Sequence record: PP968062.1
DNA length: 64,000 nucleotides
Reading direction: 5' to 3' (one strand)
From: Pseudomonas phage HPP-Temi
The notes below the pieces were generated by a model that saw only the letters and a list, made by a program, of their open reading frames with translations, was not told the origin of the DNA and searched no databases. Positions 1-64,000 of this stretch are shown here, in pieces. The position numbers were made by a program, and so were the translations under genes. How positions within the stretch are numbered: the first letter of the stretch is position 1; each line of letters begins with the position of its first letter.

Positions 1-435
1 TTTGATCATGTCGTCCCAAGTTGCATCCAGGAACTGGAACCAACCAGTAGCCGTAGACGTGCCTGCTTTGACGAGATAATCGAATGCCGATTCAATGGAA
101 GCAAATGTAGCCAGCAATCGAGGTTCGACTCCGGTCATTGCTCCTACCGCATTCAGTGTGGGCATTGCAGCAGCCCGAGATTTGTTAGCAGCCGGTTTAG
201 GAATAGCTTCCCATTTAGCAGGAACTTGTGCAGAAGAGCTCAGTTCAGCCAGAGTTGCAGGCCCAACCTTTCCGTCAACACCCAGACCCCGAGAGGTTTG
301 GAAATCACGAACAGCTTTCTCTGTATCTCCACCGAAGATTCCGTCAGTGCTAACTGCGTATCCTGCGACCCGAAGTTTCATTTGTAGATCTTCCACAGCA
401 GAGCCGCGGTCGCCACGTTTGAGTACAGTACCCAT
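1..435 (-). CDS. Endolysin, phiKZ gp144-like (N-terminal peptidoglycan-binding domain + lytic transglycosylase); 3' part runs off the window start
   Basis: Manual minus-strand translation from the ATG at 435..433 gives MGTVLKRGDRGSAVEDLQMKLRVAGYAVSTDGIFGGDTEKAVRDFQTSRGLGVDGKVGPATLAEL...ANKSRAAAMPTLNAVGAMTGVEPRLLATFASIESAFDYLVKAGTSTATGWFQFLDATW. This follows remembered phiKZ gp144 almost motif for motif (ANKSRAAATPVMNAV...LLTFASIESAFDY...ATGWFQFL). The + strand ORF 95..454 is its antisense artifact. Confidence 0.85.
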   Translation of the reverse strand, partial: MGTVLKRGDRGSAVEDLQMKLRVAGYAVSTDGIFGGDTEKAVRDFQTSRGLGVDGKVGPATLAELSSSAQVPAKWEAIPKPAANKSRAAAMPTLNAVGAMTGVEPRLLATFASIESAFDYLVKAGTSTATGWFQFLDATWDDMIK

Positions 436-450
436 GTCTGTCTCCAGTAA

Positions 451-984
451 TTAATGTTCCAATTCTCGAATTACTCCATCTTCCATCAGACGGTAACCAC
501 CATCTTCCAGGAGACGAGCATATTGGTTGCCTTCTACCATTTCGACAGTAATCATAGTCGAACCGTAGTAAGCGTAACTACCAGTCATCGCGACGAGTTC
601 ATATTGGAACACGTCGTCTTTTGTATTGATAACAGTGGTAGAGAAGGATAGATCGTCCGGACCGAAAGTCATCTTACGGGAGCGGTTGATCTCTTCTGCG
701 ATGGCCGCAGGTGTAGCCACCCCAGATAGCTTAATGGACGGATTAGGTCCAAGGCAGTCAGGGTGAGACAGTTCCAGACGACGATAAACGAACCAGTCTT
801 TGAGACTGGCTTTATTATCGATCATCTCGATATAAGTACGTCCCGGAACACCCGAAGTCGGACTGAAGAACATGTCTTCAAAGTTTACGAATTCGTCTTG
901 AATGTTCTTATGCTTAGACGTTTCCCGAATCAGACGGCACAGGGCCGCACGAGACGGGAGGTTATAAGGAAAACGATCGCTCAT
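451..984 (-). CDS. Hypothetical protein (177 aa) between endolysin and membrane protein; no TM segment
   Basis: Long ORF in the ORF-dense minus strand; no recognisable motifs. Confidence 0.5.
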   Translation of the reverse strand: MSDRFPYNLPSRAALCRLIRETSKHKNIQDEFVNFEDMFFSPTSGVPGRTYIEMIDNKASLKDWFVYRRLELSHPDCLGPNPSIKLSGVATPAAIAEEINRSRKMTFGPDDLSFSTTVINTKDDVFQYELVAMTGSYAYYGSTMITVEMVEGNQYARLLEDGGYRLMEDGVIRELEH

Positions 985-1074
985 TGTTAAACCCTCAATT
1001 GTGGTTTACAAAATTTACTTAACCCACATAGCATTATAAAAGCCCCTCCAATTAAGGAGGGGCTAATATTATTG

Positions 1075-1518
1075 TTACTGAGTAGAAATTACCATCTTTA
1101 AGATCTCAATGAGACCAAGACCTAGGGTCTTAAAGATATCAGCAACTTCACTACTCATCGGTCCGTCTGTATTGATAACGCTTACAACAACACCAGTGGA
1201 CAGAATAGCAAGCAAAGCACTTGCAGTCAAAATGGAACTGCGGTAAGTATCACTAGCTCGATGACCAGTGTATTCCTTTTCCAGTAACACGTTCTGTTTG
1301 CTAAGATCAGACAGCGAATAGATCTCTGTCAGAACTTCATCAGCAGTTGTATTACCGTCAACACGTGCACTACCATCGGCATGCAACATACCGTTCAGGT
1401 ACGCTACGATTTGACGATAGTTAGGAGCCTTCGACAAAGGCTTATTGCCCATGTCACTTAGTATTTGTTCTAGAGTCATAGCTTCTCTCCATCTCCGACT
1501 GTTTTGTATCCCAGTCAC
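1075..1518 (-). CDS. Hypothetical membrane protein with C-terminal TM helix (possible holin/antiholin-like lysis component); start uncertain (1518, 1479 or 1452)
   Basis: C-terminal hydrophobic stretch ILTASALLAILSTGVVVSVI...LGLGLIEIL. Sits between the spanins and the endolysin. The internal Met at 1452 lies 1 nt after the o-spanin stop. Confidence 0.5.
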   Translation of the reverse strand: MTGIQNSRRWREAMTLEQILSDMGNKPLSKAPNYRQIVAYLNGMLHADGSARVDGNTTADEVLTEIYSLSDLSKQNVLLEKEYTGHRASDTYRSSILTASALLAILSTGVVVSVINTDGPMSSEVADIFKTLGLGLIEILKMVISTQ

Positions 1519-1870
1519 GGAGCTTCTCGATTTGTAGATTACACGAACCGAGATAATCGGTTTGGAGTAGCCAGTGATCAGTCATCAGTAGGAAGCGTGC
1601 TTCCCAAGGATCCGTGATACCAGCGACCTTATACCGATCTGGAGCTTTGATGAGGTCATCAGCTGATGGCGGAGGAGCTACGTAGCAAAGTTGTTTGAAG
1701 CTACTTGGTACCGCACTGCGCGTCCAGTCGTTTGGCTTTGCAGTAGTGCTCGTGCATCCTGTTAGCAAGGGTGACAAGAGCAACATCATCAGTAACACCG
1801 CTACTAGTTTCAGCGGTGGAGGTGGGATTTGACCGAATTGGTTCTTCCCTAGCTTTTTCCACAGGGACAT
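1454..1870 (-). CDS. Outer-membrane spanin (o-spanin) lipoprotein, overlapping the i-spanin gene in another frame
   Basis: From the internal Met: MSLWKKLGKNQFGQIPPPPLKLVAVLLMMLLLSPLLTGC. Positively charged N-region, hydrophobic core, lipobox L-T-G-C; proline-rich mature part. Starts inside the i-spanin ORF and extends past it (overlapped architecture). Confidence 0.6.
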   Translation of the reverse strand: MSLWKKLGKNQFGQIPPPPLKLVAVLLMMLLLSPLLTGCTSTTAKPNDWTRSAVPSSFKQLCYVAPPPSADDLIKAPDRYKVAGITDPWEARFLLMTDHWLLQTDYLGSCNLQIEKLRDWDTKQSEMERSYDSRTNTK

Positions 1871-2207
1871 CTTTTTCAGTAGGCCACTTGACCCCTGTTT
1901 GTCCGGATAAGTTAATGTACTCATCAATCACTCCTGCTCGTGATTGTTCTAGCTCTCTCAGCTCATCGACTTTTTGAGTGGTATATTGACTTACGGTTTC
2001 GTCAGTGATGGCAGCAGACTTACCTTGCATTTCCACTTTGACTTCTAGTTGACTATTCTTTTCAACTAGAGCGCCATTGTGAACAAGCTCATCAGTATAC
2101 TGGTTATAGAAGAACCACAGTCCAAGCCCACCGGTGATAACTACACCGATAAACACCCAATTAAACCACTTGATGTTTTTTAACCAGTTGAACATATTAC
2201 CTCTCAC
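1701..2207 (-). CDS. Inner-membrane spanin (i-spanin): N-terminal TM + coiled-coil periplasmic domain
   Basis: N-terminal TM WFNWVFIGVVITGGLGLWFFY, then a charged helical region (ELRELEQSRAG...). The o-spanin is embedded/overlapped; adjacent to the lysis genes. Confidence 0.6.
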   Translation of the reverse strand: MRGNMFNWLKNIKWFNWVFIGVVITGGLGLWFFYNQYTDELVHNGALVEKNSQLEVKVEMQGKSAAITDETVSQYTTQKVDELRELEQSRAGVIDEYINLSGQTGVKWPTEKDVPVEKAREEPIRSNPTSTAETSSGVTDDVALVTLANRMHEHYCKAKRLDAQCGTK

Positions 2208-2774
2208 CTAGAACAACTGTGTAAGGAAGTAGTATCCGATTGCTACGGCATCGATGGAGTGTTCGTCCAGTTGATTATGATCAACCTCACCCCATACAAC
2301 ATCAGTTCTACTTACTAGTGCACGTCGTACGTCTTCTTTATCCGTACCCTTAATCTTCTTCATACCCACATTAGTCTTAACCGTTGTAGGGTCTACCATG
2401 TAAAGCGGTATAAAGGGATCGTACTCAAAAAGAGCACTTCGTATCACAGCAACACATTCCACGAGGGCAGCAAAGCTTGTAGCGAATCTACCTAAGTAGT
2501 TAGATTCTACTATAACTGCGTGTGGACGATGTGTCCTTAAGAAGTCTAGTATCAAATCTCGCATGATCATCAAGCGGACAACTCGACTACCATGCAATTC
2601 CCCAAACGTTGTATAGTCAGGGTGCGTATCTCTAAGAACGGAAGTGTAAGCTGTTTTAACATTCACGCCGACATTCTTAAAGTCGTGTTCCAGCAGAGCC
2701 TGACCCAAGTTGGAAGAACCTGGGTCAAACGATGCTACACGAAATGGTTCATCGCTCTTAGGCACCTGCAACAT
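2208..2774 (-). CDS. RuvC-like Holliday junction resolvase
   Basis: RNase H-fold resolvase motifs: SFDPGSSNLG (first catalytic Asp region), VIVESNY (Glu), DEHSIDAVAIGYYF (C-terminal Asp/His). Length 188 aa. Confidence 0.65.
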   Translation of the reverse strand: MLQVPKSDEPFRVASFDPGSSNLGQALLEHDFKNVGVNVKTAYTSVLRDTHPDYTTFGELHGSRVVRLMIMRDLILDFLRTHRPHAVIVESNYLGRFATSFAALVECVAVIRSALFEYDPFIPLYMVDPTTVKTNVGMKKIKGTDKEDVRRALVSRTDVVWGEVDHNQLDEHSIDAVAIGYYFLTQLF

Positions 2775-2784
2775 AACTAAGTCC

Positions 2785-3681
2785 TTATACGAACTTAGCT
2801 ACGTTTACAGCCTTGTCACCAAGAGTCGGTTCAACGCCGCCGATATCGAAAGTCAGGTTCAGACCGTTCGAGTTATAACCAATCGGGTGGTTAGTAGCGA
2901 TGTGTACGTTTACTTGGCAAGCGATTACTTCGAGATACTGGAACGAACCGCCTGAACCAGCAGGTGCATCAACCTTACGGTCTACACCAGAGCACAGACC
3001 AATTTCCGAGATGATCGGAGAACGAGTCGATGCAGTACGGATACGGTGAGCGTTAGTGATCTCGATGATATCTTCAGCAGACAAGCTTACCTTAACGATA
3101 GCCGATGCAGAGATGTTCTTGTTCGAGCCAATAACAGTGCCGTTGTTCGAGATTGCTGGAGGAACAGGGTTGAGGTCATCAACTGTCGGAGTGTACGGCT
3201 TCGGTGTAGGGATACCGTTGATTACTTCGATTTCCAGAAGCTGAGGTTGCACACCAGTAACGTTGATTCGTAAACCGTAGTAAGCGATGTAGTTCTTACC
3301 ATTATGGGATTCAGGAACCCGCAGGCAGAAACGATCACGCTGGGCCGCTGGAAGATCGTCATTGACTTCACGGAGTACGAAAGGGATGTGGTTATACAGT
3401 GCAGCATGGTTGGAGCGGTGAATACGGTTCTCTACTTCGTCAGAGCCGTCAGCAGCTTTAACAGTGTAGTGACCCATGTTACCGATTACCATGTAGCGGA
3501 CGTTCGGGATTTCACCAGCAGCTGGGGTAATACCATTCTGTACGCCGAACTTCTCGTTAAGAGTAGTGTGAGCGATTACACGGAACGGAGATAGACCGAG
3601 ATACTTGGTGGTTTGCAGATACGATGCATAGCACGTACGTACTACGTTGATAATCTGCTGATCGATAGGGTTGCTAGCCAT
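2785..3681 (-). CDS. Hypothetical protein (298 aa)
   Basis: Long ORF with coding-like composition; function not recognisable. Confidence 0.5.
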
Positions 3682-3764
3682 TCTTTTAATCCTTGACTTA
3701 GAAAGTTCATTGTACCATTGTGTAAGAATTTTTAGCTTGCCTCCCTTTGGGGAGGCTTATGCCG

Positions 3765-4253
3765 TTAGGTGTACTGTTGGAAGTCACCACGTATCATTAC
3801 ACATGCCCACAACTGACCATGGTCGGACTTGGGAATAGCGTGAACGGTACTCAAGTTGAAAGCGATCTGCTCGCCTTTACGAAGTTCAACAAGACGACCG
3901 TTAAGTTGGATAGATTGGCGGTCAGTCAATGCAGTAGCAATGATAGTACCCGAACCAGGTTTATCTACCCAGGTAGTCATCTGATCGAGGAATCCACGTC
4001 CAGCAGGAATATCAAGGAACCAACCCTGAACTGCTTTCTTTTGGATATCTTCGTGGAAACCAATACGGAAGGTTTCACGTTGAGCTGCGGTCCAATCAAA
4101 CCACTTTGCATAATTGTAGATGCTCAGTGCTTTGGTCTTGTTCTTACCGATACGACAACGCGAACCATAGGAATCTTTGTACTTAACCTGACGGGAAAGC
4201 TTTACCAGAGTTTCCACTTCCTCATCGGTAAGGGGTTCGAAATGTTTATACAT
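3765..4253 (-). CDS. Hypothetical protein with HxD...H motif (possible 2OG-Fe(II) oxygenase/cupin-like)
   Basis: GFHEDIQKK ... STVHAIPKS ... MIRGD pattern; weak family assignment. Confidence 0.4.
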   Translation of the reverse strand: MYKHFEPLTDEEVETLVKLSRQVKYKDSYGSRCRIGKNKTKALSIYNYAKWFDWTAAQRETFRIGFHEDIQKKAVQGWFLDIPAGRGFLDQMTTWVDKPGSGTIIATALTDRQSIQLNGRLVELRKGEQIAFNLSTVHAIPKSDHGQLWACVMIRGDFQQYT

Positions 4254-4260
4254 GTCTGTC

Positions 4261-4818
4261 CTACTCGTAGAGATAGATGAGAACGAAACGAAGATGTTTC
4301 ACAGGAGGTACAGAATGCGGTGGAGTTTTGGCAGGGAAGATTACAGCTCTTCCGGGAACGTCTGGGATGAACTCACCATCTAGGTCAAGTCCATCTCCAT
4401 TATCGCACAAAGCAATGACCATATTAAATCGGTACATTGCAATGTCGATATGCTCCGGCATACCAAAACCAACCTCGTACATATTAACACATGCTTCTTT
4501 GGGTTTTATTCCATCGATGGTAGGTGCAATTTCAAACAGATAATCACTAAGCTCTTTTGGCATCTGTCCATTACCAAGGAACCAGTAGTTTGCTTCCACT
4601 GTACCCTTGGTAGGGATACTATTTATCTTCTTGCGATTGTACCATCTTGCACGAGGTAGCGCTTTTAAGTACTCCACCAGTCTTTCACTAACTGGTTGCG
4701 AAAACACGACCGCCTTCGATGTTTCTTGGGCCAATGAGTTCATGGAGACCGCCTTCGAAGGTAGCAGCTCGATCTTCGGCTTCTTGCTCATTGGTAATGT
4801 ATTCGTAGTTGGGATCAT
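4261..4818 (-). CDS. Hypothetical protein, possible 2OG-Fe(II) oxygenase-like (HxD...H); true start probably an internal Met (4791 or 4743) because of a 130-nt overlap with the upstream gene
   Basis: MPEHIDIAMYRF ... PPHSVPPV ... RAVIF motifs. Overlaps ORF 4688..5284 in a different frame. Confidence 0.4.
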   Translation of the reverse strand: MIPTTNTLPMSKKPKIELLPSKAVSMNSLAQETSKAVVFSQPVSERLVEYLKALPRARWYNRKKINSIPTKGTVEANYWFLGNGQMPKELSDYLFEIAPTIDGIKPKEACVNMYEVGFGMPEHIDIAMYRFNMVIALCDNGDGLDLDGEFIPDVPGRAVIFPAKTPPHSVPPVKHLRFVLIYLYE

Positions 4819-5284
4819 TCTGATAGAACTCTTTGTGATTTCGACTAGTATCTTTACAGAGTTTGATATAGTCTAGCATCTCACTAAGTTCAGTAAGTTC
4901 AAGACCGGTCTTCTCTGCAAGAGCCACGATTGCACGCCCAAGCACGTTTACTTGTTCTACGACAGGATAACGTTGAGTGATCTTGTAAGCCATCTGGTTG
5001 TCCAGCTGTGCTTCATAGATCAGACGAGGACCTTCGTTCTCTCCAAGAATAGAGTAGTTCTTTTCCCAGGTTCCATCGTCATTGATGGTGAGGTCACCGA
5101 CAACTCGGTCACCATTAAACAGATCCATGTTGTCTTCAACATAGATCACGTTTGGGTTATCTGGATCGCATTGATCGATAGTCATCGAAGTAGCAACGAT
5201 GAACTTACCATTCAGACGGTTAAAACAAAGGACAACAGGTTTACGACCCTTTTCAGGTTCTGGTACATTATGAAAATCGAACAT
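4688..5284 (-). CDS. Hypothetical protein (198 aa)
   Basis: ORF directly downstream of the tail-fibre array on the same strand. Confidence 0.5.
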   Translation of the reverse strand: MFDFHNVPEPEKGRKPVVLCFNRLNGKFIVATSMTIDQCDPDNPNVIYVEDNMDLFNGDRVVGDLTINDDGTWEKNYSILGENEGPRLIYEAQLDNQMAYKITQRYPVVEQVNVLGRAIVALAEKTGLELTELSEMLDYIKLCKDTSRNHKEFYQNDPNYEYITNEQEAEDRAATFEGGLHELIGPRNIEGGRVFATS

Positions 5285-5296
5285 GTGTAATTTCCT

Positions 5297-6661
5297 TTAG
5301 ACGATTCGAGTGAGACTACTACCGTTACGGCGCATTACAACCATTGTTGGCATTTTGCGACCATTGTTGAAGTCCAGCAAGTATTGAGCAAATCCATAAC
5401 CACCATCAGCAATCTGCGAGATATTTGCCTGGAGAGCACTGATAGCAGCTTGAGCGCTAGCATAACGTCCACCAGCATAATAGTGCCCACGTGCATTGGC
5501 ATTATAAGTCGCAAATAGATCACGGAAGTGAACGATTTGTCCATTACCCATAATGCAGTAGTCAGACGGGATATTTGGACGACCTTGAGGATCAGTTCCA
5601 GTAGGAGGCCATGGAGTTGGGAACGACGTAACGAATTGTTTTAACTCAAAACGAGTGATGTTCCAAATGTTACTAGCGTCAAGGTCAACTCGCGCTGGGA
5701 AATACAATTGTTCCCAACCTACACCAGCTAACAGTTTAGACGTAAATGCACGCTGTGTACGGTGAAGCCGTTGTGCATAGACTGCATCAATCTCGGCTTT
5801 GCTGTACAGGTTCATGATTGCCAGTGTTAACCCATGTGGGTTATTTTGATTACGGATGTGGTCTGTAAGCTTTGGAATCAAAATGGATTGGATTAGATTA
5901 AAGATACCTCCAATTGGCATATACACATTGGTAAGAGTAGTATCTGTTGACTGGGCTTTTGTGGCCATTGGCCAGTTATTAATTAGACCCAACTTAATCT
6001 TTGTCTTATCCGAAGAGTGCGGGTTATTTTCATCGGTTATGTGAGCATTCACCCGATTGATATAGTTTTGCACTTCGTCTTTCGCAAGCTGAACGTAATA
6101 TTTGTAATAGTCCGTACCAGAAGCGAGAATCGCAGTTCGCCCGGCTGCCCATGCATCACCTAAACGGTTAATATTGACAACTGTGGACTCAAGACCATAC
6201 AACTGCCAATACTCATGCATGTGTTCAGATGGAGTATATGCAGTCGGCTTACCGATGATTTCTTCCCAAGTAAACTTAAGATTAGTCTCATCTATTTTCT
6301 CCATCAGTGCTTTGAGTTCTTTTACAGAAACACTGAAGAATCCACCAACTGCATGGTATTCCACTCGAACGACTGGAGTGACAGAAGCATTGGTGATAAC
6401 CACAAGGCCCATCACATTCTGCCCAGTCATTTCAGAAAGCTTTTCGTAGTGATAGGTTAAAACATAGTCCTTACCACGTACGAGTGCTTTACCAGTAGAG
6501 TCCCTTAGTACAAAGCCATTCGTATAGAAACCACCATGGGTACAAACGAACACACGATGCTTCTTACCAGGAACTTGAATTAGAGTGTGTTCCTCACCTT
6601 TAATCCAGTTATCTGGATCTTCACCAGTAAGGTCAAGCTCAAGAAAAGTAATATCGTTCAT
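5297..6661 (-). CDS. Tail fibre-like protein, paralog 1 (shared N-terminal anchor domain + NPH fibre repeats)
   Basis: N-terminal domain shared with ORFs 6662-8068, 8079-9446 and 9864-12152 (L.LD.TG.DP.N..GE.HTL....G.......HGGFY...L.V.D.....L..GKDY.....MVGG). Repeats AHITDENNPHSSDKTKIKLGLINNWPMATKAQ and HIRNQNNPHGLTLA. Confidence 0.6.
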   Translation of the reverse strand: MNDITFLELDLTGEDPDNWIKGEEHTLIQVPGKKHRVFVCTHGGFYTNGFVLRDSTGKALVRGKDYVLTYHYEKLSEMTGQNVMGLVVITNASVTPVVRVEYHAVGGFFSVSVKELKALMEKIDETNLKFTWEEIIGKPTAYTPSEHMHEYWQLYGLESTVVNINRLGDAWAAGRTAILASGTDYYKYYVQLAKDEVQNYINRVNAHITDENNPHSSDKTKIKLGLINNWPMATKAQSTDTTLTNVYMPIGGIFNLIQSILIPKLTDHIRNQNNPHGLTLAIMNLYSKAEIDAVYAQRLHRTQRAFTSKLLAGVGWEQLYFPARVDLDASNIWNITRFELKQFVTSFPTPWPPTGTDPQGRPNIPSDYCIMGNGQIVHFRDLFATYNANARGHYYAGGRYASAQAAISALQANISQIADGGYGFAQYLLDFNNGRKMPTMVVMRRNGSSLTRIV

Positions 6662-8068
6662 TTATACCTTCCAGGAATTTAGCAATGTATCAAACACAGC
6701 GAAACCAACGGAGTTAATATACGTTGTGATTGCACCGTTACCAGTACCGATACCCCAGCCACCAAGATAACGGAAGATGGCCGTTGTACCAGCAGGGTGG
6801 TTCCTACCTAGCACGTTGTTCAACTGAGCTTCAGCGTTTGCACCATTAGGATCGAACGATCCAGCAGCGTAAATAACACTCTTTGGTTTATCGATCCAGG
6901 CTTCTTGAATATCGACCCAATGAAGCCAACTGGCGGCGTCAGCTGATGCAGGAACAAGGAATGCGTAGTTACTGGCCGGTGGGATTACCCCACTTGCAAA
7001 CGTTTGTGGTGGTAACAGACCTGTCTTTATCTGTCCAAGGATTTCGTTTGTGCGAGTGTACTCATAAAGCTCTTGGAATGTCATTCCATTGTTAGTCGTA
7101 TTGTTATTGGCATCTTTAACACCACCAATACGATCAGTACTGTTAACAGTTTCACCACGGTTGTAATAGTTCCCAGCTACTTGCTGGTGTTCTTGAACTG
7201 TATACGTACCGAGTTTGGCGGCTGTCTCTTTGTGAGGGTTATTACGGTCCTCAATGTGCGCTTGTAGAATCGGTATGAAATTCTTATCGATACTTTGTTT
7301 AGCGCGTAATGGCGTAGCATAACGATCAAGGATATCCCCATTGGCTGCTTCAGCTTGATCTTTAGTAGCAATAGCAGCATTCTTCACTTTTTCAAGCTGT
7401 ACTTTTGCAGCTGTGAGTTTGTGAGGGTTATTACGATCGTTAATGTGGGTAGTAAGACGTTGTTCGATGGAGGTAAGCTCATCTCCAACTAAAGCCAGTT
7501 CAGCTTTATATTGATCAAACAGAGCGTCCATATCTTTCTTTACGAACTTCTCACCAGCGGCGGTGATTCGCTTAAGTAGTAATACTTGAGGCGTAAACCC
7601 ATATAGTTCCCACAATGCGTGTAGGTGGCCGTTAGGTTTATAATCATCCGGTTTACCAGTGATGTTGTTCCAATGGATTTTCCGAGTATTGTTGATCAAC
7701 CCAAGTGCTTGGTTAGCGATCGCTTTACCAAGGTTACAGTAAACACCACCGACCATTTGGGCATCAACCCTGATCTCATGGTGAACCCGAGGGTTCTTAA
7801 TGACAATAACTGCAAAAGCTGGAAGACCAGTCTTCTTAGTAATCTCTGGATGCATCTGAGTGCATTGAAAATCGTCCTTCTCTTTTAACACATAGCCACG
7901 ACCATCGATCATGTGCAAGTTGTTATTATAGAAGTACCCTTTATCCAGAACAATCACCCGATATGGCAGACCAGCTTGATCTGCCAAGTTGTGGTATTCT
8001 CCACGCGTGCGGTTATTGAAACAAGTGCCCGTCCCATCATAGGGAAGAGCGTGAAGTAATGGGTTCAT
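6662..8068 (-). CDS. Tail fibre-like protein, paralog 2
   Basis: Same N-terminal domain; repeats THINDRNNPHKLTAAKVQLEKVKNAAIATKDQAEA and AHIEDRNNPHKETAAKLGTYT. Abuts paralog 1 with no gap. Confidence 0.6.
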   Translation of the reverse strand: MNPLLHALPYDGTGTCFNNRTRGEYHNLADQAGLPYRVIVLDKGYFYNNNLHMIDGRGYVLKEKDDFQCTQMHPEITKKTGLPAFAVIVIKNPRVHHEIRVDAQMVGGVYCNLGKAIANQALGLINNTRKIHWNNITGKPDDYKPNGHLHALWELYGFTPQVLLLKRITAAGEKFVKKDMDALFDQYKAELALVGDELTSIEQRLTTHINDRNNPHKLTAAKVQLEKVKNAAIATKDQAEAANGDILDRYATPLRAKQSIDKNFIPILQAHIEDRNNPHKETAAKLGTYTVQEHQQVAGNYYNRGETVNSTDRIGGVKDANNNTTNNGMTFQELYEYTRTNEILGQIKTGLLPPQTFASGVIPPASNYAFLVPASADAASWLHWVDIQEAWIDKPKSVIYAAGSFDPNGANAEAQLNNVLGRNHPAGTTAIFRYLGGWGIGTGNGAITTYINSVGFAVFDTLLNSWKV

Positions 8069-8078
8069 GTTGATTCCT

Positions 8079-9446
8079 TTAGATTGGTACCCAACCTTGA
8101 CCTGGGATATTCATAGAAGCGTAAAGAATGTCGTATACACCGTTCCACGCACCGTTACCAGCACCCCAAGCTTTAGTTTCGCGAATATAGTAGAAAACAA
8201 TACTATTCAAACGCATGTTAGAGAATGGGGGTGTAGTAGCAACCATTGCGTTTGCTTGTGCTTGAGTGATATTGACGTTGAAAGATGCAAATGCAACATC
8301 ACCACTACCGCCTTGAGGTAGAAGCGACAATAGAGCGTCAATATTAGTCCAGTTCCGATTGTTATCGAGAACAGCACGATTATTCAGAATACCACGACCG
8401 AGTCGACCAAGAGGAAGTTTACCTTGATCGTAGTTAGTGAAAGCATTCGCCGGGATGTCTTTACGATACAACTGTAGAATCTGGCTGTATGTCATATCCT
8501 GATTTAACCAGAATCCAAGGTTAGAGTTTTCAACAACCTCATTCCGTAGATATTTGGTATTAGCTAGAGCATTCACTTCTTGCTTGCTATGGGTATTCAA
8601 TTGCGCATTGGTAACACCATGCACATTACCTCGGGCGTCAATGTGTGCTTGTAACGGATCACCACCAAGTTTACTTACTTCAGCAGCTGAAAGCTGTGGG
8701 GTAAGATAAAGCTCGTTAGATAAACCAGCGATAGCCTCAGCAAGACTTGCCACGCGGTAGTTTTCTACAAGTCCTAGACCTACATGTTCTTTTGTATCGA
8801 CGTGCGGGTTTGCTTTATCTTGGATGTGTAAATCGAGTCGATTATTAAAGCGTTGTAAGAAACGATCATATTCGGCTTTTACATCTACTCGAAACTCAGC
8901 TTCTGCGTTACCAAGCTGACCAGTAATCGCACGAGAGATATTCTCAATCTCGTTGTTAAATGGTTGATAAGTATCTAGACGCCAACGCAGTGCAGCGAGT
9001 TCACCGGGACCATAAACTGGTTCAGTACCATTGTAGTCCAGCCACTTAGGAACATAGTCCGATGGTTTGGTTTTCCAGAAGTTAACGTAGTCTTGAATAA
9101 CGGTGAAACTGAATGCTACATCCCCGCCGACCATTTGGGCCGACAGATAGATCTTACCAGTGCGGGTCCGGTCTAAGAAGACGATACCACTAGCAATTTC
9201 CAGACCAAAGAACTCACTCGCCTGCTTATGGAAATAAGTGACGATGTAGTCTTTATTAGGGATGAGCTGAATATATTTCGAATCGAATACCTTGAGACTC
9301 TTTACATAGAAGCCACCATGGTACATCGTAACCATCTTGAACGGGAACCCCGAGATCGGAGTCAACGTTACATCTTCGCTACCTACCAGGTTATTCGGAT
9401 CACGTCCGGTCTTATCTAACGGTAGTTGTACGATTACATCGGACAT
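8079..9446 (-). CDS. Tail fibre-like protein, paralog 3
   Basis: Same N-terminal domain; repeats LHIQDKANPHVDTKEHVGLGLVENYRVASLAEAIAG and AHIDARGNVHGVTNAQLNTHSKQEV. Confidence 0.6.
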   Translation of the reverse strand: MSDVIVQLPLDKTGRDPNNLVGSEDVTLTPISGFPFKMVTMYHGGFYVKSLKVFDSKYIQLIPNKDYIVTYFHKQASEFFGLEIASGIVFLDRTRTGKIYLSAQMVGGDVAFSFTVIQDYVNFWKTKPSDYVPKWLDYNGTEPVYGPGELAALRWRLDTYQPFNNEIENISRAITGQLGNAEAEFRVDVKAEYDRFLQRFNNRLDLHIQDKANPHVDTKEHVGLGLVENYRVASLAEAIAGLSNELYLTPQLSAAEVSKLGGDPLQAHIDARGNVHGVTNAQLNTHSKQEVNALANTKYLRNEVVENSNLGFWLNQDMTYSQILQLYRKDIPANAFTNYDQGKLPLGRLGRGILNNRAVLDNNRNWTNIDALLSLLPQGGSGDVAFASFNVNITQAQANAMVATTPPFSNMRLNSIVFYYIRETKAWGAGNGAWNGVYDILYASMNIPGQGWVPI

Positions 9447-9523
9447 TTATTTTCTCCAAATTGAACAAAAGATAGAACCACCGTGCTTTTACACACAGTG
9501 ATTCCATCTGATGCCAGGGTAAG

Positions 9524-9847
9524 TTACAAACGATCGTAAGCGTCGTTGAACGACTTTTCTATCGCCTTGAAGATATTCTCCTCGGCGTAGTTATCTACCC
9601 GTTTAGGTGTCATGAACGAAGAGTTGTTCGTGCCGCCCTTAGCTTGATCTTGCTGTGCTGGTAGCCAGTCAGGTACGTTACCTAGACCGATGTCGCGAGG
9701 AGTCAGTTCGTGCACGTTACCTTTTGCAAGGATGTGTCCGTTCAGACGATCGCGGCAACTGCGCAACAGGTTGAGAACGATATTGTTAAACTGACCAATA
9801 TTGTTCTTCAACTTATCAAGCTCAACGCGGAATACTGTCATAGTCAT
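9524..9847 (-). CDS. Small protein (107 aa) carrying a single tail-fibre repeat unit
   Basis: GHILAKGNVHELTPRDIGLGNVPDWLPAQQDQAKGGTNNSSFMTPKRV is near-identical in pattern to a repeat of the 762-aa fibre (NAHIAATGNVHGMVPKDIGLGNVPNYPAATPQQAVDPTNNSTLMTPYTV). Confidence 0.5.
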   Translation of the reverse strand: MTMTVFRVELDKLKNNIGQFNNIVLNLLRSCRDRLNGHILAKGNVHELTPRDIGLGNVPDWLPAQQDQAKGGTNNSSFMTPKRVDNYAEENIFKAIEKSFNDAYDRL

Positions 9848-9863
9848 CTTGAAAGTCTCCTAA

Positions 9864-12152
9864 TTAAGGGATCACGATTTCCGTCCCACCTTGCCAGATG
9901 AGAGCGTTAGTCGGAGAGTCACCCCAGAATTCTGCGTAGCCTAGGTTGTTCACAGTTACAGTGTAGCCGTTACCAGCAGCTGCACCATAGAAAGGTGCAG
10001 ACCCGTAAGGAATTTCCAACTGACCGTTTTCGTTACTACCGAATACTGCTACGTCTGTGTCCATGTTCTCAATGTTGGTAGGATCACGGCGGATCGAAAC
10101 AACGTGGTGTCCATATGTACCAGAGATAGAACTAACGTTAACAAGAGTATTCGCTTTTACGAACTTCTGATCTTTAGAAGACCATACGTCCAGAGTGGAG
10201 GTCACTTCAGTCAACTTGAAGGTCGGTGTATAAGTAATCTCGTACACACGGATACGTCCACCTGCCGGAGTGGTGGTGGAGTTAGTGCCGTAGAACACCA
10301 GATACTTAGAACCAAGGCGAATGTCACCAATTTTCCAACCACCGGTCAGCTGTGCAGCCAGAACCGGAGTTGCCGCAGCGACCCAATCAGCAGCACCGAT
10401 AGCAGTATAGGTCGGATCACCGGAAGCCGGAGTCTTCTCTACAATAGCCATCTTACGAGCATCGGCAAGTTCGGTAGCTACCCACATTTCGGTTACCATA
10501 TCGCTCTCGGCATAAACCTGGGTTACTGCTCCACCGGCGATCTTCATGATCTTACCTTCAACGGAGTCGGAACTCGGCTTGACCTGTACGTAGAGCTCGG
10601 TCTTAGAACCCCATATTGCGATCATTGCGTTAGCCTGATTGAAACCAGCACCGGCAGCCCAACCAGCAGGAATAACCAGCTTGGCAGAACCAGCGGAACG
10701 AATACCATCACCTTGCGACCAGGTACCGGCCTGATAATCATACACAGTCGGAACAAGATGGTAATCGGCGTCTTTCAAACTCAACCAAGTCCAGGCACCA
10801 CCTTTAACAGGAGTAGTCGGATAAGCAGCTTTACCAGCAGGCTCAGACATGTACATTGCATCAGCGGCACCGTTAAACAGTGCATATGCAGCGTAGCCAG
10901 ACTGAGCACCTTGGATCTTATTCATACGAGCTTTATCCTGTTCTCCAGGAGGAGTCGGATCATTGAAGCTAATATCGGCAGAAGATGTAATACCTTCCTG
11001 GATCTTAGCAGTCAGCTCTTTCAAGATACCATTGATATCATCGTTCGACGGGAACTTAGCTTCCCATTCAGCAGGAGTTTCTCCACCGAATGTATCCGCG
11101 TCGCCACCCGAACCACCACCAGCGGCGATCTTCTGATCGATCTCTTGCTTGGTATAGGTACCGATCTTACCCGGAGTGATATTGTGCGGGTTGTTATCGG
11201 TAAGGTGCTTGTTGAAATCAATGATCAATTGATCCAGACGCGGGTCACCTTGTACTGCTTGGATAAGCAGAGACACCGTATACGGAGTCATCAAGGTACT
11301 GTTGTTAGTCGGATCAACAGCCTGTTGTGGAGTTGCAGCAGGATAGTTGGGAACGTTACCCAGACCAATGTCTTTCGGAACCATTCCGTGAACGTTACCA
11401 GTTGCTGCAATGTGTGCGTTCAGAGGTTTCAGAGCATACTCTTGAATACCCAGAAGCATACCACGCGGATTTACAAACAGGTCATTACGGTTTGCGTCCT
11501 TGTGCTGTTGGTCCGTTGCCATCGAGAAGTTGGGAACGTTACCCAGAAGGACTTGGGTCTTGTTAACACGGTGAGGGTTATTAAAGTCTTTCAAGTGAGA
11601 CTCAGTGGTACCAGAAGCAGTAGCTTCCATGATATCACCAAGACGCTTCAGAGAATCGTTAATCTCTTTAGAACCCACCAGACTGTCGATCGGTTGATCG
11701 TGGTCAAGAGGCGGGAACGAGGCAGGGAGTACATCGATATTACCCCATGCACGAATCAGCGGGTTATACTGTCGACGAGACAGTTCCGCCAGAATAGCCT
11801 GATCGCTAAAGCCCCACTGCCCACCGATAGTCCGATAGTCAAGACGTGCTTGACCGGCGATAGAGCGTTTCATGAAGCGGATAGAACCAGCGATCGGTCG
11901 ACCAATAGAATCCATTGCTTCGATGAAACGGTGGCCGATCATGTAATCGATGCCTTCTACATACAGAGCACCGGTCTGGTTGTTCCGTACTTTAAGAGAG
12001 TCGACAAAGAAAGGGGCCGCTTTCGGAATAATGAAATAGTAATCGGTAGGGCCGGGTACTTGCAGGGTTTGCACTTCCCCTGTGATGAGGTTAGCGGGGT
12101 TTGTCCCGTGCAGATCCTCGTCATATAGACCAGTTGTACTAACGGTGGACAT
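9864..12152 (-). CDS. Large tail fibre-like protein, paralog 4 (762 aa)
   Basis: Same N-terminal domain as the three upstream paralogs; three NPH/NVH repeats (HLKDFNNPHRVNKTQVLLGNVPNFSMATDQQ; AHIAATGNVHGMVPKDIGLGNVPNYPAATPQQ; KHLTDNNPHNITPGKIGTYTKQEIDQ). Long C-terminal region, Gly/Ala/Thr-rich and probably beta-rich. Confidence 0.65.
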   Translation of the reverse strand: MSTVSTTGLYDEDLHGTNPANLITGEVQTLQVPGPTDYYFIIPKAAPFFVDSLKVRNNQTGALYVEGIDYMIGHRFIEAMDSIGRPIAGSIRFMKRSIAGQARLDYRTIGGQWGFSDQAILAELSRRQYNPLIRAWGNIDVLPASFPPLDHDQPIDSLVGSKEINDSLKRLGDIMEATASGTTESHLKDFNNPHRVNKTQVLLGNVPNFSMATDQQHKDANRNDLFVNPRGMLLGIQEYALKPLNAHIAATGNVHGMVPKDIGLGNVPNYPAATPQQAVDPTNNSTLMTPYTVSLLIQAVQGDPRLDQLIIDFNKHLTDNNPHNITPGKIGTYTKQEIDQKIAAGGGSGGDADTFGGETPAEWEAKFPSNDDINGILKELTAKIQEGITSSADISFNDPTPPGEQDKARMNKIQGAQSGYAAYALFNGAADAMYMSEPAGKAAYPTTPVKGGAWTWLSLKDADYHLVPTVYDYQAGTWSQGDGIRSAGSAKLVIPAGWAAGAGFNQANAMIAIWGSKTELYVQVKPSSDSVEGKIMKIAGGAVTQVYAESDMVTEMWVATELADARKMAIVEKTPASGDPTYTAIGAADWVAAATPVLAAQLTGGWKIGDIRLGSKYLVFYGTNSTTTPAGGRIRVYEITYTPTFKLTEVTSTLDVWSSKDQKFVKANTLVNVSSISGTYGHHVVSIRRDPTNIENMDTDVAVFGSNENGQLEIPYGSAPFYGAAAGNGYTVTVNNLGYAEFWGDSPTNALIWQGGTEIVIP

Positions 12153-12240
12153 CGCGCCCTCCTTTAAAGCGCTAGCGCGCGGTTGTTAGCGTAATGATGT
12201 GAAATTCACATAAGATTGTCCGATCTTTTCTAACGGAGAC

Positions 12241-13527
12241 ATGACAATGTACGTGCTTGTACGTTCTAGGTATCGCGCTAGTCGCCGAGGTGGTCGGTGG
12301 CAGGAAGCGGACTTTACAAATGAGCCAGTTACAACACTGGCTGCAAAATATGGGGATGTCTATCTCTACATCGAATATCCAGGCCAAGGCCAACCTGTAA
12401 CTAAAGCACTGCATTGGGTTAATGTTACTAACTGGTTGAATGGTGTTGGACCGGCAGTTACTGTTCAACAGTGGCTGACTTCTTTAGGGAATACCGCTCT
12501 TCCTTTTGATAAGGAACTCCCTAATGAGAAAATTCGTTTGGTGAAGTATGCCCAGGCATGGCACTGTGGCTATAATTTTACCCCGGTTGCTCGTGGTGGA
12601 CACCCTCTTGACCAAGGGAGTGACTTCCATAAGGAAGATCTCCTTATGACTCACCCGAAGCACCAACCGGCAAAGATCCGAGACTACTCGATGATCTCTG
12701 TCAACGGTTACTTCCATCTCTGTGACTATACCACTGCTGGTGTTCGTATTATCGATGGCAATACAACGCTTCGTAAATGTAACGATAACCAGATTGGTGT
12801 ATATAGCTTCGAGACTATCGGTAAGCTTCAGTTCGTACCTATCGTCGACAACATGATCAGTGGACTCAATCCTACTGCTCCTCTGTGGGACGGTGCTTAT
12901 CTTACTATGCCTGCCAATATCGACATCAAGAACAAAACTGTACTACTGGTTACTGGTGGTTATCTGAACGTTCTGTCGAGTGTGTATAACCGTGTTGGTG
13001 AAAGGACCTGGCGAGTACAGTTCGGGAACATGATGTTCTTGGATCGTTATTTGGAATCCTATCACGCTATGGATTTGTCTTCCCTTGGGTTGACTATTGA
13101 TCCAGAGAACCCGACTCTATTCAATGTCGATGAACTTAAAGATAACGAAGTCATTCGCAAGTACCTGACCTTGAGTCAGAGCTTCTTTGTGATCGTTGAT
13201 TCTATTTCGTTCTTCCAAGAGTACGAAGCAATTGAGTATCTCAATCTACCTGGCCGTTATTTTGATAACAAATACGATCGTGCTCCTCTGGTTGGCGCGT
13301 ACGGTAGAATGCTAGATTATCACACCATCAAAGAACCTCATAAGGAGGGTATCTATCCTCAACATGAGAATATGTACGTTTACTGTGCTGTGTTGAACCG
13401 TCGGAATGCTTACGATGCAAATACACGCGCATGGCCTAAACAACAGTCTGTAGATGGTGGTCGTTATCCAGCTCATCCGTATCGCGATGAGACGGCATAT
13501 TACCGTATTCTCGGTGTTGAAGGCTAA
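12241..13527 (+). CDS. Hypothetical protein (428 aa), lone plus-strand gene between fibre array and portal
   Basis: Long ORF, followed by a bidirectional terminator hairpin at 13539-13557. Confidence 0.55.
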   Translation: MTMYVLVRSRYRASRRGGRWQEADFTNEPVTTLAAKYGDVYLYIEYPGQGQPVTKALHWVNVTNWLNGVGPAVTVQQWLTSLGNTALPFDKELPNEKIRLVKYAQAWHCGYNFTPVARGGHPLDQGSDFHKEDLLMTHPKHQPAKIRDYSMISVNGYFHLCDYTTAGVRIIDGNTTLRKCNDNQIGVYSFETIGKLQFVPIVDNMISGLNPTAPLWDGAYLTMPANIDIKNKTVLLVTGGYLNVLSSVYNRVGERTWRVQFGNMMFLDRYLESYHAMDLSSLGLTIDPENPTLFNVDELKDNEVIRKYLTLSQSFFVIVDSISFFQEYEAIEYLNLPGRYFDNKYDRAPLVGAYGRMLDYHTIKEPHKEGIYPQHENMYVYCAVLNRRNAYDANTRAWPKQQSVDGGRYPAHPYRDETAYYRILGVEG

Positions 13528-13538
13528 GACAACATATT

Positions 13539-13557
13539 GCCCGGCTCAAGGCCGGGC
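13539..13557. terminator. Bidirectional terminator hairpin between convergent genes (GCCCGGC tcaag GCCGGGC), followed by TTTATGTCG
   Basis: Perfect 7-bp GC stem between the stop of 12241..13527 (+) and the stop of 13567..16293 (-). Confidence 0.6.
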
Positions 13558-13566
13558 TTTATGTCG

Positions 13567-16293
13567 TTAGCGGAAGTCAGATGTATCTTCTTCTTCCTCT
13601 TCATCCTTTTCAGCAGCCGCCATCGGATCTTCAAGACCTTCAGGGTTAGGCTTATCTTCAGGATTGACGTCTTCAGAAGGACTATCACTAAAATCCATGT
13701 CGTCTTCTGGGGTATCGGTAGGTGTATCACCAGTGCCGCCATCAACACCCAGATCGGTTTGATCGTCAGGCATATCGGAGAACGAGTCATCTTGTCCACC
13801 GGTATCAGAACTATCGTCACCACCTGCGTTCCAATCACCGCCACCTCCACCACCCATGTCGTCAGCACCTTCAATGGTGGACTTATATTTGGCTTCGAGG
13901 CGTTTCTTGGATTCTTGTTGATGCTTAGCGTAACTAAGGATTGCAGAACCCACAGTTTCCTGTTGTACGTTCAGCCAGTCAAGCAGGCTGAACGCAGGCT
14001 TATCCCCATCCATCTCTGTAAGGACGTTAAGTTCCGGAAGGATATTGTGGGTAGCCATGAACTTACGTTTAAACAGGGCTTTAAGCTGAACCATCACTTG
14101 GTCAGACAGACCGGGAATAGAAGTGAACTCATCAGGGAAGAGCTCGCTAGTGATGTAGTTTTCGAGACCCATAGTCAGCAGTCGATCGTAAGCATCCATC
14201 GATTCAGCTTGACGTTCATGTTGAGTGTTGTCCGGTGCAGGCAGGGATACTTCAATTGCCGTAATGAACTCATCAACTACTTCTTCTACAGTTAGCGGTT
14301 TAAGCTCAGGAGAAGTGAGCATGTCAACATTGTCTTGAACGATCTTGTACATTTGGTTACGCAGGATAGAGCTGTGCGTTACAAACGACTTAACGAACTT
14401 AGATAGGTGTTGGCAGAACGCCTTTTGTTTCTCTTTAACACGACGGGACATTACCAGGTCGTTTTGCACAACAGAGGTAGCGAAGTCAGGAGAAGACATC
14501 GGGTCCACTTTCTCCGGAGGAACGCCCATACCGGAAATGTGCATACGGCGCAGGCGATCCTGAAGATCAGGGTTACCAGCGTTGACGTTAGTATTGTAGT
14601 CGTCGTATTGTACTTTGGTCTCTGCGTAGTCAGCACCGTTAGTGTTGATCTCAAAGTCAAAGCCCGAACGAATCAGGTGATCCATTGCCTGAGTGGGGTC
14701 AGGTGCAGCCAGAGGGAAACTCCGGTGAGCGGATTCCATGATGTTCGATTGAATGTTACTGATCGTTTGTTCCGGGTCAGTATCATCCGGGTCTAGAGTA
14801 ATGCTAACACGTTTACGACCTACTGCGTTACGCATACCACCAATAGCTTCTGCCATCAACAGAGTAGAACGCATGGTTGCGATTACTTTCGAACGAGACA
14901 GCAGGGTTTCACCAATACCGTTTTCGTTATAGTCGAATGCAATATAAACCAGAAGCTCGGCTGGAATGAATACCAGTTGGGTGTGTTTAGCTTTCCAGGA
15001 GCGGTACAACATGATCCGTTGGATTTCTTCAGTCAGACCGATTTCAATCTCTTGGTCATACATGCCGTTACGTAGACGGTTATTTAGATCGTTTACGATA
15101 ATGGCGTTATATGTTTGTTGGATCTCATCCACTTCGAAGTCTTGCTTAGAAGTGTTAGCACCCATTGCTTCCCGAGTAAGACGAAGAACCTCAGAACTGT
15201 TGTCGTTGTTCTTACCACCTTTCCATCCCGATTGGAGTTCGCCGTAGAAGTCACGTGTCGAATCCTTAGAGAGAGGGTAGCCATGTTGGTCGACTAGGAG
15301 GAAATAACCGATGTGTTCATGAGGTCGCCCTTGAATGAATACCGGAACAATAGACTCCATTGGCAAAGGCAGAGTCAGCGGATGACCTACCGATGGACGG
15401 TTCATGTACTTAGGCGAAGTAATTACCTGAGTGTGTTCAGTACCACCCAGACGATTTTGATACAGTTGTTCAATCTCTGCGTTACCGAACTTGTGGACAG
15501 CATTCTCCATAGAGATCTGATTACCACGAAGCTTACGAGCAATGTTCATTTCACGAACACGCTGAGACATAGACGGGACTTTGAGGATATTGAAATTGTC
15601 GGTTACAGTGAGTAGCTTGTCACCGCGAATACGGTTAACAGAAGCATTATCATGGTAACCTTCCAGAGAGATATTGTTCTTCTCAGGATGACCTAAGAAA
15701 CCAAGGTTTTCAGTCGTGGTGTTTTGGACACGATCTCTAATAGAAGAAAAGGTTTCCATCGACACCTGACGACGACCATTGATAAGGTTATCTAGAACGT
15801 TCTCTGGGAGAACTGCAAGAATCGAAGCCCCTTTACGGAACAAGCAATCCCGAAGGATCAGGTCCAGGCGGTCGTTAATCTTATAGTCTCGTTTAAAGTA
15901 CGTTTCAACTGGCTCTAACAATAGCTTAGAAATTTCACTATCAAAGATAGCTGGGTCGATAGCAAATGTAAGGTCCGTATCCGAAAGTGCTTTAGGATCG
16001 ATGATACTACCGACATATACAGTTTCTACCAGCTCTAAGTCTGGCAGCAATTGCATAATAGAGTCGGAGTCAACGATCTCTTGCAAAGTATCACGCGACA
16101 CCTTATCTAATGTGAAACGGTTTACGTTCACACGAGGCTTAGCTGCTTCGCTGCCAATTGCGTTCGGGTCCTTACGCAACAGGTTGAGGAGGGCGTTAGT
16201 CGGAGTTGCTTTCGATCCTAGTCGGAGCGTTTGCAACTTTGGGTACGCTACCTCATTCGTTTGTCGAGCCATTTGAAGCTCCTCGTTTAACAA
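13567..16293 (-). CDS. Large virion protein (908 aa) with poly-Gly/Asp/Glu acidic C-terminal tail; putative portal protein
   Basis: Size and position (about nine genes from the putative major capsid gene, as in phiKZ gp120-gp129 from memory). C-terminus DDMGGGGGGDWNAGGDDSSDTGGQDDSFSDMPDD...EKDEEEEEDTSDFR. No diagnostic motif; the portal call is an inference. Confidence 0.4.
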   Translation of the reverse strand: MLNEELQMARQTNEVAYPKLQTLRLGSKATPTNALLNLLRKDPNAIGSEAAKPRVNVNRFTLDKVSRDTLQEIVDSDSIMQLLPDLELVETVYVGSIIDPKALSDTDLTFAIDPAIFDSEISKLLLEPVETYFKRDYKINDRLDLILRDCLFRKGASILAVLPENVLDNLINGRRQVSMETFSSIRDRVQNTTTENLGFLGHPEKNNISLEGYHDNASVNRIRGDKLLTVTDNFNILKVPSMSQRVREMNIARKLRGNQISMENAVHKFGNAEIEQLYQNRLGGTEHTQVITSPKYMNRPSVGHPLTLPLPMESIVPVFIQGRPHEHIGYFLLVDQHGYPLSKDSTRDFYGELQSGWKGGKNNDNSSEVLRLTREAMGANTSKQDFEVDEIQQTYNAIIVNDLNNRLRNGMYDQEIEIGLTEEIQRIMLYRSWKAKHTQLVFIPAELLVYIAFDYNENGIGETLLSRSKVIATMRSTLLMAEAIGGMRNAVGRKRVSITLDPDDTDPEQTISNIQSNIMESAHRSFPLAAPDPTQAMDHLIRSGFDFEINTNGADYAETKVQYDDYNTNVNAGNPDLQDRLRRMHISGMGVPPEKVDPMSSPDFATSVVQNDLVMSRRVKEKQKAFCQHLSKFVKSFVTHSSILRNQMYKIVQDNVDMLTSPELKPLTVEEVVDEFITAIEVSLPAPDNTQHERQAESMDAYDRLLTMGLENYITSELFPDEFTSIPGLSDQVMVQLKALFKRKFMATHNILPELNVLTEMDGDKPAFSLLDWLNVQQETVGSAILSYAKHQQESKKRLEAKYKSTIEGADDMGGGGGGDWNAGGDDSSDTGGQDDSFSDMPDDQTDLGVDGGTGDTPTDTPEDDMDFSDSPSEDVNPEDKPNPEGLEDPMAAAEKDEEEEEDTSDFR

Positions 16294-16307
16294 GTGAGTA
16301 AATTACC

Positions 16308-18476
16308 ATGAGTAGCATGTATTTTGGAGTTTACCGTGACGATGTCATGCGACTAGCAAGGTCGGTGATTATCAAGTTTTCTGAAATCGCGAATCAGATT
16401 AATTCCCGGCTTAAAGAAGTCGGTCACGAAGCTGATCCAGCACGACCGGAAACTTGGAAATATTACAAGAACCTTGCTGGTGAATATCATGAAACAGATG
16501 TCATGATGACCGTGCGTTCCGCGGATACTCTTGAAATAATCGATTTCACAAAAGAAAATCTGGCGCTTCACCGCGCTACTGCGCGAGAGTATATTCCGGG
16601 TAGCGTTCTGTATAACAGTCTCGTAAGACAGTTCCCAGAACAGGCCGGTTTGATCACCGGAATCCTATATCCAATTGACATCCAAACGGCAATAGATTCA
16701 AATGATGGGGATATTTTGTACTTTGATCCGAAGTATGTGGAGGATAACGAATACTCGTTCTTCCATCAACTACAATCGTGGGTCAACGTATTTATCACCC
16801 GGTGGTATAACGCTCAGTTTAACTTGACTGACGATCTATACCTTGCAAACTTCCTTGGGCACCTTTATACAAGGTTGCCTGTAGCGATTATGTTGATTCG
16901 TCTACGTAATGCCAAGACTAATGAAGCACACAGTTATCACGTAACCGAGTATCTCGCCTCGCACCAAGGCTTGGATGAATTCATTCCTTATCTCTCTCTG
17001 GAGCAACGCTTGTGGCTCTACCGGAACATTGCCTTCCTGGAACGTAACGCCGGTAAGAAAGAGATTTGGCAACGGCTGGTTAAGAATATTCTGACTCCCC
17101 GCGGTATTCCGCTTATTAGCTTCACCATTGAGCAGAACAGTTCCAAGATGCCTGAACAACATCGACCATCCGTGGACATGGTTAAGCACGACGTTAACTT
17201 CCCGATCGTTCAAGAAGGCCAAGAGACCACTACGGTAGCTGACGTACTGGAACGTGAAGACGATCTAGCCCGTGAGAACCCGTTAGTACGCTTTGATGCT
17301 GAACAAGAGATCACTGATAAGATGGGCTCTGATCAGTACAGTTGGCTTCGTACTAAAGTGCTGGACTCTGAGGTCATTGACCGTTCGAATAGTTCTGTAC
17401 GTTCTCTCATGAGCGTTCTACTTAATGAGTGGTTGCATCTGGCTTCTAGCGACAAATATCGTGCTTATGTTCAGATCCCTAACCCAAGGACCGGCGAGTT
17501 CATGACCATGACTGTAAAGGATGCGTTCATCGTAATGCTTTACACTTATGCCAAAGCTCGTGATATCCCAACGGATAACATTCCTAGTCTTGTGGCCTAT
17601 GAGGTTCTTCGTGACAAGCTTCCGACGTTTGCTGAACTACGTCCTGCTGTAGATAAACGGATCGTTAAAGATAAGTTGATCACAGCTGTACAGGATATGG
17701 TTACTCCGATGGGTAACTATATCTCTACCGAACAGTTCTACTTGGATTGCGTGCGGTTGCATAAGGAATACCTATTGCAATGGGAGATGTATTCGTTCCA
17801 AGAACACCCAGCTGGACGTTCCTATTGCGAGCAACTGGTTAAGTTCCATTACATGCACCGGATGTGTAAATTAGCTCCTCCGAATACTAAGTTCGAAGAC
17901 TACTTCAAGAAGGCGTCGTTTGATATTCTTAATCTGAATAAGACCGAAGCTGAACAAATGTGCATGGACTGTATCAACATTGCAACTGGTTCTAACTTGG
18001 TACGTGTGATTACTCTGGGTGAGGTTCAACGTGAGCTGCTTCGTCTGATGGGTCGTCTGTCCAGCTATCCGCTTCAGTATTTACGTAATGTTAGCTTCAC
18101 TGATTTCCATATCCTCGGTATGGTTGTGCCGCGCGTAGGCGATATCAGTGTAGACGCAGCCGGTAACTATATTTGTAACGTTGCTGTACAGAACGTTAAA
18201 GCTTATCGCACTCAGGCCGGACATACTTACCGCATTGTGGATGACTCGACATCACCGTATGTTGATTATGTTTATTCTCAGTACGACAAGTTCTGGATAA
18301 ATCCATTTGTAGAAGTACGTGATCTCAGTTATGCTAATGCTCACTACTATATCCCTGTTAACGGTGTAAACGTTTCGAACGTGGTTATCGAAACCATTGA
18401 CAATCCGAATACCACTGGTGATCTGGATAACTACAAGAACTCCACTGATCCAGCTTGGCCCAAACTTAAGGAGTAA
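16308..18476 (+). CDS. Hypothetical protein (722 aa), probable virion/structural component
   Basis: Long ORF, first gene of a three-gene plus-strand operon (16308-19794) that ends at a terminator. Confidence 0.55.
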   Translation: MSSMYFGVYRDDVMRLARSVIIKFSEIANQINSRLKEVGHEADPARPETWKYYKNLAGEYHETDVMMTVRSADTLEIIDFTKENLALHRATAREYIPGSVLYNSLVRQFPEQAGLITGILYPIDIQTAIDSNDGDILYFDPKYVEDNEYSFFHQLQSWVNVFITRWYNAQFNLTDDLYLANFLGHLYTRLPVAIMLIRLRNAKTNEAHSYHVTEYLASHQGLDEFIPYLSLEQRLWLYRNIAFLERNAGKKEIWQRLVKNILTPRGIPLISFTIEQNSSKMPEQHRPSVDMVKHDVNFPIVQEGQETTTVADVLEREDDLARENPLVRFDAEQEITDKMGSDQYSWLRTKVLDSEVIDRSNSSVRSLMSVLLNEWLHLASSDKYRAYVQIPNPRTGEFMTMTVKDAFIVMLYTYAKARDIPTDNIPSLVAYEVLRDKLPTFAELRPAVDKRIVKDKLITAVQDMVTPMGNYISTEQFYLDCVRLHKEYLLQWEMYSFQEHPAGRSYCEQLVKFHYMHRMCKLAPPNTKFEDYFKKASFDILNLNKTEAEQMCMDCINIATGSNLVRVITLGEVQRELLRLMGRLSSYPLQYLRNVSFTDFHILGMVVPRVGDISVDAAGNYICNVAVQNVKAYRTQAGHTYRIVDDSTSPYVDYVYSQYDKFWINPFVEVRDLSYANAHYYIPVNGVNVSNVVIETIDNPNTTGDLDNYKNSTDPAWPKLKE

Positions 18477-18478
18477 TC

Positions 18479-19357
18479 ATGTACATCACGAGAGACTACC
18501 TCCAGTCTACTCCTTGGACATCCATCATTGACATGATTAATGATGCTTGTTTTACCCAGCTGTTTCCGGGTAGTACCAAGCTTGAGAAGTTCGAACCTTT
18601 GAATGGGACCAAGACTCGTATTGTCATTAGTGTTAATCGCAGTGAGGCTCCCGGCAATCTGTTGCCGGAAGTCCCGCTCGATACTTATACGTACGATAGA
18701 CTGGATCTAACTACGTTCTTCCGTCAAACTCAAGTTCTGGATATTTCCGGGATTGATGTTCCATTCTCCTCGATGGATATCGTAGAGAAGCTATCGGAGT
18801 TGAACAACATTGTTTTTGATGTGGATGACTTCGAACACACTGAGTATAATGTCTTCAATCAAGAGTTCATTCTACGGGCTAACAAAGAGTCTCTACGTTT
18901 CGTGGGGTTCTTAAGAGTACGTCTTATCAATACAATCCGTGTTGATCTTTCTGTACAATCCAAGGTTGAATTCCCTACCGTAGGTAAACCAGACAACGTT
19001 ACTGCTGGTGACGTTACTCTAATCAATGGGACCTACTACATCACTGGTTATGACTTCTCTGCACATAGAGAATACCTACGTCATCAGACTAAGGCTGGTA
19101 CACATCCAGATCCTAAGAAGATGGCAGCTATTCTCGCTGAGGTGACGAAGAAGCCTTGGACTGCGGTAAAGACACCAGCTTCGCACAACATCGCTTATAC
19201 AGAAGAATTCGGGGTATTAAAGTATCGCGTCATTTATAACGGTGTCGTACTTCCACGCTTCACTAAGCGGACTGATATTCAAAACGTTCTAGTCATCGAA
19301 CTGCACAAGACTCTGTGTCAAGATGTGGTTGGTGAAATTCGTATTCACTATAACTAG
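18479..19357 (+). CDS. Hypothetical protein (292 aa)
   Basis: Tightly coupled to the upstream gene (start 3 nt after its stop). Confidence 0.55.
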   Translation: MYITRDYLQSTPWTSIIDMINDACFTQLFPGSTKLEKFEPLNGTKTRIVISVNRSEAPGNLLPEVPLDTYTYDRLDLTTFFRQTQVLDISGIDVPFSSMDIVEKLSELNNIVFDVDDFEHTEYNVFNQEFILRANKESLRFVGFLRVRLINTIRVDLSVQSKVEFPTVGKPDNVTAGDVTLINGTYYITGYDFSAHREYLRHQTKAGTHPDPKKMAAILAEVTKKPWTAVKTPASHNIAYTEEFGVLKYRVIYNGVVLPRFTKRTDIQNVLVIELHKTLCQDVVGEIRIHYN

Positions 19358-19359
19358 GA

Positions 19360-19794
19360 GTGATTATGCACGTATCAAACATGCGGGTTAAACTACTCCA
19401 GCAGTTTAGTCTACAGAACAAACTAGAACCCGCGATTCGACCTGAAGATGTTATCTGGACAAACATTGAAATCTGGTTAGAGAATGGTAATAACTCAAGA
19501 GCTACCATTCAAGCTCTGGCAAGTAGTAATCATTTCAAAGGACAGCGTACTATCAATTTCAATCGATACAGAATCGAAGAAGCATTGCGTGGCGTTGTTA
19601 TTCCCGGAAAACGTTCTGACTACTCGACTATCCACGATGTAGTTAAAGTACTGCGGGATAAGGTTACTGCACCAGTAGATACCGAAGAATTCCTTGATGG
19701 TCCTCTTGTTGGTAACACGGTTATTCTGAAGCCGACTATTCGCTCCATGGCGTACATTCCTACGTCGCAGATCGAACTAAGCTTCGCTGAATAA
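19360..19794 (+). CDS. Hypothetical protein (144 aa)
   Basis: Tightly coupled; followed by an A-run and a GC hairpin. Confidence 0.55.
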   Translation: MIMHVSNMRVKLLQQFSLQNKLEPAIRPEDVIWTNIEIWLENGNNSRATIQALASSNHFKGQRTINFNRYRIEEALRGVVIPGKRSDYSTIHDVVKVLRDKVTAPVDTEEFLDGPLVGNTVILKPTIRSMAYIPTSQIELSFAE

Positions 19795-19815
19795 AAAAAA
19801 AAAATAAAAGCAGCT

Positions 19816-19837
19816 GCCCTCTCCCGAAGGAGAGGGC
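19816..19837. terminator. Bidirectional rho-independent terminator (GCCCTCTCC cgaa GGAGAGGGC) flanked by an A12 run on the left and TTATGCCGTT on the right
   Basis: Perfect 9-bp stem with tetraloop between convergent genes. A/T run gives a U-tract for minus-strand transcripts. Confidence 0.7.
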
Positions 19838-19871
19838 TTATGCCGTTATTGCCTTTGTTCAATGATAGTCT

Positions 19872-20573
19872 TTACACGAGCGCCACGAAAGTACCGTCTT
19901 TGAAACCGACCTTACACTTAGCTTCATCGTACCACACGTCCACACCCATACGAGCGAGACCTTCGATAACGTACTTGTCGTAGTTACCTTTACCGCGCAT
20001 CACCGACTTCAGTTGGCGGGTCAACATGGTGTGGTTTGTAGACATGAACATACCCGGAACATCCAAGTCTTTCACACGCAGGTTACGCGGCAGCAGAGAC
20101 TCCATGGTGATGTTCAGGAGTTCCATGCGACGCAGGTCTTCGCGGAGAGCGCGGACGTTGTACACCATGGCCAGGCGAATGTCACCGCCGTTGCGGAGAT
20201 GTTCTTCGGTCAGGTGAGGTAGAGTTGCAGTGGGATCGACCAGAAGAGCACGTTCACCGGTGGTGTGTACTACAGGATCGAGGTAGGGATTGTGAACAAC
20301 GTATTCGCCATTGACCCAGCGATACAGATCCAGCGTGGAGGTAACCTTATAAATCATTTCCGGATCACCGCGCAGGGGCAGGTCGTCTACGGACAGTACG
20401 TCGATGGTCATGCTCTCTCCTTTAGCTTTCTGAAGTACAACCGGTTCATCGGCGACGTCGATGATAGTATCGAAGAAATCCGGAGATTGTTCTTCGTCAC
20501 GCAGAGCATTGCCAAATAGCTGGCGATGGGACGGAACGAAGATGGATTTAACAGCGTCGATTACTTGGTTCAT
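19872..20573 (-). CDS. Hypothetical protein (233 aa)
   Basis: ORF with an early-promoter-like motif just upstream at 20609-20640. Confidence 0.5.
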   Translation of the reverse strand: MNQVIDAVKSIFVPSHRQLFGNALRDEEQSPDFFDTIIDVADEPVVLQKAKGESMTIDVLSVDDLPLRGDPEMIYKVTSTLDLYRWVNGEYVVHNPYLDPVVHTTGERALLVDPTATLPHLTEEHLRNGGDIRLAMVYNVRALREDLRRMELLNITMESLLPRNLRVKDLDVPGMFMSTNHTMLTRQLKSVMRGKGNYDKYVIEGLARMGVDVWYDEAKCKVGFKDGTFVALV

Positions 20574-20608
20574 TTTGCAATTTCCTTTTGATTAGGGGAG
20601 TTATATCA

Positions 20609-20640
20609 CCTCTGTGATATAGGCTTTATTTATCTTTAAA
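20609..20640 (-). promoter_or_regulatory. Candidate phage early-type promoter (gene strand: TTTAAAGATAAATAAAGCCTATATCACAGAG)
   Basis: Matches the recurring motif TTTnAAA-N2-6-CTATAT(T/C)ACA, which occurs five times in this window. An inverted copy, TTATATCAC, lies at 20601-20609. Confidence 0.4.
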
Positions 20641-21165
20641 TACAGGGTTATCGAAATCGTCTTTATAGAGGATGTCGAAACCCACGATATCAGCCACGTG
20701 CTCACGCTCATTCAACTGGTAACGGAAACCAATAGTCAGAGGCAGGAGATCGTACAGGTCGTTCATATCACGTGCCAGGGGACCAGCCGAGGTAATATCC
20801 AGGATCAGTGCGTTTGAGACGTCGATGCCATTACCTTGTCGGATATGCCAGTTATCGAGAGTGGCACATACGCGATTAGCATCAACAACCAGTGCACGGA
20901 GGATCATGTTTTCTGGGGAAGACACTGCTACCTTCGGATGACCCAGTTCAATACCAGACAACAGGAGTTCATTCTTCTTAACGAAGGACGAGTTCTCCCA
21001 GAGGTACAGCTGGCTCAACGTTCGAGCATGTTCTACAACCGCTTCAACACGTCCTTTACCCAATTGAGCCATGTCACGACGAAGACCTTCAACCATGCGC
21101 TGGCGCATCTCTTCAAAAGAGATAGTTACACGAAACTTTGCACTCGGAAGTTTTTCGAATTTCAT
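20626..21165 (-). CDS. Hypothetical protein (179 aa)
   Basis: ORF in the capsid-proximal block. Confidence 0.5.
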   Translation of the reverse strand: MKFEKLPSAKFRVTISFEEMRQRMVEGLRRDMAQLGKGRVEAVVEHARTLSQLYLWENSSFVKKNELLLSGIELGHPKVAVSSPENMILRALVVDANRVCATLDNWHIRQGNGIDVSNALILDITSAGPLARDMNDLYDLLPLTIGFRYQLNEREHVADIVGFDILYKDDFDNPVFKDK

Positions 21166-21188
21166 TTCATTCTCCTAGAGGGACATAA

Positions 21189-21208
21189 AGCCCCTCTAAT
21201 GAGGGGCT
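21189..21208. terminator. Intergenic hairpin AGCCCCTC taat GAGGGGCT with CATAAA left arm
   Basis: Member of the CATAAAG-hairpin-CTTTATG family. Confidence 0.5.
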
Positions 21209-21213
21209 AATTA

Positions 21214-21624
21214 TCAATCGGACAATATATCGAACGTGATGATTTCTTTCAGGATACCATCTACGTTCTTAAGGCCACGGACACCCAGACGCATTGGGAT
21301 ACCATTTTTGATCATCGCGCGTATCCGATCATGGAACGGACCGAATGGACGGATATACACATTGAAGCCGATGAGTTTAGCCTTTTCGTGTACTGGATCA
21401 ATACCGATTACTAAAGCGGCACCGTTATTGCAATTAATAGACGTGGCTCGTTTGTAATCTGTTTCGGTGTTGCCTGTCAGTTTCGGATGTCCGTACTCAC
21501 AAGCAATAGTACCATCGCGTACAGCGTTACTGAACTTAGAGCTTTCGTAATCTGTACGCATGTATTCGGGGAGGCGATTCAAAGCGATGAACTCTGTACC
21601 TACTCCATTGTCAAATGACAGCAT
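21214..21624 (-). CDS. Hypothetical protein (136 aa)
   Basis: ORF; no motif recognised. Confidence 0.5.
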   Translation of the reverse strand: MLSFDNGVGTEFIALNRLPEYMRTDYESSKFSNAVRDGTIACEYGHPKLTGNTETDYKRATSINCNNGAALVIGIDPVHEKAKLIGFNVYIRPFGPFHDRIRAMIKNGIPMRLGVRGLKNVDGILKEIITFDILSD

Positions 21625-21643
21625 GTACTGCTCCTCTAAAGAA

Positions 21644-21668
21644 GCCCCTCCGAAGAGGGGCCTTTATG
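21644..21668. terminator. Intergenic hairpin GCCCCTC cgaa GAGGGGC followed by CTTTATG
   Basis: GC stem plus conserved TTTATG arm. Confidence 0.5.
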
Positions 21669-21669
21669 T

Positions 21670-23736
21670 TTACTTCAGACGTTTCAGCAGAACAGCTTTC
21701 TCAGTCAGACGACCACGGATCACTTCCAGATAAACACCATCCAGAGTAATCAGACGCATGCGGACGTTTGCCAGACCATTTGCAGTTGCACGAGTGATCA
21801 TGCCTTTCAGTACTTCACGAACAGTCGGGTGGGTACCTTCAGATACCAGAACTGCTTTCTCGTTCAGGATGTTCAGAGTAGCCAGTTGTTCCAGAGTCCA
21901 ACCTACCTGGAAGTTGGTGAACTGGTCGGCTACGCCACGGGTGTTGTCTACTTCGGCCATAGTTACGGCACGGGAGATGATCTGCGCAGCACAAGCCTTC
22001 ACGATTTGCAGAATGTTGGAACCTTTCTTGGTGTTGATGTAATCCAGCAGCTCACCGATGTCATGAGCGAAGTCGTCGATGGTGATGTTCATCGACAGGC
22101 TATCGGCCAGGAAGTCATTGATGGACTTGGTCAGACGATCATTCAAGAAGCGGAAGTAACGAATACTCAGATGACCATTGGTTACCAGTTCTTTCAGTTC
22201 AGTTGCTACGCCGATCAGATCGGTATAGTTAACTAGCTGGCTCAGCTGGTCGAAGGTCTCATCGCTAACGTCCATGTGGTGAACGTTCATCGATTTGTAT
22301 TCATGAGCAGGAATCTCCACGCTCATGGATTCTTCGTCATCTTCGATACCCAGTAGTTCACGCATTGCTGCGCGTACTTCGGATTCGACTTCCAGATCAG
22401 TTGCACCCATGAACACTTGGTTGTCCAGAACTACCGGACGACTTGCTACGGCAGCAAGGCCACCATCTTGCACCAGGCTGGCCACTTCCTCACTAGCCAG
22501 TGCATTGCCACCAATAGTGGAGACGGGAGTTTGTGCAGCGTATACAACGCCGTTAGGACGATATTCACGACGACGCAGGTCATCGTTCAGTTCATGCTTC
22601 AGGTATTCCATTTGCGGGTTCCATTCAACGAATTTCTCTTTTACCACGCCATCCGGGAAACGGACGTAGAAGCGGCAGTAGTGTTCCGGATCAACCAGAG
22701 CACTGTACGGATCTTCGTCACCGACGGTACGTTCCCAATCAACCTGATGTGCCGGTTTGATCAGAACGCCACCGGGATTATGGATCTCATCATACGGACG
22801 GGCGATGTCTACACGGAAACCGGTGGGTTGGTAATACATCGGATCGATCATTACCTGACTGACATCGATCGGTGCCGGCAAATCGGTATCTTCAATTACA
22901 GCAGGTTGCCGCGCTTGAGTCTGGGGTTGTTGAGTGTACATCGGTTGTTGCTCCTGGTTATTGGAGTAGCCACCGTAGATATCAGTACTGACCTCTTCTT
23001 TCGGCATCAAAGGAGCCTGAGAAGGAGTATCATCGTAATACGAACTGGTGGTGCTCGACGTGGTGTTGTTTGTAGTGGTCTGATAGGTGCCAGCCGGCTG
23101 TGCGAACTGTGCCTGAGACGTGGTAGCGAACTGACCCATGTTACCCGGATTGATCGGAGGCAGGTTGCCTGCCATCTGGATACCATTGCCCTGTTGGTAC
23201 ATACCCATCTGCTGTTGTTGCTGCGGACGGTAGTTACCAGACTTGTACGCTTGGATGTCTTGCAGGATCTGCTGGTACATGCCTTGGGCAGTTTGCAGAC
23301 CTTGGAACATGTGCTGAGGAACAGCACCCATTTGTACTAGAGCCGGATAAGATGCTACGCACTGACCCAGGAAGGCTTCGTACATACGCTGAGCGCCCCT
23401 AGGCACTGCATCAGTTTGACTATAGTTCTTGCAGACGCACAGGAACTCGACGAAGTCAACGAGATGTTGACACCACTGCTGGAAGATCTGGTTTTGGAAC
23501 CAGTTCGAGGACAGCAGGTTGTAGGCAAAGATGTGGAGGTTACCTTTGCCAACCGACGATTGTGCAAGCCCACGGAACAGACCAACTGCCTGGAGTACCA
23601 GCTGTTGGTTATTCATCAGGTTCTGGCTAAGTTGGAGTTGAGGTACCCGATCATTACCAGCCGGCAGATTACCATTGAAGGTGCTCTGATCGACTTGTTG
23701 GCAGGAGACCGGGAGTTGAGCTTGTTGGTTGTACAT
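21670..23736 (-). CDS. Q/N-rich low-complexity (prion-like) protein, 688 aa, probable head/virion-associated
   Basis: N-terminal ~270 aa rich in Q/N/G/M/T (PQQQQQMGMYQQGNGIQMAGNLPPINPGNMGQF...TTTNNTTSSTTSSYY...NNQEQQPMYTQQPQTQARQP), then a globular C-terminal half. Confidence 0.55.
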   Translation of the reverse strand: MYNQQAQLPVSCQQVDQSTFNGNLPAGNDRVPQLQLSQNLMNNQQLVLQAVGLFRGLAQSSVGKGNLHIFAYNLLSSNWFQNQIFQQWCQHLVDFVEFLCVCKNYSQTDAVPRGAQRMYEAFLGQCVASYPALVQMGAVPQHMFQGLQTAQGMYQQILQDIQAYKSGNYRPQQQQQMGMYQQGNGIQMAGNLPPINPGNMGQFATTSQAQFAQPAGTYQTTTNNTTSSTTSSYYDDTPSQAPLMPKEEVSTDIYGGYSNNQEQQPMYTQQPQTQARQPAVIEDTDLPAPIDVSQVMIDPMYYQPTGFRVDIARPYDEIHNPGGVLIKPAHQVDWERTVGDEDPYSALVDPEHYCRFYVRFPDGVVKEKFVEWNPQMEYLKHELNDDLRRREYRPNGVVYAAQTPVSTIGGNALASEEVASLVQDGGLAAVASRPVVLDNQVFMGATDLEVESEVRAAMRELLGIEDDEESMSVEIPAHEYKSMNVHHMDVSDETFDQLSQLVNYTDLIGVATELKELVTNGHLSIRYFRFLNDRLTKSINDFLADSLSMNITIDDFAHDIGELLDYINTKKGSNILQIVKACAAQIISRAVTMAEVDNTRGVADQFTNFQVGWTLEQLATLNILNEKAVLVSEGTHPTVREVLKGMITRATANGLANVRMRLITLDGVYLEVIRGRLTEKAVLLKRLK

Positions 23737-23759
23737 CTGACTTTTCCTATTTAAGAAGT

Positions 23760-25388
23760 TTAAGAGACGAAGCGTTGTTGCGCTTTGTCAATAAGTTCAC
23801 GATCTTCTTCACGTCGTTCAACCAATCCGTCGTATCTCACGTTGACGAAGAGGTTGAGTCGGCCACGACCATCCGGGTTGTTCTTCGGTTGGTTTTTATA
23901 CTGACCCACTTCCGCAATCGAAGCGTGGATGAGACGAGAGCTATCGCCGATAAGCGACTTGTTGTGCGCCTTGGATGTCTTAGCGCGATCCTGCGGTACA
24001 AGAATTGAAGTTACCTTAATAACCTTGCTATCACCAGGAGACGACAGCGTATCGAGCTCGCCGTGTTCACTGGTGAGTTTCTTGATGCAGGTGTTGAGCT
24101 TAAACGAACGTTTCAGGGCATCGTTGATTTCCTGTCCAGTCCATTCTTTATCTTTACGGCCTTGGAAGGTATACGCAAACATAGAGACAGCATAGTTAAA
24201 CTCTGCCATCACATACCGGAGAATACTCAGGCGTTTGTCGTACATGCTGGTTTCATCGATGTCGGTGGCGTAAAGGTGGTGCGCCATGTCCGTCATGATT
24301 GCATACAGCAGTTCCCAGATAGTGTTAACCTTCACTCCAACAGAACGAAGTTCTTCGATGGTCATCTCATCGAGCGAGTTGTTGAAACTATCCAGGTGGG
24401 ATTCGATGTTCTCTGCAATCTTACCCTGGTGCTCGAAGTCACCAAAGATCATCAGACCCAGGATGATCCGCCACAGCTGTTTGTTATCCATGTAGCTCGG
24501 CTCATAGAACCGGCTTGGGAAAGCATCCACAACGTACCAGAAACCTGCGACCAATCGACGAATGAAATCCGTCTCTTTCTCTTTAGGTAGAACCAGTACC
24601 ATGTCCCCAGTTGGATGGCGACGTTTCAGAACAGCGGATTCGTAAACGTTCCACTGATCACGAGGATACTCAGACTCAGGGAAGTCTTTCAGATAACCAA
24701 TTTGTACATCTACTCCACCCCAGCGCTTGAACGTTTCAACAACGCCAAACTCACAGAAGAAGTAATGAGCCAGACACGACTCAATGTGCTGTCGGTTATC
24801 AAGATCACGTTTGGTACGCTTGGACATCTCGTTGTGAATCTGAGACCAGATCACGTACATCACTTCACGCTGACCATTGCACATGTAGTGGTGGTCAACT
24901 TGTTTGAACGTGAGTTTAGCTCGACGGAACGGAATGAAGATACTACCATTCAGAACCGAGAAGCCTACGTCAGTCAATACCGGGGAGATCGAATAGGTAG
25001 CACCGTTCAGAGTGCAGATACCGCCATCACGAACATAAGGTAGAAGTACCCGACGTGGGAACATCATTTCGCCTTTATAGCTCGTGATCAATTCGATCAT
25101 GTACGTGTTGCTCTCTGCGATATTGGCTACTCGCTTCGAACCGTACTCACGGGTGATCTCTTCGAAATGTACCTCAGGTTTACACAGACGGTTTCCATGA
25201 TACTTGAAGTCAGCAGGGAACAGCGCCGAGTTGATCTCGAACAACTTATCTACATAGGCACGAGTTGCGTTCATGCCTGTATCAGGGTTGATCTCCATCA
25301 TGTGCTTTACTGCAAGACCGTTGGCTAGGTCTTTGTTGAGCTTAGGTGTGACACCATCAATCCTGCCGATTACATACGGGTCCATCAC
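23760..25388 (-). CDS. Hypothetical protein (542 aa)
   Basis: Long ORF between the Q-rich protein and the capsid gene; RNAP beta/beta-prime signature motifs not seen. Confidence 0.55.
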   Translation of the reverse strand: MMDPYVIGRIDGVTPKLNKDLANGLAVKHMMEINPDTGMNATRAYVDKLFEINSALFPADFKYHGNRLCKPEVHFEEITREYGSKRVANIAESNTYMIELITSYKGEMMFPRRVLLPYVRDGGICTLNGATYSISPVLTDVGFSVLNGSIFIPFRRAKLTFKQVDHHYMCNGQREVMYVIWSQIHNEMSKRTKRDLDNRQHIESCLAHYFFCEFGVVETFKRWGGVDVQIGYLKDFPESEYPRDQWNVYESAVLKRRHPTGDMVLVLPKEKETDFIRRLVAGFWYVVDAFPSRFYEPSYMDNKQLWRIILGLMIFGDFEHQGKIAENIESHLDSFNNSLDEMTIEELRSVGVKVNTIWELLYAIMTDMAHHLYATDIDETSMYDKRLSILRYVMAEFNYAVSMFAYTFQGRKDKEWTGQEINDALKRSFKLNTCIKKLTSEHGELDTLSSPGDSKVIKVTSILVPQDRAKTSKAHNKSLIGDSSRLIHASIAEVGQYKNQPKNNPDGRGRLNLFVNVRYDGLVERREEDRELIDKAQQRFVS

Positions 25389-25393
25389 CCCTC

Positions 25394-26431
25394 CTATCGC
25401 TTTCGGAAAATCTTTTCGAGCAATGCATCTGCCTTGGCTACTTCTGCAATGAAGTCCACGACAGTTCCGACAGAGATATCTCTAAACAGAATGATATCTC
25501 TGATTGCCAAAGGTTCTGGCTCTTCGTCATACAGATGTCGATGGAACATATCGAAACAATCCATTCTACGCTGAGCGTCCTCTTTGGACATTCCTTTCGT
25601 TCCCTCCTTTACAGCTTCTCTCCATTCACGTAGACTGGAATAGATGCCATACTTTTTAAAGTCTCCAGGCTTGATAACAATTGCTTTCGCATTATCTCGC
25701 CTTGCCGCAAACGTCACATTACCCCTTAGGTTAATATGAATACCAACTGGCATATCTGGCATGAAGACAGGCTTCACTTCTAGCAAGTCGCTGCCGAAAG
25801 GCATAAACACGCTTTCAGTTATTCGCTCATCGTCTACAAAGTAGGCGACCGTAGTTGTGGTTGTCCAGATGATATCCTCTTGTCGATAGAGATCATCATT
25901 CTTAGAGAAGAAACAATCACGAGGGAAGAACGTTGTCTTCTTAACTCGATCAGTGGACACCACTTGTACGTTTAGCGCTTCGATCCAAAGCCCATACGGA
26001 TCAGTATCAATGTGATCTAGATCAACGATGAAATAGAAGTCCAGTTCACATGGAGTATTGGTTCCTTTGTTCTTGACAGAGTTAACCAGTTTCTCCAGAT
26101 ACTCTTGGGATAGGTTAGGCCAATGCTTGAGCATAGCACCTACGTTCAACTTAACGTCACCACCCCAAGTGAAGTTGATGCAGACTACAAGTCTGTTCTC
26201 AATTCGGTTTGTTCCAGGTAGATCTAATACCACACCACTACCATCGATGATGCTGATCTCGTGGGTCGACTGATTCAGGTATCGAACTCGTTTGTCAACA
26301 AGCCCTTGTCCGAAGAAGATGTTTTGGAAGACAGATGTTTGCCACCTGTCCATGTAAGACGTGTCCAGAGGACAGTCCAATACAGGATCGTCCTCAATGT
26401 GTCCCGCTCGGGAACGGTTGATCTGTACCAT
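25394..26431 (-). CDS. Hypothetical protein (345 aa)
   Basis: ORF; its N-terminus overlaps the upstream basic-protein ORF by 38 nt. Confidence 0.5.
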   Translation of the reverse strand: MVQINRSRAGHIEDDPVLDCPLDTSYMDRWQTSVFQNIFFGQGLVDKRVRYLNQSTHEISIIDGSGVVLDLPGTNRIENRLVVCINFTWGGDVKLNVGAMLKHWPNLSQEYLEKLVNSVKNKGTNTPCELDFYFIVDLDHIDTDPYGLWIEALNVQVVSTDRVKKTTFFPRDCFFSKNDDLYRQEDIIWTTTTTVAYFVDDERITESVFMPFGSDLLEVKPVFMPDMPVGIHINLRGNVTFAARRDNAKAIVIKPGDFKKYGIYSSLREWREAVKEGTKGMSKEDAQRRMDCFDMFHRHLYDEEPEPLAIRDIILFRDISVGTVVDFIAEVAKADALLEKIFRKR

Positions 26432-26873
26432 TTAAAACTATCCTATCCAATCTCATCTCTACTGGACGCCCTTGACGCCTACTCCGTTCTTGACGAGGCT
26501 TATATCGATCCGTCGTTGATACTTCCGGATTTCTATAATCTCTTCCTCCACGTTTCCCGTGCGCAACACGCGTTTTACCTTTACCCTTCCGCGTGCTGCG
26601 CGTACGCTGTTTTTCTTCAGGGTTACCTCCTGATTCTTTACAGCGTCCATTGGCAATATTAACCTGACGCATTTGCTTCTCGAATCGATTAGCAAAACGG
26701 GTCATATTCTCATCCTGACTAGGATGAAGTTTTTTGGTCGGTTGAGAGTTGGATTGGTAAGACGTATCATTACCAACAGTAGTATCTTTTTCCTGGACGA
26801 CAATGTCGCCGGGATTCATTTGGGTTTCACTGAGCTCTCGCTCAACATGACTCCCGTGTGCACTCCAGAACAT
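26394..26873 (-). CDS. Highly basic small protein (159 aa; Arg/Lys-rich C-terminal half), possible DNA-binding/internal head protein
   Basis: EEKQRTRSTRKGKGKTRVAHGKRGGRDYRNPEVSTTDRYKPRQERSRRQGRPVEMR; directly downstream of the capsid gene. Confidence 0.45.
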   Translation of the reverse strand: MFWSAHGSHVERELSETQMNPGDIVVQEKDTTVGNDTSYQSNSQPTKKLHPSQDENMTRFANRFEKQMRQVNIANGRCKESGGNPEEKQRTRSTRKGKGKTRVAHGKRGGRDYRNPEVSTTDRYKPRQERSRRQGRPVEMRLDRIVLNGTDQPFPSGTH

Positions 26874-26907
26874 TGTCTGATCCTCTAATTGGGGAATATT
26901 TCATCAT

Positions 26908-26939
26908 CACTGTAATATAGATTTGAAATATTTTTTAAT
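26908..26939 (-). promoter_or_regulatory. Candidate early-type promoter (gene strand: CATTAAAAAATATTTCAAATCTATATTACAGTG)
   Basis: TTTCAAA-N1-CTATATTACA motif upstream of gene 26394..26873. Confidence 0.4.
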
Positions 26940-26944
26940 GACGA

Positions 26945-26978
26945 CATAAAGCCTCTACCCGAAGGTAGAGGCTTTATG
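26945..26978. terminator. Extended palindromic hairpin CATAAAGCCTCTACC cgaa GGTAGAGGCTTTATG (15-bp stem)
   Basis: Perfect inverted repeat downstream of the capsid gene stop (27089); best example of the CATAAAG...CTTTATG element. Confidence 0.65.
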
Positions 26979-27088
26979 CCAGCAGTCAGCTTTACACTTC
27001 CGCTTTACCGCTCCAGGCGGCGGGCCACTCCGTCTTCAAGATAACGGGTAGTTCCATTCTCAAGCTTACGGAAGGTTCCCTTTCCAGT

Positions 27089-29314
27089 TCAACCCTTAAC
27101 GGCGTCGACCAGGGGCTTGTTCCACTGAGACTCACCCATCACTTCTTCGAAGCCAGTAACGTCGAATTCGAGAGCGAACGGGATGTTGTTTACGTGCAGG
27201 TTGAACGGAATCGCAGCGATTTCGCGAGTAACTTGCTGGCCACCACGGGTGATCGGCAGGTCGGCGATTACGGTCGATACGTAGTAGAATTGACCGAAGC
27301 TGAGGATGTCGTTCTCTTGCGGGTTCTTACGAGTCGGAACCACTACCAGTTTACCGTCGAACAGTTCGTTGTTGGTCGATACCAGGTCGTATTCCAGGTA
27401 AGCGCCCAGGGTACGATCGTCGCCCTTGGTCATCAGGTAGTTAGCGATCTCTTTGTCCGAGCAGAACAGGAACATCGGACGCTCGTCTTGGTTGCCGGAG
27501 ATCACACGGAAGGCTGCTTCGATGTTGGATTCACGGTAGGCCGGGAACAGTACACCTTTAACAGCGTTCAGGATTGCCGAGCAGACATCTTCCCAACGGT
27601 CTTGCGACTTCAGGGTGTCGATCATGTCAGGCAGGTGCAGCTTCTTGTAGCGGTAGGTCGGACGCATTACTGCGGACAGAGCACCTTCAACAGCACCGAA
27701 CTGCGGACGGTCGAAACCGTTAGCGGTTACTTCTTTCAGCTGAGCCAGGTAGTTCAGCAGGCGCTTAACAGCGTTGTTGCTGTTACGGATGTTGGTGTTG
27801 ACAGTCAGAGCCTTAACAACTTCGCCCGGACCTTCTTCGTCCATGGTGCTCAGCGGCAGGGTTACCGGAGCGTGCATCGGAATCGGGTGACGGAATTGCA
27901 GGGCACGAGTTTGCAGCAGGTGACCACGCTGACGACGGTTGGTGTTGGTGAAGCGGGTATCGAGGTCGAAACCAACGATTTCCATTTCGCCAATGCTGTC
28001 GACCAGTGCTTTACCATCGCCAGTTTCCAGATCGATACGACGCTTGTCTTCGTCCAGGATACGGTCGATAGTTACTTCACCAATGGTGAAGCGGCTGTCG
28101 CCACGGCTCAGGCTAACGTGACCGCTGAATTGCATGCTCAGACGCAGAACCCACTTACGTTGTTCCAGTTCTTTCATGCCAGCAGTTTGAGCTGCATCAG
28201 TAGTACGAGTAACGGCCGATACGGTCAGGTCGTCAGACCAGAAGTCGATCTTGGCGCCACGGGTATCACCAACCAGGTCCGGCTGGAACACTGCGCGCGG
28301 CAGACGTTCGGTTTGGAACTTGATGACTTTACCTTGGAACTTCACGTACAGAGCCTTCAGGCGGCCCGACGGATCGATGGTGTCCGAAATGTCCAGCATG
28401 CCTTTGTTGATCAGCAGGTTGGCGTTCGAGTTACCCATCAGGTCCAGTTTAACGCCCGGCTTCAGCGGAGCAGTTTCGATGGACATGTTTTGTTCGTTGA
28501 TAACGGTTACCGGAGGCAGCAGAGCCGGATCAGCGAAGTACTTCAGGTTGGTACCAGCAGGATCGATGGCCGGGATCAGTGCAGTGCACTCGTCGTCCAG
28601 GATGGACGGATCACGATAGGCTTCAACCATGTTGACTTCTTGGTTGTCGAGCTTCTGACCGGAAACAGCGTGGTAAACGTCTTTCATTACCGCGATGTAC
28701 GGCAGTACCTGAACCACACCGCCCTCGATCGGGTTGATTACGGTGGTCGGATAGATACGCTCAGCGAACTCGTCCTGACGGGAAGCAGCCAGGTTATAAC
28801 CAACGGTCACAACGCGGAAGTCACGCTGGGATTTCTCGTTGTAGTTTTCCAGACCAACGCCAGCAGCAGCTTCGAAAGTTTGGATCGAACCAGCCGGGCC
28901 ATCAAAGCGGTGTTCTACCGAAATGACGTTCTTGTCAGTGGAAGCAATTTTCTTACCAACTTGTTTCAGAGCCTTAACGTACTCAGTGGAGTTGGACATT
29001 GCCAGAGCAGCCATGGTAGCGGCCGACAGTTGGTTCTCGCCTACACGGCTTGCAGCGCCTTCGAAGGATTCGAAGCCACAGGTACGGGCGATCTTTTGCA
29101 GGCTAGCGTACATGCCAGCAGCGCTTTGAGCATCTTCGTCGCTCAGTTGACCGAAGGATTCCAGGCCGATTTTACTGATCAGTTTGCTACCGGCAGACAG
29201 AACGCTGTCACCGTAGTCTTTTTCCAGATCCAGTTTACCCAGGAAGTTTTCCATGGAGAAACGAGTCAGGTTTTGTTCGCCGTTCACTTTGAACAGAGCT
29301 TTAAGGTCTTTCAT
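27089..29314 (-). CDS. Putative major capsid protein (741 aa), phiKZ gp120-like by size and context
   Basis: Length 741 aa (remembered phiKZ gp120 about 747 aa). Strong long hairpin terminator downstream; neighbouring head/inner-body genes. The + strand ORF 27194..29320 is an antisense artifact. Confidence 0.55.
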   Translation of the reverse strand: MKDLKALFKVNGEQNLTRFSMENFLGKLDLEKDYGDSVLSAGSKLISKIGLESFGQLSDEDAQSAAGMYASLQKIARTCGFESFEGAASRVGENQLSAATMAALAMSNSTEYVKALKQVGKKIASTDKNVISVEHRFDGPAGSIQTFEAAAGVGLENYNEKSQRDFRVVTVGYNLAASRQDEFAERIYPTTVINPIEGGVVQVLPYIAVMKDVYHAVSGQKLDNQEVNMVEAYRDPSILDDECTALIPAIDPAGTNLKYFADPALLPPVTVINEQNMSIETAPLKPGVKLDLMGNSNANLLINKGMLDISDTIDPSGRLKALYVKFQGKVIKFQTERLPRAVFQPDLVGDTRGAKIDFWSDDLTVSAVTRTTDAAQTAGMKELEQRKWVLRLSMQFSGHVSLSRGDSRFTIGEVTIDRILDEDKRRIDLETGDGKALVDSIGEMEIVGFDLDTRFTNTNRRQRGHLLQTRALQFRHPIPMHAPVTLPLSTMDEEGPGEVVKALTVNTNIRNSNNAVKRLLNYLAQLKEVTANGFDRPQFGAVEGALSAVMRPTYRYKKLHLPDMIDTLKSQDRWEDVCSAILNAVKGVLFPAYRESNIEAAFRVISGNQDERPMFLFCSDKEIANYLMTKGDDRTLGAYLEYDLVSTNNELFDGKLVVVPTRKNPQENDILSFGQFYYVSTVIADLPITRGGQQVTREIAAIPFNLHVNNIPFALEFDVTGFEEVMGESQWNKPLVDAVKG

Positions 29315-29387
29315 GTTTGATTCCTACGCAGGATGGGTTTTGGTTATTACAAAATATCTTGTCAAACAAAGCTGGTATTTTCCGGAT

Positions 29388-29924
29388 TCAGCTTTGCGAC
29401 TCCAGATAATAAGTGAAGAGATTTGTTGCCATTACTTGCTCAAATGGGCAAGCTCTAGTCAGCTCGCTAATCATACTATCAAAGAAAGTATGGTTAGCCT
29501 TGATTGTGAGCCGGTCAGGATCGCTTGAACCAGTGTGCAGACTCTTCTGCACCGCAACCCAAAGATACTCATCTACAGGATAAAGGCTATAAACACTGAT
29601 ATAATCAGAGTCGTTAGCTTTACGTAGTGCCAAGTTAGCAATACGTTCCCCTAAACGATTATGCAATTCTTGCATCTTGAATTGATTTTCGTCTTCGGTG
29701 GTTGCCACTTGGGCGATCCCGACTATCGGACTGTCGGCTTTCTCGATCTGAGTGCCTTGACAGAACCGGAAGGGGAATTCATTGATAGCAGCGTCGATCT
29801 CCGCAAGGTCATTTACCGAGCTTACGGAAGCTATATAGTTGGGGCAGAGTAGCTTAGTAAACTGCACGCCATCAGCTTTGTACTGATCATAGACTGCTTC
29901 GGGGATAACAAGTAACTTGATCAT
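29388..29924 (-). CDS. Hypothetical protein (178 aa)
   Basis: ORF on the minus side of a divergent intergenic region (29925-30061). Confidence 0.5.
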   Translation of the reverse strand: MIKLLVIPEAVYDQYKADGVQFTKLLCPNYIASVSSVNDLAEIDAAINEFPFRFCQGTQIEKADSPIVGIAQVATTEDENQFKMQELHNRLGERIANLALRKANDSDYISVYSLYPVDEYLWVAVQKSLHTGSSDPDRLTIKANHTFFDSMISELTRACPFEQVMATNLFTYYLESQS

Positions 29925-30061
29925 CGGGATATTGACCTATTGTGGGACCAAGGCTATTAAGTGTCTACATAGGAATATATACTTAATTCGGAGACAAATT
30001 ACTTACGATAAAAATGATACACGGTACATCATTTTAAATTTACTAAAAGGATGCGGTTCAA

Positions 30062-31600
30062 ATGTCCTCCCCAAAACAGCTTCTTGTCAGTTGCGTTACC
30101 CTACTTTGCCTGGAACATCGCCCTGATTCTCCAGCTTCTCCTTCTACCGAACTGATAGACAAAATCGTTGGTTCTCTTGAAATTAAAGAAACTACCGTAG
30201 ACCACGATCATGGTCGTCAGACTTTCCTTGAACTGCGTAAGTTGGTTCAAGATCTTAATAAGAAGGTTAAGCACGAATTCCCGAGCATTGCTGAAGTTCT
30301 GCAATCTGTGCAAGTAAGTTGCCGTGAAGAGAACTATCTGTACGAAGCCGTGCTGAATGGTGTTAATGAGAACTTCCCAGATGGGATGGCCATTATGCAT
30401 CGGATTAACTCCTATCGCCGTTCGCTTAATGAATACATCAACGATGAAACTATTAAAGCGATCATGAAGGAGTATTCTGCTAAGCTTCTGTTTAACCGTG
30501 GTGGCGGTAATGATATCGCTGGTATGATCAACGAGATGGGCGCTAAGCTTGATCCTTATGTAAAGGCTCGTGCTGAAAGTCGACATCCCGCTGAAATGGG
30601 TTGCCTTGATTTTGACAACCCTGAAGGTGTAGAAGAATTCTTCGAAGCTGTACAAACTACTTTGTCTGCTGATGGTGCATTCAAATTAGGTTGGAAAGGT
30701 TTCAACCGAGTATTGGGTAGTTTGGGTGCTTTCCGTCGTGGTGAGTTCATTACCACTGCGGCACTGCAACACAACTTTAAGTCTTACCTGGTTATGCTGT
30801 TGTTCGTTCACGTGGCTCTGTTCAACAAGCCGTATATGCGTGACAAGTCTAAGAAGCCTCTGCTTCTGTTTGCAACTCTTGAAAACGAAATCGCTGACAA
30901 CCTTCTGACCATCTACAAATACATCCGTGAAAACGAAACGGGTGAGGAAGTCATTGTTAAGGACATCGACAAGCGTGAAGCAGCTGCTTATGTTTGTGCT
31001 CGTCTGGAAGAGAATGGCTTCAAAGTTAAGATGGTTCGTTTCGACCCAACCGAGTTTACCATTGGTGGTTTCACTAACTACCTTGATGGTCTGCAAAGCC
31101 AAGGTTACGAACTTCAGTTCCTGGTAGTTGATTACCTGAACATGCTGCCTAAAACTGGTCTGGATGCGAAAGTAGCTGGTGACGACATTCGTCTGTTGTT
31201 CCGTCGGATGCGTAACTATACTACTCCTCGTGGTATTACTTTCATTAGTCCTCATCAGCTAGGTTCTGACGCTCTGCAACTTATGCGTGAGAACACTGAA
31301 GACTTTGTTAAGGTAGTAGCGAACAAAGGTTACTACGATGGATGTCGTCGTCTGGGTCAAGAACCTGACCTAGAACTGTTCCACCACATCATCCGCCATA
31401 AGGGCAAAGCGTATCTCGCTATTCAGCGAGGTAAACACCGTAACACTGTAACTGGTGAAGAGGATCAGTATGTCCTGTTGCCATTCAGTAACATCGGTAC
31501 GATCCCATGGGACATTGATAAAGAAGAAGACTACTCGATGAAAGTTGTACCGGGTTCGGTAATCGGTGGTGATCTTGATTCTGACGCTTGGTCCATCTAA
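30062..31600 (+). CDS. DnaB-family helicase-like protein with degenerate Walker A (512 aa)
   Basis: C-terminal RecA-fold motifs of DnaB type: LQFLVVDYLNML (DnaB H2 / Walker B, IDYLQLM-like), DIRLLFRRMRNYTTPRGITFISPHQLGS (H3-like), DLELFHHIIRHKGKAYLAIQRG (H4-like). The expected P-loop position reads GSLGAFRRGEFITTAALQHNFKSY, with no GKT/S. Confidence 0.45.
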   Translation: MSSPKQLLVSCVTLLCLEHRPDSPASPSTELIDKIVGSLEIKETTVDHDHGRQTFLELRKLVQDLNKKVKHEFPSIAEVLQSVQVSCREENYLYEAVLNGVNENFPDGMAIMHRINSYRRSLNEYINDETIKAIMKEYSAKLLFNRGGGNDIAGMINEMGAKLDPYVKARAESRHPAEMGCLDFDNPEGVEEFFEAVQTTLSADGAFKLGWKGFNRVLGSLGAFRRGEFITTAALQHNFKSYLVMLLFVHVALFNKPYMRDKSKKPLLLFATLENEIADNLLTIYKYIRENETGEEVIVKDIDKREAAAYVCARLEENGFKVKMVRFDPTEFTIGGFTNYLDGLQSQGYELQFLVVDYLNMLPKTGLDAKVAGDDIRLLFRRMRNYTTPRGITFISPHQLGSDALQLMRENTEDFVKVVANKGYYDGCRRLGQEPDLELFHHIIRHKGKAYLAIQRGKHRNTVTGEEDQYVLLPFSNIGTIPWDIDKEEDYSMKVVPGSVIGGDLDSDAWSI

Positions 31601-31610
31601 TGACATAAAT

Positions 31611-31630
31611 GCCTTCCCTCCGGGGAAGGC
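31611..31630 (+). terminator. Hairpin GCCTTCCC tccg GGGAAGGC followed by TTTATTCAC, after the DnaB-like gene
   Basis: Perfect 8-bp GC stem 11 nt after the stop; CATAAAT on the left. Confidence 0.6.
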
Positions 31631-31660
31631 TTTATTCACAAATTCACAAGAGTAAATAGC

Positions 31661-32062
31661 ATGAGTTGTATTGACGCACTGATTGATAACCTAAAGGGTT
31701 ACCTTCGTTTCAATCTACAACAACGTCATGGTACTACTGTTCTGGTACATGTGGCATCCCAAAACCTCTATAAAGTAAAATTCGAAGTAGCTAAGCTTTT
31801 CATTAATGCATTAGATGGCATGGAAGTTGACTTCCTTACAATGTCCGCCAATGAGATCATGGAGAAGGGTGAGCGTTATCGAGCATCCCTGTTCTTTAGT
31901 CATCATCTCCATATCGACATTAAGCAGAAAGCTGCCCCATATCCAGATGGTGATTTCCTTGGAGTGGACGTAACCAACTATTCCAAATACTTCTACGATA
32001 CAGACCCGTGTCAAGAAGGTCAGGCTATGTTGGCTAACTATCTCGAAGAACGTAAGACCTAA
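31661..32062 (+). CDS. Hypothetical protein (133 aa)
   Basis: ORF followed by hairpin GCTCCC tacg GGGAGC TTTATGTCGTC at 32069-32095. Confidence 0.5.
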   Translation: MSCIDALIDNLKGYLRFNLQQRHGTTVLVHVASQNLYKVKFEVAKLFINALDGMEVDFLTMSANEIMEKGERYRASLFFSHHLHIDIKQKAAPYPDGDFLGVDVTNYSKYFYDTDPCQEGQAMLANYLEERKT

Positions 32063-32118
32063 CATACTGCTCCCTACGGGGAGCTTTATGTCGTCACAAT
32101 CTTATAACACTAATTAAC

Positions 32119-33135
32119 ATGGAATTCATCATGTTCGGACAAGACGAAAATAATATCTGGTTAGAATACCCTAGTACTGGCTTTGAAGATATCGAAAACG
32201 CGCGTAAAGTCGCTAACAGTTTGGATAGCCTGGCATTTAAGGTACGCAGTGCCCCTGTAGCGTCGCTGGAAGCATTTTGTATTGCTTTTAATGCCATCGT
32301 AGGCGAAGACTTCAAACCCTCTAGAACGGTCTCTTTGGAGGGCTTTAGTGGGGCTCCGTCTCCTATGCATCATCTGGCTACTCGTATTACCCAACATAGT
32401 AACAACATGCACGGAGCAATTAACCTTGCTTTAGAAGATTTCAACAAAGATGCTCTAGCTAAGTTTAAAGAAATCGTTGATGGTTATCGGAAAGCCCGTG
32501 CTCAATTGGATCATGTGAAGACAGATCTTGAGCCTACTGATAGCGTCGTTAAGATCAATCACGAGCGCGTCTGGAAACTGTTTAACAAGAATAACAAATT
32601 CGTTAAACCCGAATCCATTAAAGAAGATGTGATGGATGTTGGTAAGATCGTAGGTACTATCAAAGATGCAGCTGTTAGACTTAGCTCTGGTCGCCCTGTT
32701 CAACTAGATCCCGCTAAGTACGAACTGATGATGAACACTTTCGTTGTGATTAAGGATAACTCCATTACGTTCGAGTCTCCTGAACCTCCGAAACCCAAAG
32801 ACGAATACAGTGCTGGTGACATCGCTTGGATCGTTGGTTGGAGTGTCATGTTTAACGTTGTTGGTCTTATCGGTTCTCTGATTTTCAAGAAGAAGACTGC
32901 TTCTGAAGCTGATCGGAAACGTGGCGTTAATGAAATGCTTGCTTTCATCAATACGATCAAAGGTTTCGATCGGAGTATCACTGAGATTGAAAGTGCAATC
33001 AAAGCACTACAGCAAACTGAAGAGAACAAAGAGATGTCAGCTATGCTGATCAATAGTGCTATCAAGCTTACCAAACATATCACAGACGTCACTTACGGTG
33101 CTGCTGTGTTGTTCACTAAGATTTCTAAGAGTTAA
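32119..33135 (+). CDS. Hypothetical protein with one TM segment (338 aa)
   Basis: Hydrophobic segment IAWIVGWSVMFNVVGLIGSLIF; followed by terminator GGCGAGG tttgg GCCTCGCC at 33145-33164. Confidence 0.5.
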   Translation: MEFIMFGQDENNIWLEYPSTGFEDIENARKVANSLDSLAFKVRSAPVASLEAFCIAFNAIVGEDFKPSRTVSLEGFSGAPSPMHHLATRITQHSNNMHGAINLALEDFNKDALAKFKEIVDGYRKARAQLDHVKTDLEPTDSVVKINHERVWKLFNKNNKFVKPESIKEDVMDVGKIVGTIKDAAVRLSSGRPVQLDPAKYELMMNTFVVIKDNSITFESPEPPKPKDEYSAGDIAWIVGWSVMFNVVGLIGSLIFKKKTASEADRKRGVNEMLAFINTIKGFDRSITEIESAIKALQQTEENKEMSAMLINSAIKLTKHITDVTYGAAVLFTKISKS

Positions 33136-33144
33136 AATATTAAT

Positions 33145-33164
33145 GGCGAGGTTTGGGCCTCGCC
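33145..33164 (+). terminator. Rho-independent terminator (GGCGAGG tttgg GCCTCGCC + TTATTATTT)
   Basis: GC hairpin plus T-rich tail directly after the stop of 32119..33135. Confidence 0.65.
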
Positions 33165-33360
33165 TTATTATTTCGTCATAGACTCTAAAGCAGGAATAAG
33201 GATTAAAGAGGTTTATAATTAGAATAAGGAAATACCTTCGGTATTGTTTATTACTAAATAAAACCCCCCTCCTCCGGAGGTACCTTTTCCTCGCTCTACA
33301 GATTTATTAAACACCCTAGTAAAACTTCTAAATCGATAAAAAAAAAATAAACTAAGTAAA

Positions 33361-33383
33361 GCCCTCTCCACAAGGAAGAGGGC
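33361..33383 (-). terminator. Rho-independent terminator for the minus-strand island (GCCCTCT...AGAGGGC, with a T10 tract on the minus strand)
   Basis: The A-run 33338-33360 becomes the U-tract on the minus strand. Directly downstream of the stop of 33392..33676. Confidence 0.65.
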
Positions 33384-33391
33384 AATTGAGG

Positions 33392-33676
33392 TTAAGCTGC
33401 TCTAGTAAACAAAAGATTACTAGAGTTAGATTTAATATGATAGTTCGATGATCCATCAATCCATTTAGCTTCGGAAAGCTCGTTCACAAGTCTCCCATTG
33501 CCAATGTAACCTAGGAACATCTTACCATCGTATACAGCAACTTTGATTTGCTCATTTCGTCCGTAGACTAGTGGCTTACCATTGAATGCTGTTACCTCTA
33601 GACCTGTTAGATATCCACGGTTGGGATCAGGTCTGGACCTTGTTTCAAAGACTTTCATTAGAAGTCTCCTCTGCAA
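33392..33676 (-). CDS. Hypothetical small protein (94 aa)
   Basis: ORF; hairpin AGCCCTCCTG tgcaa CAGGAGGGCT (33723-33748), then ATATGTCGTC on the gene strand, lies upstream. Confidence 0.45.
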   Translation of the reverse strand: MQRRLLMKVFETRSRPDPNRGYLTGLEVTAFNGKPLVYGRNEQIKVAVYDGKMFLGYIGNGRLVNELSEAKWIDGSSNYHIKSNSSNLLFTRAA

Positions 33677-33930
33677 GAAAGCCCACTTGGGCGAAAAGTC
33701 AAGCTTAAACTTGACGACATATAGCCCTCCTGTGCAACCAGGAGGGCTAATCTTTTCAGAACGTACGGTGTTGTTATAATACTGCTAGCGAAAATGCCCA
33801 CGAGGGGTAAGTAGCTAATCCGCAGTTCTCTTGGACGACACCTACTGACAGTGTAGTCGCGAATGCACTGTTTGGAGCCCCATTGGTTTAGCGGCCAATG
33901 GGGATTTCCTTTTTATGCCGCTTCGGACTT

Positions 33931-34350
33931 CTATTTAATAGGTTTCTTGTACTTCCATTTGTACAGTTGGTGCAGGATGAAACTCAGAACACCTAAAGCC
34001 AGTACACCTGCAATAGCCGTACCGACGATCTCTTGGGGAGTGATTGCATTGAACTCGGTACCGAAAACAACCCGAGTAATGATAATGAGCATCAAACCGA
34101 TCAGAGTGGTGACCCAGAGACGCGGGTGCAAGGAACGACTCAGACGAAGACCTGGAACAGAAACACGTTCCATCCGAGTGGACCAGGTGTGGTTACGGTA
34201 GTACATCATGTCAGTGAAGTAATCACTGTAGATGTGCAGTAGTTCCCCACGCTGATCGCCGGTACCATGAGCCAAGCCATGGTAGTAGTAAATACCACCA
34301 TCTTCTTTGTGGGTGTAAAGTTCAGCGTTGTCTTTGGTATACATCGACAT
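33931..34350 (-). CDS. Membrane protein (139 aa, two C-terminal TM helices)
   Basis: LWVTTLIGLMLIIITRVVFG and IVGTAIAGVLALGVLSFIL hydrophobic helices. Confidence 0.5.
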   Translation of the reverse strand: MSMYTKDNAELYTHKEDGGIYYYHGLAHGTGDQRGELLHIYSDYFTDMMYYRNHTWSTRMERVSVPGLRLSRSLHPRLWVTTLIGLMLIIITRVVFGTEFNAITPQEIVGTAIAGVLALGVLSFILHQLYKWKYKKPIK

Positions 34351-34355
34351 TTTTA

Positions 34356-34622
34356 TTACTCCGGCATTCCAGTGTGCACAAGAGAATTGAAACGAACATC
34401 GAACGTGTCGTACATGTCGGCAGTCAGTTCTTCGAAGACTGGACTATCCATGAAGGATTCAAGTGCACGACGAGCCGCAAGACGCTTATCACCTTCACCA
34501 TTAGCTCCGGGATAAACCGAATTACCCTCACCTGGCTTAGCAAAGCCATCAAAAACATGTGACTCACCTTCACGGTCAGTCACAGTTGCTTTAACGGAAT
34601 AGCCTGCGTAACGGAGTCCCAT
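34356..34622 (-). CDS. Hypothetical small protein (88 aa)
   Basis: ORF in the early island. Confidence 0.4.
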   Translation of the reverse strand: MGLRYAGYSVKATVTDREGESHVFDGFAKPGEGNSVYPGANGEGDKRLAARRALESFMDSPVFEELTADMYDTFDVRFNSLVHTGMPE

Positions 34623-34864
34623 TAGTCATCCCATCCTTTTACTTCGTACCATAGACAGGCACGATTGTATTCAACAATGTAACCGTCTTTACGGAGAATT
34701 TCCGCTTGACGATCATTCATCTTCCCTTCAACAGGCGTGTTCTCGTTGCTGTAATCGAAGTTTACCTCTGAGTCGCCAGCGAGCGCCCGTTGCTTAATTT
34801 TAGCATGGATAGATTCCATACCGGCTTCTTTATAAAGAAGTTCACGCAGTTCTTGTAATGTCAT
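34622..34864 (-). CDS. Hypothetical small protein (about 80 aa from MTLQELREL...); translationally coupled (ATGA overlap) to the upstream gene
   Basis: Internal Met at 34864 overlaps the stop TGA of ORF 34861..35070, so the ORF-track start at 34981 is probably too long. Confidence 0.4.
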   Translation of the reverse strand: MTLQELRELLYKEAGMESIHAKIKQRALAGDSEVNFDYSNENTPVEGKMNDRQAEILRKDGYIVEYNRACLWYEVKGWDD

Positions 34865-35070
34865 GTAACTACCCCTACAATAAAGACTCGACTGATTTCG
34901 TTGAGATAAGCGAGTACTAGAAGAATACCTGACCAGATAGCGATATTCATTGTAGTACGCTTTTCTTCCAATCCAGGACAAGTGGAATTAACTATTCGAT
35001 GACAGAAAGCACCGAATAGACCAAGTCCCATCGCGACAAAGATGATGGTAAACCAACCAAGATAGATCAT
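34861..35070 (-). CDS. Small membrane protein (69 aa)
   Basis: Hydrophobic throughout (IIFVAMGLGLFGAFCHRIV...ILLVLAYL). Confidence 0.4.
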   Translation of the reverse strand: MIYLGWFTIIFVAMGLGLFGAFCHRIVNSTCPGLEEKRTTMNIAIWSGILLVLAYLNEISRVFIVGVVT

Positions 35071-35621
35071 TGCTGTTGTACCGGTGTCAGTTGTTTGAGA
35101 GCATTGATGATACGGTGAACAGTATCACGTGCCAGTTCTCGGGTATGGAAGTTATTGGATATTTGGTAACGCAGTTCGACTTCCCCAGTTTCAGAGTTAC
35201 GGTCGAAATCTTTTACGATGTATTCACTATCCAGAATAGCTTCCACCATTTCTTTGTTGAGGTCGAACTCAGCGATAGTTGGTGAAACCAAACGACCCTG
35301 GAGATTTCTGATTACCTCATTGCGGAATGCAATGGCGCCTTCGGCAATCTCCAGTCGCTCTTCGATGGCGATAAACGGATTCTTCCAGAGTTCGGTTTCC
35401 ATGGTAGGACGAACAGAGGCTTTCTCCCATGCAATGCACCAGTAGTACCAACGTTCTTGGATTTCTTCGTTGGCTTTATCGAATGCAGCTATCGCGTTTT
35501 TATTACGATGGCAATCCAGAGGACGAGTATCCTTCGGAAGCCAGGTGTCAGTCTTCTCGTGGTAAACGAAACGATCAACACCGGGAGTTACGGCTTGGAA
35601 TTCCTTCAATTTTTTATCCAT
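35067..35621 (-). CDS. Hypothetical protein (184 aa)
   Basis: ORF overlapping the downstream gene by 4 nt. Confidence 0.5.
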   Translation of the reverse strand: MDKKLKEFQAVTPGVDRFVYHEKTDTWLPKDTRPLDCHRNKNAIAAFDKANEEIQERWYYWCIAWEKASVRPTMETELWKNPFIAIEERLEIAEGAIAFRNEVIRNLQGRLVSPTIAEFDLNKEMVEAILDSEYIVKDFDRNSETGEVELRYQISNNFHTRELARDTVHRIINALKQLTPVQQQ

Positions 35622-35750
35622 GTGAAATAATACCTATTGGTTGATAGTATGTAAGAAGATTACGCGTTATTTCTTATTCCTACTGCTGGGTGTTTGCCCG
35701 AAACGCGCAATGCTTGAGACGAACTCTTGGGCGAAAAGAGATGGTATTTA

Positions 35751-35783
35751 GCCCCTACCTTCGGGTAGGGGCTTTATGCCGTT
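35751..35783. terminator. Hairpin GCCCCTACC ttcg GGTAGGGGC followed by TTTATGCCGTT
   Basis: Perfect 9-bp stem; member of the conserved element family. Confidence 0.55.
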
Positions 35784-36066
35784 AACCGACAATAAGACCC
35801 TCAAGCATTAGGGTTTCGGTGTCGGACGCAGGTTGAGTCAGACGAGTTACACGAATGTAGTTCGTCCAGTCACTCCTGTCATAACAACAGCTGCAACCAC
35901 GGACCTTGATGTTGACAGCTTCGATTTCGAAATCATCGAGCTTGATTTCTTTACCGAAGTGATCGACCATGCGTTGGAACAACTTACCGAAGGAGAACGT
36001 TTCGTACTCGCAATCGATGTGGAGGACATCGACAGTGTCCACCGGGGGATTGTAACTACTGCTCAT
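35782..36066 (-). CDS. Hypothetical small protein (about 94 aa from MSSSYNPP...; longer ORF-track start at 36108 overlaps the neighbour)
   Basis: Cys-rich (CEYETF...GCSCCYDRSDW). Start chosen to limit overlap. Confidence 0.4.
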   Translation of the reverse strand: MSSSYNPPVDTVDVLHIDCEYETFSFGKLFQRMVDHFGKEIKLDDFEIEAVNIKVRGCSCCYDRSDWTNYIRVTRLTQPASDTETLMLEGLIVG

Positions 36067-36394
36067 TAGCCATCTCCTTACGTTTGTTTTTGGCCCAGTT
36101 CTTTTCATACTTCGAACTGATGAATTTCGCAGCGCCTGCGTTCAGCCAGTAGCGTTCGCCTTTGAGATAGCGTTCACGTTTGGCACGGGTCAGGCGAAGA
36201 GGGTCGAACATGTCCTGCTGGTCACACATGTATCGATTCCGCAGGAAGCAGTTGTCGTTCAGAATGCGAACGCTGTACAACTGACCGAGTCGGCAATTCG
36301 CAAGAATTGCTTTCTCAGTACGCAGACGACGTTCGTATTCCTGGGCATCTGCTTTACGAGAACGAGGATGCTTTCTTCCGAGTTTCTGAGACAT
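36056..36394 (-). CDS. Highly basic small protein (112 aa), possible nucleic-acid binding
   Basis: K/R-rich (RKHPRSRK...KRERYLKGERYW...KNKRKE). Confidence 0.4.
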   Translation of the reverse strand: MSQKLGRKHPRSRKADAQEYERRLRTEKAILANCRLGQLYSVRILNDNCFLRNRYMCDQQDMFDPLRLTRAKRERYLKGERYWLNAGAAKFISSKYEKNWAKNKRKEMANEQ

Positions 36395-36405
36395 TGTGGT
36401 TTTTC

Positions 36406-36711
36406 CTATTCCGTTGGTTTACGAAAAATCTTATCATGGAAAGTCATCGCTAACACGACACCTACGGAGCCACCTAGTCCACTGGATATAATAGCGGGAA
36501 GACCCACTATTACAAATAGACCAATGGTGGTTAGCTCAAGGGTACTGATACCCCACGAGGTGAAGAAAGCTGCTTTTTTGTATCCATGAAAGATGTTTCT
36601 TTGTTGAAAGGTTTTTACAAAGGCGTAGATGAACGACGTGGCCGTACTTAACAGTAGTAATACCCAGACAGGTAGATCATGATTAATGTTAATCACTTCT
36701 CTTGTTCCCAC
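36406..36711 (-). CDS. Integral membrane protein (101 aa, about 3 TM)
   Basis: WVLLLLSTATSFIYAFV, TIGLFVIVGLPAIISSGLGGSVGVVLA hydrophobic segments. Confidence 0.45.
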   Translation of the reverse strand: MGTREVININHDLPVWVLLLLSTATSFIYAFVKTFQQRNIFHGYKKAAFFTSWGISTLELTTIGLFVIVGLPAIISSGLGGSVGVVLAMTFHDKIFRKPTE

Positions 36712-37721
36712 TTGGTAGGTTCACGTTTACTACGTTGGACTTTATGGATACCTTCCAATTGGTAACCACGGCCAGTTGCTTTGTAGCTGTGTTCCTGATC
36801 CACACGTGCATGGAAAGCCAGGAGGGCTTCGATCGGAGCTTCCACCGGGAAGTACTCGGTGTTGTTGCAGTCCCAACCGAATTCCCACACACCTTCGCGA
36901 ACTTCGTAGCTGTTATCGGTGAGGTAGGTGATGTTGATCGTGTGTGTAGTAGCATTGGCACCGTTGAAGAAAAACGAACCTTCGGTAGCACGAACATCAA
37001 TGCGACCATCATCGATGGTATCCTGATAGTAGAAGCCACGCTTGAAGAAGAACTGAAGCATTGCATTGAAGTAACTGTTCAATACAGCCACTGCGTTAGC
37101 ATCTTCGACTACCCATTTACCATCAACAATCTTGTTCAGATAGTCGCGGTCATGTTGGATACCGAAGTCATTCACGATATCGGCATACAGCTTGTGGTGT
37201 TGAGCAACTTCATACAGACGCTCCAGGGTAGCCCAACGGAGCACACCAGTGGGATGGAGACCCAGCATGATGCGACCGATGTTCCACATGCCAGCACCGT
37301 TGGCTTTGTAGCTCTCGTCCAGGTAGCCTTTGACTTGGGCACCGGGAGAGAGTTCGTCAGCCGGGAAACCAGATGCAGTACGAATGCGGATAACGTTCAG
37401 TACCGCTTCGGGTTCTTTCATGTCCAGCAGGTCAACGCCGAAGGTAGTCCAGCTACCACGGATCTTGTGCTGATACGCAACGCGAACGGTCCCACCGAAC
37501 GGAGTAACGAACCAACGGGCGTCTTCATTGATGACCATGTGGACACCACAGTTCCACAGCGCAGCCAGAGGATCAGTGGATGCCAGGATACGCTTGGTAT
37601 CGTTCTCTTCGCTTTCGGTAGCTTCAGGGCTGGCGCGGAGATGAGTCAAGAGGAACAGGATGGCGGAGTCGTTGGTTTGGGTATTGAGCATTGCACGAGT
37701 CAGGGATGCATTGATGATCAT
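36693..37721 (-). CDS. Hypothetical protein (342 aa), largest gene of the early island; possible enzyme
   Basis: Globular composition. Weak resemblances only (WNCGVHMV, EVREGVWEFGWD), not assignable. Confidence 0.5.
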   Translation of the reverse strand: MIINASLTRAMLNTQTNDSAILFLLTHLRASPEATESEENDTKRILASTDPLAALWNCGVHMVINEDARWFVTPFGGTVRVAYQHKIRGSWTTFGVDLLDMKEPEAVLNVIRIRTASGFPADELSPGAQVKGYLDESYKANGAGMWNIGRIMLGLHPTGVLRWATLERLYEVAQHHKLYADIVNDFGIQHDRDYLNKIVDGKWVVEDANAVAVLNSYFNAMLQFFFKRGFYYQDTIDDGRIDVRATEGSFFFNGANATTHTINITYLTDNSYEVREGVWEFGWDCNNTEYFPVEAPIEALLAFHARVDQEHSYKATGRGYQLEGIHKVQRSKREPTKWEQEK

Positions 37722-37736
37722 TTCGTAATTTCCTTT

Positions 37737-37937
37737 TTACAGAGTGTTGAGGGTGATGAAGGTATACTGTCCCAGGGCGAAAGCACCGAAGAGGCAGAAT
37801 CCGAATTGGGCTATATCCCGACCACCATTTTTCTCATTGGAACTGAGATAGGTGAGGACCCCGCAGCAGAAGCAGAGGATACCAAGGATGACGAACAGGG
37901 CATAATGGAAAATTCCTACAGTTTCACACATTTTCAA
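37737..37937 (-). CDS. Small membrane protein (66 aa, 2 TM)
   Basis: GIFHYALFVILGILCFCCGVLTYL and FGFCLFGAFALGQYTFI. Confidence 0.45.
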   Translation of the reverse strand: MKMCETVGIFHYALFVILGILCFCCGVLTYLSSNEKNGGRDIAQFGFCLFGAFALGQYTFITLNTL

Positions 37938-37982
37938 TTTCCTTTTTGCGTTATAAAAGAGACACGGTATAAAAATAAAAAA

Positions 37983-38000
37983 GGGGACCCGAAGGTCCCC
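37983..38000 (-). terminator. Rho-independent terminator (GGGGACC cgaa GGTCCCC, followed by TTTTTTATTTTTAT on the minus strand)
   Basis: Perfect stem plus U-tract immediately after the stop of 38006..38638. Confidence 0.7.
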
Positions 38001-38005
38001 TGGTG

Positions 38006-38638
38006 TTACGCGGCTACCTGAGTGTAGGCCAAAGCATTACACTTCGGCTTACTCGGAGAGACCTCACTGAAGAACATCACGCGATCGTTGATGTACTCGC
38101 GGGCCAGTTCTTCAGATTCGAAGAACATACCCATGGACAGTTTATCTTTCGCATCTTCCATTGCAACCGGCGTACCACGTGCTTCGATCACCACAGACCA
38201 GACACGACCACCGGTATCCATTACGGTTACCAGATGGAAGAAGATCTTGGTCGGATTAGGTAGAGCAGCGGTAGCGGGTTTGGACCACTCCGTTACAGTA
38301 CCCAGGGCCTGGACGGTCATGTCAGCAGTATTGCGCTGATGCATCCAACCTTCCACAGTCGGTACACCGTTTTTCAGGACGATGATATCATACCAGCTCG
38401 CGTTGTTACGTACGACACATCGTTCGTATTTACCACCGGCATTGACGTTACCCATGATCAACACATCGTGAAGCGGAACTTCGATGTGAGTGATCTTGGA
38501 GGTGTAATCAGGAATCAGACGATCATCGACTTTCACCCAGTTAGCTGCACGAGGATGCGCCAGTGTAGCACGAACAACGCCTTTGACAGCTTGTTCTTTG
38601 AGAGCAGCCATTACCAGAACTGCTTGAACGACGTCCAT
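38006..38638 (-). CDS. Hypothetical protein (210 aa)
   Basis: ORF; no motif recognised. Confidence 0.5.
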   Translation of the reverse strand: MDVVQAVLVMAALKEQAVKGVVRATLAHPRAANWVKVDDRLIPDYTSKITHIEVPLHDVLIMGNVNAGGKYERCVVRNNASWYDIIVLKNGVPTVEGWMHQRNTADMTVQALGTVTEWSKPATAALPNPTKIFFHLVTVMDTGGRVWSVVIEARGTPVAMEDAKDKLSMGMFFESEELAREYINDRVMFFSEVSPSKPKCNALAYTQVAA

Positions 38639-38822
38639 AATTACTCCTTAATGCATGTTTTCTATTTTGACAATATCCCACTGTGACAATTCAGTGTCAC
38701 GGTAGAACATTTGAAGTGCATCATCGATTCCCATTTGAGAGGGAGCCTCCCAGACGGTACCATTGTAACACGTGATTTTCCAGAGCATGACTACTCCATG
38801 TTAAAAGTTCTTAGGGGGCGAA

Positions 38823-40004
38823 TTATTTGATAACAACCGCTTCCGAGAGAGTTTCCATACTACCGATAACCAGTTTGGATTTCTCTTCATCGGGTTCTTC
38901 CATTGCTTCACGCAGGAGTTCACCGATAGTTTTGGGTTGAACGTCATCGCTGATTTCACGAGAACATGCCGAGTCTTCGAACATGTCGGTCATCCCGAAG
39001 TCGTCATCAAAACCAGAGTCGTAGTACGAGTCTTCCATGGAGTAACTCGATTCATCGGAAGAGTCCGAAGACTCACCGTACATCTCGTCGAAGTCATGTT
39101 CCATTTCTTTCTCGTACATCTCGCTCATCGCTTTGTTATCTTCTTCCTGTGCTTTACGACGAGAAGTCTTGTAGAACGGCAGCAGGCGTTGCAGGACTTT
39201 ATGGAACTTCTTCTTGTTGATCAACCAGCTACTGGAATAACGAGACAGTTTTACTTCAGCTGCCTTGATAGTCGGATCAGCATACATCGCTGCTATCAAT
39301 TTCTCCAGATCGTACAGATGATCCTTCGAAGGGTTGGTATACGCGGGATGCTCTTGGAGAGCGAACATCACGAACGTACGCATGTCAGTGATGAAGTACT
39401 GGTTGTGGTGCTTGTTGATCTCGACGTAGACCGGATCGGTATGACGATGGTAGTCGAACTCTTCAGCCCATGTCAGGTTGCGAACCTTAGTGGGACGAGG
39501 ACCTTCTACCCAACGAACAGTCGGATGTTTCTCACGGATGTTCCAACCATGCATGCGGTCGTATTCAGTCGGTTCTTCTTTGAACCAGGTGAAGTTACCT
39601 TCGCCACGTTCGAGGATCTTTTTACACCAGCTAATGTTGATGCTGTACTTGCGTCCTTCGATCAAGTTGCAGGGTTTATCCAGAACAGCGACATAGCTGT
39701 CATGACCATTGGCCACGATACCAAGAACGGTAGCTTCGAAGGTTTCATAACGCTGACCGGGATACACGCGTTCATTTTCGTCCAGGAAACGGAGAGAACA
39801 GGACTCGAAGATTGCACGGGTACCAGCAGGGAAATGAGCGCGGCCGAAGGGGCTCTCGGCTTTACGTTCCTTGCGACGTTCGATAACCCATTCCAGTTTT
39901 TCTTTGGTCAGACGGGTGGTGGGTTCGCGATATTGTTTCATGGTAATTTCCTTTTTACATTTGGGTTTAGTTGAGTACATCTCAATGCATCCTTTCCAAG
40001 ACAC
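38823..40004 (-). CDS. Hypothetical protein (393 aa) with acidic Ser/Asp/Glu-rich C-terminal tail
   Basis: C-terminus ESSDSSDESSYSMEDSYYDSGFDDDFGMTDMFEDS. The + strand ORF 38937..39974 is antisense. Confidence 0.5.
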   Translation of the reverse strand: MSWKGCIEMYSTKPKCKKEITMKQYREPTTRLTKEKLEWVIERRKERKAESPFGRAHFPAGTRAIFESCSLRFLDENERVYPGQRYETFEATVLGIVANGHDSYVAVLDKPCNLIEGRKYSINISWCKKILERGEGNFTWFKEEPTEYDRMHGWNIREKHPTVRWVEGPRPTKVRNLTWAEEFDYHRHTDPVYVEINKHHNQYFITDMRTFVMFALQEHPAYTNPSKDHLYDLEKLIAAMYADPTIKAAEVKLSRYSSSWLINKKKFHKVLQRLLPFYKTSRRKAQEEDNKAMSEMYEKEMEHDFDEMYGESSDSSDESSYSMEDSYYDSGFDDDFGMTDMFEDSACSREISDDVQPKTIGELLREAMEEPDEEKSKLVIGSMETLSEAVVIK

Positions 40005-40036
40005 ATTGAGATGGGGTCTCCGAAGAGACCCATCTA

Positions 40037-40639
40037 TTATTCCTGGGTCAGTTCCCCAAGACGACCTTCAGCTTTCATACGGCGGATCTCCGAAATGGAC
40101 TTACCGTATTTTGCAGCCAGTTCCTTTACGGTGCCTTCAGGGGCAGGTTTACTCATGTTGCGAAAGTTTTGCTTGGCGATGTTGTAGTTTTGAGCCTGAA
40201 GAGTTCTCAGCTCAGAACGAACCAAAGCATTGCCAATGCACTGAGAGGTGAAAGTGACCATGAAAGACTTCAGCTTATCACGGTACGTATTGACCCATGC
40301 ACAGGATTCATCCACGTGCGTGCACATGTACTCGGCGGCTTTGGCATATTCCAACAAGCCGACTGCATCTGGTCCAACATCCTGGTAAACCATTTTGTTG
40401 AAAAGGCCCAGTGCGATATCAGATGCACGTTCAGCTGTAATGAAATCGATTGCATCATTAATGATCAACGTTTCCAGATCTTTGAACTTAACCGCATCGT
40501 TTTTGATCAACGCCAGCATAGCGTCAACCTTTACGGTCAACATCATGTCTTCATTACGACGATTGACCAGTTCATTGGTCTGCTCTTGGGTGAACACATG
40601 GTCCACGTTTTGGAAGACTTTCGACAGACGACTATCCAT
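40037..40639 (-). CDS. Hypothetical protein (200 aa) with C-terminal helix-turn-helix resembling sigma region 4
   Basis: C-terminus GTVKELAAKYGKSISEIRRMKAEGRLGEL resembles the sigma-70 region 4 / HTH pattern. Confidence 0.4.
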   Translation of the reverse strand: MDSRLSKVFQNVDHVFTQEQTNELVNRRNEDMMLTVKVDAMLALIKNDAVKFKDLETLIINDAIDFITAERASDIALGLFNKMVYQDVGPDAVGLLEYAKAAEYMCTHVDESCAWVNTYRDKLKSFMVTFTSQCIGNALVRSELRTLQAQNYNIAKQNFRNMSKPAPEGTVKELAAKYGKSISEIRRMKAEGRLGELTQE

Positions 40640-40812
40640 TTATTTATCCTCATTTACAGTGAATGCAAACATAGTACATTTCGGTTTAGCCGGATGTTGA
40701 CACCATTCCTTCGAAACCTTACCATCGGGTTTGGTCAGTTCATAATAGAACTCACCGCAAGCAGCAGCGAGTCCCATCAGAACTGCAAGAAAACCTACAC
40801 CTATTTTGGTTT

Positions 40813-41199
40813 TCACTTAGCGATGATCCGTTGTACGAAATGTTGGAGATTTGCAACCAGCCGATCGAACTCTTCCTCGGTCAGCTGATCACGATGAGAT
40901 TCCAGAAGTACTTCTACCTCCGGAAGAACGTTCAGAGCGATGTCCAGCTGGATACGCGAAATGAACTCTGCGACATCCAGTTCACGATCACGCCTGAGCC
41001 GATTCACCAACTTGCGATGTTGATCACTATTACGGTAGGCCGAGATCTTATCGATCAGGATGTCCGATATACTGCTTTCGATCTGCTGTACTTCGGTCGG
41101 ACCTTCTTCCTTGTAGGCTGCTTTTACCGCCAGAACAGCTGCTACTGCGGTAGAGGCAACAGCGACTGCAATGAGACCATACTTGATGTAGTTTTCCAT
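40813..41199 (-). CDS. Single-pass membrane protein (128 aa; N-terminal TM + helical domain)
   Basis: N-terminal GLIAVAVASTAVAAVLAV, then a charged helical region. Confidence 0.45.
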   Translation of the reverse strand: MENYIKYGLIAVAVASTAVAAVLAVKAAYKEEGPTEVQQIESSISDILIDKISAYRNSDQHRKLVNRLRRDRELDVAEFISRIQLDIALNVLPEVEVLLESHRDQLTEEEFDRLVANLQHFVQRIIAK

Positions 41200-41204
41200 G
41201 ATAT

Positions 41205-41531
41205 TTACTCCCAGCCCATTTCGGCTTTGAATTCATCAACGCGGGTATCAACGATGGCTTTATATTCGCCATCGCTATCACGCATCTCTAGTGCCATCTT
41301 GATACGAAGGCCCAGCAGGCGTCGTGAGAAATCCCTGCGCACCTTGAACTCTTGTTCACTTTCAGCGTTGATGCGAGTAATTTCGAAGAGAGCCTCCAGC
41401 TTCTTCGAGAACTCGTTGAAGTAGATCTTGTCCGTGACTTTCTGAGCCAGGATATCTACACCGATCATGATACCAGCTACGGCGAAACCAATGCCAACAC
41501 CGATCGCTACTTCTTTGAGAGTCTGGTTCAT
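41205..41531 (-). CDS. Single-pass membrane protein (about 108 aa from MNQTLKEVAIGVGIGFAVAGIMIGV...); same architecture as 40813..41199
   Basis: The internal Met at 41531 gives an N-terminal TM + helical domain. The longer ORF-track N-terminus (from 41690) overlaps a small upstream ORF. Confidence 0.4.
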   Translation of the reverse strand: MNQTLKEVAIGVGIGFAVAGIMIGVDILAQKVTDKIYFNEFSKKLEALFEITRINAESEQEFKVRRDFSRRLLGLRIKMALEMRDSDGEYKAIVDTRVDEFKAEMGWE

Positions 41532-41568
41532 TTTATATTTTCCTATTTTCGAATTTGGGGGATATTGC

Positions 41569-41721
41569 TTAACGCAGTTCAGCTTTGGGCTTTGCAGCTT
41601 CTTCCTTAGCTTTACGACGTTCTTCCAGCCAGTTGTTGTGGTACATGGCAACGCCAGCGAAGCCAACAACGGCGACGGCGATAAGGCCAAGTTCCAATGC
41701 GTTTTCTTTAATGAAGCTCAT
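41569..41721 (-). CDS. Small single-TM peptide (50 aa), not in ORF track
   Basis: Manual translation: MSFIKENALELGLIAVAVVGFAGVAMYHNNWLEERRKAKEEAAKPKAELR. Cognate stop TAA at 41569-41571. Confidence 0.35.
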   Translation of the reverse strand: MSFIKENALELGLIAVAVVGFAGVAMYHNNWLEERRKAKEEAAKPKAELR

Positions 41722-41726
41722 GGTGA

Positions 41727-42068
41727 TTATCCCTTCAGAGTGCTGTCGGCATTGAAGACATCGGGACCAACCGAGAGACTTCCCAGAAGATCCGGCGCGA
41801 GGTATACGGAGTTGAGAGTTTCGTAAACACCGGCAACGGCATCTACTTTGACCAGACTAGAACTACGCAGGGAAACCCACTCACCGTTGCGATAGGTTTC
41901 ACCGACCAGTACACGAACGTCATCGACGTCGTTACGGTGTGGCCACAGTACCTTGCCTTCCACCACTTCTACGTTACGTGCATGGTAGACCAGTTTACCG
42001 TTCATGCGCGCAACGATGTTCGGACGCTGAAGATCATCGATAACTTTAACAGCGACTGCCTTTTCCAT
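41727..42068 (-). CDS. Hypothetical protein (113 aa)
   Basis: ORF; no TM. Confidence 0.45.
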   Translation of the reverse strand: MEKAVAVKVIDDLQRPNIVARMNGKLVYHARNVEVVEGKVLWPHRNDVDDVRVLVGETYRNGEWVSLRSSSLVKVDAVAGVYETLNSVYLAPDLLGSLSVGPDVFNADSTLKG

Positions 42069-42079
42069 TTTGTATCTCC

Positions 42080-42235
42080 TTATTTAGTTACAAGCATTTC
42101 TTGGCCATTCGGCCCGATACGATGACCGAGGATAACCTCGGATTCTTTTTCAACTTTCGGAGCTTCATAGGAACCACCGTAAACAACAGCAGCACCCAGA
42201 ACCATACCAACCAGAATCATTACGATAGCTTTCAT
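42080..42235 (-). CDS. Small secreted/membrane peptide (51 aa), not in ORF track
   Basis: Manual translation: MKAIVMILVGMVLGAAVVYGGSYEAPKVEKESEVILGHRIGPNGQEMLVTK. Signal-peptide-like N-terminus; sits directly downstream of promoter motif 42267-42303. Confidence 0.35.
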   Translation of the reverse strand: MKAIVMILVGMVLGAAVVYGGSYEAPKVEKESEVILGHRIGPNGQEMLVTK

Positions 42236-42266
42236 GTTGAGTTTCCTTCTCAGAATAGGGGTTTAT

Positions 42267-42303
42267 CACATTTGTAATATACGTTTCAAATGGATTAAAA
42301 TGT
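42267..42303 (-). promoter_or_regulatory. Candidate early-type promoter (gene strand: CATTTTAATCCATTTGAAACGTATATTACAAATGTG)
   Basis: TTTGAAA-N2-TATATTACA motif, 30-70 nt upstream of the small ORF start at 42235. Confidence 0.45.
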
Positions 42304-42326
42304 ACATTCGAATGAGATAAAGGAAA

Positions 42327-42342
42327 GGGCTCCTAAGAGCCC
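42327..42342 (-). terminator. Hairpin GGGCTC ctaa GAGCCC after the stop of 42349..42630
   Basis: Short GC stem immediately after the stop codon, followed on the minus strand by CTTTCCTTTATCTC. Confidence 0.4.
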
Positions 42343-42348
42343 ATCCAG

Positions 42349-42630
42349 TTACAGCTTGTTGAGGAACTTGCGGATCTCTTCACGCAGCTCGCGCAGAGTT
42401 GCGGTCATGAGGATCTTTTCTTCTGCATCGCTGATCAGCCTTTCAGCCAGCCCTTCCAGTTCGATCTTGCGTTCGTCACTGGTGTAATGAGTCGGCAGAC
42501 GATCGTTTGCATCGCGCAGTTGTTGCAGAATTTCTTCCGCGGTGTTTTCGTCGGTCCAGGTGATAGCGATCATAGAGAGAACGCCACCGATGAGAACGCA
42601 GCCGAGACCTTTAGCGATATTGGAAAACAT
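42349..42630 (-). CDS. Single-pass membrane protein (93 aa)
   Basis: N-terminal TM GLGCVLIGGVLSMIAITW + helical domain. Confidence 0.45.
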   Translation of the reverse strand: MFSNIAKGLGCVLIGGVLSMIAITWTDENTAEEILQQLRDANDRLPTHYTSDERKIELEGLAERLISDAEEKILMTATLRELREEIRKFLNKL

Positions 42631-42658
42631 GGTAAATCCTTACAGTTGGAAGTATATG

Positions 42659-42859
42659 TTAAGAGGTTGCTTCTTCGGGAGTAGCTTCGGTCGGTTCCGA
42701 TTCCGGAGTAGCGGGCGCTTCGGTTTCAGCCTCGGGTTCTGTGGCGGGGGTTTCAGCTTCCACCGGTTCCGCAGACAGGGTATCATACAACTTGTAAGCA
42801 GCGGTACCCAGAGCGAGGACAGCTGCAACAGCACCAGAGGCGATCAGAATCTTTTTCAT
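42659..42859 (-). CDS. Small single-TM protein with acidic E/P/T/A-repeat tail (66 aa)
   Basis: MKKILIASGAVAAVLALGTAAY..., then EPVEAETPATEPEAETEAPATPESEPTEATPEEATS. Confidence 0.45.
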   Translation of the reverse strand: MKKILIASGAVAAVLALGTAAYKLYDTLSAEPVEAETPATEPEAETEAPATPESEPTEATPEEATS

Positions 42860-42873
42860 GGGCGGTTTTCCTT

Positions 42874-43203
42874 TTAAGGCAGGTCTTTGTATATGACCTG
42901 TTTGATGTAATGGTCGATCCGCGGTTCAGCGGTCTTCCTGATTGGTTCGTATTCCTTGGAGAGGATTACGGTTACTTCCTCCCAACAAGCATCACGTAAT
43001 AACTCGTAACGCTTCTCGGGAGTTCCAACAAGGTACTGGCTCCTACGGAGCAAGACACAGTGATAGCTATCAATAATCTTACCAGCATCATTAACAACCT
43101 TGTTCACCATGTCGATATGGCGCTGCATCAGATAGGCAGTTCCAGCACAACAGGCTACAACCACGCCAGTCACTACAGCGCCGATGACGTAGACGGTTCT
43201 CAC
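42874..43203 (-). CDS. Single-pass membrane protein (109 aa), apparent GTG start overlapping the upstream stop
   Basis: N-terminal TM VIGAVVTGVVVACCAGTAYL. The rev-comp of 43201-43203 is GTG, inside a GTGA overlap. Confidence 0.4.
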   Translation of the reverse strand: MRTVYVIGAVVTGVVVACCAGTAYLMQRHIDMVNKVVNDAGKIIDSYHCVLLRRSQYLVGTPEKRYELLRDACWEEVTVILSKEYEPIRKTAEPRIDHYIKQVIYKDLP

Positions 43204-43295
43204 GAACCTACTACTTCGTCGTAGATGGCACCTGCAATGTTCATTGCCATGATACCAACGGTTACCACGAAGACGGTCTTGAAGAGAGTGTTCAT
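43200..43295 (-). CDS. Tiny hydrophobic peptide (31 aa), not in ORF track
   Basis: Manual translation: MNTLFKTVFVVTVGIMAMNIAGAIYDEVVGS. ATGA overlap with the upstream peptide gene. Confidence 0.3.
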   Translation of the reverse strand: MNTLFKTVFVVTVGIMAMNIAGAIYDEVVGS

Positions 43296-43402
43296 ACTTG
43301 TTCTCCTTGAGCAGCGTTGAAGACTTCGTCTACAGCCCAGCAGGCAGCGTTGACGACGATGATGCAAGCAGCGAGTTTAACACAGAAACGTGCAAGGTCC
43401 AT
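43292..43402 (-). CDS. Tiny hydrophobic peptide (36 aa), not in ORF track
   Basis: Manual translation: MDLARFCVKLAACIIVVNAACWAVDEVFNAAQGEQV. Start about 35 nt downstream of promoter motif 43436-43469. Confidence 0.3.
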   Translation of the reverse strand: MDLARFCVKLAACIIVVNAACWAVDEVFNAAQGEQV

Positions 43403-43435
43403 GGTGAATCTCCTTGATTTGATTGGCTATTATCA

Positions 43436-43469
43436 CACTTGTAATATAGCCTTTAAATTGGTTTGAATG
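43436..43469 (-). promoter_or_regulatory. Candidate early-type promoter (gene strand: CATTCAAACCAATTTAAAGGCTATATTACAAGTG)
   Basis: TTTAAA-N2-CTATATTACAAG; best match to the window consensus. Confidence 0.45.
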
Positions 43470-43476
43470 TAATCGG

Positions 43477-43911
43477 TTAAACTACCGACTTGCGGGTAAT
43501 GCGTTCGATCAGGTTCTGATCAGTGATGAAGTGACCCAGTACACGACCGATGATATCATCGGCCATGTGTTCGTTGTGGATGTTCACATCAGTGCACAGG
43601 TTGTTGATCAGGCCAGCTTGGCGCTGAAGACCTTGAGTGTTAGCGATGGACTTCTTGCGATATTCCTTGATCACTTCAACGAACTGACGTTCACCGGTAA
43701 TGAAGCGACTGTTCAGACTGGAATAACGCAGGATGTTTTCCATCTTGCCGATCATGTTGTCCATGGTCGACATGTGCCACTTCCAGATATCGGACTTGAT
43801 ATCCTTGGCCAGTTCACGTTGATGGTTCATGTAGATGGCATAAGACATGTAAGCGATGAAGGCGATTACACTCAGGGCTACGATTACGTTGATTGCGATA
43901 TTCATTTTCAA
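43477..43911 (-). CDS. Single-pass membrane protein (144 aa)
   Basis: N-terminal TM NIAINVIVALSVIAFIAYMSYAIYM. Confidence 0.45.
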   Translation of the reverse strand: MKMNIAINVIVALSVIAFIAYMSYAIYMNHQRELAKDIKSDIWKWHMSTMDNMIGKMENILRYSSLNSRFITGERQFVEVIKEYRKKSIANTQGLQRQAGLINNLCTDVNIHNEHMADDIIGRVLGHFITDQNLIERITRKSVV

Positions 43912-43978
43912 TTTCCTTTTGGGTTGGAGTGAAGCGACATAAAGCCCTGATCGGAATGACCAGGACTTTTAAGTTTGG

Positions 43979-44452
43979 TTAAGCAAGGGCCGCCATCCAG
44001 GGCGGTACAACGACCACCATCTCGTTTGGGATATGACCGCTGAATAGTTCTAATGCTTGTTTCACATCAGGCCATTTCAACATGCCGTTTCCGCAACCGA
44101 GCGGGGGTACAACGATCTTCCACTTAGGGTCGATCCCATCTTCTACATCAATGTTGTCGACGATCCATTGAAGACCGTCATTGATGTAGCTTAACTGTGA
44201 ATCATCTTGCCACCGATCTTTAGTCGGGAACATCATGTAACGTTTACCATCATCACCTAGATAGATGGCTGGGTTACCGATTGTGATGATACGGTACTTG
44301 CAGTCATGCTTGTACTTCTGATACAGCTCGGGGAACTTATCGCGAAACCTCTCGGCTAGACCAGTTCCCATTACGCCTCGGGTGTTAACAGTGATAAGGT
44401 AAAGATCCCCAGGCTCTTTAAAGATGTCTTTACCTATTACGAATTCAGCCAT
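43979..44452 (-). CDS. Macrodomain protein, TARG1/OARD1/DarG-like (putative ADP-ribosyl hydrolase; candidate anti-defence factor)
   Basis: LYLITVNTRGVMGTGLAERFRDKFPE parallels the TARG1 N-terminal motif (C-x-MGAGIA-x-x-FK-x-KF), and VVPPLGCGNGMLKWPDVKQALELF parallels the TARG1 region (MPRIGCGLDRLQWENV). Length 157 aa fits a stand-alone macrodomain. Confidence 0.6.
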   Translation of the reverse strand: MAEFVIGKDIFKEPGDLYLITVNTRGVMGTGLAERFRDKFPELYQKYKHDCKYRIITIGNPAIYLGDDGKRYMMFPTKDRWQDDSQLSYINDGLQWIVDNIDVEDGIDPKWKIVVPPLGCGNGMLKWPDVKQALELFSGHIPNEMVVVVPPWMAALA

Positions 44453-44521
44453 AGTGAATGGCTCCTTTGCCCTACAAAAATCTAATGGTCATGAGACCAC
44501 AACTCATCAGATTGTGCAAGA

Positions 44522-44686
44522 TTAGGCGAACTCGTTTACCGCCTTTTTTACTGCTATAGTTAGGGTAATTGCAGCGGTTATCATCGCGAGTCCAGCGGTT
44601 GCATATTGGAGCAGTTCACGGTTGTGCGCATACTCGCGTCTGGATTTCTCGTTGTCTTCGTGGGACTTTTTGTGATCGTAGAACAT
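44522..44686 (-). CDS. Small single-TM peptide (54 aa), not in ORF track
   Basis: Manual translation: MFYDHKKSHEDNEKSRREYAHNRELLQYATAGLAMITAAITLTIAVKKAVNEFA. Confidence 0.3.
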   Translation of the reverse strand: MFYDHKKSHEDNEKSRREYAHNRELLQYATAGLAMITAAITLTIAVKKAVNEFA

Positions 44687-44695
44687 GATGTATCC

Positions 44696-44839
44696 TTAGA
44701 GACCGTTAAAGATCAAAGTGAGAATCAAAGCAACTGCAAAGGTAGCGATTACGCCTTCGAGTGTAATCCAGCTCGGAGGTGTGTTGGGGTCATTACGCTT
44801 TTCACGGGGGAACATTTCTTCCTTAGCTTGTTCTTGCAT
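44696..44839 (-). CDS. Small single-TM peptide (47 aa), not in ORF track
   Basis: Manual translation: MQEQAKEEMFPREKRNDPNTPPSWITLEGVIATFAVALILTLIFNGL. About 30 nt downstream of promoter motif 44868-44900. Confidence 0.3.
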   Translation of the reverse strand: MQEQAKEEMFPREKRNDPNTPPSWITLEGVIATFAVALILTLIFNGL

Positions 44840-44846
44840 AAAGCAC

Positions 44847-45278
44847 CTAATAGAACTGGTTTATTCCCTCTTGTGATATAGGGTTTAAAATGCTTTGAAT
44901 GCAAGGTGGACATTCACGCAGTTCTATAATCAACGCTTCTATGTTACCTTCTTCATTACAATACGTTTGTACATTAGTTATTTCCCCATTTAGACTATTG
45001 AATGCTAGCCTGTGGTGATGATACAGATCTCTGAAGTGCCCTTCAAAGTAACTAGCCGATACCGGATAACGCTGGAGTTCCATTAGGATGTATTGATAAC
45101 CCTTATTGAACTCTTGGGCATTATGGTTGTAAATGAAGTTGTGTTGCAGTTTGATGTATTCAGTTGCCAAAGAGTACAGATGGTTTATTACATCCATGTT
45201 GAGGTCAATGAACCCCTTTAAAGATCCAATATAGTTGTATGACCATACGTGGTCAATACGAAAGAGCACGTTCTGCAT
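44847..45278 (-). CDS. Hypothetical protein (143 aa)
   Basis: ORF; His/Tyr/Asn-rich; preceded by terminator hairpin 45300-45321. Confidence 0.45.
   Translation of the reverse strand: MQNVLFRIDHVWSYNYIGSLKGFIDLNMDVINHLYSLATEYIKLQHNFIYNHNAQEFNKGYQYILMELQRYPVSASYFEGHFRDLYHHHRLAFNSLNGEITNVQTYCNEEGNIEALIIELRECPPCIQSILNPISQEGINQFY
44868..44900 (-). promoter_or_regulatory. Candidate early-type promoter (gene strand: GCATTCAAAGCATTTTAAACCCTATATCACAAGAG), embedded in the 3' end of ORF 44847..45278
   Basis: TTTTAAA-N3-CTATATCACAAG motif. Confidence 0.4.
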
Positions 45279-45299
45279 ATGGTCCTACCTAAATAAAAA

Positions 45300-45321
45300 C
45301 CCACCCCAATTAAGGGGTGGG
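45300..45321 (-). terminator. Rho-independent terminator (CCCACCCC aattaa GGGGTGGG, with a U-tract on the minus strand); stop codon of the upstream gene lies in the loop
   Basis: Perfect 8-bp stem; the preceding A-rich run gives TTTTTATTTAGG on the minus strand. Confidence 0.65.
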
Positions 45322-46695
45322 ATCTATACCGTCTTCTGTTACTTCGAAACGGTTAATGAAAACGCCCAGCGTTACAATACCGACGTGGCGATTGACTGTG
45401 GCCCCAGCGTCAGCACTCTTACGTTGTTCGTTTACACCTAATAACACACCGTGGTATGTTTTAACCTTGTTATCAGAGATCGTCTGAAATTTGACAGGCA
45501 TCCCAGGATACAGAAGATCCGGATTACCATAAGTCCATTCGAGTTTAATCTCTTGTCCCTGTTTCCTAGCCATATCGCTGTATTGCTTGAACGGGTTAGA
45601 AGTCAACCGATCCTTAGCCCAGCGTACATTATTGAAACCGGTATCCAGATCCTTCATCTTGACTTCAAATAAGTTAGTAGCCCGATCAACGAGCATCTTA
45701 TTATCTTTATCAATAGCAAAGTCCTGGAAAATTTTACGTGCATCACCAAAGCGGAACGAGTTACCGTTCTGAATCTGCTCTGCAAGGCCACTATCAAGCG
45801 AACTAGCGTCACCCGTGGCCAAGACAGTAATGTGTCGCATCGTGTTTCTAAACGTCTTTTCGGCGCCTTTATAGCGGTCGTTAGGAACGTTGATCAGGTT
45901 GAGTACTTTCGTATTCTTACCGTATCGAGTTGTATCGTAAAGAGGATAGAAATAGATGATCTGGTTCTGGATATATCGACCCATTCCAGTTGCATAGATT
46001 CCACCTTCTTTATCTTGAAGGAACCTGTGAACATCCTTCAGAGGCATCCCATCGGGAATGATAATTTGGTTACGTTCTTCTTGGCTATAACCATCGGCTA
46101 CATCCATAGCAATTAAACGTTGATCATCTGCCCCACCTACCAATTGACCAAACTGAGTCCAGATAGACTGCAAGGCATTCATGGTAGTTGTAATGCGATA
46201 CGTGGTACCGCAGGTAACCATCATCATTTTGTACGTCAGTTCATCTACTAACTGCATCTGAACTTTAATCATACCGATTTGGTTCATCGCCTCACGAGAT
46301 TTCAGGTTAGAGTGTTTACCGGATAGTGCCGGGTTATCATCACCACTAACAGAAATAAATCCACGATAACGCTTTGTAACAGCCTTACGTTCAACATCAC
46401 GTGTAGAGATAGTATCGAGCAGAGGAAGCTCGGACAAATCCACCTGTAGATTATCACGGTAAGGAACGATGTCATGAACGTAGTCACCATAACCGATCAG
46501 AAATTGCACTTCACGAAAATCACCTAACTGGCCACTCCCATAGTCCCTCTGTAAATACAGAAAATCGAGACGGATGGGAGTAATCCATTTTTTGTTAGCG
46601 AGGATCTTAATCTCATTACGGAAGTTAGCGTAGCTTTCGCCGATCTCAGTTACCTGCTCTACTTCACGCATTAATAGCGTGCTATCGACAGACAT
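45310..46695 (-). CDS. Hypothetical protein (461 aa), probable virion structural component
   Basis: Long ORF at the start of the late/structural gene block. Confidence 0.55.
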   Translation of the reverse strand: MSVDSTLLMREVEQVTEIGESYANFRNEIKILANKKWITPIRLDFLYLQRDYGSGQLGDFREVQFLIGYGDYVHDIVPYRDNLQVDLSELPLLDTISTRDVERKAVTKRYRGFISVSGDDNPALSGKHSNLKSREAMNQIGMIKVQMQLVDELTYKMMMVTCGTTYRITTTMNALQSIWTQFGQLVGGADDQRLIAMDVADGYSQEERNQIIIPDGMPLKDVHRFLQDKEGGIYATGMGRYIQNQIIYFYPLYDTTRYGKNTKVLNLINVPNDRYKGAEKTFRNTMRHITVLATGDASSLDSGLAEQIQNGNSFRFGDARKIFQDFAIDKDNKMLVDRATNLFEVKMKDLDTGFNNVRWAKDRLTSNPFKQYSDMARKQGQEIKLEWTYGNPDLLYPGMPVKFQTISDNKVKTYHGVLLGVNEQRKSADAGATVNRHVGIVTLGVFINRFEVTEDGIDPTP

Positions 46696-47267
46696 TATTC
46701 GGCCTCCACAACGTAACGCTCAATCTGATCAACGATAGATACGTAAGGTTTCAACTTACCATCAACTTCAGCACGACCTTGCAACCACTTGTTAGTAGAT
46801 GCCAGGTTCCGACGACGGTTCATTGCTACCAGAGAGTCAAAGATTTGACTACGTACGTCTTCACGCGGTTCCAGCTTCTTAGCCAGTTCGTATACCTCAA
46901 TTGCCAAAGCTTCGAATAAACGAAGATCTTCAATTGGAGGGAATCCATCTGGATGTGCATGGAATAGAGTTTGTTCACGCCAGTCACCCAGATGCTTCTG
47001 AATATCAGAATAGATCTGAGCGCAGTCTTTATAGTTAACCAGGCCAACCGTGTAACCTTCACCTAGTAACATTGCCATGCCAGCCGCAGTCTGTTGACCG
47101 CGGGACATGTGCATTGCCCGTTCCCGGTCGACTTGTTTGTCGCCAGTTACGTTGATGTGGTTATTACGGAGGTAGTTGGTACTATAAGCTGCAAGGTCTG
47201 GGACAACAACTTCATAGCGGAGATGGAACAAACGCCATGCCGCAGTGTATCGTTCACAGAGTTGCAT
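46695..47267 (-). CDS. Hypothetical protein (190 aa)
   Basis: ORF, 1-nt overlap with the downstream gene. Confidence 0.5.
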   Translation of the reverse strand: MQLCERYTAAWRLFHLRYEVVVPDLAAYSTNYLRNNHINVTGDKQVDRERAMHMSRGQQTAAGMAMLLGEGYTVGLVNYKDCAQIYSDIQKHLGDWREQTLFHAHPDGFPPIEDLRLFEALAIEVYELAKKLEPREDVRSQIFDSLVAMNRRRNLASTNKWLQGRAEVDGKLKPYVSIVDQIERYVVEAE

Positions 47268-47273
47268 TGGAGA

Positions 47274-48680
47274 TTACCTCGTTGCGTATTTAAGTAGAGC
47301 AATCAGGACAGGGTGATAATAGAAGCGTTCCAAGTTATCCCAAGAGAGGCAGCACTTAGTAACTTTCCTCAACTGGTTCATGTCCATCGGTTTGCGGTTG
47401 ATCATTTGCCAAGCTAGCATTTCCAACTTTGTTTGTAGCTTAGCGTCTTCGGTGTAGAATGCTTCGGTGAATACGTAGAAGTTATCACGTACTACTGGAG
47501 CGATATCAGCTGGTCGATCCCAAGCACTATCTTGTTTGATAGTGTTCGGGTCAGCACGCTTGAACCATTCAAGATCTCGTTCTTCCTGAGTCTTGTATGG
47601 CGTCTGTGGACGACGGGGTTGTCCTTCATGGAAAGGAATACCTTCCGGACGAGCACGGTCTTCACCATCGTACTGGGAGTCTACATCAGTAGGAGCATCC
47701 ATCGGGAATACGAAACGTGGGATACCGGTATAACCGATAGCTTGAAGTTCAGGACGCCAGCGAGAGATTCGTGTAGCTACAAGATGAGCGCGCTCAGTAG
47801 AACCACACAGACGTGTAGCGTCTTGCCGGAGAATAGCATCCCACACAGTAGGCTGTTTCATTACCGGTTCAGACATCACGTTCAGAAGCTTAACGTTCAT
47901 CATCCGACGGTCAGCTTTCATATCAACCATCATTATCATTGCTTTAGTAACGAAGTGGTCGTATGTCTTCATCAGCTGATCCGGTACAAGGAACGTACTG
48001 TGCTCAACAGAGAAGAAGTCACTGATATAACGACGGATGATTTCTTTACGGAGAGCAACGAAGTCTTTCTGATCTTGTTGTTCTTGTTCCGTAACGAAAG
48101 GACCGCAACCACTGGTCAGAGAACTGGCCGAGTAGTAATAGGTCAGAATGGTTTTGCGTTCAAGGTCAGCAATCTGTTGTTCAGTCAGTTTGCTAACCAT
48201 CTTCCATTCAATGGCGTAAGTCGAATCACGCAGGAAGGTTTCACGACGAGCAGCCGTGATAGTAAACAGACCCAGTACGCCGTCACCGATGTTACCGATG
48301 AACATGTCTCCGACGTTAGGTACTAGGAACGGATACGTGTGACCAGCACCAGTTACCGAGAACGTACGAATGCGTTCATCCTGAGAGATATCCAGAGACT
48401 GGTTTACTTTCAGGTCCATTCCTTTAATGCAGCGATACTGCTGATAAGGAGGCTGACGGTGCAGGGCTAGCGGAGTCGGTTCTTGAGTCGTGTCCAGAAC
48501 CTGAGAGAAGTACGTGACGTTCCAGTTAGAGCCGTTGATCCATGCAAGCATAGAACTCTTCGGTACGAACTTGGTGTCAATGGCAATACCCCTATAAACA
48601 TCGGGACGTGCTTTAACTTCGATCGGGTTAACTTCTGGACTCTGAGGAGCGACTTCTTCCTCGTCTACAAAAAGAGACAT
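47274..48680 (-). CDS. Hypothetical protein (468 aa), probable structural
   Basis: Long ORF. Confidence 0.55.
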
Positions 48681-48682
48681 CG

Positions 48683-50368
48683 TTAACTCCTAATGTCGGA
48701 AATGATGTGTGCAAACAATACGTTCAATGGACCGACTTTATGTTGATCTATATAACCACCACCTGGTCCAACTTCTGCAATGATCTTGTCTTGCTCTTCA
48801 CGAGCTTTAGCAATATCACCCCATTTCACGATACCACGTTTAAACGTATTAGGTAATTCAGACGTGATAGGTGTAGTACCTTCACCTGGAGCTTCTGGGT
48901 TTTCTGGACGAGGGCCACTTAGGCCCAGTAGTTTCATCTTCTCGATCGGGTTACGACCAATACTAACACGGAACAACCGGAACAGACTCCAACAAGTAGT
49001 TGGATAACGGCGAATCATCTCCCAGTACTTATCATGGATACCATAGAAGTTCTTAGAGAGACTGATTTGGATGTGGTAATACTTCAGCGGATCTAATGGG
49101 AATGTTGTTCTCAGAAGAGTAGTTCCAGGATCAATCGTCATCGGTACACGTAACCGTTCGTTATTTTGGTACAGACGGATTTCAAAGAAAGAACCATCTG
49201 CAATTGCAGCTGTTCCTAATGTCTTAATAAACTCAAGCCAATACGGGTTGAATGTAAACCGACCTAGGTTCTTGAAGTCCATCAGAGATGTCAGGTCATC
49301 CTTACTCAAACACAGCAGTCCGTTAAAGAACGTGAAGCGGTGAATAGGAATCTGATCGGTATGCCAATCATCGACATCTGGATGTTGAATGTAGGGCAGC
49401 CCCATGTCACGCATCAGAAGGAACTGATGGTCAAGGGTACCACGCAGAGAAGTTGTCTTACGATCAACAGCCTGATAGTTCTGATAACGATATTCAGGAC
49501 GGAAGATCTTCGGGATCACACACTGGTTCATCAGCATCGGGTAAGATACCCGCATGTGAGTTGGCCGCTCGTAACGACAGAGATAACTGAAGTTAACAGT
49601 GTAGCCACCAGCATTGTCAGAAGACTTCTGTGGAGTATCAGGAGACGAACTGAAATCGAACCAACCTACCACGTCAACTTGTCGTTCGTAGATAGTCAGC
49701 GTCGGATGGGTATCGATAAGAGTAGCCATCTCAGTCTGCGGTTGGCACCAATGAGCTTCCATCCATTCTTGGAAGGATTGATCACTTGGCCAATTAGACT
49801 TCTGCATCGTATCGTACAGACCTTTCATAAGGCCCAGTAGAGACGGAGGAACGTTGTAGTGATAAGTCAACGACATAGTCATCTCAGCACCACCAGCAGA
49901 ACAACGAATACGTTGATCGTCTAACCAGCGTTGAGCCAGTACTACGTTAGGTGCCTGATACTCGATGTCAATCCTGAAATCAACAAAGCGTCGAATAGGA
50001 CGAATTGTAATATCGTGAGTCTCGTCTACAAATAGAGGGAAGTTCTCGTTATTGTAAACAGAGGTGGAAAGAGTAAAGTTCTCTTCCGCTATTTCTTCAT
50101 AGGACACTACAATCCTTTCTTCTGGATCGAAGTGTACTGCGTCAGCTGCATCACAGCAGTTACCGAACATACCGTCGTTCATTGGAACTGTATCGATACG
50201 ACCTGGGAGTAGAACTCTGGTTGCACCGGGTAACTGCATCATGGTAGCAATCTGTCGAACAGCATCAACAGACACCTTCCGCATTACGGTTTCGTATACG
50301 TCTGGCAAGGGGATAGTTGCATGGGGCATGGTAACCACCTCATGGTTTAAGATCATAAGATCCGGCAT
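48683..50368 (-). CDS. Hypothetical protein (561 aa), probable structural
   Basis: Long ORF. Preceded by hairpin 50372-50393 (CATAAAGCCCTGCC tttttg GGCAGGGC GATATG). Confidence 0.55.
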
Positions 50369-50406
50369 AAAGCCCTGCCTTTTTGGGCAGGGCGATATGT
50401 TGTTAC

Positions 50407-52983
50407 TTACAGAGCTTTGCGAACAGCGCCAACGATACCATCAGCCATGTCGAGTGCGTGTTGAGTTGTGAACTTGTACGCATCAACGTGAGCGTGGGAT
50501 ACCTTCAGCATTGCAGAAGCCAGATCGTCGAGATCAGCTTGCTCGTTCCAACCCGATGCACGAGAAGTAGTATCGAATTCACTGGAACCCGTACTCAGAG
50601 CACGGTTACGAGTAACATCAAGATTAATGATGTCATCGATCGCTTTGGAACCAACCGAGTCAGCGAGTTTATCAGCCAGAGCAACGTAAGCCTTAGCCAT
50701 CTTCAGCATGTTAGCCAGATCAGCTTTTGTTACATCGAAGGAAGTAACACGATCAGCTACTTTGACTTTCTTGAACACAGGAACAAGAGTGTAGCCAATA
50801 GCTTCGATACCACTGTCACGACCACGTGCACCTTTCTCGTACTCAATAGCCCAACCACCCATGAGGGCGTTAGCCATGTTTTCCGGATACTTGGCAGGTT
50901 TGATGTTCAGAGCAGTCTTAACCAGCGGACCAGTCTTCTCGTAACCACCTTCGGTAACAGCCTTGTTGATTACACCTACTACTTCTTGCAGAGCACGTTC
51001 AGAGTCTTTGATACCCTTAACAGCGATCTCGGAAGTAACACGCAGGTCTTTAGCAACAGCCTGTACCAGGTTACCATCTTTGGTAGCCAGATCAGCGGAG
51101 ATACCTTTAATGGTTTCACGACCGATGTTGGATTGACTGAGTTTGGTCAGGGCCAGGTCTACATCTTTGTTAAGAGCGTTCGCACGTTTCTTAACTTTAG
51201 TGACCAGAGGACCTTCCCACCATTTGATCAACTTCTCGTTCAGAGCACGCTTCAGGCCAGTAATACGACTAAGGAAACCACGGAAGGATTCCAGCGAGGC
51301 ATTGTAGTACTTGTCGAGATCGTCTTTACCATAGTTTTCCATGGAAGGAATGGCAGGAGCTGCATTACCGAATGCCTTAGCGAGTTCATCCAGTTTAGAC
51401 TGAGTCAGAACCAAAGTCTGAACACTGTAGCTTTCGTTAGACAGACCATACTTCAGGATCTCCATGAAGCCTTCAACAGACTCTTTCTCTCTCTGAAGAT
51501 CTTCGATGGTACGAGAAGCATCAACGGCTTCTTCTTCATCAGCGTTAGCATCTTCTTCAGCTTCGTCTGCTTCTTTTGTGGCTTCGGCTACATCGTCCTC
51601 AGTGACATCAGTGTCAACGTCTTCGATATCCAGTTCACCTTCGTCAAAGTCAGCTTCGCCATCTGCGTCGATTTCTCCATCGGGAGCGTCTTCTTCGATT
51701 TCTTGGAGGACGGGCTCTTCTTCGGTGGATTCACTCTCAGACTCATTTGGAGTCTCATCGGTAGACTCGGGTTCTTCAGCTGGTGCATCTTCAACCTCCG
51801 TCTCAGTTTCGGCAGGAGTCTCTTCTTCGATAACAGGTTCGTCCGCAGGTGTCTCTTCGACTTCTTCAGTCTCAGTAGCACTGGGTTCTTCCAGTTCAAC
51901 CGGCGGTTCTTCCGCAGTAGACTCCTCAACAGGAGTTTCGCTTTCTTCTACAACGGGCTCTTCGAGTTCAGCTTCAGTCTCTGGGACTTGTTCTTCAACC
52001 GGAGTTTCCTCAGCAGGAATATCGGTGCCAGTATCTTCCGCAACTTCCTCAGTGGTCTCTTCAGTCTCAACTACGTCGGCAGCAACTTCTTCCTCGGTAG
52101 TTTCCGCAATTGATTCCTCTACCTGAGGTTCAGATACTTCGCCAGCTTCTTCTTCCAGTTCAGGAGTAGATACACCGTCTACGGGAGCATTAGCGTCGTC
52201 AGTAGCCTCGGGTTCCAGTTCCGGCATTTCTTCCTCTTCGCCACCTAGAGTCTCACCACCTTCAACAGCAGCAGGTTCTTCATTGGTAGCTTCAGGAGCA
52301 GCGTCACCAACATCGCCTACTTCAGACAGATCTGCCGAGGAGGTTTCATCGGTAGCTTCAACCGGAGCCTCAGGAGCTTCACCTATAGTTTCAGCTTCAG
52401 CGGTTTCACCAGCGTCATCAACTGTAGTTTCAGTATTCAAGGATTCGATGTCACCAGTCTGTTCGGAAGCACCGGTTTCACCGGAGTTCTCGATATCAAC
52501 ACCGGAATCACCTTGTTCGTCAGTAGCCGGAGTATTACCGTTTACATCGACATCACCGGACTCGATAGCTTGGGCATCGGAAGCAGCTGCATCAACAGTT
52601 TCTTGTTGAGTGGCTTGGATCTGCTCAGCTTGTTCGGTGAGTTGCTGTACTTCAGCAGCCTGAGCTTGTTCAGCTTGGCTAGCCGCAGCTTCAGCAGCGG
52701 TTTCGTTAGTAGTAGCCATCGGTTCAGGAATGCCAGTAGACTCATCGTTGGTCTCGCCAACGACAGGTTCTTCTACTACTTCCAGATCGCCATCAGGTTT
52801 TACTTCTTCGGTAGGGGTAGCTTGAGCCAGTTCATCACCAGCTTCAACCACATCATTTTCCGGAGTTGCAGATGCTTCTACGTTAGTAGCATCTACAGTT
52901 TCAACAGTCTCGGGCTTGTCTTCGGTGGAGCTCTCATCGAAGTCTTCGAGACTGGTGATATATTTGTGGATGTTCTTCAACAT
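50407..52983 (-). CDS. Inner-body-like head protein, paralog family member with about 450-aa hyper-acidic E/T/A/P-rich disordered region (858 aa)
   Basis: N-terminus MLKNIHKYITSLEDF, shared with 54249..55676. Conserved core LEAY-like region (FMEILKYGLSNESYSVQ...) aligned with four neighbouring paralogs. Long acidic low-complexity N-terminal half. The + strand ORFs 50383..52113 and 51506..52126 are antisense artifacts. Confidence 0.6.
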   Translation of the reverse strand: MLKNIHKYITSLEDFDESSTEDKPETVETVDATNVEASATPENDVVEAGDELAQATPTEEVKPDGDLEVVEEPVVGETNDESTGIPEPMATTNETAAEAAASQAEQAQAAEVQQLTEQAEQIQATQQETVDAAASDAQAIESGDVDVNGNTPATDEQGDSGVDIENSGETGASEQTGDIESLNTETTVDDAGETAEAETIGEAPEAPVEATDETSSADLSEVGDVGDAAPEATNEEPAAVEGGETLGGEEEEMPELEPEATDDANAPVDGVSTPELEEEAGEVSEPQVEESIAETTEEEVAADVVETEETTEEVAEDTGTDIPAEETPVEEQVPETEAELEEPVVEESETPVEESTAEEPPVELEEPSATETEEVEETPADEPVIEEETPAETETEVEDAPAEEPESTDETPNESESESTEEEPVLQEIEEDAPDGEIDADGEADFDEGELDIEDVDTDVTEDDVAEATKEADEAEEDANADEEEAVDASRTIEDLQREKESVEGFMEILKYGLSNESYSVQTLVLTQSKLDELAKAFGNAAPAIPSMENYGKDDLDKYYNASLESFRGFLSRITGLKRALNEKLIKWWEGPLVTKVKKRANALNKDVDLALTKLSQSNIGRETIKGISADLATKDGNLVQAVAKDLRVTSEIAVKGIKDSERALQEVVGVINKAVTEGGYEKTGPLVKTALNIKPAKYPENMANALMGGWAIEYEKGARGRDSGIEAIGYTLVPVFKKVKVADRVTSFDVTKADLANMLKMAKAYVALADKLADSVGSKAIDDIINLDVTRNRALSTGSSEFDTTSRASGWNEQADLDDLASAMLKVSHAHVDAYKFTTQHALDMADGIVGAVRKAL

Positions 52984-53078
52984 GTTGTTTACCTTTCTGT
53001 ACAGAATACGAGTAGCGCTGTTCGTCCTAAACGCTACTCATGGACGAAACACTGTTTCAGATTATTGAACGCCATGGC

Positions 53079-54200
53079 TTACTTAATGTTGGCACTGCAT
53101 ACATTAAGAGTAGCGTTAAGATTACGCCCGGCAAGAGCCAAGACACCCAAATAAGGATTAGCAAGCCAATCAATGTAGCGCTCAAGCACTTCAACAAACT
53201 GACGTAGAACTGTTTCATCTACTCCCTCGATTTGGTCATTGGCAACCTGATTACGGATTCCTTTAACAATTGCAAGCATTGCACGGATCCGTTCCTTACG
53301 ACGATGACGAATGTTCATGCCACTAGCACGTCCAAACATTTCAGCCATCTTCTCTACTTGGCGCAATACAGAGATCTGTACAGGACCGCCAAAATGTTGG
53401 AACTTGATCACACTAGGAATCGGAAGCGGGTCACGCTCGGAGTTATCTAGCTTAACGCTGATACCCATCATTCGTTCGTAACCAGTAGCCTCTGGTGCCT
53501 TATCAAGGACGACCATTTGGTAATTACCCATTAGGTGTAGAGACTCATGGCGGTAACCGCGATGGTTGTACAGCGGATTGGATGCAACCATCTTAACAGG
53601 GTTATTCAACATGATGGTTTCAATGAGCTTCTTCAGTTCCTCAGTCGACTTGATAGTGGTAGGGATATGGAATGCAGCTCGAATGAGTTCTTCGTTGTTA
53701 TAGTCAAAGAACTGTTTACCGATTTGTTCTAGGTTCTTTAGGTTTGCAATTAAAGCCTGAACTTCGTTAATAGCCTTATACCGAACACACAGGTTCTGGA
53801 TACGTGTAGCTACTTCGAAGGTAGGTTCCTTAGAACGACGTGCAGTAGTACGAGTGAGCGTACTTAGTTCTTCTACACGGAGAAGGATCTTATCGAAGGC
53901 AAGAGACAATGCAAGACTACCATCAAACATGTCTTCCATGATTCGAGTAAGGAAAGCAATGATCTTATCCAGAATACCGACTACGGTACCTTTAAAGTCT
54001 TCACAACCTAGATCCAGTAGATGAGCTTCTCTTTGGAAAACGGGATAGTTCTCAAATCCACCAATGAGATCGAGAATCCGATTAGCAGTTGCTTCATCTT
54101 TTTCCAGTAGTGCACTAAGAGCCGCAGGAGAATCATCGAATACTACGGTTTCCTCTTGCGGTGGGATTTCCACTTCGAGAGGGATAGTTTGTGTTTCCAT
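53079..54200 (-). CDS. Hypothetical protein (373 aa), head-module
   Basis: Long ORF between paralog-family genes. Confidence 0.5.
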   Translation of the reverse strand: METQTIPLEVEIPPQEETVVFDDSPAALSALLEKDEATANRILDLIGGFENYPVFQREAHLLDLGCEDFKGTVVGILDKIIAFLTRIMEDMFDGSLALSLAFDKILLRVEELSTLTRTTARRSKEPTFEVATRIQNLCVRYKAINEVQALIANLKNLEQIGKQFFDYNNEELIRAAFHIPTTIKSTEELKKLIETIMLNNPVKMVASNPLYNHRGYRHESLHLMGNYQMVVLDKAPEATGYERMMGISVKLDNSERDPLPIPSVIKFQHFGGPVQISVLRQVEKMAEMFGRASGMNIRHRRKERIRAMLAIVKGIRNQVANDQIEGVDETVLRQFVEVLERYIDWLANPYLGVLALAGRNLNATLNVCSANIK

Positions 54201-54248
54201 ATTAACTCCTGAACATAAGACGGGACTCCGAAGAGCCCCGTCGATGTC

Positions 54249-55676
54249 TTAGTCTTTTGCCGGCGCTTTATGCATGGCGACTTCTTGCATGTAGACAGAA
54301 GCGTAGGCTGCAACAGTGCGGGTAACGTACCGAATGATTTCACGAGAACGCGGGTTGGATTCGCGAATCATTTCCAGAGCGGTTTGAGTTACTTTGCGAG
54401 CAGCTGCTTTAGAAGCTTCGTCCAGATCAGCGGAGGTCAGTTGACCTTCGATCTTCTCAACGGCTTTCTTAATAGCTTCGGCACCTTCTTTGATCTTACC
54501 GTGTTCGTCACGAGCCTTCTTCAGGATCTCGATAACGTTACGCAGATTCTTGGTGTTCTTACGCAGAGTGCTCGGATCAGATACCTTCACTTCGAATTCA
54601 GCTGGAGCTTCTTTCGCAGAAGCAGCTGGACCGATACCGTAGACGATACCATCAGCATGCAGTTCTACACGCATATTGCCAGGGAACACATCGTGGTTAG
54701 CACCATAGATATCATCCAGCGGAGCGATAGCGTGACGGAGTTTATCCGACATTTCATCGCCATCACCTTTGACAACACTGTAGCTGTTCAGCAGCTTAGC
54801 CAGGTTCTCGTAATACTTCTTAACTGCGCTCGGATAAACGTAAGCAGAGAAGTGAGCCAGACCCGAGAGAGCTTTGGTATCGTTCAGTTTGGATTTACCG
54901 TTAGCAAACACAGGACCCGGATTACTCAGGATAAAGGTCTTACCGGTACCACTCCAAACATTACCACCCGCTTCAAGAGCTTCTTCTACTTTAGCAACAG
55001 CGTTATCTGCTTTGGTGATACCAGTCATCAGATTCTCAACGCCATCAAGGATAGCGGTAACAATCTTAGCGATGATCTCTTTCAGTTTCTCGAACGCCTT
55101 GTTAGCGTACTCTTTGATATCTTCAACAGAGATCTCAGCACGCAGGATAGCAGAACGATCACCGGCATCATACGATTCGAGACCAGTGGAAATTTTATTG
55201 GTACCCAGGACACGTTCAACTTGTTTGATACCTACACGGAGGAAGGCAGCAGTTTGTTGAGAGATATCACCACGAGCTTGACGCAGGAGACCAGTATAAG
55301 CTTCCAGAGCGTGTTGTGTTTCGATCAGTTCGTCAGCACGTTGTTCCAAGATCTCTTTCTCAACATGAGCATGAGAAACAGCATCGAGAACGCCAGCGGC
55401 TTCAGTTACATCGATAGGACCTTCAACCGGAACGATCTCGACAGGGACTTCAGTCGGAACAGGTTCAACAACATCTGCACCTACGGCACCGATTTCAGGA
55501 ACCGGAGTAGGAACAGGGAGTTCTTCAGGAACAGTGGTACCAACCACCGGAGTCTCTACGACTTCAACGGGTTGGGTTTCGATAGGAGCTTCTGCAACGG
55601 CAGCAACTTCTGGAGTAACCGGAGCTTCTTGGAACTCTTCCAGGCTACTGGTATACTTATGGATGGATCGTAGCAT
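54249..55676 (-). CDS. Inner-body-like head protein, paralog family member (475 aa)
   Basis: N-terminus MLRSIHKYTSSLEEF. Core ALEAYTGLLRQARGDISQQTAAFLRVGIKQVERVLG...TGLESYD, aligned with the paralogs. Confidence 0.6.
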   Translation of the reverse strand: MLRSIHKYTSSLEEFQEAPVTPEVAAVAEAPIETQPVEVVETPVVGTTVPEELPVPTPVPEIGAVGADVVEPVPTEVPVEIVPVEGPIDVTEAAGVLDAVSHAHVEKEILEQRADELIETQHALEAYTGLLRQARGDISQQTAAFLRVGIKQVERVLGTNKISTGLESYDAGDRSAILRAEISVEDIKEYANKAFEKLKEIIAKIVTAILDGVENLMTGITKADNAVAKVEEALEAGGNVWSGTGKTFILSNPGPVFANGKSKLNDTKALSGLAHFSAYVYPSAVKKYYENLAKLLNSYSVVKGDGDEMSDKLRHAIAPLDDIYGANHDVFPGNMRVELHADGIVYGIGPAASAKEAPAEFEVKVSDPSTLRKNTKNLRNVIEILKKARDEHGKIKEGAEAIKKAVEKIEGQLTSADLDEASKAAARKVTQTALEMIRESNPRSREIIRYVTRTVAAYASVYMQEVAMHKAPAKD

Positions 55677-55736
55677 TACATTTTCCTCAGAGGAGAATCA
55701 TCGCGCGATGATGATTGTTGATAACCATAGAATTGG

Positions 55737-56897
55737 TTAAGATGCGGCACTGAGCTCCATCTCACAGACCTTGTTACGGATGTCTGTAATCGAGTTGATG
55801 CGTGCAACAATAGGACCGTAGCTAGGACGGAGTTTAGGGATGAAGTCCATCACGATGCTGGATACCTGATCCAGAGCTTCACGAGACTTCTTCCAAACGG
55901 TTTCCCCACGGCGATCTTCAAGCTTGATAAGATCCTGAGTCAGACACTTCATCTGGTCATAAATCTTAGCCTCTTCCTTAAACAGCTCACCCAGATTGTT
56001 AGTAACCTGCAAGTTGTGTTTAAGAGTGCGTTCAATTTCAAGACGGCTACGTACGTGATGTTCGTACTCATGTGGACCTTCAGTCATCTCATCGTCATGT
56101 ATAACGTAAGGACCTAGGGAGTCATGGCGGAAACGAATCAGGTAGTTACCAGGAAGGACAATGTCTTTCATGGGGTAGACGATACTGGTATGCTTACCAA
56201 TGAACTCTGAGTTTGCTTCAAAGGTCGTAATGTCACCAGTTTCTACATCATAGCTCTTGAGCGATTTGCATAGGCGATTGATGTTATCAATGACGTACTT
56301 CGGATACGTTTGCACGAAGAACTTCATTACAGCGGTTTCAGCTTTGAAATCGTCCAGGCAGAACTCAGAGCCTGCAAAAAGTTTTGTTGCTCCACTGATA
56401 GTGATCGTAGTGTCACCATTGTGGAATTCCATGCTCGTCTTCCGAGAAGGAGATTGACGAGTCAGTTTCAAGAGTTCTTCTGTTTTCTTTTCAGTACGAG
56501 TAAGACCGCTCGTTACTCGTTGAGCAAGTTGCTTAGCTTCTTCGATGATCTTTTCGATCAACTCAAGAATCTTCTTACCGATTTCTTTTAACTTATCAAC
56601 AAGAGACTCTTGCGATACAGTCGGATCAGTTAACAGGGCTTCAAGCGATACACGTTCTTTCTTACCCAGTACGTGATCAATGTGTTCAAGGCCAACAGCC
56701 ATGAACTTACGGGTTTGTAAACTAAGACCATCTCGACCAGCATCAGTCAGTTGGTCGAGATAGTTTTCAACAGCAATGTGCGCTTCAAACAGTTCTCGGA
56801 ATTCATGTTCGTGATCATTGATGATCATGTCAGGATATTCTTCTTGGGGACTGTCTTTCAACTGAGGGCGGTTAGCCGGGTTTTGACGGGTGTCCAT
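55737..56897 (-). CDS. Inner-body-like head protein, paralog family member (386 aa)
   Basis: Core AVENYLDQLTDAGRDGLSLQTRKFMAVGLEHIDHVLG...SLEAL, aligned with the paralogs. Confidence 0.55.
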   Translation of the reverse strand: MDTRQNPANRPQLKDSPQEEYPDMIINDHEHEFRELFEAHIAVENYLDQLTDAGRDGLSLQTRKFMAVGLEHIDHVLGKKERVSLEALLTDPTVSQESLVDKLKEIGKKILELIEKIIEEAKQLAQRVTSGLTRTEKKTEELLKLTRQSPSRKTSMEFHNGDTTITISGATKLFAGSEFCLDDFKAETAVMKFFVQTYPKYVIDNINRLCKSLKSYDVETGDITTFEANSEFIGKHTSIVYPMKDIVLPGNYLIRFRHDSLGPYVIHDDEMTEGPHEYEHHVRSRLEIERTLKHNLQVTNNLGELFKEEAKIYDQMKCLTQDLIKLEDRRGETVWKKSREALDQVSSIVMDFIPKLRPSYGPIVARINSITDIRNKVCEMELSAAS

Positions 56898-56940
56898 TGT
56901 ACGGTCTCATTGAGTTAAACATAGAATTTGGCAAGACAGT

Positions 56941-56971
56941 CATAAAGCCCTCCTTCGGGAGGGCTTTTATG
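56941..56971. terminator. Extended palindromic hairpin CATAAAGCCCTCC ttcg GGAGGGCTTTTATG
   Basis: 13-bp arm palindrome between paralog genes. Confidence 0.6.
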
Positions 56972-58234
56972 TTAGTACTTAGTAAGCTCGTGTTTAGCGA
57001 TAGTCAGCTTGGCGTAAACAGAGGTTACGATCTGACGTTCAACTTGAGCGATTACATCCAGCGAACGGATCTTAGTGATCAGATTGGAGATAGCACCGAA
57101 TACAGCAGGATCATCCAGTTCAACGGTCAACTTAGCGCCGAGGTCATTGGATAGTTGTTGCAGTTCAGCATTGTGGCGATTCACAGCTGCATCATCAGTC
57201 ATGATACTCAGAACGCTTTCGCATTCTTGAGCAAACTTGGTGATAGCACTGGCAGGACGCAGTTCAACTTCGATAGGACCTTCAGCATCTGTACCTTTGA
57301 TGATCTTGAAGCCGAGGTTATCCATATCCCAGGACAGACGAATACTACCCGGAAGGAAGTCTTGACCAACAGAAGCTTGAGTGACGTTAGTCATCTCAGT
57401 GTGGGTATGATCCAGAACACTTTCGATGTATTCTTGAGCACTACCTTTACCAACGTTGTTAGTAGCGAATTTCATTACCGACATCAGAGCTTTCGGTAGA
57501 CGATCGTACAGGAATACAACATAAGCTTTCTCGTTAGCAATCGTATCATAGGTGTTCTCACCATCGGCTACGATGTTACGGGTATCTTCGATCTTGACTT
57601 TGGTAGACTCTTCATCAACATCGCCCTTACGAGCTTGAATCTCTTCAGCTTTCTTACGTAGATCTTCCGAAACATTGTCCGGTACTGAACCACGCATCTT
57701 ACCGCCAGGATAAGCGGGGAATGCACGAGAAGCCAACATAAGTTGTTGAGCAGCTTGTTTGGTTTTAGCCTTAGGACCAGCCAGTTTCTGATAAACAGCC
57801 TTAGCACGTTCGATCAGTTTAGCAATGAACTCCATGATACGCTTGCCAAGGGCCTGTACACGCTCTTTAACGTCCTCAATCGACACAGTGGTAGTCTGCA
57901 AGCCGTCACGCAGAGAACACGTCTTAAACGCTTCCAGAGACAGTGCTTCGCGCTGGATACCAAGACTAGCATCGATCTGTTTCATACCAATCCGCATCAT
58001 GGCAGCGGACTGTTTGGTGATACCTTTATCACCAGCTTGTTTCAGGAGTTGAGAATATGCTTCGAGGGATTCAGCGACACCTTCGAGTTCTTCGGATTCA
58101 ACTACTTCTTGTTCTGCAACTTCATTTTGGAAGTCGGATACGTCTTCAATCTCGACCTGGATATCCTCAGCAGGTTCGATGATCGTGTCAGCGGGTTCTG
58201 TATTTACGTTACAGGGCATTTCGGTGTCTAACAT
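56972..58234 (-). CDS. Inner-body-like head protein, paralog family member (420 aa)
   Basis: Core SLEAYSQLLKQAGDKGITKQSAAMMRIGMKQIDASLG...SLEAF. Confidence 0.6.
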   Translation of the reverse strand: MLDTEMPCNVNTEPADTIIEPAEDIQVEIEDVSDFQNEVAEQEVVESEELEGVAESLEAYSQLLKQAGDKGITKQSAAMMRIGMKQIDASLGIQREALSLEAFKTCSLRDGLQTTTVSIEDVKERVQALGKRIMEFIAKLIERAKAVYQKLAGPKAKTKQAAQQLMLASRAFPAYPGGKMRGSVPDNVSEDLRKKAEEIQARKGDVDEESTKVKIEDTRNIVADGENTYDTIANEKAYVVFLYDRLPKALMSVMKFATNNVGKGSAQEYIESVLDHTHTEMTNVTQASVGQDFLPGSIRLSWDMDNLGFKIIKGTDAEGPIEVELRPASAITKFAQECESVLSIMTDDAAVNRHNAELQQLSNDLGAKLTVELDDPAVFGAISNLITKIRSLDVIAQVERQIVTSVYAKLTIAKHELTKY

Positions 58235-58272
58235 GATTGCCTCGAAAAGGGAGTTGGATTACATAGCATAAA

Positions 58273-58288
58273 GGGAGCCGAAGCTCCC
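58273..58288. terminator. Hairpin GGGAGC cgaa GCTCCC with CATAAA arm; the gene-strand downstream reads TTTATGCTATGTAATCCAACTC
   Basis: GC stem with tetraloop; the downstream 22-mer is duplicated at 61001-61023. Confidence 0.5.
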
Positions 58289-58295
58289 CATGCTT

Positions 58296-60983
58296 TTAAC
58301 GAGTGGATGCATCCATCCAGTTCATCAGACCACGGATGTAAGTGAAGTAGAACTCCCACTGCCCACCACCGGCCTTGAAGAATGTAGCTTCGCCATCGTT
58401 ACCAAACTCGGCAATCTTACTTGCCAGTTTGACACACCATTTCTGAGTGTCATCTTTGGTATACTGAGCGATGTTACGGATGACATCAGTGTACTTACCA
58501 GTGCCAGCCATGTGAGCAGGAACGAAACGACTAAACAGACCGTGTTCGTTTACGACGTTGAAGGTTTCCCACCAAGTCTTACCCATAGAAGCTTCCCAAT
58601 AACCTTCTACGTAATCGATAGCTTTAATGATTTCAGCAGCAGCTTCAGCAACCTGTTCTTGGGTCATTGCAGGGAGAGTAACTTCAGCGTAAGAGTGAGC
58701 CATACCGGAGTTGTACTTAACCGGTTTGAACTTCTCAGCATCGAAGCTCGGCATTGCGTCGTACATCTTCTGCGCTTTCTCAGGATGGGTGCGATACTCC
58801 ATCTTGATCAGATAGTCGGTATACGGTTTAACAGATGCCGCTGCACGAGTGAATACAGATGCGTTACCACGAAGGGTTTGATTCAGGTGGCCAACCGCTT
58901 TAGCAATAACCTGTTTGAAATTATCATCCAGAGACGGGTCACCTTTGAACTTAACCTCACCTTCTACGAAGCGACGATTCTTCAGCCAGTTCGGATCAGC
59001 AAAAGTCTTAGCGATCTTTTCTTTGGCGGCAAGGTAACGTTCAGGTTGTAAATCTTCTTTGCGACCATGAATCATCGCATTGAAGAAATGACCTACTTCG
59101 TCGAAGAAACCTTCGTTAGAGAATACCAGGGGGTCATGGGACTCCATACCGGCACCTTTAACTTTCAGGTTGTTCAGGCATGCTTCCAGATACATCGCTT
59201 TACCGGACGAAGTATAGGTGACAAGAGTTGTAACCATTTGCAGGTTCATTTCTTGGATCATCTTAGTGATAGTACTAACGTACAGTTGTTGCAGTTCTTG
59301 AGTGTAACGTTCATCACCACCAGTACGGGCAGCTTTGATAGCTTCCTGAGACTTCTTCTGAGCGGAATCAACAATGCGAGTAATACGATCAGACTTACCA
59401 GCATTCTGATAGAACTTCTGGAGTGCCTTCAATTGAGTTTCAATCTGACCACGTTCAAGAGCATCGAGTTCTTCGCCAACGCGATCATCAGTAGCACGCT
59501 CAAGAATCAGTGCATGCCCTTCACGGATAATCTTACCACCACCAGGCAGAGCTTTCTCAACTTTGTCTTTGTTGGATTCGAGGCGTTGTTCAATGATAGC
59601 TTTGAACTCAGCTACGCCTTCACTCGAAGCTTCCATCTTAGCCAGTTGCTGACCAAGGAAGACAACGTTGGATTGCATAGCCATCGCGGCAGATACAGCC
59701 AGATCGATTACAGCTACTTCAGCAGAGGTATCAGTACCTACGAACTTACCGTCGGCATAGAAAAAGCGAGCTTTAGAAACTTTGATCTTCTCGTTTTCGG
59801 CGTAAGCGTTACGAGGCGTCTCAGCGATTGCGGTCAATGCCTTCTGTACACGGTCTTCAGCGCGGCTACGTTCGAAATCGAAGTTCTTCAGGTACTCAAC
59901 GAGCTTAGCCCAAAGTTCTTGGATCTTCTTGTAAATAGCACCACCGATTTGTTTCATACGACCAGTGATGGTATCTTCATTGACGTCTACCGATTCCATA
60001 GCGGAACGAGGAGTAGTGTCGAAAGATTCCAGACCAGTTGCTTTAGTCTTCAGACCAAATGTACGATCGATGTGCATCAGACTCGAATGCAGTACAGCAG
60101 CCGATTGCTTGGAGATACGACCGGACTTAACGATATCGTGATAAGCTTCTAGTGCAGTCTGTGCATCATGGAGCGAATCAATACTGGAAGATACTTGTTC
60201 GATACGATCGTGCGCCAGTTGAGTGGATTCATCCATTTCAACATCAGCAGCAGTCATCGGTTCAGCAGGAGCAATTTCTTCGATCGGATGAGCTAGAGGT
60301 TCGCCTTCAATGTTTTCATTCGAGGGCTTCTCTTCTTCCGAGGTTTCGCTTTCTTGAATTTCTTCACTGGCAGCTGCTTCATGGGCTTCTACCTGCTCAT
60401 GAGCTGTGGGTTCTTCAGCAGGAGTCTCGGACTCTACTTCAGATTCAGCTTCTGTTTCAGAAACGGGGGTTTCCATTTGAGTGCTGGGAGCAGCGGGATT
60501 CTCAATTGGCTCAGGAAGAGCATTCTCTTCAACCACTTCGGTGTCCGTGGATTCTTCGCTAACTTCCTCACTAGGAGTTTCGTTAACAGCGGGTTCAGTA
60601 GCCGCACCAACATCTTCAGGAGTAATAGCAGGTTCATCGCTGTTCTCGCGTACTACTTCAGACTCGGAACGTTGAGCTTCGATATTCGGCTTCTCACCGG
60701 TACCGTCCCATAGGGGTTCATGAGCATCACCGAAGTCTTCATGACCATAGATGCCTTGACGAGTAACCCACTCACCTTTAACGAATACCCAGTCAACACC
60801 GTTAACGTGGTATACCGCACCTTCTTCCGGATTCTCGGGAAGGTCTTTGGTAGTGGTCAGTGCTTTTACAGACGTCTCTACGGATTCAACCGGAACATCA
60901 TGGGCGACACCGTCGCCAATCGATTCGTTAGAAAGAGTGGCTTTACCACCACCCAGGTGCTTTTGCAGATTATGAATAGACAT
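58296..60983 (-). CDS. Inner-body-like head protein, paralog family member (895 aa) with acidic E/T/S-rich region
   Basis: Core ALEAYHDIVKSGRISKQSAAVLHSSLMHIDRTFG...TGLESFD; acidic low-complexity N-terminal third. The + strand ORF 59067..60152 is antisense. Confidence 0.6.
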   Translation of the reverse strand: MSIHNLQKHLGGGKATLSNESIGDGVAHDVPVESVETSVKALTTTKDLPENPEEGAVYHVNGVDWVFVKGEWVTRQGIYGHEDFGDAHEPLWDGTGEKPNIEAQRSESEVVRENSDEPAITPEDVGAATEPAVNETPSEEVSEESTDTEVVEENALPEPIENPAAPSTQMETPVSETEAESEVESETPAEEPTAHEQVEAHEAAASEEIQESETSEEEKPSNENIEGEPLAHPIEEIAPAEPMTAADVEMDESTQLAHDRIEQVSSSIDSLHDAQTALEAYHDIVKSGRISKQSAAVLHSSLMHIDRTFGLKTKATGLESFDTTPRSAMESVDVNEDTITGRMKQIGGAIYKKIQELWAKLVEYLKNFDFERSRAEDRVQKALTAIAETPRNAYAENEKIKVSKARFFYADGKFVGTDTSAEVAVIDLAVSAAMAMQSNVVFLGQQLAKMEASSEGVAEFKAIIEQRLESNKDKVEKALPGGGKIIREGHALILERATDDRVGEELDALERGQIETQLKALQKFYQNAGKSDRITRIVDSAQKKSQEAIKAARTGGDERYTQELQQLYVSTITKMIQEMNLQMVTTLVTYTSSGKAMYLEACLNNLKVKGAGMESHDPLVFSNEGFFDEVGHFFNAMIHGRKEDLQPERYLAAKEKIAKTFADPNWLKNRRFVEGEVKFKGDPSLDDNFKQVIAKAVGHLNQTLRGNASVFTRAAASVKPYTDYLIKMEYRTHPEKAQKMYDAMPSFDAEKFKPVKYNSGMAHSYAEVTLPAMTQEQVAEAAAEIIKAIDYVEGYWEASMGKTWWETFNVVNEHGLFSRFVPAHMAGTGKYTDVIRNIAQYTKDDTQKWCVKLASKIAEFGNDGEATFFKAGGGQWEFYFTYIRGLMNWMDASTR

Positions 60984-61023
60984 ATCGATTCTCTGACTTG
61001 TGAATTGGATAACATAGCATAAA

Positions 61024-61043
61024 GGGGAACCGCGTGGTTCCCC
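61024..61043. terminator. Hairpin GGGGAACC gcgt GGTTCCCC with CATAAA arm; the gene-strand downstream reads TTTATGCTATGTTATCCAATTC
   Basis: Perfect 8-bp stem; flanks duplicated with the 58273-58288 element. Confidence 0.55.
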
Positions 61044-61052
61044 GATATGACG

Positions 61053-62351
61053 TCAACGCAGACGCTTCTGTTCTTCTTCCGTAGGTTTACGAAGAGGAGC
61101 TTGATAAGCCTTAAGTTCCAAGTCAGCTACAAGAGCAAGACTTGCGATCAGGCGAATCATTCCAGCGAGTGTGTTGTTATAGTCGATGATCATCCGCATG
61201 ACGTTATTGAGAATCATGGTTAGATCGTTAACAACGTTGGATACGGCTGGGCGAGCTTCATCACGCTCCTCTTCACCCGGTTTCTTACGACCTTGGCTCT
61301 GGCGGAGTTGGCCAGCTTTAACACGGATCTTCTCGGCAGATTGTTCCAGCTTCCGTAGTTGCACGGAGATCTTCTGGTCATAACCTTTACGGGATTGGAG
61401 ACGCTTAGCCAGTCCAAGCAATACACCTAGACGTTGACGGATAGCGTTTACAGGAGATACCTGAATAACATTATCACCATCGTTCATTGGCTTCTGTTCA
61501 GGGACCGTGTAATACTTAAAACGGAAGTCACGGATAGAGTTAACCATGAACTGCCAGTCTTTAAGTTTCTCGGTTTTGGTCTCGCTAGGTCCAGAGAAAT
61601 AAATGGCCTTGTTACCCTGAGTAAGTCCAGAACGGAATAACGTTGCATTAACCCGGAATCGGTCGTCTTGTTCTACTTCAATAGCACCCTTCATCCAGCG
61701 CTTGGCGTTGAAGATCTCAAACCGGATGGTAGAGTCATCAGTCCACTCTTCGTCTAGAGTAAGTGTATTGAAGGTCTTATCAATTGCAACAAGATAAGGA
61801 ATAAAGACTTTGTCATAGAAGTCGATGGTGTTCTGGGTTTGTTCCAGAGCAGGACGAATCTCTGTCGGAGAGAACTCGCCATTGATATTGAACTTCTTCG
61901 CTTTCCTCAGTTCGATCTCAGGTTTGAATGGTTTCGTCTCATTCAAGTTAGAGGCCATTTCGTAAAGCATATTGATGCGCTCTACGGTTCGATCGATACC
62001 AGCCATCAGTACTTTAGCATAGCCGTATAGATCACTGTTCGCTCTTTTAATTTCTACTTTTGTGCGTTCCCAAACCTGCCTGCTAGAATCACTAATATCC
62101 TCGGTAGAAATAACATTAGTGAAGCCGAATTTATCAACTGCATAAGCAAGCATCTCAGGGCTAGTGGTCTCGTAGTTATTCTGAATAAAAGTATCCAGAC
62201 GTTCTAGAGATTCCATCCCAGTGAAAAGCTTATCCAGTTTTTCTGCGCAAACATCGAACTCGTTGAAGTCAGCTTCAATCGAGACGGACAGATCGACGGG
62301 TGTTACCCCGTCGACTGCGTTAGGTTGGGAATGGTCAACTGAGTCAACCAT
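61053..62351 (-). CDS. Hypothetical head-module protein (432 aa)
   Basis: Long ORF upstream of the paralog array. Confidence 0.5.
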   Translation of the reverse strand: MVDSVDHSQPNAVDGVTPVDLSVSIEADFNEFDVCAEKLDKLFTGMESLERLDTFIQNNYETTSPEMLAYAVDKFGFTNVISTEDISDSSRQVWERTKVEIKRANSDLYGYAKVLMAGIDRTVERINMLYEMASNLNETKPFKPEIELRKAKKFNINGEFSPTEIRPALEQTQNTIDFYDKVFIPYLVAIDKTFNTLTLDEEWTDDSTIRFEIFNAKRWMKGAIEVEQDDRFRVNATLFRSGLTQGNKAIYFSGPSETKTEKLKDWQFMVNSIRDFRFKYYTVPEQKPMNDGDNVIQVSPVNAIRQRLGVLLGLAKRLQSRKGYDQKISVQLRKLEQSAEKIRVKAGQLRQSQGRKKPGEEERDEARPAVSNVVNDLTMILNNVMRMIIDYNNTLAGMIRLIASLALVADLELKAYQAPLRKPTEEEQKRLR

Positions 62352-62361
62352 GGACCCCTCC

Positions 62362-62901
62362 TCAGTTATTTATCTTTTCAGGGACACTACCAAACAACAT
62401 GTTCAGTGTGTACATGAGATCGTCAAAGCCACCTTTCCGTTTCAGCCATGCTTGAAGCATTGCATCTACATCCGGAGACAGACCGTAGCTCAGGAACAGC
62501 TCAGCGATATCACGACGGTCTTCGATCAGTTGAAGACCAGCCGGCGGCTCAGCAGTAAGAAGCATCGGCCAGGAATGAATGCTCATCCGACGTGTACCAG
62601 TTGCAATGAAGCGAACGGTATCTTTCAGGAAAGCGTAGTTGTGATCAGCGATCAGTGCGTTGTTGTCTTGACGGATGAACCAGTTATAGTTACCATCAAA
62701 CTTAACACGTGCTAGGTCGATTACACGCTTACGGAATTCCCAATAGACGGTACGACGAGGGAAGTTGGTATACTCGATCATCAGCTCAACTACCCGAGGA
62801 TCACCTTGACGCATGGTGAAACGTTGAGTAGCTTTAGCTTGACCACCGGAATACTCACGGCTAGCATCGAAAGGTTTGACTGCATTAGTAGGCATGGTCA
62901 A
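62362..62901 (-). CDS. Hypothetical protein (179 aa)
   Basis: ORF. Confidence 0.5.
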   Translation of the reverse strand: MTMPTNAVKPFDASREYSGGQAKATQRFTMRQGDPRVVELMIEYTNFPRRTVYWEFRKRVIDLARVKFDGNYNWFIRQDNNALIADHNYAFLKDTVRFIATGTRRMSIHSWPMLLTAEPPAGLQLIEDRRDIAELFLSYGLSPDVDAMLQAWLKRKGGFDDLMYTLNMLFGSVPEKINN

Positions 62902-62905
62902 CTCC

Positions 62906-63799
62906 TTAGTTTACGCCGGCACGTTCTTCGATCTTAGCGATCTCGTATTCGTAGGCGGAGATACGACGCTCGTAAGCTTCGATTTGTTTCTGAAGTACAG
63001 GGCTGGTCGGTTCTTTAGCCAGAAGAGCACGCAGTTCTTCCAGACGAAGCTGGAGACCGTAGTATTCTTCTTGAGCTACGTTGTAACGTTCAGCTTGCAT
63101 TTCAGCAATCAGCTTGCCGATAATCAGGAACGGGTTTTGACGAGGCGAGAAGCCAGCCATACCCAGCGGGTCAGTCTTAGTCAGACCGAGGTTCTGTTGA
63201 GCGACTTGGAAAGTAGCTTCGTCAACAGTAGCATTAGAAGCAGCATTCAGCTTAGACTTCAGAGCTTGAGGTTGCAGAACCATTGCCGGGTACAGAGCAG
63301 CAAACTGCTCCATGTTGGTTTCGATCCAATCGGATTCCGCCGAGGTCCAAGCGGCACGGGTAGCTTTACCATGAAGGGCAGCTTCTTGGGCAACAAGGAA
63401 CAGAAGGTACTTACGACCGAAGCGAATGTAGAAAGCCAGACCTTCAATGAACTTGAGCATGTTAGCCCGGTCGAAGGTCAGGTTGGTGTTGGTGAACTGG
63501 ATAGAGAACAAGCTACGGATTTCTTTACGGATAACTTCGAAGTTACCACGGATGTTGTCCAGAGAACCGAGCATCAGATCGATAGCCGGAGAGTTAAAGT
63601 TAATCCCACGGCGCAGTACCATTTCCATCCGCTTAGCGAGATTGGATTTCAGGGGAATACCCTGGAAGGCCTCCCGAACGTCTGCAACGATCGGGGCCAG
63701 TGTATCGTCATATTCAGTCTGGAGTTGATCCAGAACGTTCAGCAGTTGACGACGCTCCATTACAGGTGCAAGCTGCTGGACATAGTTAAGAATACTCAT
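62906..63799 (-). CDS. Hypothetical protein (297 aa)
   Basis: ORF. Confidence 0.5.
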   Translation of the reverse strand: MSILNYVQQLAPVMERRQLLNVLDQLQTEYDDTLAPIVADVREAFQGIPLKSNLAKRMEMVLRRGINFNSPAIDLMLGSLDNIRGNFEVIRKEIRSLFSIQFTNTNLTFDRANMLKFIEGLAFYIRFGRKYLLFLVAQEAALHGKATRAAWTSAESDWIETNMEQFAALYPAMVLQPQALKSKLNAASNATVDEATFQVAQQNLGLTKTDPLGMAGFSPRQNPFLIIGKLIAEMQAERYNVAQEEYYGLQLRLEELRALLAKEPTSPVLQKQIEAYERRISAYEYEIAKIEERAGVN

Positions 63800-63816
63800 C
63801 TGTCATGTCCTTAGTT

Positions 63817-64000
63817 AAATGTTGGTTTGCATCTGTTTGCTGAACATCTTGAAGATTTCAGTGATGTCCTGACCTTTGGATTTCTCGGCCATCTTGATTT
63901 CGTCGATACGGAAGCTCGAAGAGATATCCACACCACGATGATAGATGGTCACACGCTGCCAGCGCTCGTCAACAACGATCAGCATCAACAGGTAGCTGTT
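63817..64000 (-). CDS. C-terminal part of a minus-strand gene running off the window end
   Basis: Open minus-strand frame ending ...EIFKMFSKQMQTNI with stop TAA at 63817-63819. Confidence 0.4.

Follow-up and report, generated by a model that had tools for sequence, protein, structure and literature searches.

Organization of the locus

The window analysed here (the whole 64,000-nucleotide stretch of Pseudomonas phage HPP-Temi, PP968062.1) opens with five colinear genes on the minus strand of positions 1-2207, in the order i-spanin, o-spanin, holin, a 177-aa protein and the N-terminal part of an endolysin, all named here by homology. These genes, the spacer that divides them and the neighbouring gene are:

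1..435, minus strand: N-terminal 145 codons of a predicted gp144-type endolysin (PF01471, 64.2 bits; 3bkh_A, which is phiKZ gp144, E 7.6e-40; 56% identity to gp144)
451..984, minus strand: soluble 177-aa protein, ortholog of phiKZ gp143 (50% identity over the full length, E 2e-57)
985..1074, minus strand: putative regulatory spacer, with a terminator-like hairpin at 1041-1064, then TTTATAATGCTATGTGG with a TATG motif, then the 5'UTR of the regulator gene
1075..1479, minus strand: predicted class IIIb holin of 134 aa, ortholog of phiKZ gp142 (33% identity over 132 residues, E 5e-23; phrog_14484)
1454..1870 (138-aa precursor) or 1454..1924 (156 aa), minus strand, +1 frame: predicted o-spanin, ortholog of phiKZ gp141.1 (55% identity, E 8.7e-39)
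1701..2195, minus strand: predicted i-spanin of 164 aa, ortholog of phiKZ gp141 (phrog_7584 'Rz-like spanin', 2.9e-38; 31% identity, E 1.6e-17)
2208..2774, minus strand: predicted RuvC-like resolvase, ortholog of phiKZ gp140 (phrog_159, 1.7e-32; 58% identity)

The five products match phiKZ gp141, gp141.1, gp142, gp143 and gp144 colinearly (31, 55, 33, 50 and 56% identity, respectively; E values from 1.6e-17 to 2e-57) and are their positional orthologs. PHROG labels are consistent with this assignment; in NCBIfam, four of the five proteins lack a model. At the nucleotide level the window is about 87% identical to the Pawinskivirus-like phages PS119XW, PA1C, BRkr and others. The synteny of the cassette is retained in 14 relatives and, in the comparison of gene order around gp144 homologs that the initial annotation had proposed, the order from gp137 to gp145 is preserved across ten genomes of eight genera. 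The cassette is flanked by baseplate genes (gp139 on one side, gp145/146 on the other), and the RuvC-like resolvase gene that lies directly upstream of the i-spanin is not a lysis gene.

We show here how the genes are ordered, what their topology signals are, that a lipobox and conserved cysteines are present, and that each phiKZ protein has its homolog. With a probability that we put at about 90%, judging from sequence, positions 1-2207 (minus strand) form the multigene lysis cassette of a phiKZ-like (Pawinskivirus-related) Pseudomonas jumbo phage, gene-for-gene orthologous to gp141-gp144. Such a cassette is already known: the spanin pairs were catalogued in a 2018 census (Kongari et al., 2018; PMC6139136), and the whole phiKZ set was tested in 2026 by lambda complementation, which identified an i-spanin, an o-spanin, a class IIIb holin, a lysis regulator and an endolysin, and a five-gene phiKZ clone that lyses both E. 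coli and P. aeruginosa was described (Manohar et al., Sci Rep 2026; PMC12894885). The finding is therefore not new. In phiKZ Tn-seq, orf142 and orf144 are essential and orf143 is dispensable, tolerating transposon insertions. Each functional call made on these genes in the initial annotation agrees with the experimentally characterised phiKZ cassette and with the homology reported here; its remark that spanin pairs are rarely annotated in phiKZ-like phages is outdated, given the 2018 census and the 'Rz-like spanin' labels in RefSeq and PHROGs.

The predicted spanin genes

The i-spanin ORF (1701-2207) encodes one N-terminal hydrophobic span, FNWVFIGVVITGGLGLWFF, at residues 11-29, where the Kyte-Doolittle profile has its peak of 1.73 with no second peak elsewhere, giving the single N-terminal TMD of a type II protein. 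After this span come a periplasmic domain predicted to be helical, a linker that varies, and a C-terminal YC...C motif, whose cysteines, Cys152 and Cys161, are conserved in the alignment. The AF2 model places helices at residues 3-46, 65-100 and 134-154; since its confidence is low (overall pLDDT 60.7, about 90 over the TMD and about 50 for the helices at 65-100 and 134-154), it serves for rough helix positions only. The identity of the protein had been recognised in the initial annotation, which took the whole of 1701-2207 as the gene; translation probably starts at the conserved ATG 2195 rather than at the upstream GTG 2207, because the GTG sits within the Shine-Dalgarno stretch GAGAGG and 'MF' is the common N-terminus in most relatives. 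The i-spanin has no match in Pfam, the Rz/Rz1 models included, and 'Rz-like' in PHROGs is a functional label, not membership of the lambda Rz sequence family.

The absence of a periplasmic coiled coil had been put forward as grounds for rejecting the i-spanin. A home-made heptad score gave no coiled-coil signal above shuffles in either the window i-spanin or phiKZ gp141, and did give such a signal for lambda Rz. The crude test thus came out negative, and it is not a valid refutation, because Pepcoil likewise finds 0 coiled coils in the phiKZ and 201phi2-1 i-spanins (PMC6139136 supplement) and gp141, together with gp141.1, complements lambda RzamRz1am (PMC12894885). Since none is detectable in the functional gp141 either, the coiled coil was dropped as a spanin criterion.

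A second ORF, 1454-1927 from stop to stop, opens within the i-spanin ORF in the +1 frame and continues 247 nt beyond the i-spanin stop, the arrangement described in the initial annotation. It overlaps the i-spanin by 170 nt if translated from ATG 1870 or by 224 nt from ATG 1924, and its final 26 nt overlap the holin start. The sequence contains the lipobox LLTG/C that had been noted, preceded by a 15-residue hydrophobic run and followed by TST at residues +2 to +4; the mature protein would have 100 aa with 7 Pro and 3 Cys. Of the two proline runs also pointed out there, PPPP lies within the leader, and would therefore go with the removed signal peptide, and PPP within the mature part. Profile matches were found to phrog_456 (1.4e-7) and phrog_24791 (2.3e-28), along with a weak one to Pfam LysC (E 4e-4, 20.6 bits against a 27-bit cut-off).

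Could this ORF be a chance product of the alternate frame, with a coincidental lipobox? ATG 1870 has no Shine-Dalgarno sequence and the ORF is frequently missing or truncated in GenBank records, as such a product might be; yet the alternate-frame ORF for a predicted lipoprotein is open in 14 of 14 related genomes from 8 genera, at identities down to 32%, and across the 11 aligned genomes three Cys, among them that of the lipobox, never vary. The family also shares the motifs EAxxLxM and QT, the window protein is 55% identical to the functional gp141.1, and over bases 1519-1700 this frame is the only covering ORF of at least 40 aa. We consider a chance origin vanishingly improbable: because it is open in the 14 related genomes with the lipobox Cys and the two invariant Cys, the ORF is, by its conservation, beyond chance and is best read as the o-spanin. 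Both predicted partners thus carry conserved cysteines expected in the periplasm, two beyond the lipid Cys in the o-spanin and Cys152/Cys161 in the i-spanin.

The start of the o-spanin is ambiguous from the sequence. ATG 1870, the start proposed in the initial annotation, exists and has no Shine-Dalgarno sequence, whereas its rival ATG 1924 is preceded by AGGAG at a distance of 6 nt and occurs in 7 of 7 genomes. A cluster of GTG and ATG codons near 1798-1786 could supply a third possible N-terminus. As a start chosen by conservation, ATG 1870 fails, being ATA in 3 of the 6 closest relatives. With 38 or 56 residues ahead of the Cys, either leader would exceed the usual length of a lipoprotein signal peptide. 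PROSITE-type lipoprotein patterns usually place the Cys at position 15-35. Applied by hand, the pattern {DERK}6-[LIVMFWSTAG]2-[LIVMFYSTAGCQ]-[AGS]-C fits MLLLSPLLTGC, but with the Cys at precursor position 39 or 57.

The predicted holin gene and the downstream spacer

The ORF at 1075-1518 encodes a single TMD, ILTASALLAILSTGVVVSV, near the C-terminal third, seen as the one hydropathy peak (2.22). Its start is assigned to the conserved ATG 1479, not to the upstream GTG, because the N-terminus is conserved (MTLE in 8 of 11 genomes, MTLQ or MKxS in the remainder) and GGAGA lies upstream; the product previously described as a 147-aa holin or antiholin candidate with a single C-terminal TM thus keeps its TMD and resolves to a probable holin of the gp142 type, with a length of 134 aa. 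Its layout, conserved in 11 genomes, consists of an N-domain of about 80 residues, predicted to be cytoplasmic, the TMD at residues 83-101 of 134 and an amphipathic C-tail of about 33 residues. An N-in orientation is suggested by the flanking charges, counted by eye. By homology and topology, the 1075-1479 product is thus predicted to be a class IIIb holin like gp142, which is N-in with a large cytoplasmic N-domain, complements lambda Sam, is triggered by DNP and permeabilises the membrane lethally in a timed manner (PMC12894885). The i-spanin and the holin are, as a counterpoint to the cassette reading, only 31-33% identical to their phiKZ counterparts.

Between the holin and the 177-aa protein gene, a terminator scan and folding identified an intrinsic-terminator-like hairpin at 1041-1064 (dG -22.4, z -3.8), with compensatory changes in 7 of 8 pairs. 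The hairpin and the TATG motif occur in 10 of 11 genomes, the exception being Noxifer, and the spacer is 98.9% identical to that of relatives as against 82-93% for the flanking genes. TATG is the phiKZ late-promoter consensus (PMC4666361). In phiKZ, the TSS reported upstream of orf139 is followed by none until the one upstream of orf143. A scan for sigma-70 promoters remained at background, and the spacer motif TATAATGCTATGTRG was not enriched elsewhere in the window (3 matches versus 2.3 expected), so that at this length it is not a general promoter consensus. The late transcript of the spanins and the holin, which probably also carries the RuvC-like resolvase gene, appears to end at the conserved terminator, with the regulator starting from the conserved TATG late promoter at about 1028. 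The endolysin, 15 nt downstream of the regulator, would probably be transcribed from this promoter as well.

The 177-aa protein and the DUF7941 fold

The 451-984 product had been described as a soluble protein of unknown function. Hydropathy analysis found no TMD or hydrophobic span (maximum 0.71), and the protein, which has no signal peptide, is predicted by homology to be a regulator of the gp143 type; phiKZ gp143 is a cytoplasmic, holin-specific lysis regulator that makes triggering occur about 10 min earlier and needs the holin N-domain (PMC12894885). The protein consists of a stand-alone DUF7941-like N-module and a conserved C-terminal triple 8-residue repeat, RLLEDGxx. The PF25613 (DUF7941) profile scores 15.3 bits on it (E 0.014), below the 27-bit gathering cut-off, and 10 of 10 family members tested match in the same region, sub-threshold for Pfam, with a best E of 3.4e-9; some database homologs hold a precomputed PF25613 assignment. 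In hhalign, the family aligns with phiKZ gp127 at 70% probability (E 4e-5). Foldseek with the AF2 model (pLDDT 87.6) returned gp127 (9xqd_0) as the sole significant PDB match (E 5.3e-7, probability 1.00, TM 0.56/0.65, rmsd 3.9 over 159 columns), the next having an E of 0.018. Pairwise BLASTP of gp126 and gp127 against the 177-aa protein was not significant, so the kinship is visible at the profile and fold level only. A PDB sequence search with phiKZ gp143 gave no match, and the family profile found only a weak one in the PDB (9gb2_M, 'Triplex 2 protein', E 0.0038). According to the model, the 177-aa protein has the fold of the DUF7941 baseplate-filament proteins, bona fide paralogs of which are encoded elsewhere in the window (18479-19794).

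This fold raises the question of whether the 177-aa protein, perhaps with its neighbours, is primarily a virion structural protein. Its stand-alone DUF7941 module would then belong to the peripheral-baseplate filament network and serve host recognition, and its effect on holin timing would be a secondary or moonlighting function. The match of all ten family members to DUF7941, the alignment to gp127 and the fact that this solved baseplate protein is the only significant PDB match all point in this direction, as do the location of the cassette between baseplate genes and the BFVD search, in which several of 75 matches are chimallivirus proteins with names such as virion structural, tail or tail-fiber protein. 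A Goslar preprint places gp143 among the phiKZ DUF7941 proteins, such proteins forming filaments, and in 201phi2-1 both gp228 and gp226-227 carry the note 'identified as virion protein by mass spectrometry'; in CsCl-purified jumbo phage, however, this method detects non-virion assemblies as well. Moreover, phiKZ gp143 acts in trans to change when the holin triggers, an effect that requires the holin N-domain, orf143 tolerates transposon insertions, a gp143 chain is present in no solved phiKZ virion entry, whereas gp127, gp139 and gp144 are, and the window protein itself scores under the Pfam cut-off. A primarily structural role therefore seems to us unlikely, if worth taking seriously, and we favour the lysis regulator. 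Independently of this question, the 201phi2-1 homologs of the i-spanin, the holin and the regulator carry annotations as virion proteins detected by mass spectrometry; this and the baseplate-type fold of the regulator are counterpoints to the cassette reading.

The two roles might also be combined in a gp143-type regulator that is a stand-alone DUF7941 module truly incorporated into the virion, being at once a component of the particle and a timer that binds the holin. We regard this as distinctly unlikely. If it were true, a free cytoplasmic pool drained by virion assembly would couple lysis timing to morphogenesis, and the triple RLLEDGxx tail would correspond to the linker by which DUF7941 proteins dock head-to-tail, each on the N-domain of another.

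The endolysin

The predicted endolysin gene runs off the left edge of the window, and the completeness of the cassette lies beyond the window's sequence; full-length homologs in close relatives have 260 aa. The initial annotation's gp144-type endolysin is borne out by a PG_binding_1 domain (PF01471) at residues 10-65 and by the start of an SLT domain, only the first 50 or so residues of which (about 97-145) lie inside the window, giving a weak match (E 0.017) and aligning with 3bkh (phiKZ gp144). The segment FASIESAFDY is identical to that of phiKZ, and the position that our numbering of the phiKZ sequence places at Glu115, the catalytic residue of gp144, is conserved.

Enzymes of this type might serve as virion-associated peptidoglycan hydrolases for entry rather than as lysis endolysins, in which case the cluster would fall short of a complete lysis cassette. 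Indeed, gp144 is modelled in the phiKZ virion structure (PDB 9xps, 9xps_S) and described as six copies in a 'whisker ring' of the neck, and PHROG matches include the tail, baseplate and head categories. Against this, orf144 is essential, the five-gene phiKZ clone that lyses E. coli and P. aeruginosa contains gp144, and the holin releases soluble endolysin (PMC12894885), making a role restricted to entry very unlikely in our view. A dual virion and lysis role of the enzyme is possible, and its function as the lysis endolysin would remain.

Proposed model of lysis

We infer every functional step of lysis by this cassette from its orthologs in phiKZ, which have been tested. [quoted passage not shown] The soluble endolysin (a peptidoglycan-binding domain and a lytic transglycosylase) would then reach the wall and degrade it, freeing the spanin complexes, in which the i-spanin of the inner membrane is paired with the lipoprotein o-spanin of the outer membrane. 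These complexes, presumably joined via their C-terminal periplasmic parts and stabilised by disulfides, would destroy the outer membrane, probably through fusion with the inner membrane.

Implications for annotation

Genes labelled 'virion structural protein' or 'hypothetical protein' in records of Pawinskivirus-like and other phiKZ-like phages can be relabelled, by homology, as i-spanin, o-spanin, holin, lysis regulator and endolysin. The o-spanin is usually absent from these records or truncated, its ORF often going unannotated in GenBank. For the biology, our analysis goes no further than the 2018 census and the 2026 study of phiKZ, except in the link between the regulator and DUF7941: comparisons of structure and of profiles independently support placing the lysis regulator in the baseplate-filament fold. 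Two recent papers approach this question from opposite sides and are unreconciled.

Comparison with known systems

The window spanins share the architecture of P2 LysB/LysC (PMC6139136): the i-spanin has its TMD at the N-terminus, the o-spanin, a predicted lipoprotein, begins within the i-spanin gene in the +1 frame and ends past it, and both partners have periplasmic cysteines. Neither LysB/LysC nor lambda Rz/Rz1 has significant sequence homology to them, the weak LysC match aside, and they differ from overlapped spanins such as LysB/LysC in the long o-spanin (mature 100 aa) with only 7% Pro and in having no predicted coiled coil. The holin is predicted to resemble T4 holin T with its antiholins RI/RIII (class III, lysis inhibition) as a single-TMD N-in/C-out holin timed by a soluble partner. 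There is no sequence similarity between the two holins, however; the large regulatory domain is periplasmic in T4 and predicted to be cytoplasmic here, and the DUF7941-like fold of the window regulator is unrelated to RI or RIII. With the DUF7941 (PF25613) baseplate-filament proteins (phiKZ gp126/gp127, Goslar gp22/gp23), the 177-aa protein shares the N-terminal globular module; it differs from them in its sub-gathering Pfam score and in a conserved triple RLLEDGxx tail of its own, and its phiKZ ortholog gp143 alters the timing of the holin and appears in none of the solved virion models.

The closest parallel is phiKZ itself (PMC12894885), although the window phage belongs to another genus, closest to Pawinskivirus at about 87% nucleotide identity. 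In the 2018 census (Kongari et al., PMC6139136 supplement), phiKZ and 201phi2-1 have overlapped two-component spanins in the +1 frame, which form singleton families. The lipobox is LLTGC in the window phage and LLNGC in phiKZ, whose o-spanin has a 20-residue signal peptide from a dedicated ATG; the absence of this ATG in the window phage accounts for its leader of 38 or 56 residues. The gap between the regulator and the endolysin is 61 nt in phiKZ and only 15 nt here, so the window endolysin probably has no promoter of its own. The two loci have in common five genes in one order, with each protein homologous at 31-56% identity, the +1-frame o-spanin with a mature form of 100 aa in both, the 26-nt o-spanin/holin overlap, the terminator and TATG spacer ahead of the regulator gene, and the flanking genes, including the gp140 RuvC-like gene upstream.

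Gene content and orthology to the phiKZ lysis cassette

Every gene between positions 1 and 4800 of the window lies on the minus strand. Five of them, at 1-2207, had been read in the initial annotation as a lysis cassette with an overlapped spanin pair; their description was accurate, since our recomputed ORFs, frames, TMDs, hydropathy and domains match the features reported. BLASTP of the five products against phiKZ gp141, the 120-aa gp141.1, gp142, gp143 and gp144 gave colinear matches.

Genes of the lysis region (window coordinates, strand, feature) and BLASTP matches to phiKZ
2785-3681, minus: DUF7208 protein, first in transcription order
2208-2774, minus: RuvC-like resolvase, second in transcription order
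1701-2207, minus: i-spanin ORF, single N-terminal hydrophobic span; gp141, 31% identity, E 1.6e-17
1454-1927 (stop-to-stop), minus: o-spanin ORF, +1 frame, contains ...LLMMLLLSPLLTGC; gp141.1, 55% identity, E 8.7e-39
1075-1518, minus: holin ORF, one TMD; gp142, 33% identity, E 5e-23
451-984, minus: 177-aa ORF, soluble; gp143, 50% identity, E 2e-57
1-435, minus: endolysin, first 145 codons, PG_binding_1 and start of SLT domain; gp144, 56% identity, E 1.6e-49

The lysis interpretation was also right, the orthologous genes having been defined experimentally in phiKZ (Manohar, Wan, Ganser, Sharp and Young, Sci Rep 2026; PMC12894885). In that study, gp141/gp141.1 complemented a lambda RzamRz1am lysogen and gp142 complemented lambda Sam; gp142, which is triggered prematurely by DNP, was named a class IIIb holin (one TMD, N-in, large cytoplasmic domain), and the five-gene phiKZ clone lysed both E. 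coli and P. aeruginosa. PHROGs labels the i-spanin 'Rz-like spanin' (2.9e-38), a label that the o-spanin matches weakly (1.4e-7), and both the holin and the 177-aa protein 'virion structural protein'.

The window shares about 87% nucleotide identity with the Pseudomonas jumbo phages BRkr, PS119XW (genus Pawinskivirus), PA1C, HHBS36_1, phiHQ and phiLBG22, and its source is thus a phiKZ-like phage related to these but distinct from them. The gp137-gp145 order is conserved in HHBS36_1, PA1C, phiKZ, PhiPA3, 201phi2-1, Phabio, Psa21, Noxifer, RVTF4 and Viktualia. The DUF7208 protein (Pfam score 373 bits) is orthologous to phiKZ gp139, a modelled component of the solved phiKZ baseplate (PDB 9xpg, 9xqd), so the cassette sits between baseplate and tail genes; it probably shares a late transcript with this baseplate gene and the RuvC-like resolvase. 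ARAGORN found no tRNA or tmRNA genes in window 1-64000.

Start sites of the spanins and holin

ATG 2195 is the most likely i-spanin start, judging from its context: GTG 2207, directly following the RuvC stop, is part of a GAGAGG located 5 nt before this ATG, and the resulting N-terminal 'MF' is common to most relatives in the alignment. At its C-terminus the protein has a conserved YC...C motif. Coiled-coil character could be demonstrated neither for this protein nor for its functional phiKZ counterpart, and for that reason this outcome is no refutation of the spanin assignment. Translation of the holin begins at ATG 1479, with an N-terminal 'MTLE' in 8 of 11 genomes and MTLQ or MKxS in the remainder.

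The o-spanin start had been placed at ATG 1870 (codon 20), which gives a 38-residue leader and has no Shine-Dalgarno sequence. We compared leaders (window 1786-1927, minus strand) in seven genomes, the window and its six closest relatives. Codon 20 is ATG in four of the seven and ATA in three of the six relatives; codon 28, eight codons 3' of 1870, is ATG in six genomes and AAG in the window. The relatives with ATA at 1870 use, or at least possess, the codon-28 ATG that the window has lost. ATG 1924 (codon 2), preceded by AGGAG 6 nt upstream, is present in all seven and would give a 56-residue leader; the i-spanin motif VIDEY, itself conserved, also forces this codon. In-frame leader ATGs turn over among very close relatives, and in GenBank records the o-spanin gene is either left out or annotated in shortened form (44-110 aa).

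The holin-regulator spacer

The spacer at 985-1074, from the holin stop to the start of the gp143-type regulator (minus strand), shows the highest conservation in the region: its 90 nt are 98.9% identical to Pawinskivirus-like genomes, while the flanking genes reach 82-93%. It carries a GC-rich 9-bp hairpin (1041-1064; dG -22.4, z -3.8) followed by TTTATAATGCTATGTGG, a layout found in 10 of 11 genomes examined, Noxifer being the exception. [quoted passage not shown] The hairpin is terminator-like, and we infer two transcripts here: a late one that finishes with the spanins and holin, and another that opens with the regulator and probably includes the endolysin, only 15 nt downstream. A phiKZ Tn-seq preprint places transcription starts 5' of orf139, orf143 and orf144.

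The 177-aa protein: lysis regulator or baseplate module

In phiKZ, holin triggering occurs about 10 min earlier with gp143 in trans, an effect abolished by deletion of the holin N-terminal domain, and AlphaFold 3 predicts a gp142-N/gp143 heterodimer (PMC12894885). The 177-aa protein may also serve as a structural part of the virion. Database labels and annotation notes read 'virion structural protein', and the 201phi2-1 homologs of the i-spanin, holin and regulator all carry a note of mass-spectrometric detection in virions. A 2026 Goslar virion preprint lists phiKZ gp143 among predicted proteins of the DUF7941 family (PF25613), which it shows to assemble into filaments joined to the peripheral baseplate, and describes gp144 as a component of the neck 'whisker ring'. 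The 177-aa protein itself matches PF25613 weakly (E 0.014, 15.3 bits, below the cut-off of 27), and all ten family members tested match the same region of the profile (best E 3.4e-9); when an alignment of 47 family sequences was compared with gp127, hhalign gave 70% probability (E 4e-5) in the same register. Its AF2 model (pLDDT 87.6, pTM 0.77) has a single significant PDB match, 9xqd_0 (E 5.3e-7, TM 0.56/0.65; next best, E 0.018), which is the phiKZ gp127 chain of the outer peripheral baseplate. Among the model's 75 BFVD matches are several chimallivirus proteins named as virion structural, tail or tail-fiber. The family profile also matches PDB 9gb2_M ('gp66 - Triplex 2 protein') weakly (E 0.0038, residues 60-152).

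Two distant paralogs of the regulator, both clear DUF7941 proteins by Pfam, lie in the same window:
18479-19357, plus: gp127 homolog, 72 bits
19360-19794, plus: gp126 homolog, 26 bits

Residues 150-177 of the regulator (451-530, minus) form three tandem 8-residue repeats (RLLEDGGY / RLMEDGVI / RELEH), modelled less confidently (pLDDT 72-78), in which R157, E160, R165, E168, G170, R173 and E176 are invariant across 10 genomes. By analogy with the linker of DUF7941 filament proteins, they might be a docking peptide.

Against a virion role, however, a gp143 chain is absent from every solved phiKZ virion entry, whereas gp127, gp139 and gp144 are present; orf143 is dispensable in the Tn-seq preprint, orf142 and orf144 being essential; and contaminating assemblies occur in jumbo-phage virion preparations. 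We conclude that the 177-aa protein is a DUF7941-fold paralog, the activity tested in phiKZ being holin regulation.

Comparison with the phiKZ cassette

The observation of a lysis cassette is confirmed and its interpretation supported. Spanin pairs are less novel in such phages than the initial annotation supposed: a 2018 census entered both phiKZ and 201phi2-1 as overlapped two-component spanins, with the phiKZ i-spanin at 144486-144993 and the o-spanin at 144877-145240 (120 aa, frame +1) (PMC6139136). Given this census and the 2026 experiments, the cassette is already known, as the ortholog of an experimentally defined one; its phage shares about 87% identity with sequenced phages. Its practical value lies in improved annotation of the cassette genes, and it also draws attention to the two identities, lysis regulator and baseplate module, that have yet to be reconciled for gp143-type proteins. 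Across 11 genomes the o-spanin lipid Cys is invariant, as are two other Cys and the motifs EAxxLxM and QT. The phiKZ o-spanin has its own short-leader start (MKLTQKK...), which is absent in the window; the mature protein is 100 aa in both phages.

Follow-up and report, generated by a model that had tools for sequence, protein, structure and literature searches.

Introduction

In phiKZ, 61 intrinsic terminators share the motif BCCYCCCCHWWDGGGRRGGBYTTATKYYGT (Putzeys et al. 2024, PMC10914365); this consensus extends over the hairpin and the 3' TTAT region, without the mirrored 5' arm, and the paper makes no remark on the identity of TATG to the late promoter core. For 201phi2-1, the published account (PMC11512511) describes a motif A (n = 59) that resembles the phiKZ motif and a co-occurring motif B that lengthens the hairpin; eight terminators were placed in an in vivo terminator trap, where the authors report that function was confirmed for several, and the long stems were read as a hint of antitermination control. 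The late promoter core of phiKZ is TATG, with the G as +1 (Yakunina et al. 2015, PMC4666361), and it is bound in a pocket of gp123 (IUCrJ 2026, PMC12809450).

The elements studied here lie in a 64,000-nucleotide stretch of Pseudomonas phage HPP-Temi (PP968062.1), hereafter the window; this is a PhiPA3/PA1C-like Pseudomonas jumbo phage and the closest record to the window has 87.8% identity. The repeats of the form CATAAAG–GC hairpin–CTTTATG make up a genuine family, known from earlier work on phiKZ-like giant Pseudomonas phages as a set of conserved terminators, often so built that transcription can be stopped from both directions. Their motif agrees with the one published for phiKZ terminators (GC hairpin plus YTTATKYYGT) and with the 201phi2-1 motifs A and B, and from sequence comparison they are very probably factor-independent terminators of the sequence-conserved type known from these two phages.

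Results

TATG arms flank most intergenic hairpins

An independent hairpin census gave 24 strong intergenic GC hairpins in the window, with 5-13 nt between stop codon and hairpin start in 22. In 18 of the 24, one or both strands have TATG (CATA in the complement) starting 1-3 nt past the last G:C pair, and six (13539, 26951, 32069, 50372, 56947 and 61024) have it on both strands, where the initial annotation had placed the signal. Six others have no arms (33361, 33878, 37983, 40014, 42327 and 45300), the last four being located in a block with genes matching phiKZ early-region genes. The eleven examples cited in that annotation all have the sequences described and the hairpins it listed are real; however, 43944-43966 and 54219-54242 were missed, and two arms are not present in every example, as 58267-58288 has one arm only and the arm is on the + strand only at 3739, 19816 and 35751. 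At 1041, where a TTTATG arm had been given, the sequence is TTTATAATG.

TATG was scored at offset 0-3 in the tails of the 22 strongest intergenic hairpins (44 tails). It was found in 21 of the 44, compared with 0.77 expected from the intergenic TATG frequency (binomial P = 1.4e-25), and occupied offset 2 in 15 of these positive tails; it is also the most frequent 4-mer in intergenic hairpin tails. Control hairpins within genes carried TATG in 1/192 tails (Fisher P = 7e-17). More than half of the intergenic TATGs adjoin a hairpin (21/37; 22/36 in a recount), as do 7 of the 10 copies of TTATKYYGT in the window, while the rigid gapless phiKZ consensus matches the window only once at ≤3 mismatches. 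A replicate on phiKZ 90-140 kb gave 18 intergenic hairpins; their TATG tails numbered 12 on the sense side and 7 facing antisense. No other tetranucleotide is as strongly depleted in these genomes as TATG.

Stems, arms and loops

RNA folding shows that the arms lengthen the stem in most two-armed elements, as had been suggested; the fold of 26939-26984 reaches -30.6 kcal/mol (z = -8.1). The stems do differ in sequence, as previously stated, yet they are not arbitrary: in most, the 5' arm is rich in C/T and the 3' arm in G/A. A UNCG tetraloop is present in 11/24 hairpins (UUCG in nine), and 9 of these 11 tetraloops belong to the sense RNA strand (P = 0.065). Between the window, PhiPA3 and phiKZ, compensated exchanges have replaced the stems but left the arms in place; this is the case for the capsid terminator in both other phages, and compared with PA1C its loop is inverted (TTCG in the window, CGAA in PA1C) between identical stems. 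The arm-to-arm spacing is 27-33 bp, and in five elements the two stem-adjacent positions are mismatched with the outer CATA/TATG retained. Three elements are placed between convergent genes and most copies between co-directional genes. Some antisense-facing tails (GATATG, AGTATG) are not U-rich, and by bacterial rules weak termination would therefore be expected from them. The 35751 element, whose arms pair via G.U in the + strand RNA only, appears to work on the antisense strand.

Table 1. Hairpin elements and promoter-like sequences of the window, with predicted functions. Hairpin numbers in the last column are positions in the window.
Coordinates	Strand	Feature	Basis and remarks
1027..1064	-	Terminator hairpin 1041-1064, tail TTTATAATG, then late-promoter-like GCTATG (G at 1027)	Homologue of phiKZ T064 (3' end; hairpin 1042) and P075 (start 10 nt on): ...GAGGAAGGCTTTATAATGCTATGT
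3739..3765	+	Hairpin + TTATGCCGT, + strand only, antisense to both flanking genes	PA1C-conserved; sense side without U-rich tail
13530..13567	.	Two-armed terminator, convergent genes, ACATATT-hairpin-TTTATGTCGT	Orthologue of phiKZ T059/T060 (hairpin 13539), 3' ends mapped on both strands; folding -24.7 and -24.2 kcal/mol, one per strand
19816..19846	+	Terminator, convergent genes	+ tail TTATGCCGT; - strand: hairpin then long T run
21181..21208	-	Terminator hairpin + TTTATGTCCC, sense strand	
21643..21668	.	Terminator, UUCG loop, sense (-) tail TTCTTT	Antisense-facing arm TTTATG, appearing as CATAAAG past the stop codon; phiKZ gp124->gp125 orthologue retains GCATAAAA-hairpin
26912..26940	-	Early-promoter-like motif AAAAAATATTTCAAATCTATATTAC, directly past capsid terminator	Matches phiKZ early promoters and the sequence downstream of phiKZ T057
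26945..26978	.	Terminator 3' of major capsid gene, sense tail TTTATGTCGTCA	phiKZ T057 orthologue (hairpin 26951); perfect 15-bp palindrome CATAAAGCCTCTACC/GGTAGAGGCTTTATG
29965..29971	-	Hairpin-free late-promoter-like TATG (TATATTCCTATGTAGACA)	Homologue of phiKZ P119L; phiKZ P063 ...TATATTGCTATGT sits upstream of gp119
31604..31636	.	Terminator, UCCG loop, sense (+) tail TTTATT, antisense-facing arm ATTTATGTCA	Orthologue of phiKZ T054 (hairpin 31611), one-sided layout in both
32060..32095	.	Two-armed terminator, sense (+) tail TTTATGTCGTCA, opposite arm AGTATGTT	
33145..33176	+	Terminator variant, tail TTATTATTTCGT, without TATG	Past ORF absent from PA1C
33715..33749	-	Hairpin, - strand tail TATATGTCGTCA, + strand U-rich tail ATCTTTTC	Orthologue of phiKZ T004 (hairpin 33724), 3' end mapped on U-rich side
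35751..35782	+	Hairpin + TTTATGCCGT, + strand, antisense to genes, UUCG on + strand	PA1C-conserved; folding: + strand -32.0 kcal/mol (z = -8.3) vs - strand -21.6
43935..43966	-	Imperfect hairpin + TTTATGTCGC, sense strand	
50351..50399	.	Two-armed terminator, sense tail TTTATGCCGG, opposite arm GATATGTTGT; then late-promoter-like GATCTTATG (G at 50354)	phiKZ T046 (hairpin 50372) and P054 orthologue; P054 start is the exact G of conserved GATCTTATGATCTTAAAC
54211..54242	-	Terminator GACGGGGCTC-ttcg-GAGTCCCGTC + TTATGTTCAGGAG	Near-identical phiKZ T044 orthologue (hairpin 54219); no transcription start mapped at T044
56917..56971	.	Two-armed terminator; 21 nt on, late-promoter-like AATTCTATG (G at 56920)	Promoter resembles phiKZ P050 (...CCTAATTCTATG)
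58259..58288	-	Terminator + TTTATG, then late-promoter-like second TATG, GCTATG (G at 58262)	phiKZ P049 layout; phiKZ start mapped at second TATG
61010..61049	.	Two-armed terminator, sense tail TTTATG, opposite arm GATATGACGT, then GCTATG (G at 61013)	Orthologue: phiKZ gp093->gp094 spacer containing P049
37983..38000	-	Plain terminator, no TATG arms, tail TTTTTTATTTTT	
33361-33383, 33878-33903, 40014-40031, 42327-42342, 45300-45321		Further plain hairpins	

Comparison with known terminators

For at least seven elements of the window, the positional orthologue in phiKZ is a terminator whose 3' end has been mapped (Table 1), in two cases on both strands. The phiKZ 3' ends lie 1-9 nt past the stem (mode 8; nanopore precision is ~2 nt and processed ends may be included), and at TATG-tailed terminators they fall within -4 to +3 nt of the tail G. 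One-sided antisense-facing arms are kept from the window to phiKZ (31611 with T054, 21643 with the gp124/125 spacer). As copies occur at orthologous positions across genera and their flanks are not duplicated, the elements are not recently mobile.

With the phiKZ motif the window elements share the GC hairpin, the C/T-rich 5' arm, the TTATG-YYGT tail at equal offset and the intergenic position just past stop codons, including the orthologous T044, T046, T054, T057, T059/60 and T064; stem length and loop, however, are more variable in the window. The 201phi2-1 motif B lengthens the hairpin as the window CATAAA arm does, and it may correspond to the 5' arm of our elements. Bidirectional intrinsic terminators of bacteria, in which an A tract, a hairpin and a U tract lie between convergent genes, are likewise similar in their palindromic flanks, in the A:U extension of the stem and in that stopping is possible from both directions, and three window elements have the same convergent setting; in contrast, the window copies lie mostly between co-directional genes, their flank is a specific TATG-containing sequence with no T run, and some antisense-facing flanks are not U-rich.

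Several observations, from this analysis or from published work, underlie the identification as terminators: the enriched motif and where it lies, arms that stay conserved as the stems covary, and orthologous phiKZ sites at which 3' ends have been mapped. Termination in the present phage would, judging by this resemblance, proceed as in phiKZ.

Proposed mechanism

In the mechanism that we propose, the nascent RNA would form a GC hairpin starting 5-13 nt past the stop codon, the next ~10 nt, (T)TTATG-YYGT, would leave a weak U/A-rich hybrid, and release would be expected ~6-9 nt past the stem, near the G of TATG. The upstream arm (AC)RRCATAA(A), as mirror image of the tail, would pair with it and lengthen the stem in the sense RNA, and would also supply the opposite strand with its own hairpin and TATGYYGT, so that most elements should be able to stop transcription from either side. 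The antisense-facing arms may have been selected to block antisense transcripts. Separate promoters, late-type (C/T)TATG or early-type TATATTAC, would follow 5-40 nt downstream. Termination by multisubunit RNA polymerases needs, besides the hairpin, a weak U/A-rich hybrid behind it; the 3' arm occupies the exact place of this tract, and the view that the GC stems alone would be enough, put forward in the initial annotation, does not hold. In E. coli, an A immediately 5' of the terminator hairpin raises termination. The elemental pause signal of cellular RNA polymerases is G-10, Y-1, G+1, and by analogy the YY|G after TATG might act in a similar way. Two points fit less well with terminators: the 3739 and 35751 elements lack a usable tail on the flanking genes' own strand and would require otherwise unknown + strand transcripts, and the conserved A and G in the tail are not accounted for by a plain U tract.

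Alternative explanations

The palindromic, multicopy and intergenic nature of the elements would also fit a role at the DNA level (as a cruciform, as a mobile repeat of the REP/MITE kind, or as a palindrome bound by a dimeric protein) or an RNA-processing site, but we regard this as most improbable: the spread in arm spacing exceeds half a helical turn, stem sequence and length are variable, the G.U-dependent pairing and UNCG loops indicate RNA, the orthologous positions and unduplicated flanks speak against a recently mobile repeat, no element matched an Rfam family, and nothing was found that points to an endonuclease site or to the RNA processing suggested earlier. It is distinctly unlikely that the 5' arm is functionless, a by-product of hairpin-templated repair (quasi-palindrome correction) copying the 3' tail. 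Long perfect palindromes, such as 26945-26978 and the PhiPA3 CATAATAGCCTCTCC...GGAGAGGCTATTATG, agree with such a process, and the inverted loop of the capsid terminator fits intrastrand template switching; however, outward extension of pairing would not give the five elements with mismatches beside the stem and the outer CATA/TATG kept, and the window and phiKZ have conserved one-sided antisense-facing arms in common. Alternatively, TATG(YYGT) could be a sequence-specific pause or release signal in the non-template strand, read during elongation by the phage multisubunit RNA polymerases through the same pocket that binds the late-promoter TATG, and acting jointly with the hairpin, as more than a plain U tract. 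The class II signals of T7 RNA polymerase, sequence-specific pause/termination signals in which a short defined DNA sequence lies beside a U-rich stretch, offer a precedent by analogy only, the enzyme being single-subunit and the hairpin not needed. It is TATG, not U-richness or pairing, that is constant at offset 2 on both sides, even beside non-complementary, non-T nucleotides (GATATG, AGTATG, AATATG); the phiKZ 3' ends are grouped about the tail G, sense-strand TATG is depleted in genes too (184 observed vs 293 ± 11 expected), and gp123 binds non-template TATG (PMC12809450). Such a signal is nevertheless unlikely, as TATG tails are also common in the early-promoter, virion-polymerase operons of phiKZ (e.g., T013-T015, T019, T021), the stem-to-end distance is ordinary for intrinsic termination, and the 201phi2-1 terminator traps (PMC11512511) were run in uninfected cells and thus report on the host polymerase.

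The arm TATGs themselves are most likely not promoters. That they serve as late-promoter initiators for the non-virion RNA polymerase, with terminator and promoter fused on both strands, would be in keeping with TATG as the necessary phiKZ late promoter core, bound in the gp123 beta-lobe pocket (PMC4666361, PMC12809450), with a C-T-T-TATG context like that of real promoters such as GATCTTATG and with some spacers that offer the downstream gene no other TATG (e.g., 21184, 32090, 54214). We consider it very unlikely, since the tail G was a start in 0/15 TATG-tailed mapped phiKZ terminators, and starts lie further on: the phiKZ late starts use a separate TATG 5-22 nt downstream of the terminator, starts in four cases are 21-43 nt beyond the tail G, and at P075/T064 and P049 the second TATG is 5-10 nt on. 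The suggestion of a late promoter right after the terminator is therefore often correct for the separate TATG and not for the arm. At five window elements a separate promoter TATG homologous to phiKZ P049, P054, P050 and P075 (G at 61013, 58262, 50354, 56920 and 1027) would be redundant if the arm were the promoter. Hairpin-adjacent TATGs point toward the downstream gene and into a gene 3' end equally (11 each), although in coding sequence no 4-mer is more depleted than antisense TATG (O/E 0.44), whereas non-hairpin TATGs in short, well-annotated intergenic regions point toward the gene 8:0 (P = 0.014 vs hairpin-adjacent). Two pyrimidines follow TATG in 20/22 hairpin-adjacent cases and in 0/11 mapped phiKZ late starts (P = 4e-7). 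The tetranucleotide and the frequent C/T before it are thus common to arm and promoter core, but the arm TATG sits on a GC stem and not on the AT-rich DNA found upstream in promoters, is followed by YYGT, occurs in either direction and has no mapped start in phiKZ. Besides the one in Table 1, hairpin-free late-promoter-like TATGs have their G at 12209 and 55726.

Intergenic hairpins and their tails

The initial annotation had described a family of intergenic GC hairpins flanked by conserved A/T arms, CATAAAG on the 5' side and CTTTATG on the 3' side, and all the examples it cited read as described in the sequence. A search of the window with the rigid published 30-nt consensus, at up to 3 mismatches, recovered only one copy owing to the varying length of the stems; we therefore replaced it with a scripted, structure-aware census, which identified 24 strong intergenic GC hairpins. 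The stem begins 5-13 nt past a stop codon in 22 of the 24, and the RNAs are predicted to fold far more stably than shuffled sequences. Stems are GC-rich, pyrimidines prevailing in the 5' arm and purines in the 3' arm (typically GCCCCTCC, GCCTCCC, GCCCTCTCC, GCCTCTACC or GCCCTGCC). Three of the 18 hairpins with the TATG motif (43944, 58273 and 61024, named by their start positions) have no C/T-rich 5' arm, and 58273 and 61024 show the reverse polarity.

These 18 hairpins have TATG on one strand or both, starting 1-3 nt past the last G:C pair; in six of them both strands carry it, which gives rise to the CATAAAG...CTTTATG pattern. The arms proved enriched at the intergenic hairpins: among the 22 strongest, TATG stands at offset 0-3 in 21 of the 44 tails (the nucleotides directly 3' of the stem), where 0.77 were expected (P = 1.4e-25), and 15 of these 21 lie at offset 2, while in-gene hairpins, taken as a comparison, gave TATG tails in 1/192. 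The exact TTATKYYGT adjoins hairpins seven times in the window.

An Rfam 15 scan of the whole window returned no family at the gathering score, and a tRNA scan of the window returned nothing. A terminator-like structure of another kind lies at 9470-9509 (-), between 9524-9847 and 8079-9446; its hairpin has 17 pairs, is richer in AU and lacks TATG arms, and TTTGTTC comes after it.

Relation to phiKZ terminators

The 61 intrinsic terminators of phiKZ share the motif 5'-BCCYCCCCHWWDGGGRRGGBYTTATKYYGT-3' (Putzeys et al. 2024, PMC10914365), and the 3' arm of the window elements is the tail of that motif (YTTATKYYGT). In 201phi2-1 the same motif, named motif A (n = 59), is accompanied in places by a motif B, which makes the hairpin longer; eight terminators were placed in an in vivo terminator trap, and the authors report function confirmed for several (PMC11512511). 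We compared phiKZ and PhiPA3 DNA with the window, using the transcript starts and ends tabulated for phiKZ in the bioRxiv supplement. Seven window elements are positionally orthologous to phiKZ terminators with mapped RNA 3' ends (T-numbers in the table). Across the window, PA1C, PhiPA3 and phiKZ, stems are swapped with full compensation and the arms are kept; GCCTCTACC/GGTAGAGGC, for example, is replaced by GCCCGC.CC/GG.GCGGGC and by GCCCTCCC/GGGAGGGC. The mapped phiKZ 3' ends fall 1-9 nt past the stem (mode 8). Relative to the G in the tail's TATG they lie at -4 to +3 nt, which is ordinary intrinsic-termination geometry. Judged from sequence, the window elements are real and non-random, and are predicted members of a terminator family known from phiKZ and 201phi2-1. 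The outcome is a predicted map, which we regard as reliable, of transcription-unit boundaries for an unstudied PhiPA3-like jumbo phage; it comprises 18 terminators with the motif, 6 of the plain type and ~12 predicted promoters anchored to phiKZ sites mapped by experiment.

A mobile REP/MITE-like repeat was rejected as the origin of the family, since stems differ among copies and the window and phiKZ keep the elements at orthologous sites, and so was a dimeric DNA-binding site, given an arm spacing that varies from 27 to 33 bp. The tails in the early-like block at 36-46 kb are mostly plain T runs, which had prompted the idea that TATG tails serve only genes read by the non-virion RNA polymerase (nvRNAP); as a rule this was also rejected, because phiKZ early operons too end in TATG tails.

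Features of the window and their counterparts (for promoter-like TATGs the position is that of the G; P-numbers are mapped phiKZ starts)
Feature	Position (strand)	Sequence	phiKZ counterpart	Remark
Predicted terminator	26951		T057	3' of capsid gene
Predicted terminator	13539		T059/T060	convergent genes; 3' ends mapped on both strands in phiKZ
Predicted terminator	50372		T046	gp097->gp098 spacer
Predicted terminator	54219		T044	gp095->gp096 spacer
Predicted terminator	31611		T054	helicase->gp117.4 spacer
Predicted terminator	1042		T064	start P075 next
Predicted terminator	33724		T004	3' end mapped on U-rich side
Promoter-like TATG	61013 and 58262	TTTATGCTATGT	P049	homologous
Promoter-like TATG	50354	GATCTTATGATCTTAAAC	P054	homologous
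Promoter-like TATG	56920	AATTCTATG	P050	P050-like
Promoter-like TATG	1027	TTTATAATGCTATGT	P075	homologous
Early-promoter motifs, phiKZ type	26912-26919, 42274-42281, 43441-43448, 20614-20621 (all -)			
Major capsid protein gene	27089-29314			PA1C annotation by tblastn
nvRNAP beta-like subunit gene	23760-25385		gp123	homologue; PA1C annotation by tblastn
Block of small genes	~33-45 kb		early-region genes	PA1C annotation by tblastn
Antisense ORF	10104-12128 (+)			over 9864-12152 (-)
Antisense ORF	27194-29320 (+)			over 27089-29314 (-)
Antisense ORF	54270-55673 (+)			over 54249-55676 (-)

Late promoters behind the terminators

It had been proposed that the arm TATG is a late promoter, with transcription starting immediately after the terminator. 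The idea is reasonable, because TATG is the core of phiKZ late promoters, with G as +1 (PMC4666361), and is bound by a pocket in the beta-lobe of gp123 (PMC12809450). One part of it stood, as separate late promoters are commonly found just behind terminators; four tests, however, weigh against the arm TATG itself being a promoter. Among the 15 mapped phiKZ terminators with a TATG tail, no start falls on the tail G; four of these terminators are followed by a start 21-43 nt downstream, and T064 by one at a second TATG ~10 nt later. Hairpin-adjacent TATGs point toward the downstream gene in 11 cases and into the 3' end of a gene in 11, compared with 8:0 toward genes, 23-57 nt before start codons, for hairpin-free TATGs in short, well-annotated spacers (P = 0.014). 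Two pyrimidines, usually within YYGT, come right after the hairpin-adjacent TATG in 20/22 cases, as against 0/11 mapped phiKZ late starts and 2/8 promoter candidates of the window. Upstream of the arm TATG lies the GC stem, not the AT-rich region typical of late promoters, and no hairpin accompanies the window TATG (G at 29968) that is homologous to the model promoter P119L.

Behind five window elements we found a separate TATG that is homologous to mapped phiKZ late starts, and behind the capsid terminator an early-type promoter, ...TCTATATTAC, takes the place of a late TATG. Promoters thus often lie behind terminators, yet the arms are most likely not those promoters, which corrects the tempting misreading of any hairpin-adjacent TATG as a late promoter. 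The two uses can be told apart simply: a terminator tail has a GC stem upstream and YYGT downstream, and a promoter has AT-rich DNA upstream and no YY downstream.

The phiKZ-type early-promoter motifs (an A-rich stretch ... TCTATATTAC or TATATCAC) precede the gp121-123 block and small early-like genes, and on this basis the gene for the gp123 homologue appears to be early-driven, as in phiKZ.

Mirrored arms and the signal in the tail

On the sense strand the layout is stop codon, 0-6 nt, RCATAA and stem. The suspicion that the arms extend base-pairing was confirmed by RNA folding, in which the 5' arm pairs with the tail, usually lengthening the stem (up to 15 contiguous pairs at 26945-26978). 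On the opposite strand the 5' arm yields a second hairpin followed by TATGYYGT, and a separate 50-kb stretch of phiKZ holds 18 intergenic hairpins with 12 TATG tails on the sense side and 7 facing antisense. Since the two stem-adjacent nucleotides are mismatched in five window elements that keep CATA/TATG, the conserved feature is TATG at a fixed offset, not mere pairing or U-richness. The best reading of the mirrored arm is two-way termination plus stem extension. As to termination on two strands, both tails are present in six window elements, several antisense-facing tails are not U-rich, and in phiKZ 3' ends are mapped on both strands at the orthologue of 13539 but at no site between co-directional genes. 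In E. coli, A just upstream of the terminator hairpin improves termination.

With a 3' end ~2 nt past the G, the RNA would finish on a pyrimidine; a G would come next, and ~10 nt back would lie a G of the stem. Cellular multisubunit polymerases have an elemental pause consensus of similar make-up (G ~10 nt back, 3' pyrimidine, next G), and a pause-like tail would explain YYGT without promoter-like recognition. It is also conceivable, though we consider it improbable, that the TATG-YYGT flanks are a stop signal which the polymerase reads through its promoter TATG pocket, and not a mere substitute for a U-tract. This reading would let one short word mean 'start' in AT-rich DNA and 'stop' behind a GC hairpin, and TATG on both sides of the hairpin would turn each gene boundary into an insulator that works in both directions, guarding against the pervasive antisense transcription to which a 4-nt promoter lends itself. 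Two facts weaken this reading: TATG tails are also found at the ends of phiKZ operons with early promoters, and the 201phi2-1 terminator traps were run in uninfected cells, hence with the host polymerase (PMC11512511).

Elements 3739 and 35751 are exceptions, in that TTATGCCGT is found on the + strand only, antisense to both neighbours, and the gene strand is without a U-rich tail. The RNA fold of 35751 reaches -32.0 kcal/mol on the + strand versus -21.6 on the - strand, because its arms pair through G.U, and its UUCG loop is also on the + strand; on both counts it seems to be made for a transcript of the + strand. At 100 nt upstream lies a conserved TATG (G at 35651). From this start to the + strand terminator at 35751-35782, a candidate antisense/intergenic RNA of ~130 nt would span 35651-35784 (+), which folds at -50.4 kcal/mol (z = -4.5) in a spacer with 95% identity to PA1C.

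In the capsid-gene terminator the tetraloop takes opposite orientations in the window (26951-26972, UUCG on the sense strand) and in PA1C (L001 25949-25970, CGAA), the stems being identical. This is a small hairpin-mediated inversion, and because of it part of the arm symmetry may stem from hairpin-templated repair. Further loops differ between the window and PA1C at 35751 (ttcg vs ggaa) and 32069 (tacg vs ttcg).

Depletion of TATG in genes

On the antisense strand of genes TATG is more strongly depleted than any other tetranucleotide (O/E 0.44, rank 1 of 256), with 55 occurrences where synonymous-codon shuffling gives 94 +/- 7; its depletion on the sense strand ranks second (O/E 0.65; 184 vs 293 +/- 11). 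PA1C, PhiPA3 and phiKZ (90-140 kb) also show this depletion, with the same strand bias. It fits selection against spurious initiation by nvRNAP, strongest against antisense starts. These observations touch the field's open question of how a 4-nt promoter can be specific: taken together, the mirrored arms, the fixed TATG offset on both strands and the depletion in coding sequence suggest that the phages manage spurious and antisense initiation by avoiding TATG and by fencing genes with two-way terminators.

Relatives and gene map

Matches to a 12-kb probe of the window were confined to Pseudomonas jumbo phages, the best being PS119XW and PA1C (87.8% identity), followed by PhiPA3 (~80%) and 201phi2-1 (~76%). 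The gene map was carried over from the PA1C annotation by tblastn and, past 50 kb, built from ORFs and the PA1C table; - strand genes predominate, and the map includes many genes for virion proteins.

A 338-aa ORF at 32119-33135 (+), for which a Pfam scan gave no match, is absent at the corresponding position of PA1C and has terminators 32069 and 33145 on either side. The single 895-aa ORF at 58296-60983 (-) corresponds to three consecutive CDS annotated in PA1C (L002 6491-9143), which reflects either a fusion in the window or frameshifts or annotation splits in PA1C. Very long + strand ORFs lie antisense to several real - strand genes with near end-to-end overlap, and are probably an effect of codon composition rather than coding.

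Follow-up and report, generated by a model that had tools for sequence, protein, structure and literature searches.

Five copies of a recurrent AT-rich motif precede minus-strand genes in the 64,000-nucleotide stretch of Pseudomonas phage HPP-Temi DNA analysed here (record PP968062.1, hereafter the window), naturally raising the question of which polymerase reads them and which genes they serve. A sequence-only reading had described the motif as TTTnAAA-N2-6-CTATAT(T/C)ACA(A)G, and all five copies were found at the positions it had given, on the minus strand. The source of the window is a phiKZ-like jumbo phage of Pseudomonas aeruginosa, from the PA1C/PS119XW group. Its capsid gene is 87% identical to that of PhiPA3 and about 74% to that of phiKZ; identity to the PA1C group is 83-91%, and the phage collection searched contained nothing near-identical to the window.

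Occurrence of the motif in the window

The exact sequence TATATYACA has five matches in the 64 kb, all on the minus strand, against 0.83 expected by chance, and 0 of 100 shuffles reached this count. The extended fixed-register pattern WTNAARNNTATATYACANNNNNGA recovered the five sites at no more than one mismatch, its chance expectation being 0.32 even with two mismatches allowed; the sole extra match (29964-29987) is the late p119L orthologue. With a 44-nt matrix built from the five sites, the sites scored 48-58 bits and the runner-up among 127,914 scanned positions scored -7, a bimodal distribution, and in leave-one-out scans every left-out site ranked directly after the four that had built the matrix. 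Neither this matrix nor one built from phiKZ sites found additional copies in the window, and one-mismatch core matches numbered 17 versus 26 expected, showing no excess over chance. An Rfam search gave no family at gathering score anywhere in the window.

Gene boundaries were taken from the deposited PA1C annotation; a greedy longest-ORF map was dropped, as it called spurious plus-strand ORFs in the small-gene island. The concern that the motif might be scattered through coding regions in random orientation was not borne out: all copies share one orientation, four of the five cores are intergenic although non-coding DNA makes up only 7% (P about 1e-4), and the core of site 5 falls inside the 3'-terminal ~11 codons of the gp102 homologue that precedes it.

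Architecture of the sites

A gap-free alignment of the five sites, about 36 nt long, reads ATTnAAA-N4-WWTnAAR-N2-TATATYAC-N5-T-G-A. Each has the core TATAT(T/C)AC and two T/A-rich boxes, WWTnAAR 2 nt and ATTnAAA 13 nt upstream of it. A G lies 6 nt past TATATYAC and is followed by A in 5/5 sites, with T preceding the G in 4/5; when the window and phiKZ sites are pooled (n=32), T occupies position -1 in 31 of them and G occupies position +1 in 29. Counted from the conserved G, the core would span -14 to -7, in agreement with the published location (PMC7598289) and with the (6N)-G rule of phage AR9. Three of the five window sites have the initial sequence GTGATA.

These features also correct the motif as first described. 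The N2-6 spacing between box and core was an artefact: the spacing is fixed at N2 when the box of site 1 is taken to be AATAAAG and not the TTTAAAG further upstream. The core itself stood; the C before it occurs in only 4/5 sites, and the ACA(A)G ending does not hold for all of them. The second upstream box (4 nt further 5') and the invariant downstream G-A had been overlooked. In all five sites a co-oriented Shine-Dalgarno sequence and start codon lie within 27-34 nt beyond the conserved G, which gives predicted 5'UTRs of 27-34 nt (median in phiKZ, 37 nt). A location ahead of start codons had been claimed correctly, but the quoted distance of 30-70 nt was too wide, the 3' end of the core lying 33-40 nt from the start codon.

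Reciprocal scans and conservation

A blind scan of phiKZ with the window-only matrix gave 27 matches that exceed 12 bits and contain a TATATYAC core; each is on the leading strand, co-oriented with and just upstream of an annotated start. About four weaker matches bring the total to ~31, which we compared by counts and named genes with the 28 and 32 early promoters given in PMC8244752 and PMC10914365. The matches include PHIKZ054, for which an early motif and a primary TSS are reported, PHIKZ260, which has a primary TSS (PMC8244752), and gene 068 of the non-virion RNA polymerase (nvRNAP). High-scoring sites lie directly upstream of PHIKZ105 and 216, and PHIKZ014 lies downstream of the PHIKZ010.1 site; gp014 is among the most abundant transcripts of the first 10 min, as are PHIKZ105 and 216 (PMC10914614). 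Conversely, the phiKZ-built matrix returned the same five window sites and no others, at 27-43 bits, with the next best in the window at -4.4 and the best over 20 shuffles at 5.3; this reciprocal scan is not fully independent, because the 27 phiKZ sites had been chosen by the window matrix.

All five sites occur at orthologous positions in PA1C, where substitutions fall at non-consensus positions. Site 2 is kept in 8 phages from seven genera, with diverged flanks, and in their alignment the core columns AT.TATAT.A and a TG at core+6/+7 are invariant; this TG is predicted to be -1/+1. The resemblance to the phiKZ early-promoter consensus that had been pointed out proved correct: the phiKZ early promoter is listed as TATATTAC (PMC7058600 Table 2). 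Both this string and the bioinformatically predicted 201phi2-1 early consensus, TTAWTAVAA_HYWTTTRARR_BTATATTACDWHDGTG (same table), matched the window sites position for position; the AR9 string AAATATATATTAT-(6N)-G agrees with them as well (PMC5312081).

Transcription units behind the sites

Table. Candidate early promoters in the window and the genes and terminators associated with them (unit extents and +1 positions are predicted)
Feature	Coordinates	Strand	Details
Candidate early promoter 1	20606..20641	-	ATTTAAA-gata-AATAAAG-cc-TATATCAC-agaggT-G-A; predicted +1 = 20607; 34-nt 5'UTR, ATG at 20573; kept in PA1C (L001:1737), no phiKZ counterpart
gp125 homologue (phiKZ), 233 aa	19872..20573	-	Behind promoter 1; 28% identity, E 6e-16
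Terminator-like hairpin	19837-19816		After gp125 homologue
Candidate early promoter 2	26904..26939	-	ATTAAAA-aata-TTTCAAA-tc-TATATTAC-agtgaT-G-A; predicted +1 = 26905; 32-nt 5'UTR, ATG at 26873; positional orthologue of phiKZ site at 120657, upstream of PHIKZ121
Terminator of major capsid gene (late)	26941..26972	-	Hairpin GCCTCTACC-TTCG-GGTAGAGGC, tail TTTATGTCGT
Predicted early operon of promoter 2	21670..26873	-	
159-aa ORF	26394-26873	-	Promoter 2 operon
gp122 homologue	25394-26431	-	Promoter 2 operon
nvRNAP subunit gp123 homologue	23760-25388	-	Promoter 2 operon; 70% identity over 540 aa
gp124 homologue	21670-23736	-	Promoter 2 operon
Terminator-like hairpin	about 21661-21644		End of promoter 2 operon
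Candidate early promoter 3	42266..42301	-	ATTTTAA-tcca-TTTGAAA-cg-TATATTAC-aaatgT-G-A; predicted +1 = 42267; 32-nt 5'UTR, ATG at 42235; positional orthologue of phiKZ site at 4516, upstream of PHIKZ010.1
Predicted long early unit behind promoter 3	38823..42235	-	gp010.1, gp011 and gp012 homologues, more small TM proteins, 200-aa ORF, gp014 homologue (80% identity; probable start 39941)
Candidate early promoter 4	43433..43468	-	ATTCAAA-ccaa-TTTAAAG-gc-TATATTAC-aagtgT-G-A; predicted +1 = 43434; 32-nt 5'UTR, ATG at 43402
Genes behind promoter 4	42349..43402	-	Five small predicted TM proteins: 36, 31, 109, 66, 93 aa
Terminator-like hairpin	42342-42327		GGGCTC-TTAG-GAGCCC + TTTCCTTTAT; ends promoter 4 unit
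Candidate early promoter 5	44865..44900	-	ATTCAAA-gcat-TTTAAAC-cc-TATATCAC-aagagG-G-A; predicted +1 = 44866; 27-nt 5'UTR, ATG at 44839; positional orthologue of phiKZ site at 106875, upstream of PHIKZ102.1; overlaps final codons of gp102 homologue (44847-45278)
Genes behind promoter 5	43477..44839	-	gp102.1 homologue (47 aa, predicted TM segment); 54-aa and 144-aa TM proteins; Macro-domain protein
Macro-domain protein, gp104 homologue	43979-44452	-	Promoter 5 unit

The unit behind promoter 1 is probably monocistronic, given the terminator-like hairpin after the gp125 homologue. Promoter 2 stands between the capsid gene and the nvRNAP gp123 operon, and the capsid-gene terminator could be read from the sequence directly upstream of it; the tail of this terminator, GCTTTATG..GT, is invariant in 8 phages, and the terminator resembles the phiKZ motif ...GGBYTTATKYYGT (PMC10914365). 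The unit of promoter 3 contains no further early-type promoter within 38823..42235, and the same holds in phiKZ; its gp014 homologue is of the ribosome-binding early protein. Promoter 4 is the top-scoring site by both the window-built and the phiKZ-built matrix. Downstream of the gp104 homologue, it recalls the phiKZ site at 108063 between PHIKZ104 and PHIKZ105.

Within 40640-44839, 13 of 17 consecutive small ORFs contain a strongly hydrophobic 19-mer, so the small-membrane-protein island described earlier is real, and sites 3-5 lie inside it as had been said. That the island is expressed early may reasonably be supposed. The gp010.1-gp024 block lies between gp104 and gp117.4 in the HPP-Temi lineage, with a promoter at the block boundary.

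Proposed mechanism and alternatives

We consider it very likely, from sequence comparison, that all five elements serve a phiKZ-like Pseudomonas jumbo phage (Chimalliviridae) as early promoters, read by the virion RNA polymerase (vRNAP). The recognising enzyme and the early timing are taken from the literature on phiKZ, whose early promoters consist of ~10 nt of AT-rich sequence centred near -10 and are targets of the injected vRNAP (PMC7598289), with a T-rich element upstream of -19 and 5'UTRs with a mode of 31-40 nt (PMC8244752). In HPP-Temi the enzyme is presumed from the family, the homologues of phiKZ gp80, 149, 178 and 180 lying outside the window, and early timing is likewise presumed by analogy. 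A multisubunit vRNAP would enter the cell together with the DNA at infection and would recognise double-stranded promoters by the AT-rich core TATATYAC at about -14 to -7, with help from the two A/T boxes further upstream, of which WWTnAAR spans about -23 to -17 and ATTnAAA about -34 to -28. RNA synthesis would begin at the conserved G, six bases past the core, that is, at the predicted minus-strand +1 positions of the table. The mRNAs, with leaders of 27-34 nt and a Shine-Dalgarno sequence, would encode early functions, namely the nvRNAP gp123 operon, the gp125 homologue and small membrane proteins in three units, which also carry the Macro-domain protein and the gp010.1-gp014 block. The downstream genes fit the early class, comprising nvRNAP gp123 and orthologues of gp010.1, gp102.1 and gp014; nvRNAP subunits are early genes (PMC7598289, PMC13282480).

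Window sites 1, 3 and 4 form a subclass with the dyad TATATYAC-N4-GTGATAWW, site 4 with only 5/8 matches. Such a subclass might constitute a distinct 'immediate-early' tier, by way of an initial transcribed sequence of special strength, or as the operator of a phage early-shutoff factor; alternatively, promoter cassettes of ~45 nt might be recombination modules that move early gene blocks. Even taken jointly, we regard these two extensions as unlikely.

It is far less probable still that the elements as a whole depend on structure, either as hairpin promoters of the N4 type or as dyad operators for a dimeric regulator. Site 1 is indeed a perfect 8-bp inverted repeat (DNA fold z = -3.8), and 7 of the 32 window and phiKZ sites have at least 6/8 dyad matches, at a null probability of about 0.01 per site. 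However, sites 2, 3 and 5 fold like shuffles, leaving site 1 as the only significant one; the mean dyad match in phiKZ is 4.0/8, with many sites at 1-3; and the partner stays G where the core has T for C. The last result means that there is no covariation, and the dyad is therefore a subclass feature; a preference for G-A-T-A as the initial transcribed sequence can account for it.

A host origin of the activity, with sigma-70-type promoters read by Pseudomonas RNA polymerase (TATATT as -10 and an upstream A/T box as -35), is equally hard to sustain. TATATT in the core resembles TATAAT, and a consensus scan called site 4 (TTTAAA-17-GATAAT, 9/12), but this was the only call among the five sites, and it took a hexamer other than the conserved core as the -10 box. 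Relative to shuffles, sigma-70-like calls showed no enrichment (13 vs 9.1 and 9 vs 11.4), and the distance of the boxes from TATATT is 2 and 13 nt rather than 16-18 nt. Moreover, infection of the phiKZ type is insensitive to rifampicin and independent of host RNA polymerase (PMC13282480, PMC7598289).

Recognition by nvRNAP, as middle or late promoters, would have in its favour that the genes sit among late structural genes and that early and middle promoters coexist on some phiKZ genes, such as PHIKZ054 (PMC8244752). Published motifs are a TACT at about -22 after an A-repeat for middle promoters and T(-3)ATG(+1) for late ones (PMC7598289, PMC8244752); neither is common to the five sites, and TATG is absent from the conserved start in every one of them. 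The p119L orthologue, whose TATG lies at 29968-29971, is a true late-type site and scores poorly by the early matrices. In addition, promoter 2 drives an nvRNAP subunit, and nvRNAP cannot be needed for its own first expression. We therefore give this reading as little credence as the host one. Finally, non-functional repeats or chance recurrence, for instance remnants of duplicated cassettes, are suggested by near-identical promoter-plus-leader duplicates in phiKZ (e.g. 2665 vs 4516) but are effectively refuted by a chance expectation below 1, by strict orientation and start-codon distance, and by conservation across seven genera despite diverged flanks.

Early promoters read by vRNAP thus remain the preferred reading. 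As this promoter class is already well described, the window sites are a further instance of it, and the finding is correct but ordinary. Its value is that the sites map five early transcription units in an uncharacterised jumbo phage of the PA1C group, whose small membrane proteins, Macro-domain protein and gp014-type ribosome binder probably act in immediate host takeover. With the second upstream box and the T(-1)G(+1) at constant spacing now included, the refined consensus could be used for annotating early promoters across Chimalliviridae and for early-expression cassettes in phage engineering; such cassettes are in use for phiKZ (PMC12676376). The current understanding of jumbo-phage transcription is unchanged.

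Comparison with known promoter systems

Coliphage N4 early promoters likewise serve a polymerase injected with the genome, in that case a single-subunit enzyme that recognises a DNA hairpin, whereas no hairpin is common to the window sites. In Bacillus phage AR9 the early promoters have an AT-rich core and read AAATATATATTAT-(6N)-G, transcription beginning at the G; the polymerase is a multisubunit vRNAP that is injected, and early transcription goes ahead in the presence of chloramphenicol (PMC5312081). AR9 differs in its uracil-containing genome, its host, its longer AT core and the lack of gene orthology at the sequence level. The promoters of OBP, N1M2 and EL, which are bioinformatic predictions, differ in having ATATTATY or ACATTATY cores (PMC7058600 Table 2), whereas 201phi2-1 shares both upstream boxes and the core with the window sites and has its GTG at an equal offset (PMC7058600).

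The closest system is phiKZ, whose early promoters were described by Ceyssens et al. 2014, as cited in PMC8244752, PMC10914365 and PMC7598289. The window sites are more uniform than those of phiKZ, site 1 at the gp125 homologue lacks a phiKZ counterpart, and the gp010.1-024 block has another genomic location in HPP-Temi. The two sets nevertheless share the core TATATTAC, in some cases TATATCAC, the T/A-rich upstream boxes, co-orientation with the downstream genes and leaders of 30-40 nt. Their targets are also alike, including nvRNAP subunits, the gp010.1-gp014 block and gp102.1, and three of the five window sites have a positional orthologue among the phiKZ sites.

Five probable early-promoter sites in one fixed register

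Consensus match, scans against phiKZ and conservation support the interpretation, first made from the sequence, of five minus-strand motif copies (sites 1–5) as phiKZ-type early promoters, that is, as members, newly added from a PA1C-group phage, of the well-described class read by the virion RNA polymerase (vRNAP). For the window phage itself we infer which enzyme reads them, that they act early and exactly where +1 falls. Direct reading of the minus strand found each of the five copies where the sequence-only reading had placed it. The 64-kb window holds five exact copies of the core TATATYACA, all on the minus strand, against 0.83 expected, and none of 100 dinucleotide-preserving shuffles reached five. 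A one-mismatch search of the window for the core gave no excess over chance (17 seen versus 26 expected); the early-motif set is sharply bounded there, because such matches add nothing above chance. Aligned on their cores, the sites share a gap-free register of ~36 nt, ATTnAAA-N4-(T/A)(T/A)TnAAR-N2-TATATYAC-N5-T-G-A, with a Shine-Dalgarno sequence and a start codon on the 3' side. The 'N2-6' spacer described earlier vanishes, since the spacer is fixed at all five sites once AATAAAG is taken as the proximal box of site 1.

A 44-nt position matrix built from sites 1–5 and scanned over 127,914 positions on both strands of the window scored the sites themselves at 48–58 bits and the next-best position at -7, and on leave-one-out each withheld site ranked right after the four that built the matrix. 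The extended pattern WTNAARNNTATATYACANNNNNGA recovered all five at no more than one mismatch, with 0.32 matches expected even at two. The +1 was placed at the conserved G six bases past the core; TATATYAC then falls at -14 to -7.

Features of the window and of phiKZ discussed in the text (leader lengths are predictions, with +1 at the conserved G)
Feature	Coordinates	Strand	Predicted +1	Leader (nt)	Remarks
Site 1	20606–20641	minus	20607	34	gp125 homologue (28% identity), then terminator-like hairpin at 19837–19816
Site 2	26904–26939	minus	26905	32	directly past major capsid gene terminator; then 159-aa ORF, gp122 homologue, non-virion RNA polymerase (nvRNAP) subunit gp123 (70% identity), gp124 homologue
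Site 3	42266–42301	minus	42267	32	within run of small genes
Site 4	43433–43468	minus	43434	32	within run of small genes
Site 5	44865–44900	minus	44866	27	within run of small genes
p119L orthologue	29956–29990	minus			TATG at 29971–29968; ATG of gp119 homologue at 29924
Capsid gene terminator	26941–26972	minus			GC hairpin + CTTTATG..GT
Macro-domain gene	43979–44452	minus			PF01661, E 3.5e-7; phiKZ gp104 homologue
gp014 leader	39975–40031	minus			gp014 homologue at 38823–39941; phiKZ counterpart L002:6110–6170
ORFs of 179 and 136 aa	20626–21624	minus			between gp124 and gp125 homologues
Long antisense ORFs	10104–12128; 27194–29320; 54270–55673	plus			674, 708 and 467 aa
phiKZ cassette pair	L002:2640–2720 vs 4490–4570				
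phiKZ cassette pair	L003 about 20440 vs L006 about 47107				record 70339 and 246707

Reciprocal scans with phiKZ

When phiKZ (AF399011) was scanned with the matrix from the window's five sites only, 27 matches above 12 bits carried a TATATYAC core; every one is on the leading strand, a short way upstream of an annotated start. Roughly four matches of lower score had cores such as TATATCAT. Comparison with the published set was by counts, which are 28 and 32, and by named genes. The matches include PHIKZ054, which has an early promoter motif and a primary start site, PHIKZ260, which has a primary start site (PMC8244752), and the nvRNAP genes 068 and 070.1, the latter heading the 071–074 block. 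In an RNA-seq time course at 2-min resolution, PHIKZ014, 105 and 216 were among the most abundant transcripts of the first 10 min (PMC10914614); matches lie directly upstream of PHIKZ105 and PHIKZ216, and PHIKZ014 is downstream of the PHIKZ010.1 site. The reverse scan, with a matrix from the 27 phiKZ sites, returned exactly sites 1–5 at 27–43 bits (next-best window position -4.4, best over 20 shuffled windows 5.3), although the two directions are not fully independent because the phiKZ sites were picked with the window matrix.

Three other promoter types were weighed. If the sites were N4-like hairpin promoters they should fold as single-stranded DNA, but the fold is significant at site 1 only (z = -3.8), three sites resemble shuffles, and dyad symmetry at 6 or more of 8 positions is limited to 7 of the 32 window and phiKZ sites. 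Several results speak against host sigma-70 promoters: a consensus scan called only one of the five, through sequence other than the conserved core, such calls are not enriched over shuffles, the spacing from the conserved boxes to TATATT is 2 and 13 nt where sigma-70 needs 16–18 nt, and phiKZ-type infection is rifampicin-insensitive (PMC13282480). Late or middle nvRNAP promoters are contradicted by their published motifs, which differ from that of the five sites. The sole extra weak match to the early pattern, with two mismatches at 29964–29987, is the orthologue of p119L, the well-studied late (nvRNAP) promoter of phiKZ, and early and late classes are thus separable in the window; TATATTnCTATGTAGACA upstream of gene 119 is kept in window and phiKZ (L004:17800–17825).

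Conservation of the sites

Orthologues of all five phiKZ-type sites are present in PA1C (39–59 bits, next best -1.6), where substitutions relative to the window fall at non-consensus positions. By position, sites 2, 3 and 5 correspond to the phiKZ sites upstream of PHIKZ121, 010.1 and 102.1, and site 4, downstream of the gp104 homologue, resembles in placing the phiKZ site before PHIKZ105. For site 1 the matrix scan of phiKZ gave no counterpart. We aligned the intergenic region downstream of the capsid gene, containing site 2, from the window, PA1C, PhiPA3, Phabio, 201phi2-1, Psa21, Noxifer and phiKZ (eight phages, seven genera). All eight share one layout, a terminator hairpin with CTTTATG, an A-run, a TATATYAY core and 38–48 nt to the start codon. 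The alignment columns that never vary are those of the terminator tail, a stretch of the A-run, AT.TATAT.A and TG at core+6/+7. Across the window and phiKZ sites, T stands at -1 in 31 of 32 and G at +1 in 29 of 32. The capsid terminator, kept in sequence and position in these phages, directly abuts site 2 and fits the terminator motif that PMC10914365 describes for phiKZ.

Downstream genes and genome context

The window phage is a phiKZ-like jumbo phage of Pseudomonas aeruginosa. Its nearest relatives are PA1C, PS119XW, HHBS36_1, phiLBG22, BRkr and phiHQ (83% identity in the variable region, ~91% around the capsid gene), and capsid-gene identity is 87% to PhiPA3 and 74% to phiKZ; no phage record compared comes close to full identity with the window. 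The PA1C annotation, colinear with the window, was used to name the genes after each site, and by it the cores are intergenic at four of five sites in a region only 7.0% non-coding (P about 1e-4); the core of site 5 lies inside the terminal codons of the gp102 homologue. The three long plus-strand ORFs are exactly antisense to long minus-strand genes, the major capsid gene among them, and are probably codon-bias artefacts.

With site 1 the gp125 homologue has gained an early promoter for itself; phiKZ has no such site. The two ORFs between the gp124 and gp125 homologues are annotated in PA1C as without phiKZ similarity. Around sites 3–5, the proposed small-membrane-protein island was borne out by a strongly hydrophobic 19-mer in 13 of 17 consecutive ORFs; the run also encodes homologues of phiKZ gp102.1 (45%), gp010.1 (51%) and gp014 (80%). 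The Macro-domain gene lies among the small membrane proteins in the early unit that we infer for site 5, and its product could have an ADP-ribose-related counter-defence function.

Homologues of the phiKZ gp010.1–gp024 early block (phiKZ 4500–12000) lie at ~33400–42300, between the gp104 and gp117.4 homologues, whereas in phiKZ gp105–gp116 occupy this slot. Site 3 is at the block boundary, and 40000–41180 is 95% identical to phiKZ-group phages, against about 74–83% elsewhere in the genomes; a recent exchange is suggested by the sequence. The non-coding leader just upstream of the gp014 homologue is near-identical in phiKZ and folds into a very stable tandem hairpin (-34.7 kcal/mol, z = -7.2), in whose second stem comparison by eye with phiKZ suggests one compensatory change, U-A to C-G. 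The leader matches no Rfam family and lacks an early-type promoter; its role might be to stabilise the gp014 mRNA, which is very abundant early on, or to process it. In phiKZ, near-identical promoter-plus-5'UTR cassettes precede unrelated genes, ~50 nt being the same through the Shine-Dalgarno sequence, suggesting that promoter-leader modules are duplicated or recombine.

Comparison with known early promoters

To what is known of such promoters this analysis makes a modest addition. It fixes the register, brings out a second upstream box and the conservation of T(-1)G(+1), predicts where transcripts start and which units they cover, and assigns the gp125 homologue an early promoter specific to this lineage. 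Jumbo-phage early promoters are described as AT-rich, ~10 nt long, centred near -10 and read by the injected vRNAP (PMC7598289, review), with a further T-rich element that lies upstream of -19 and with 5'UTRs that are for the most part 31–40 nt long (PMC8244752). The AR9 early consensus is AAATATATATTAT-(6N)-G, that G being the start point (PMC5312081). The resemblance to phiKZ holds against the published strings, TATATTAC for phiKZ and TTAWTAVAA_HYWTTTRARR_BTATATTACDWHDGTG for 201phi2-1 (PMC7058600 Table 2), and the latter is like the window motif in both upstream boxes, the core and the GTG offset.
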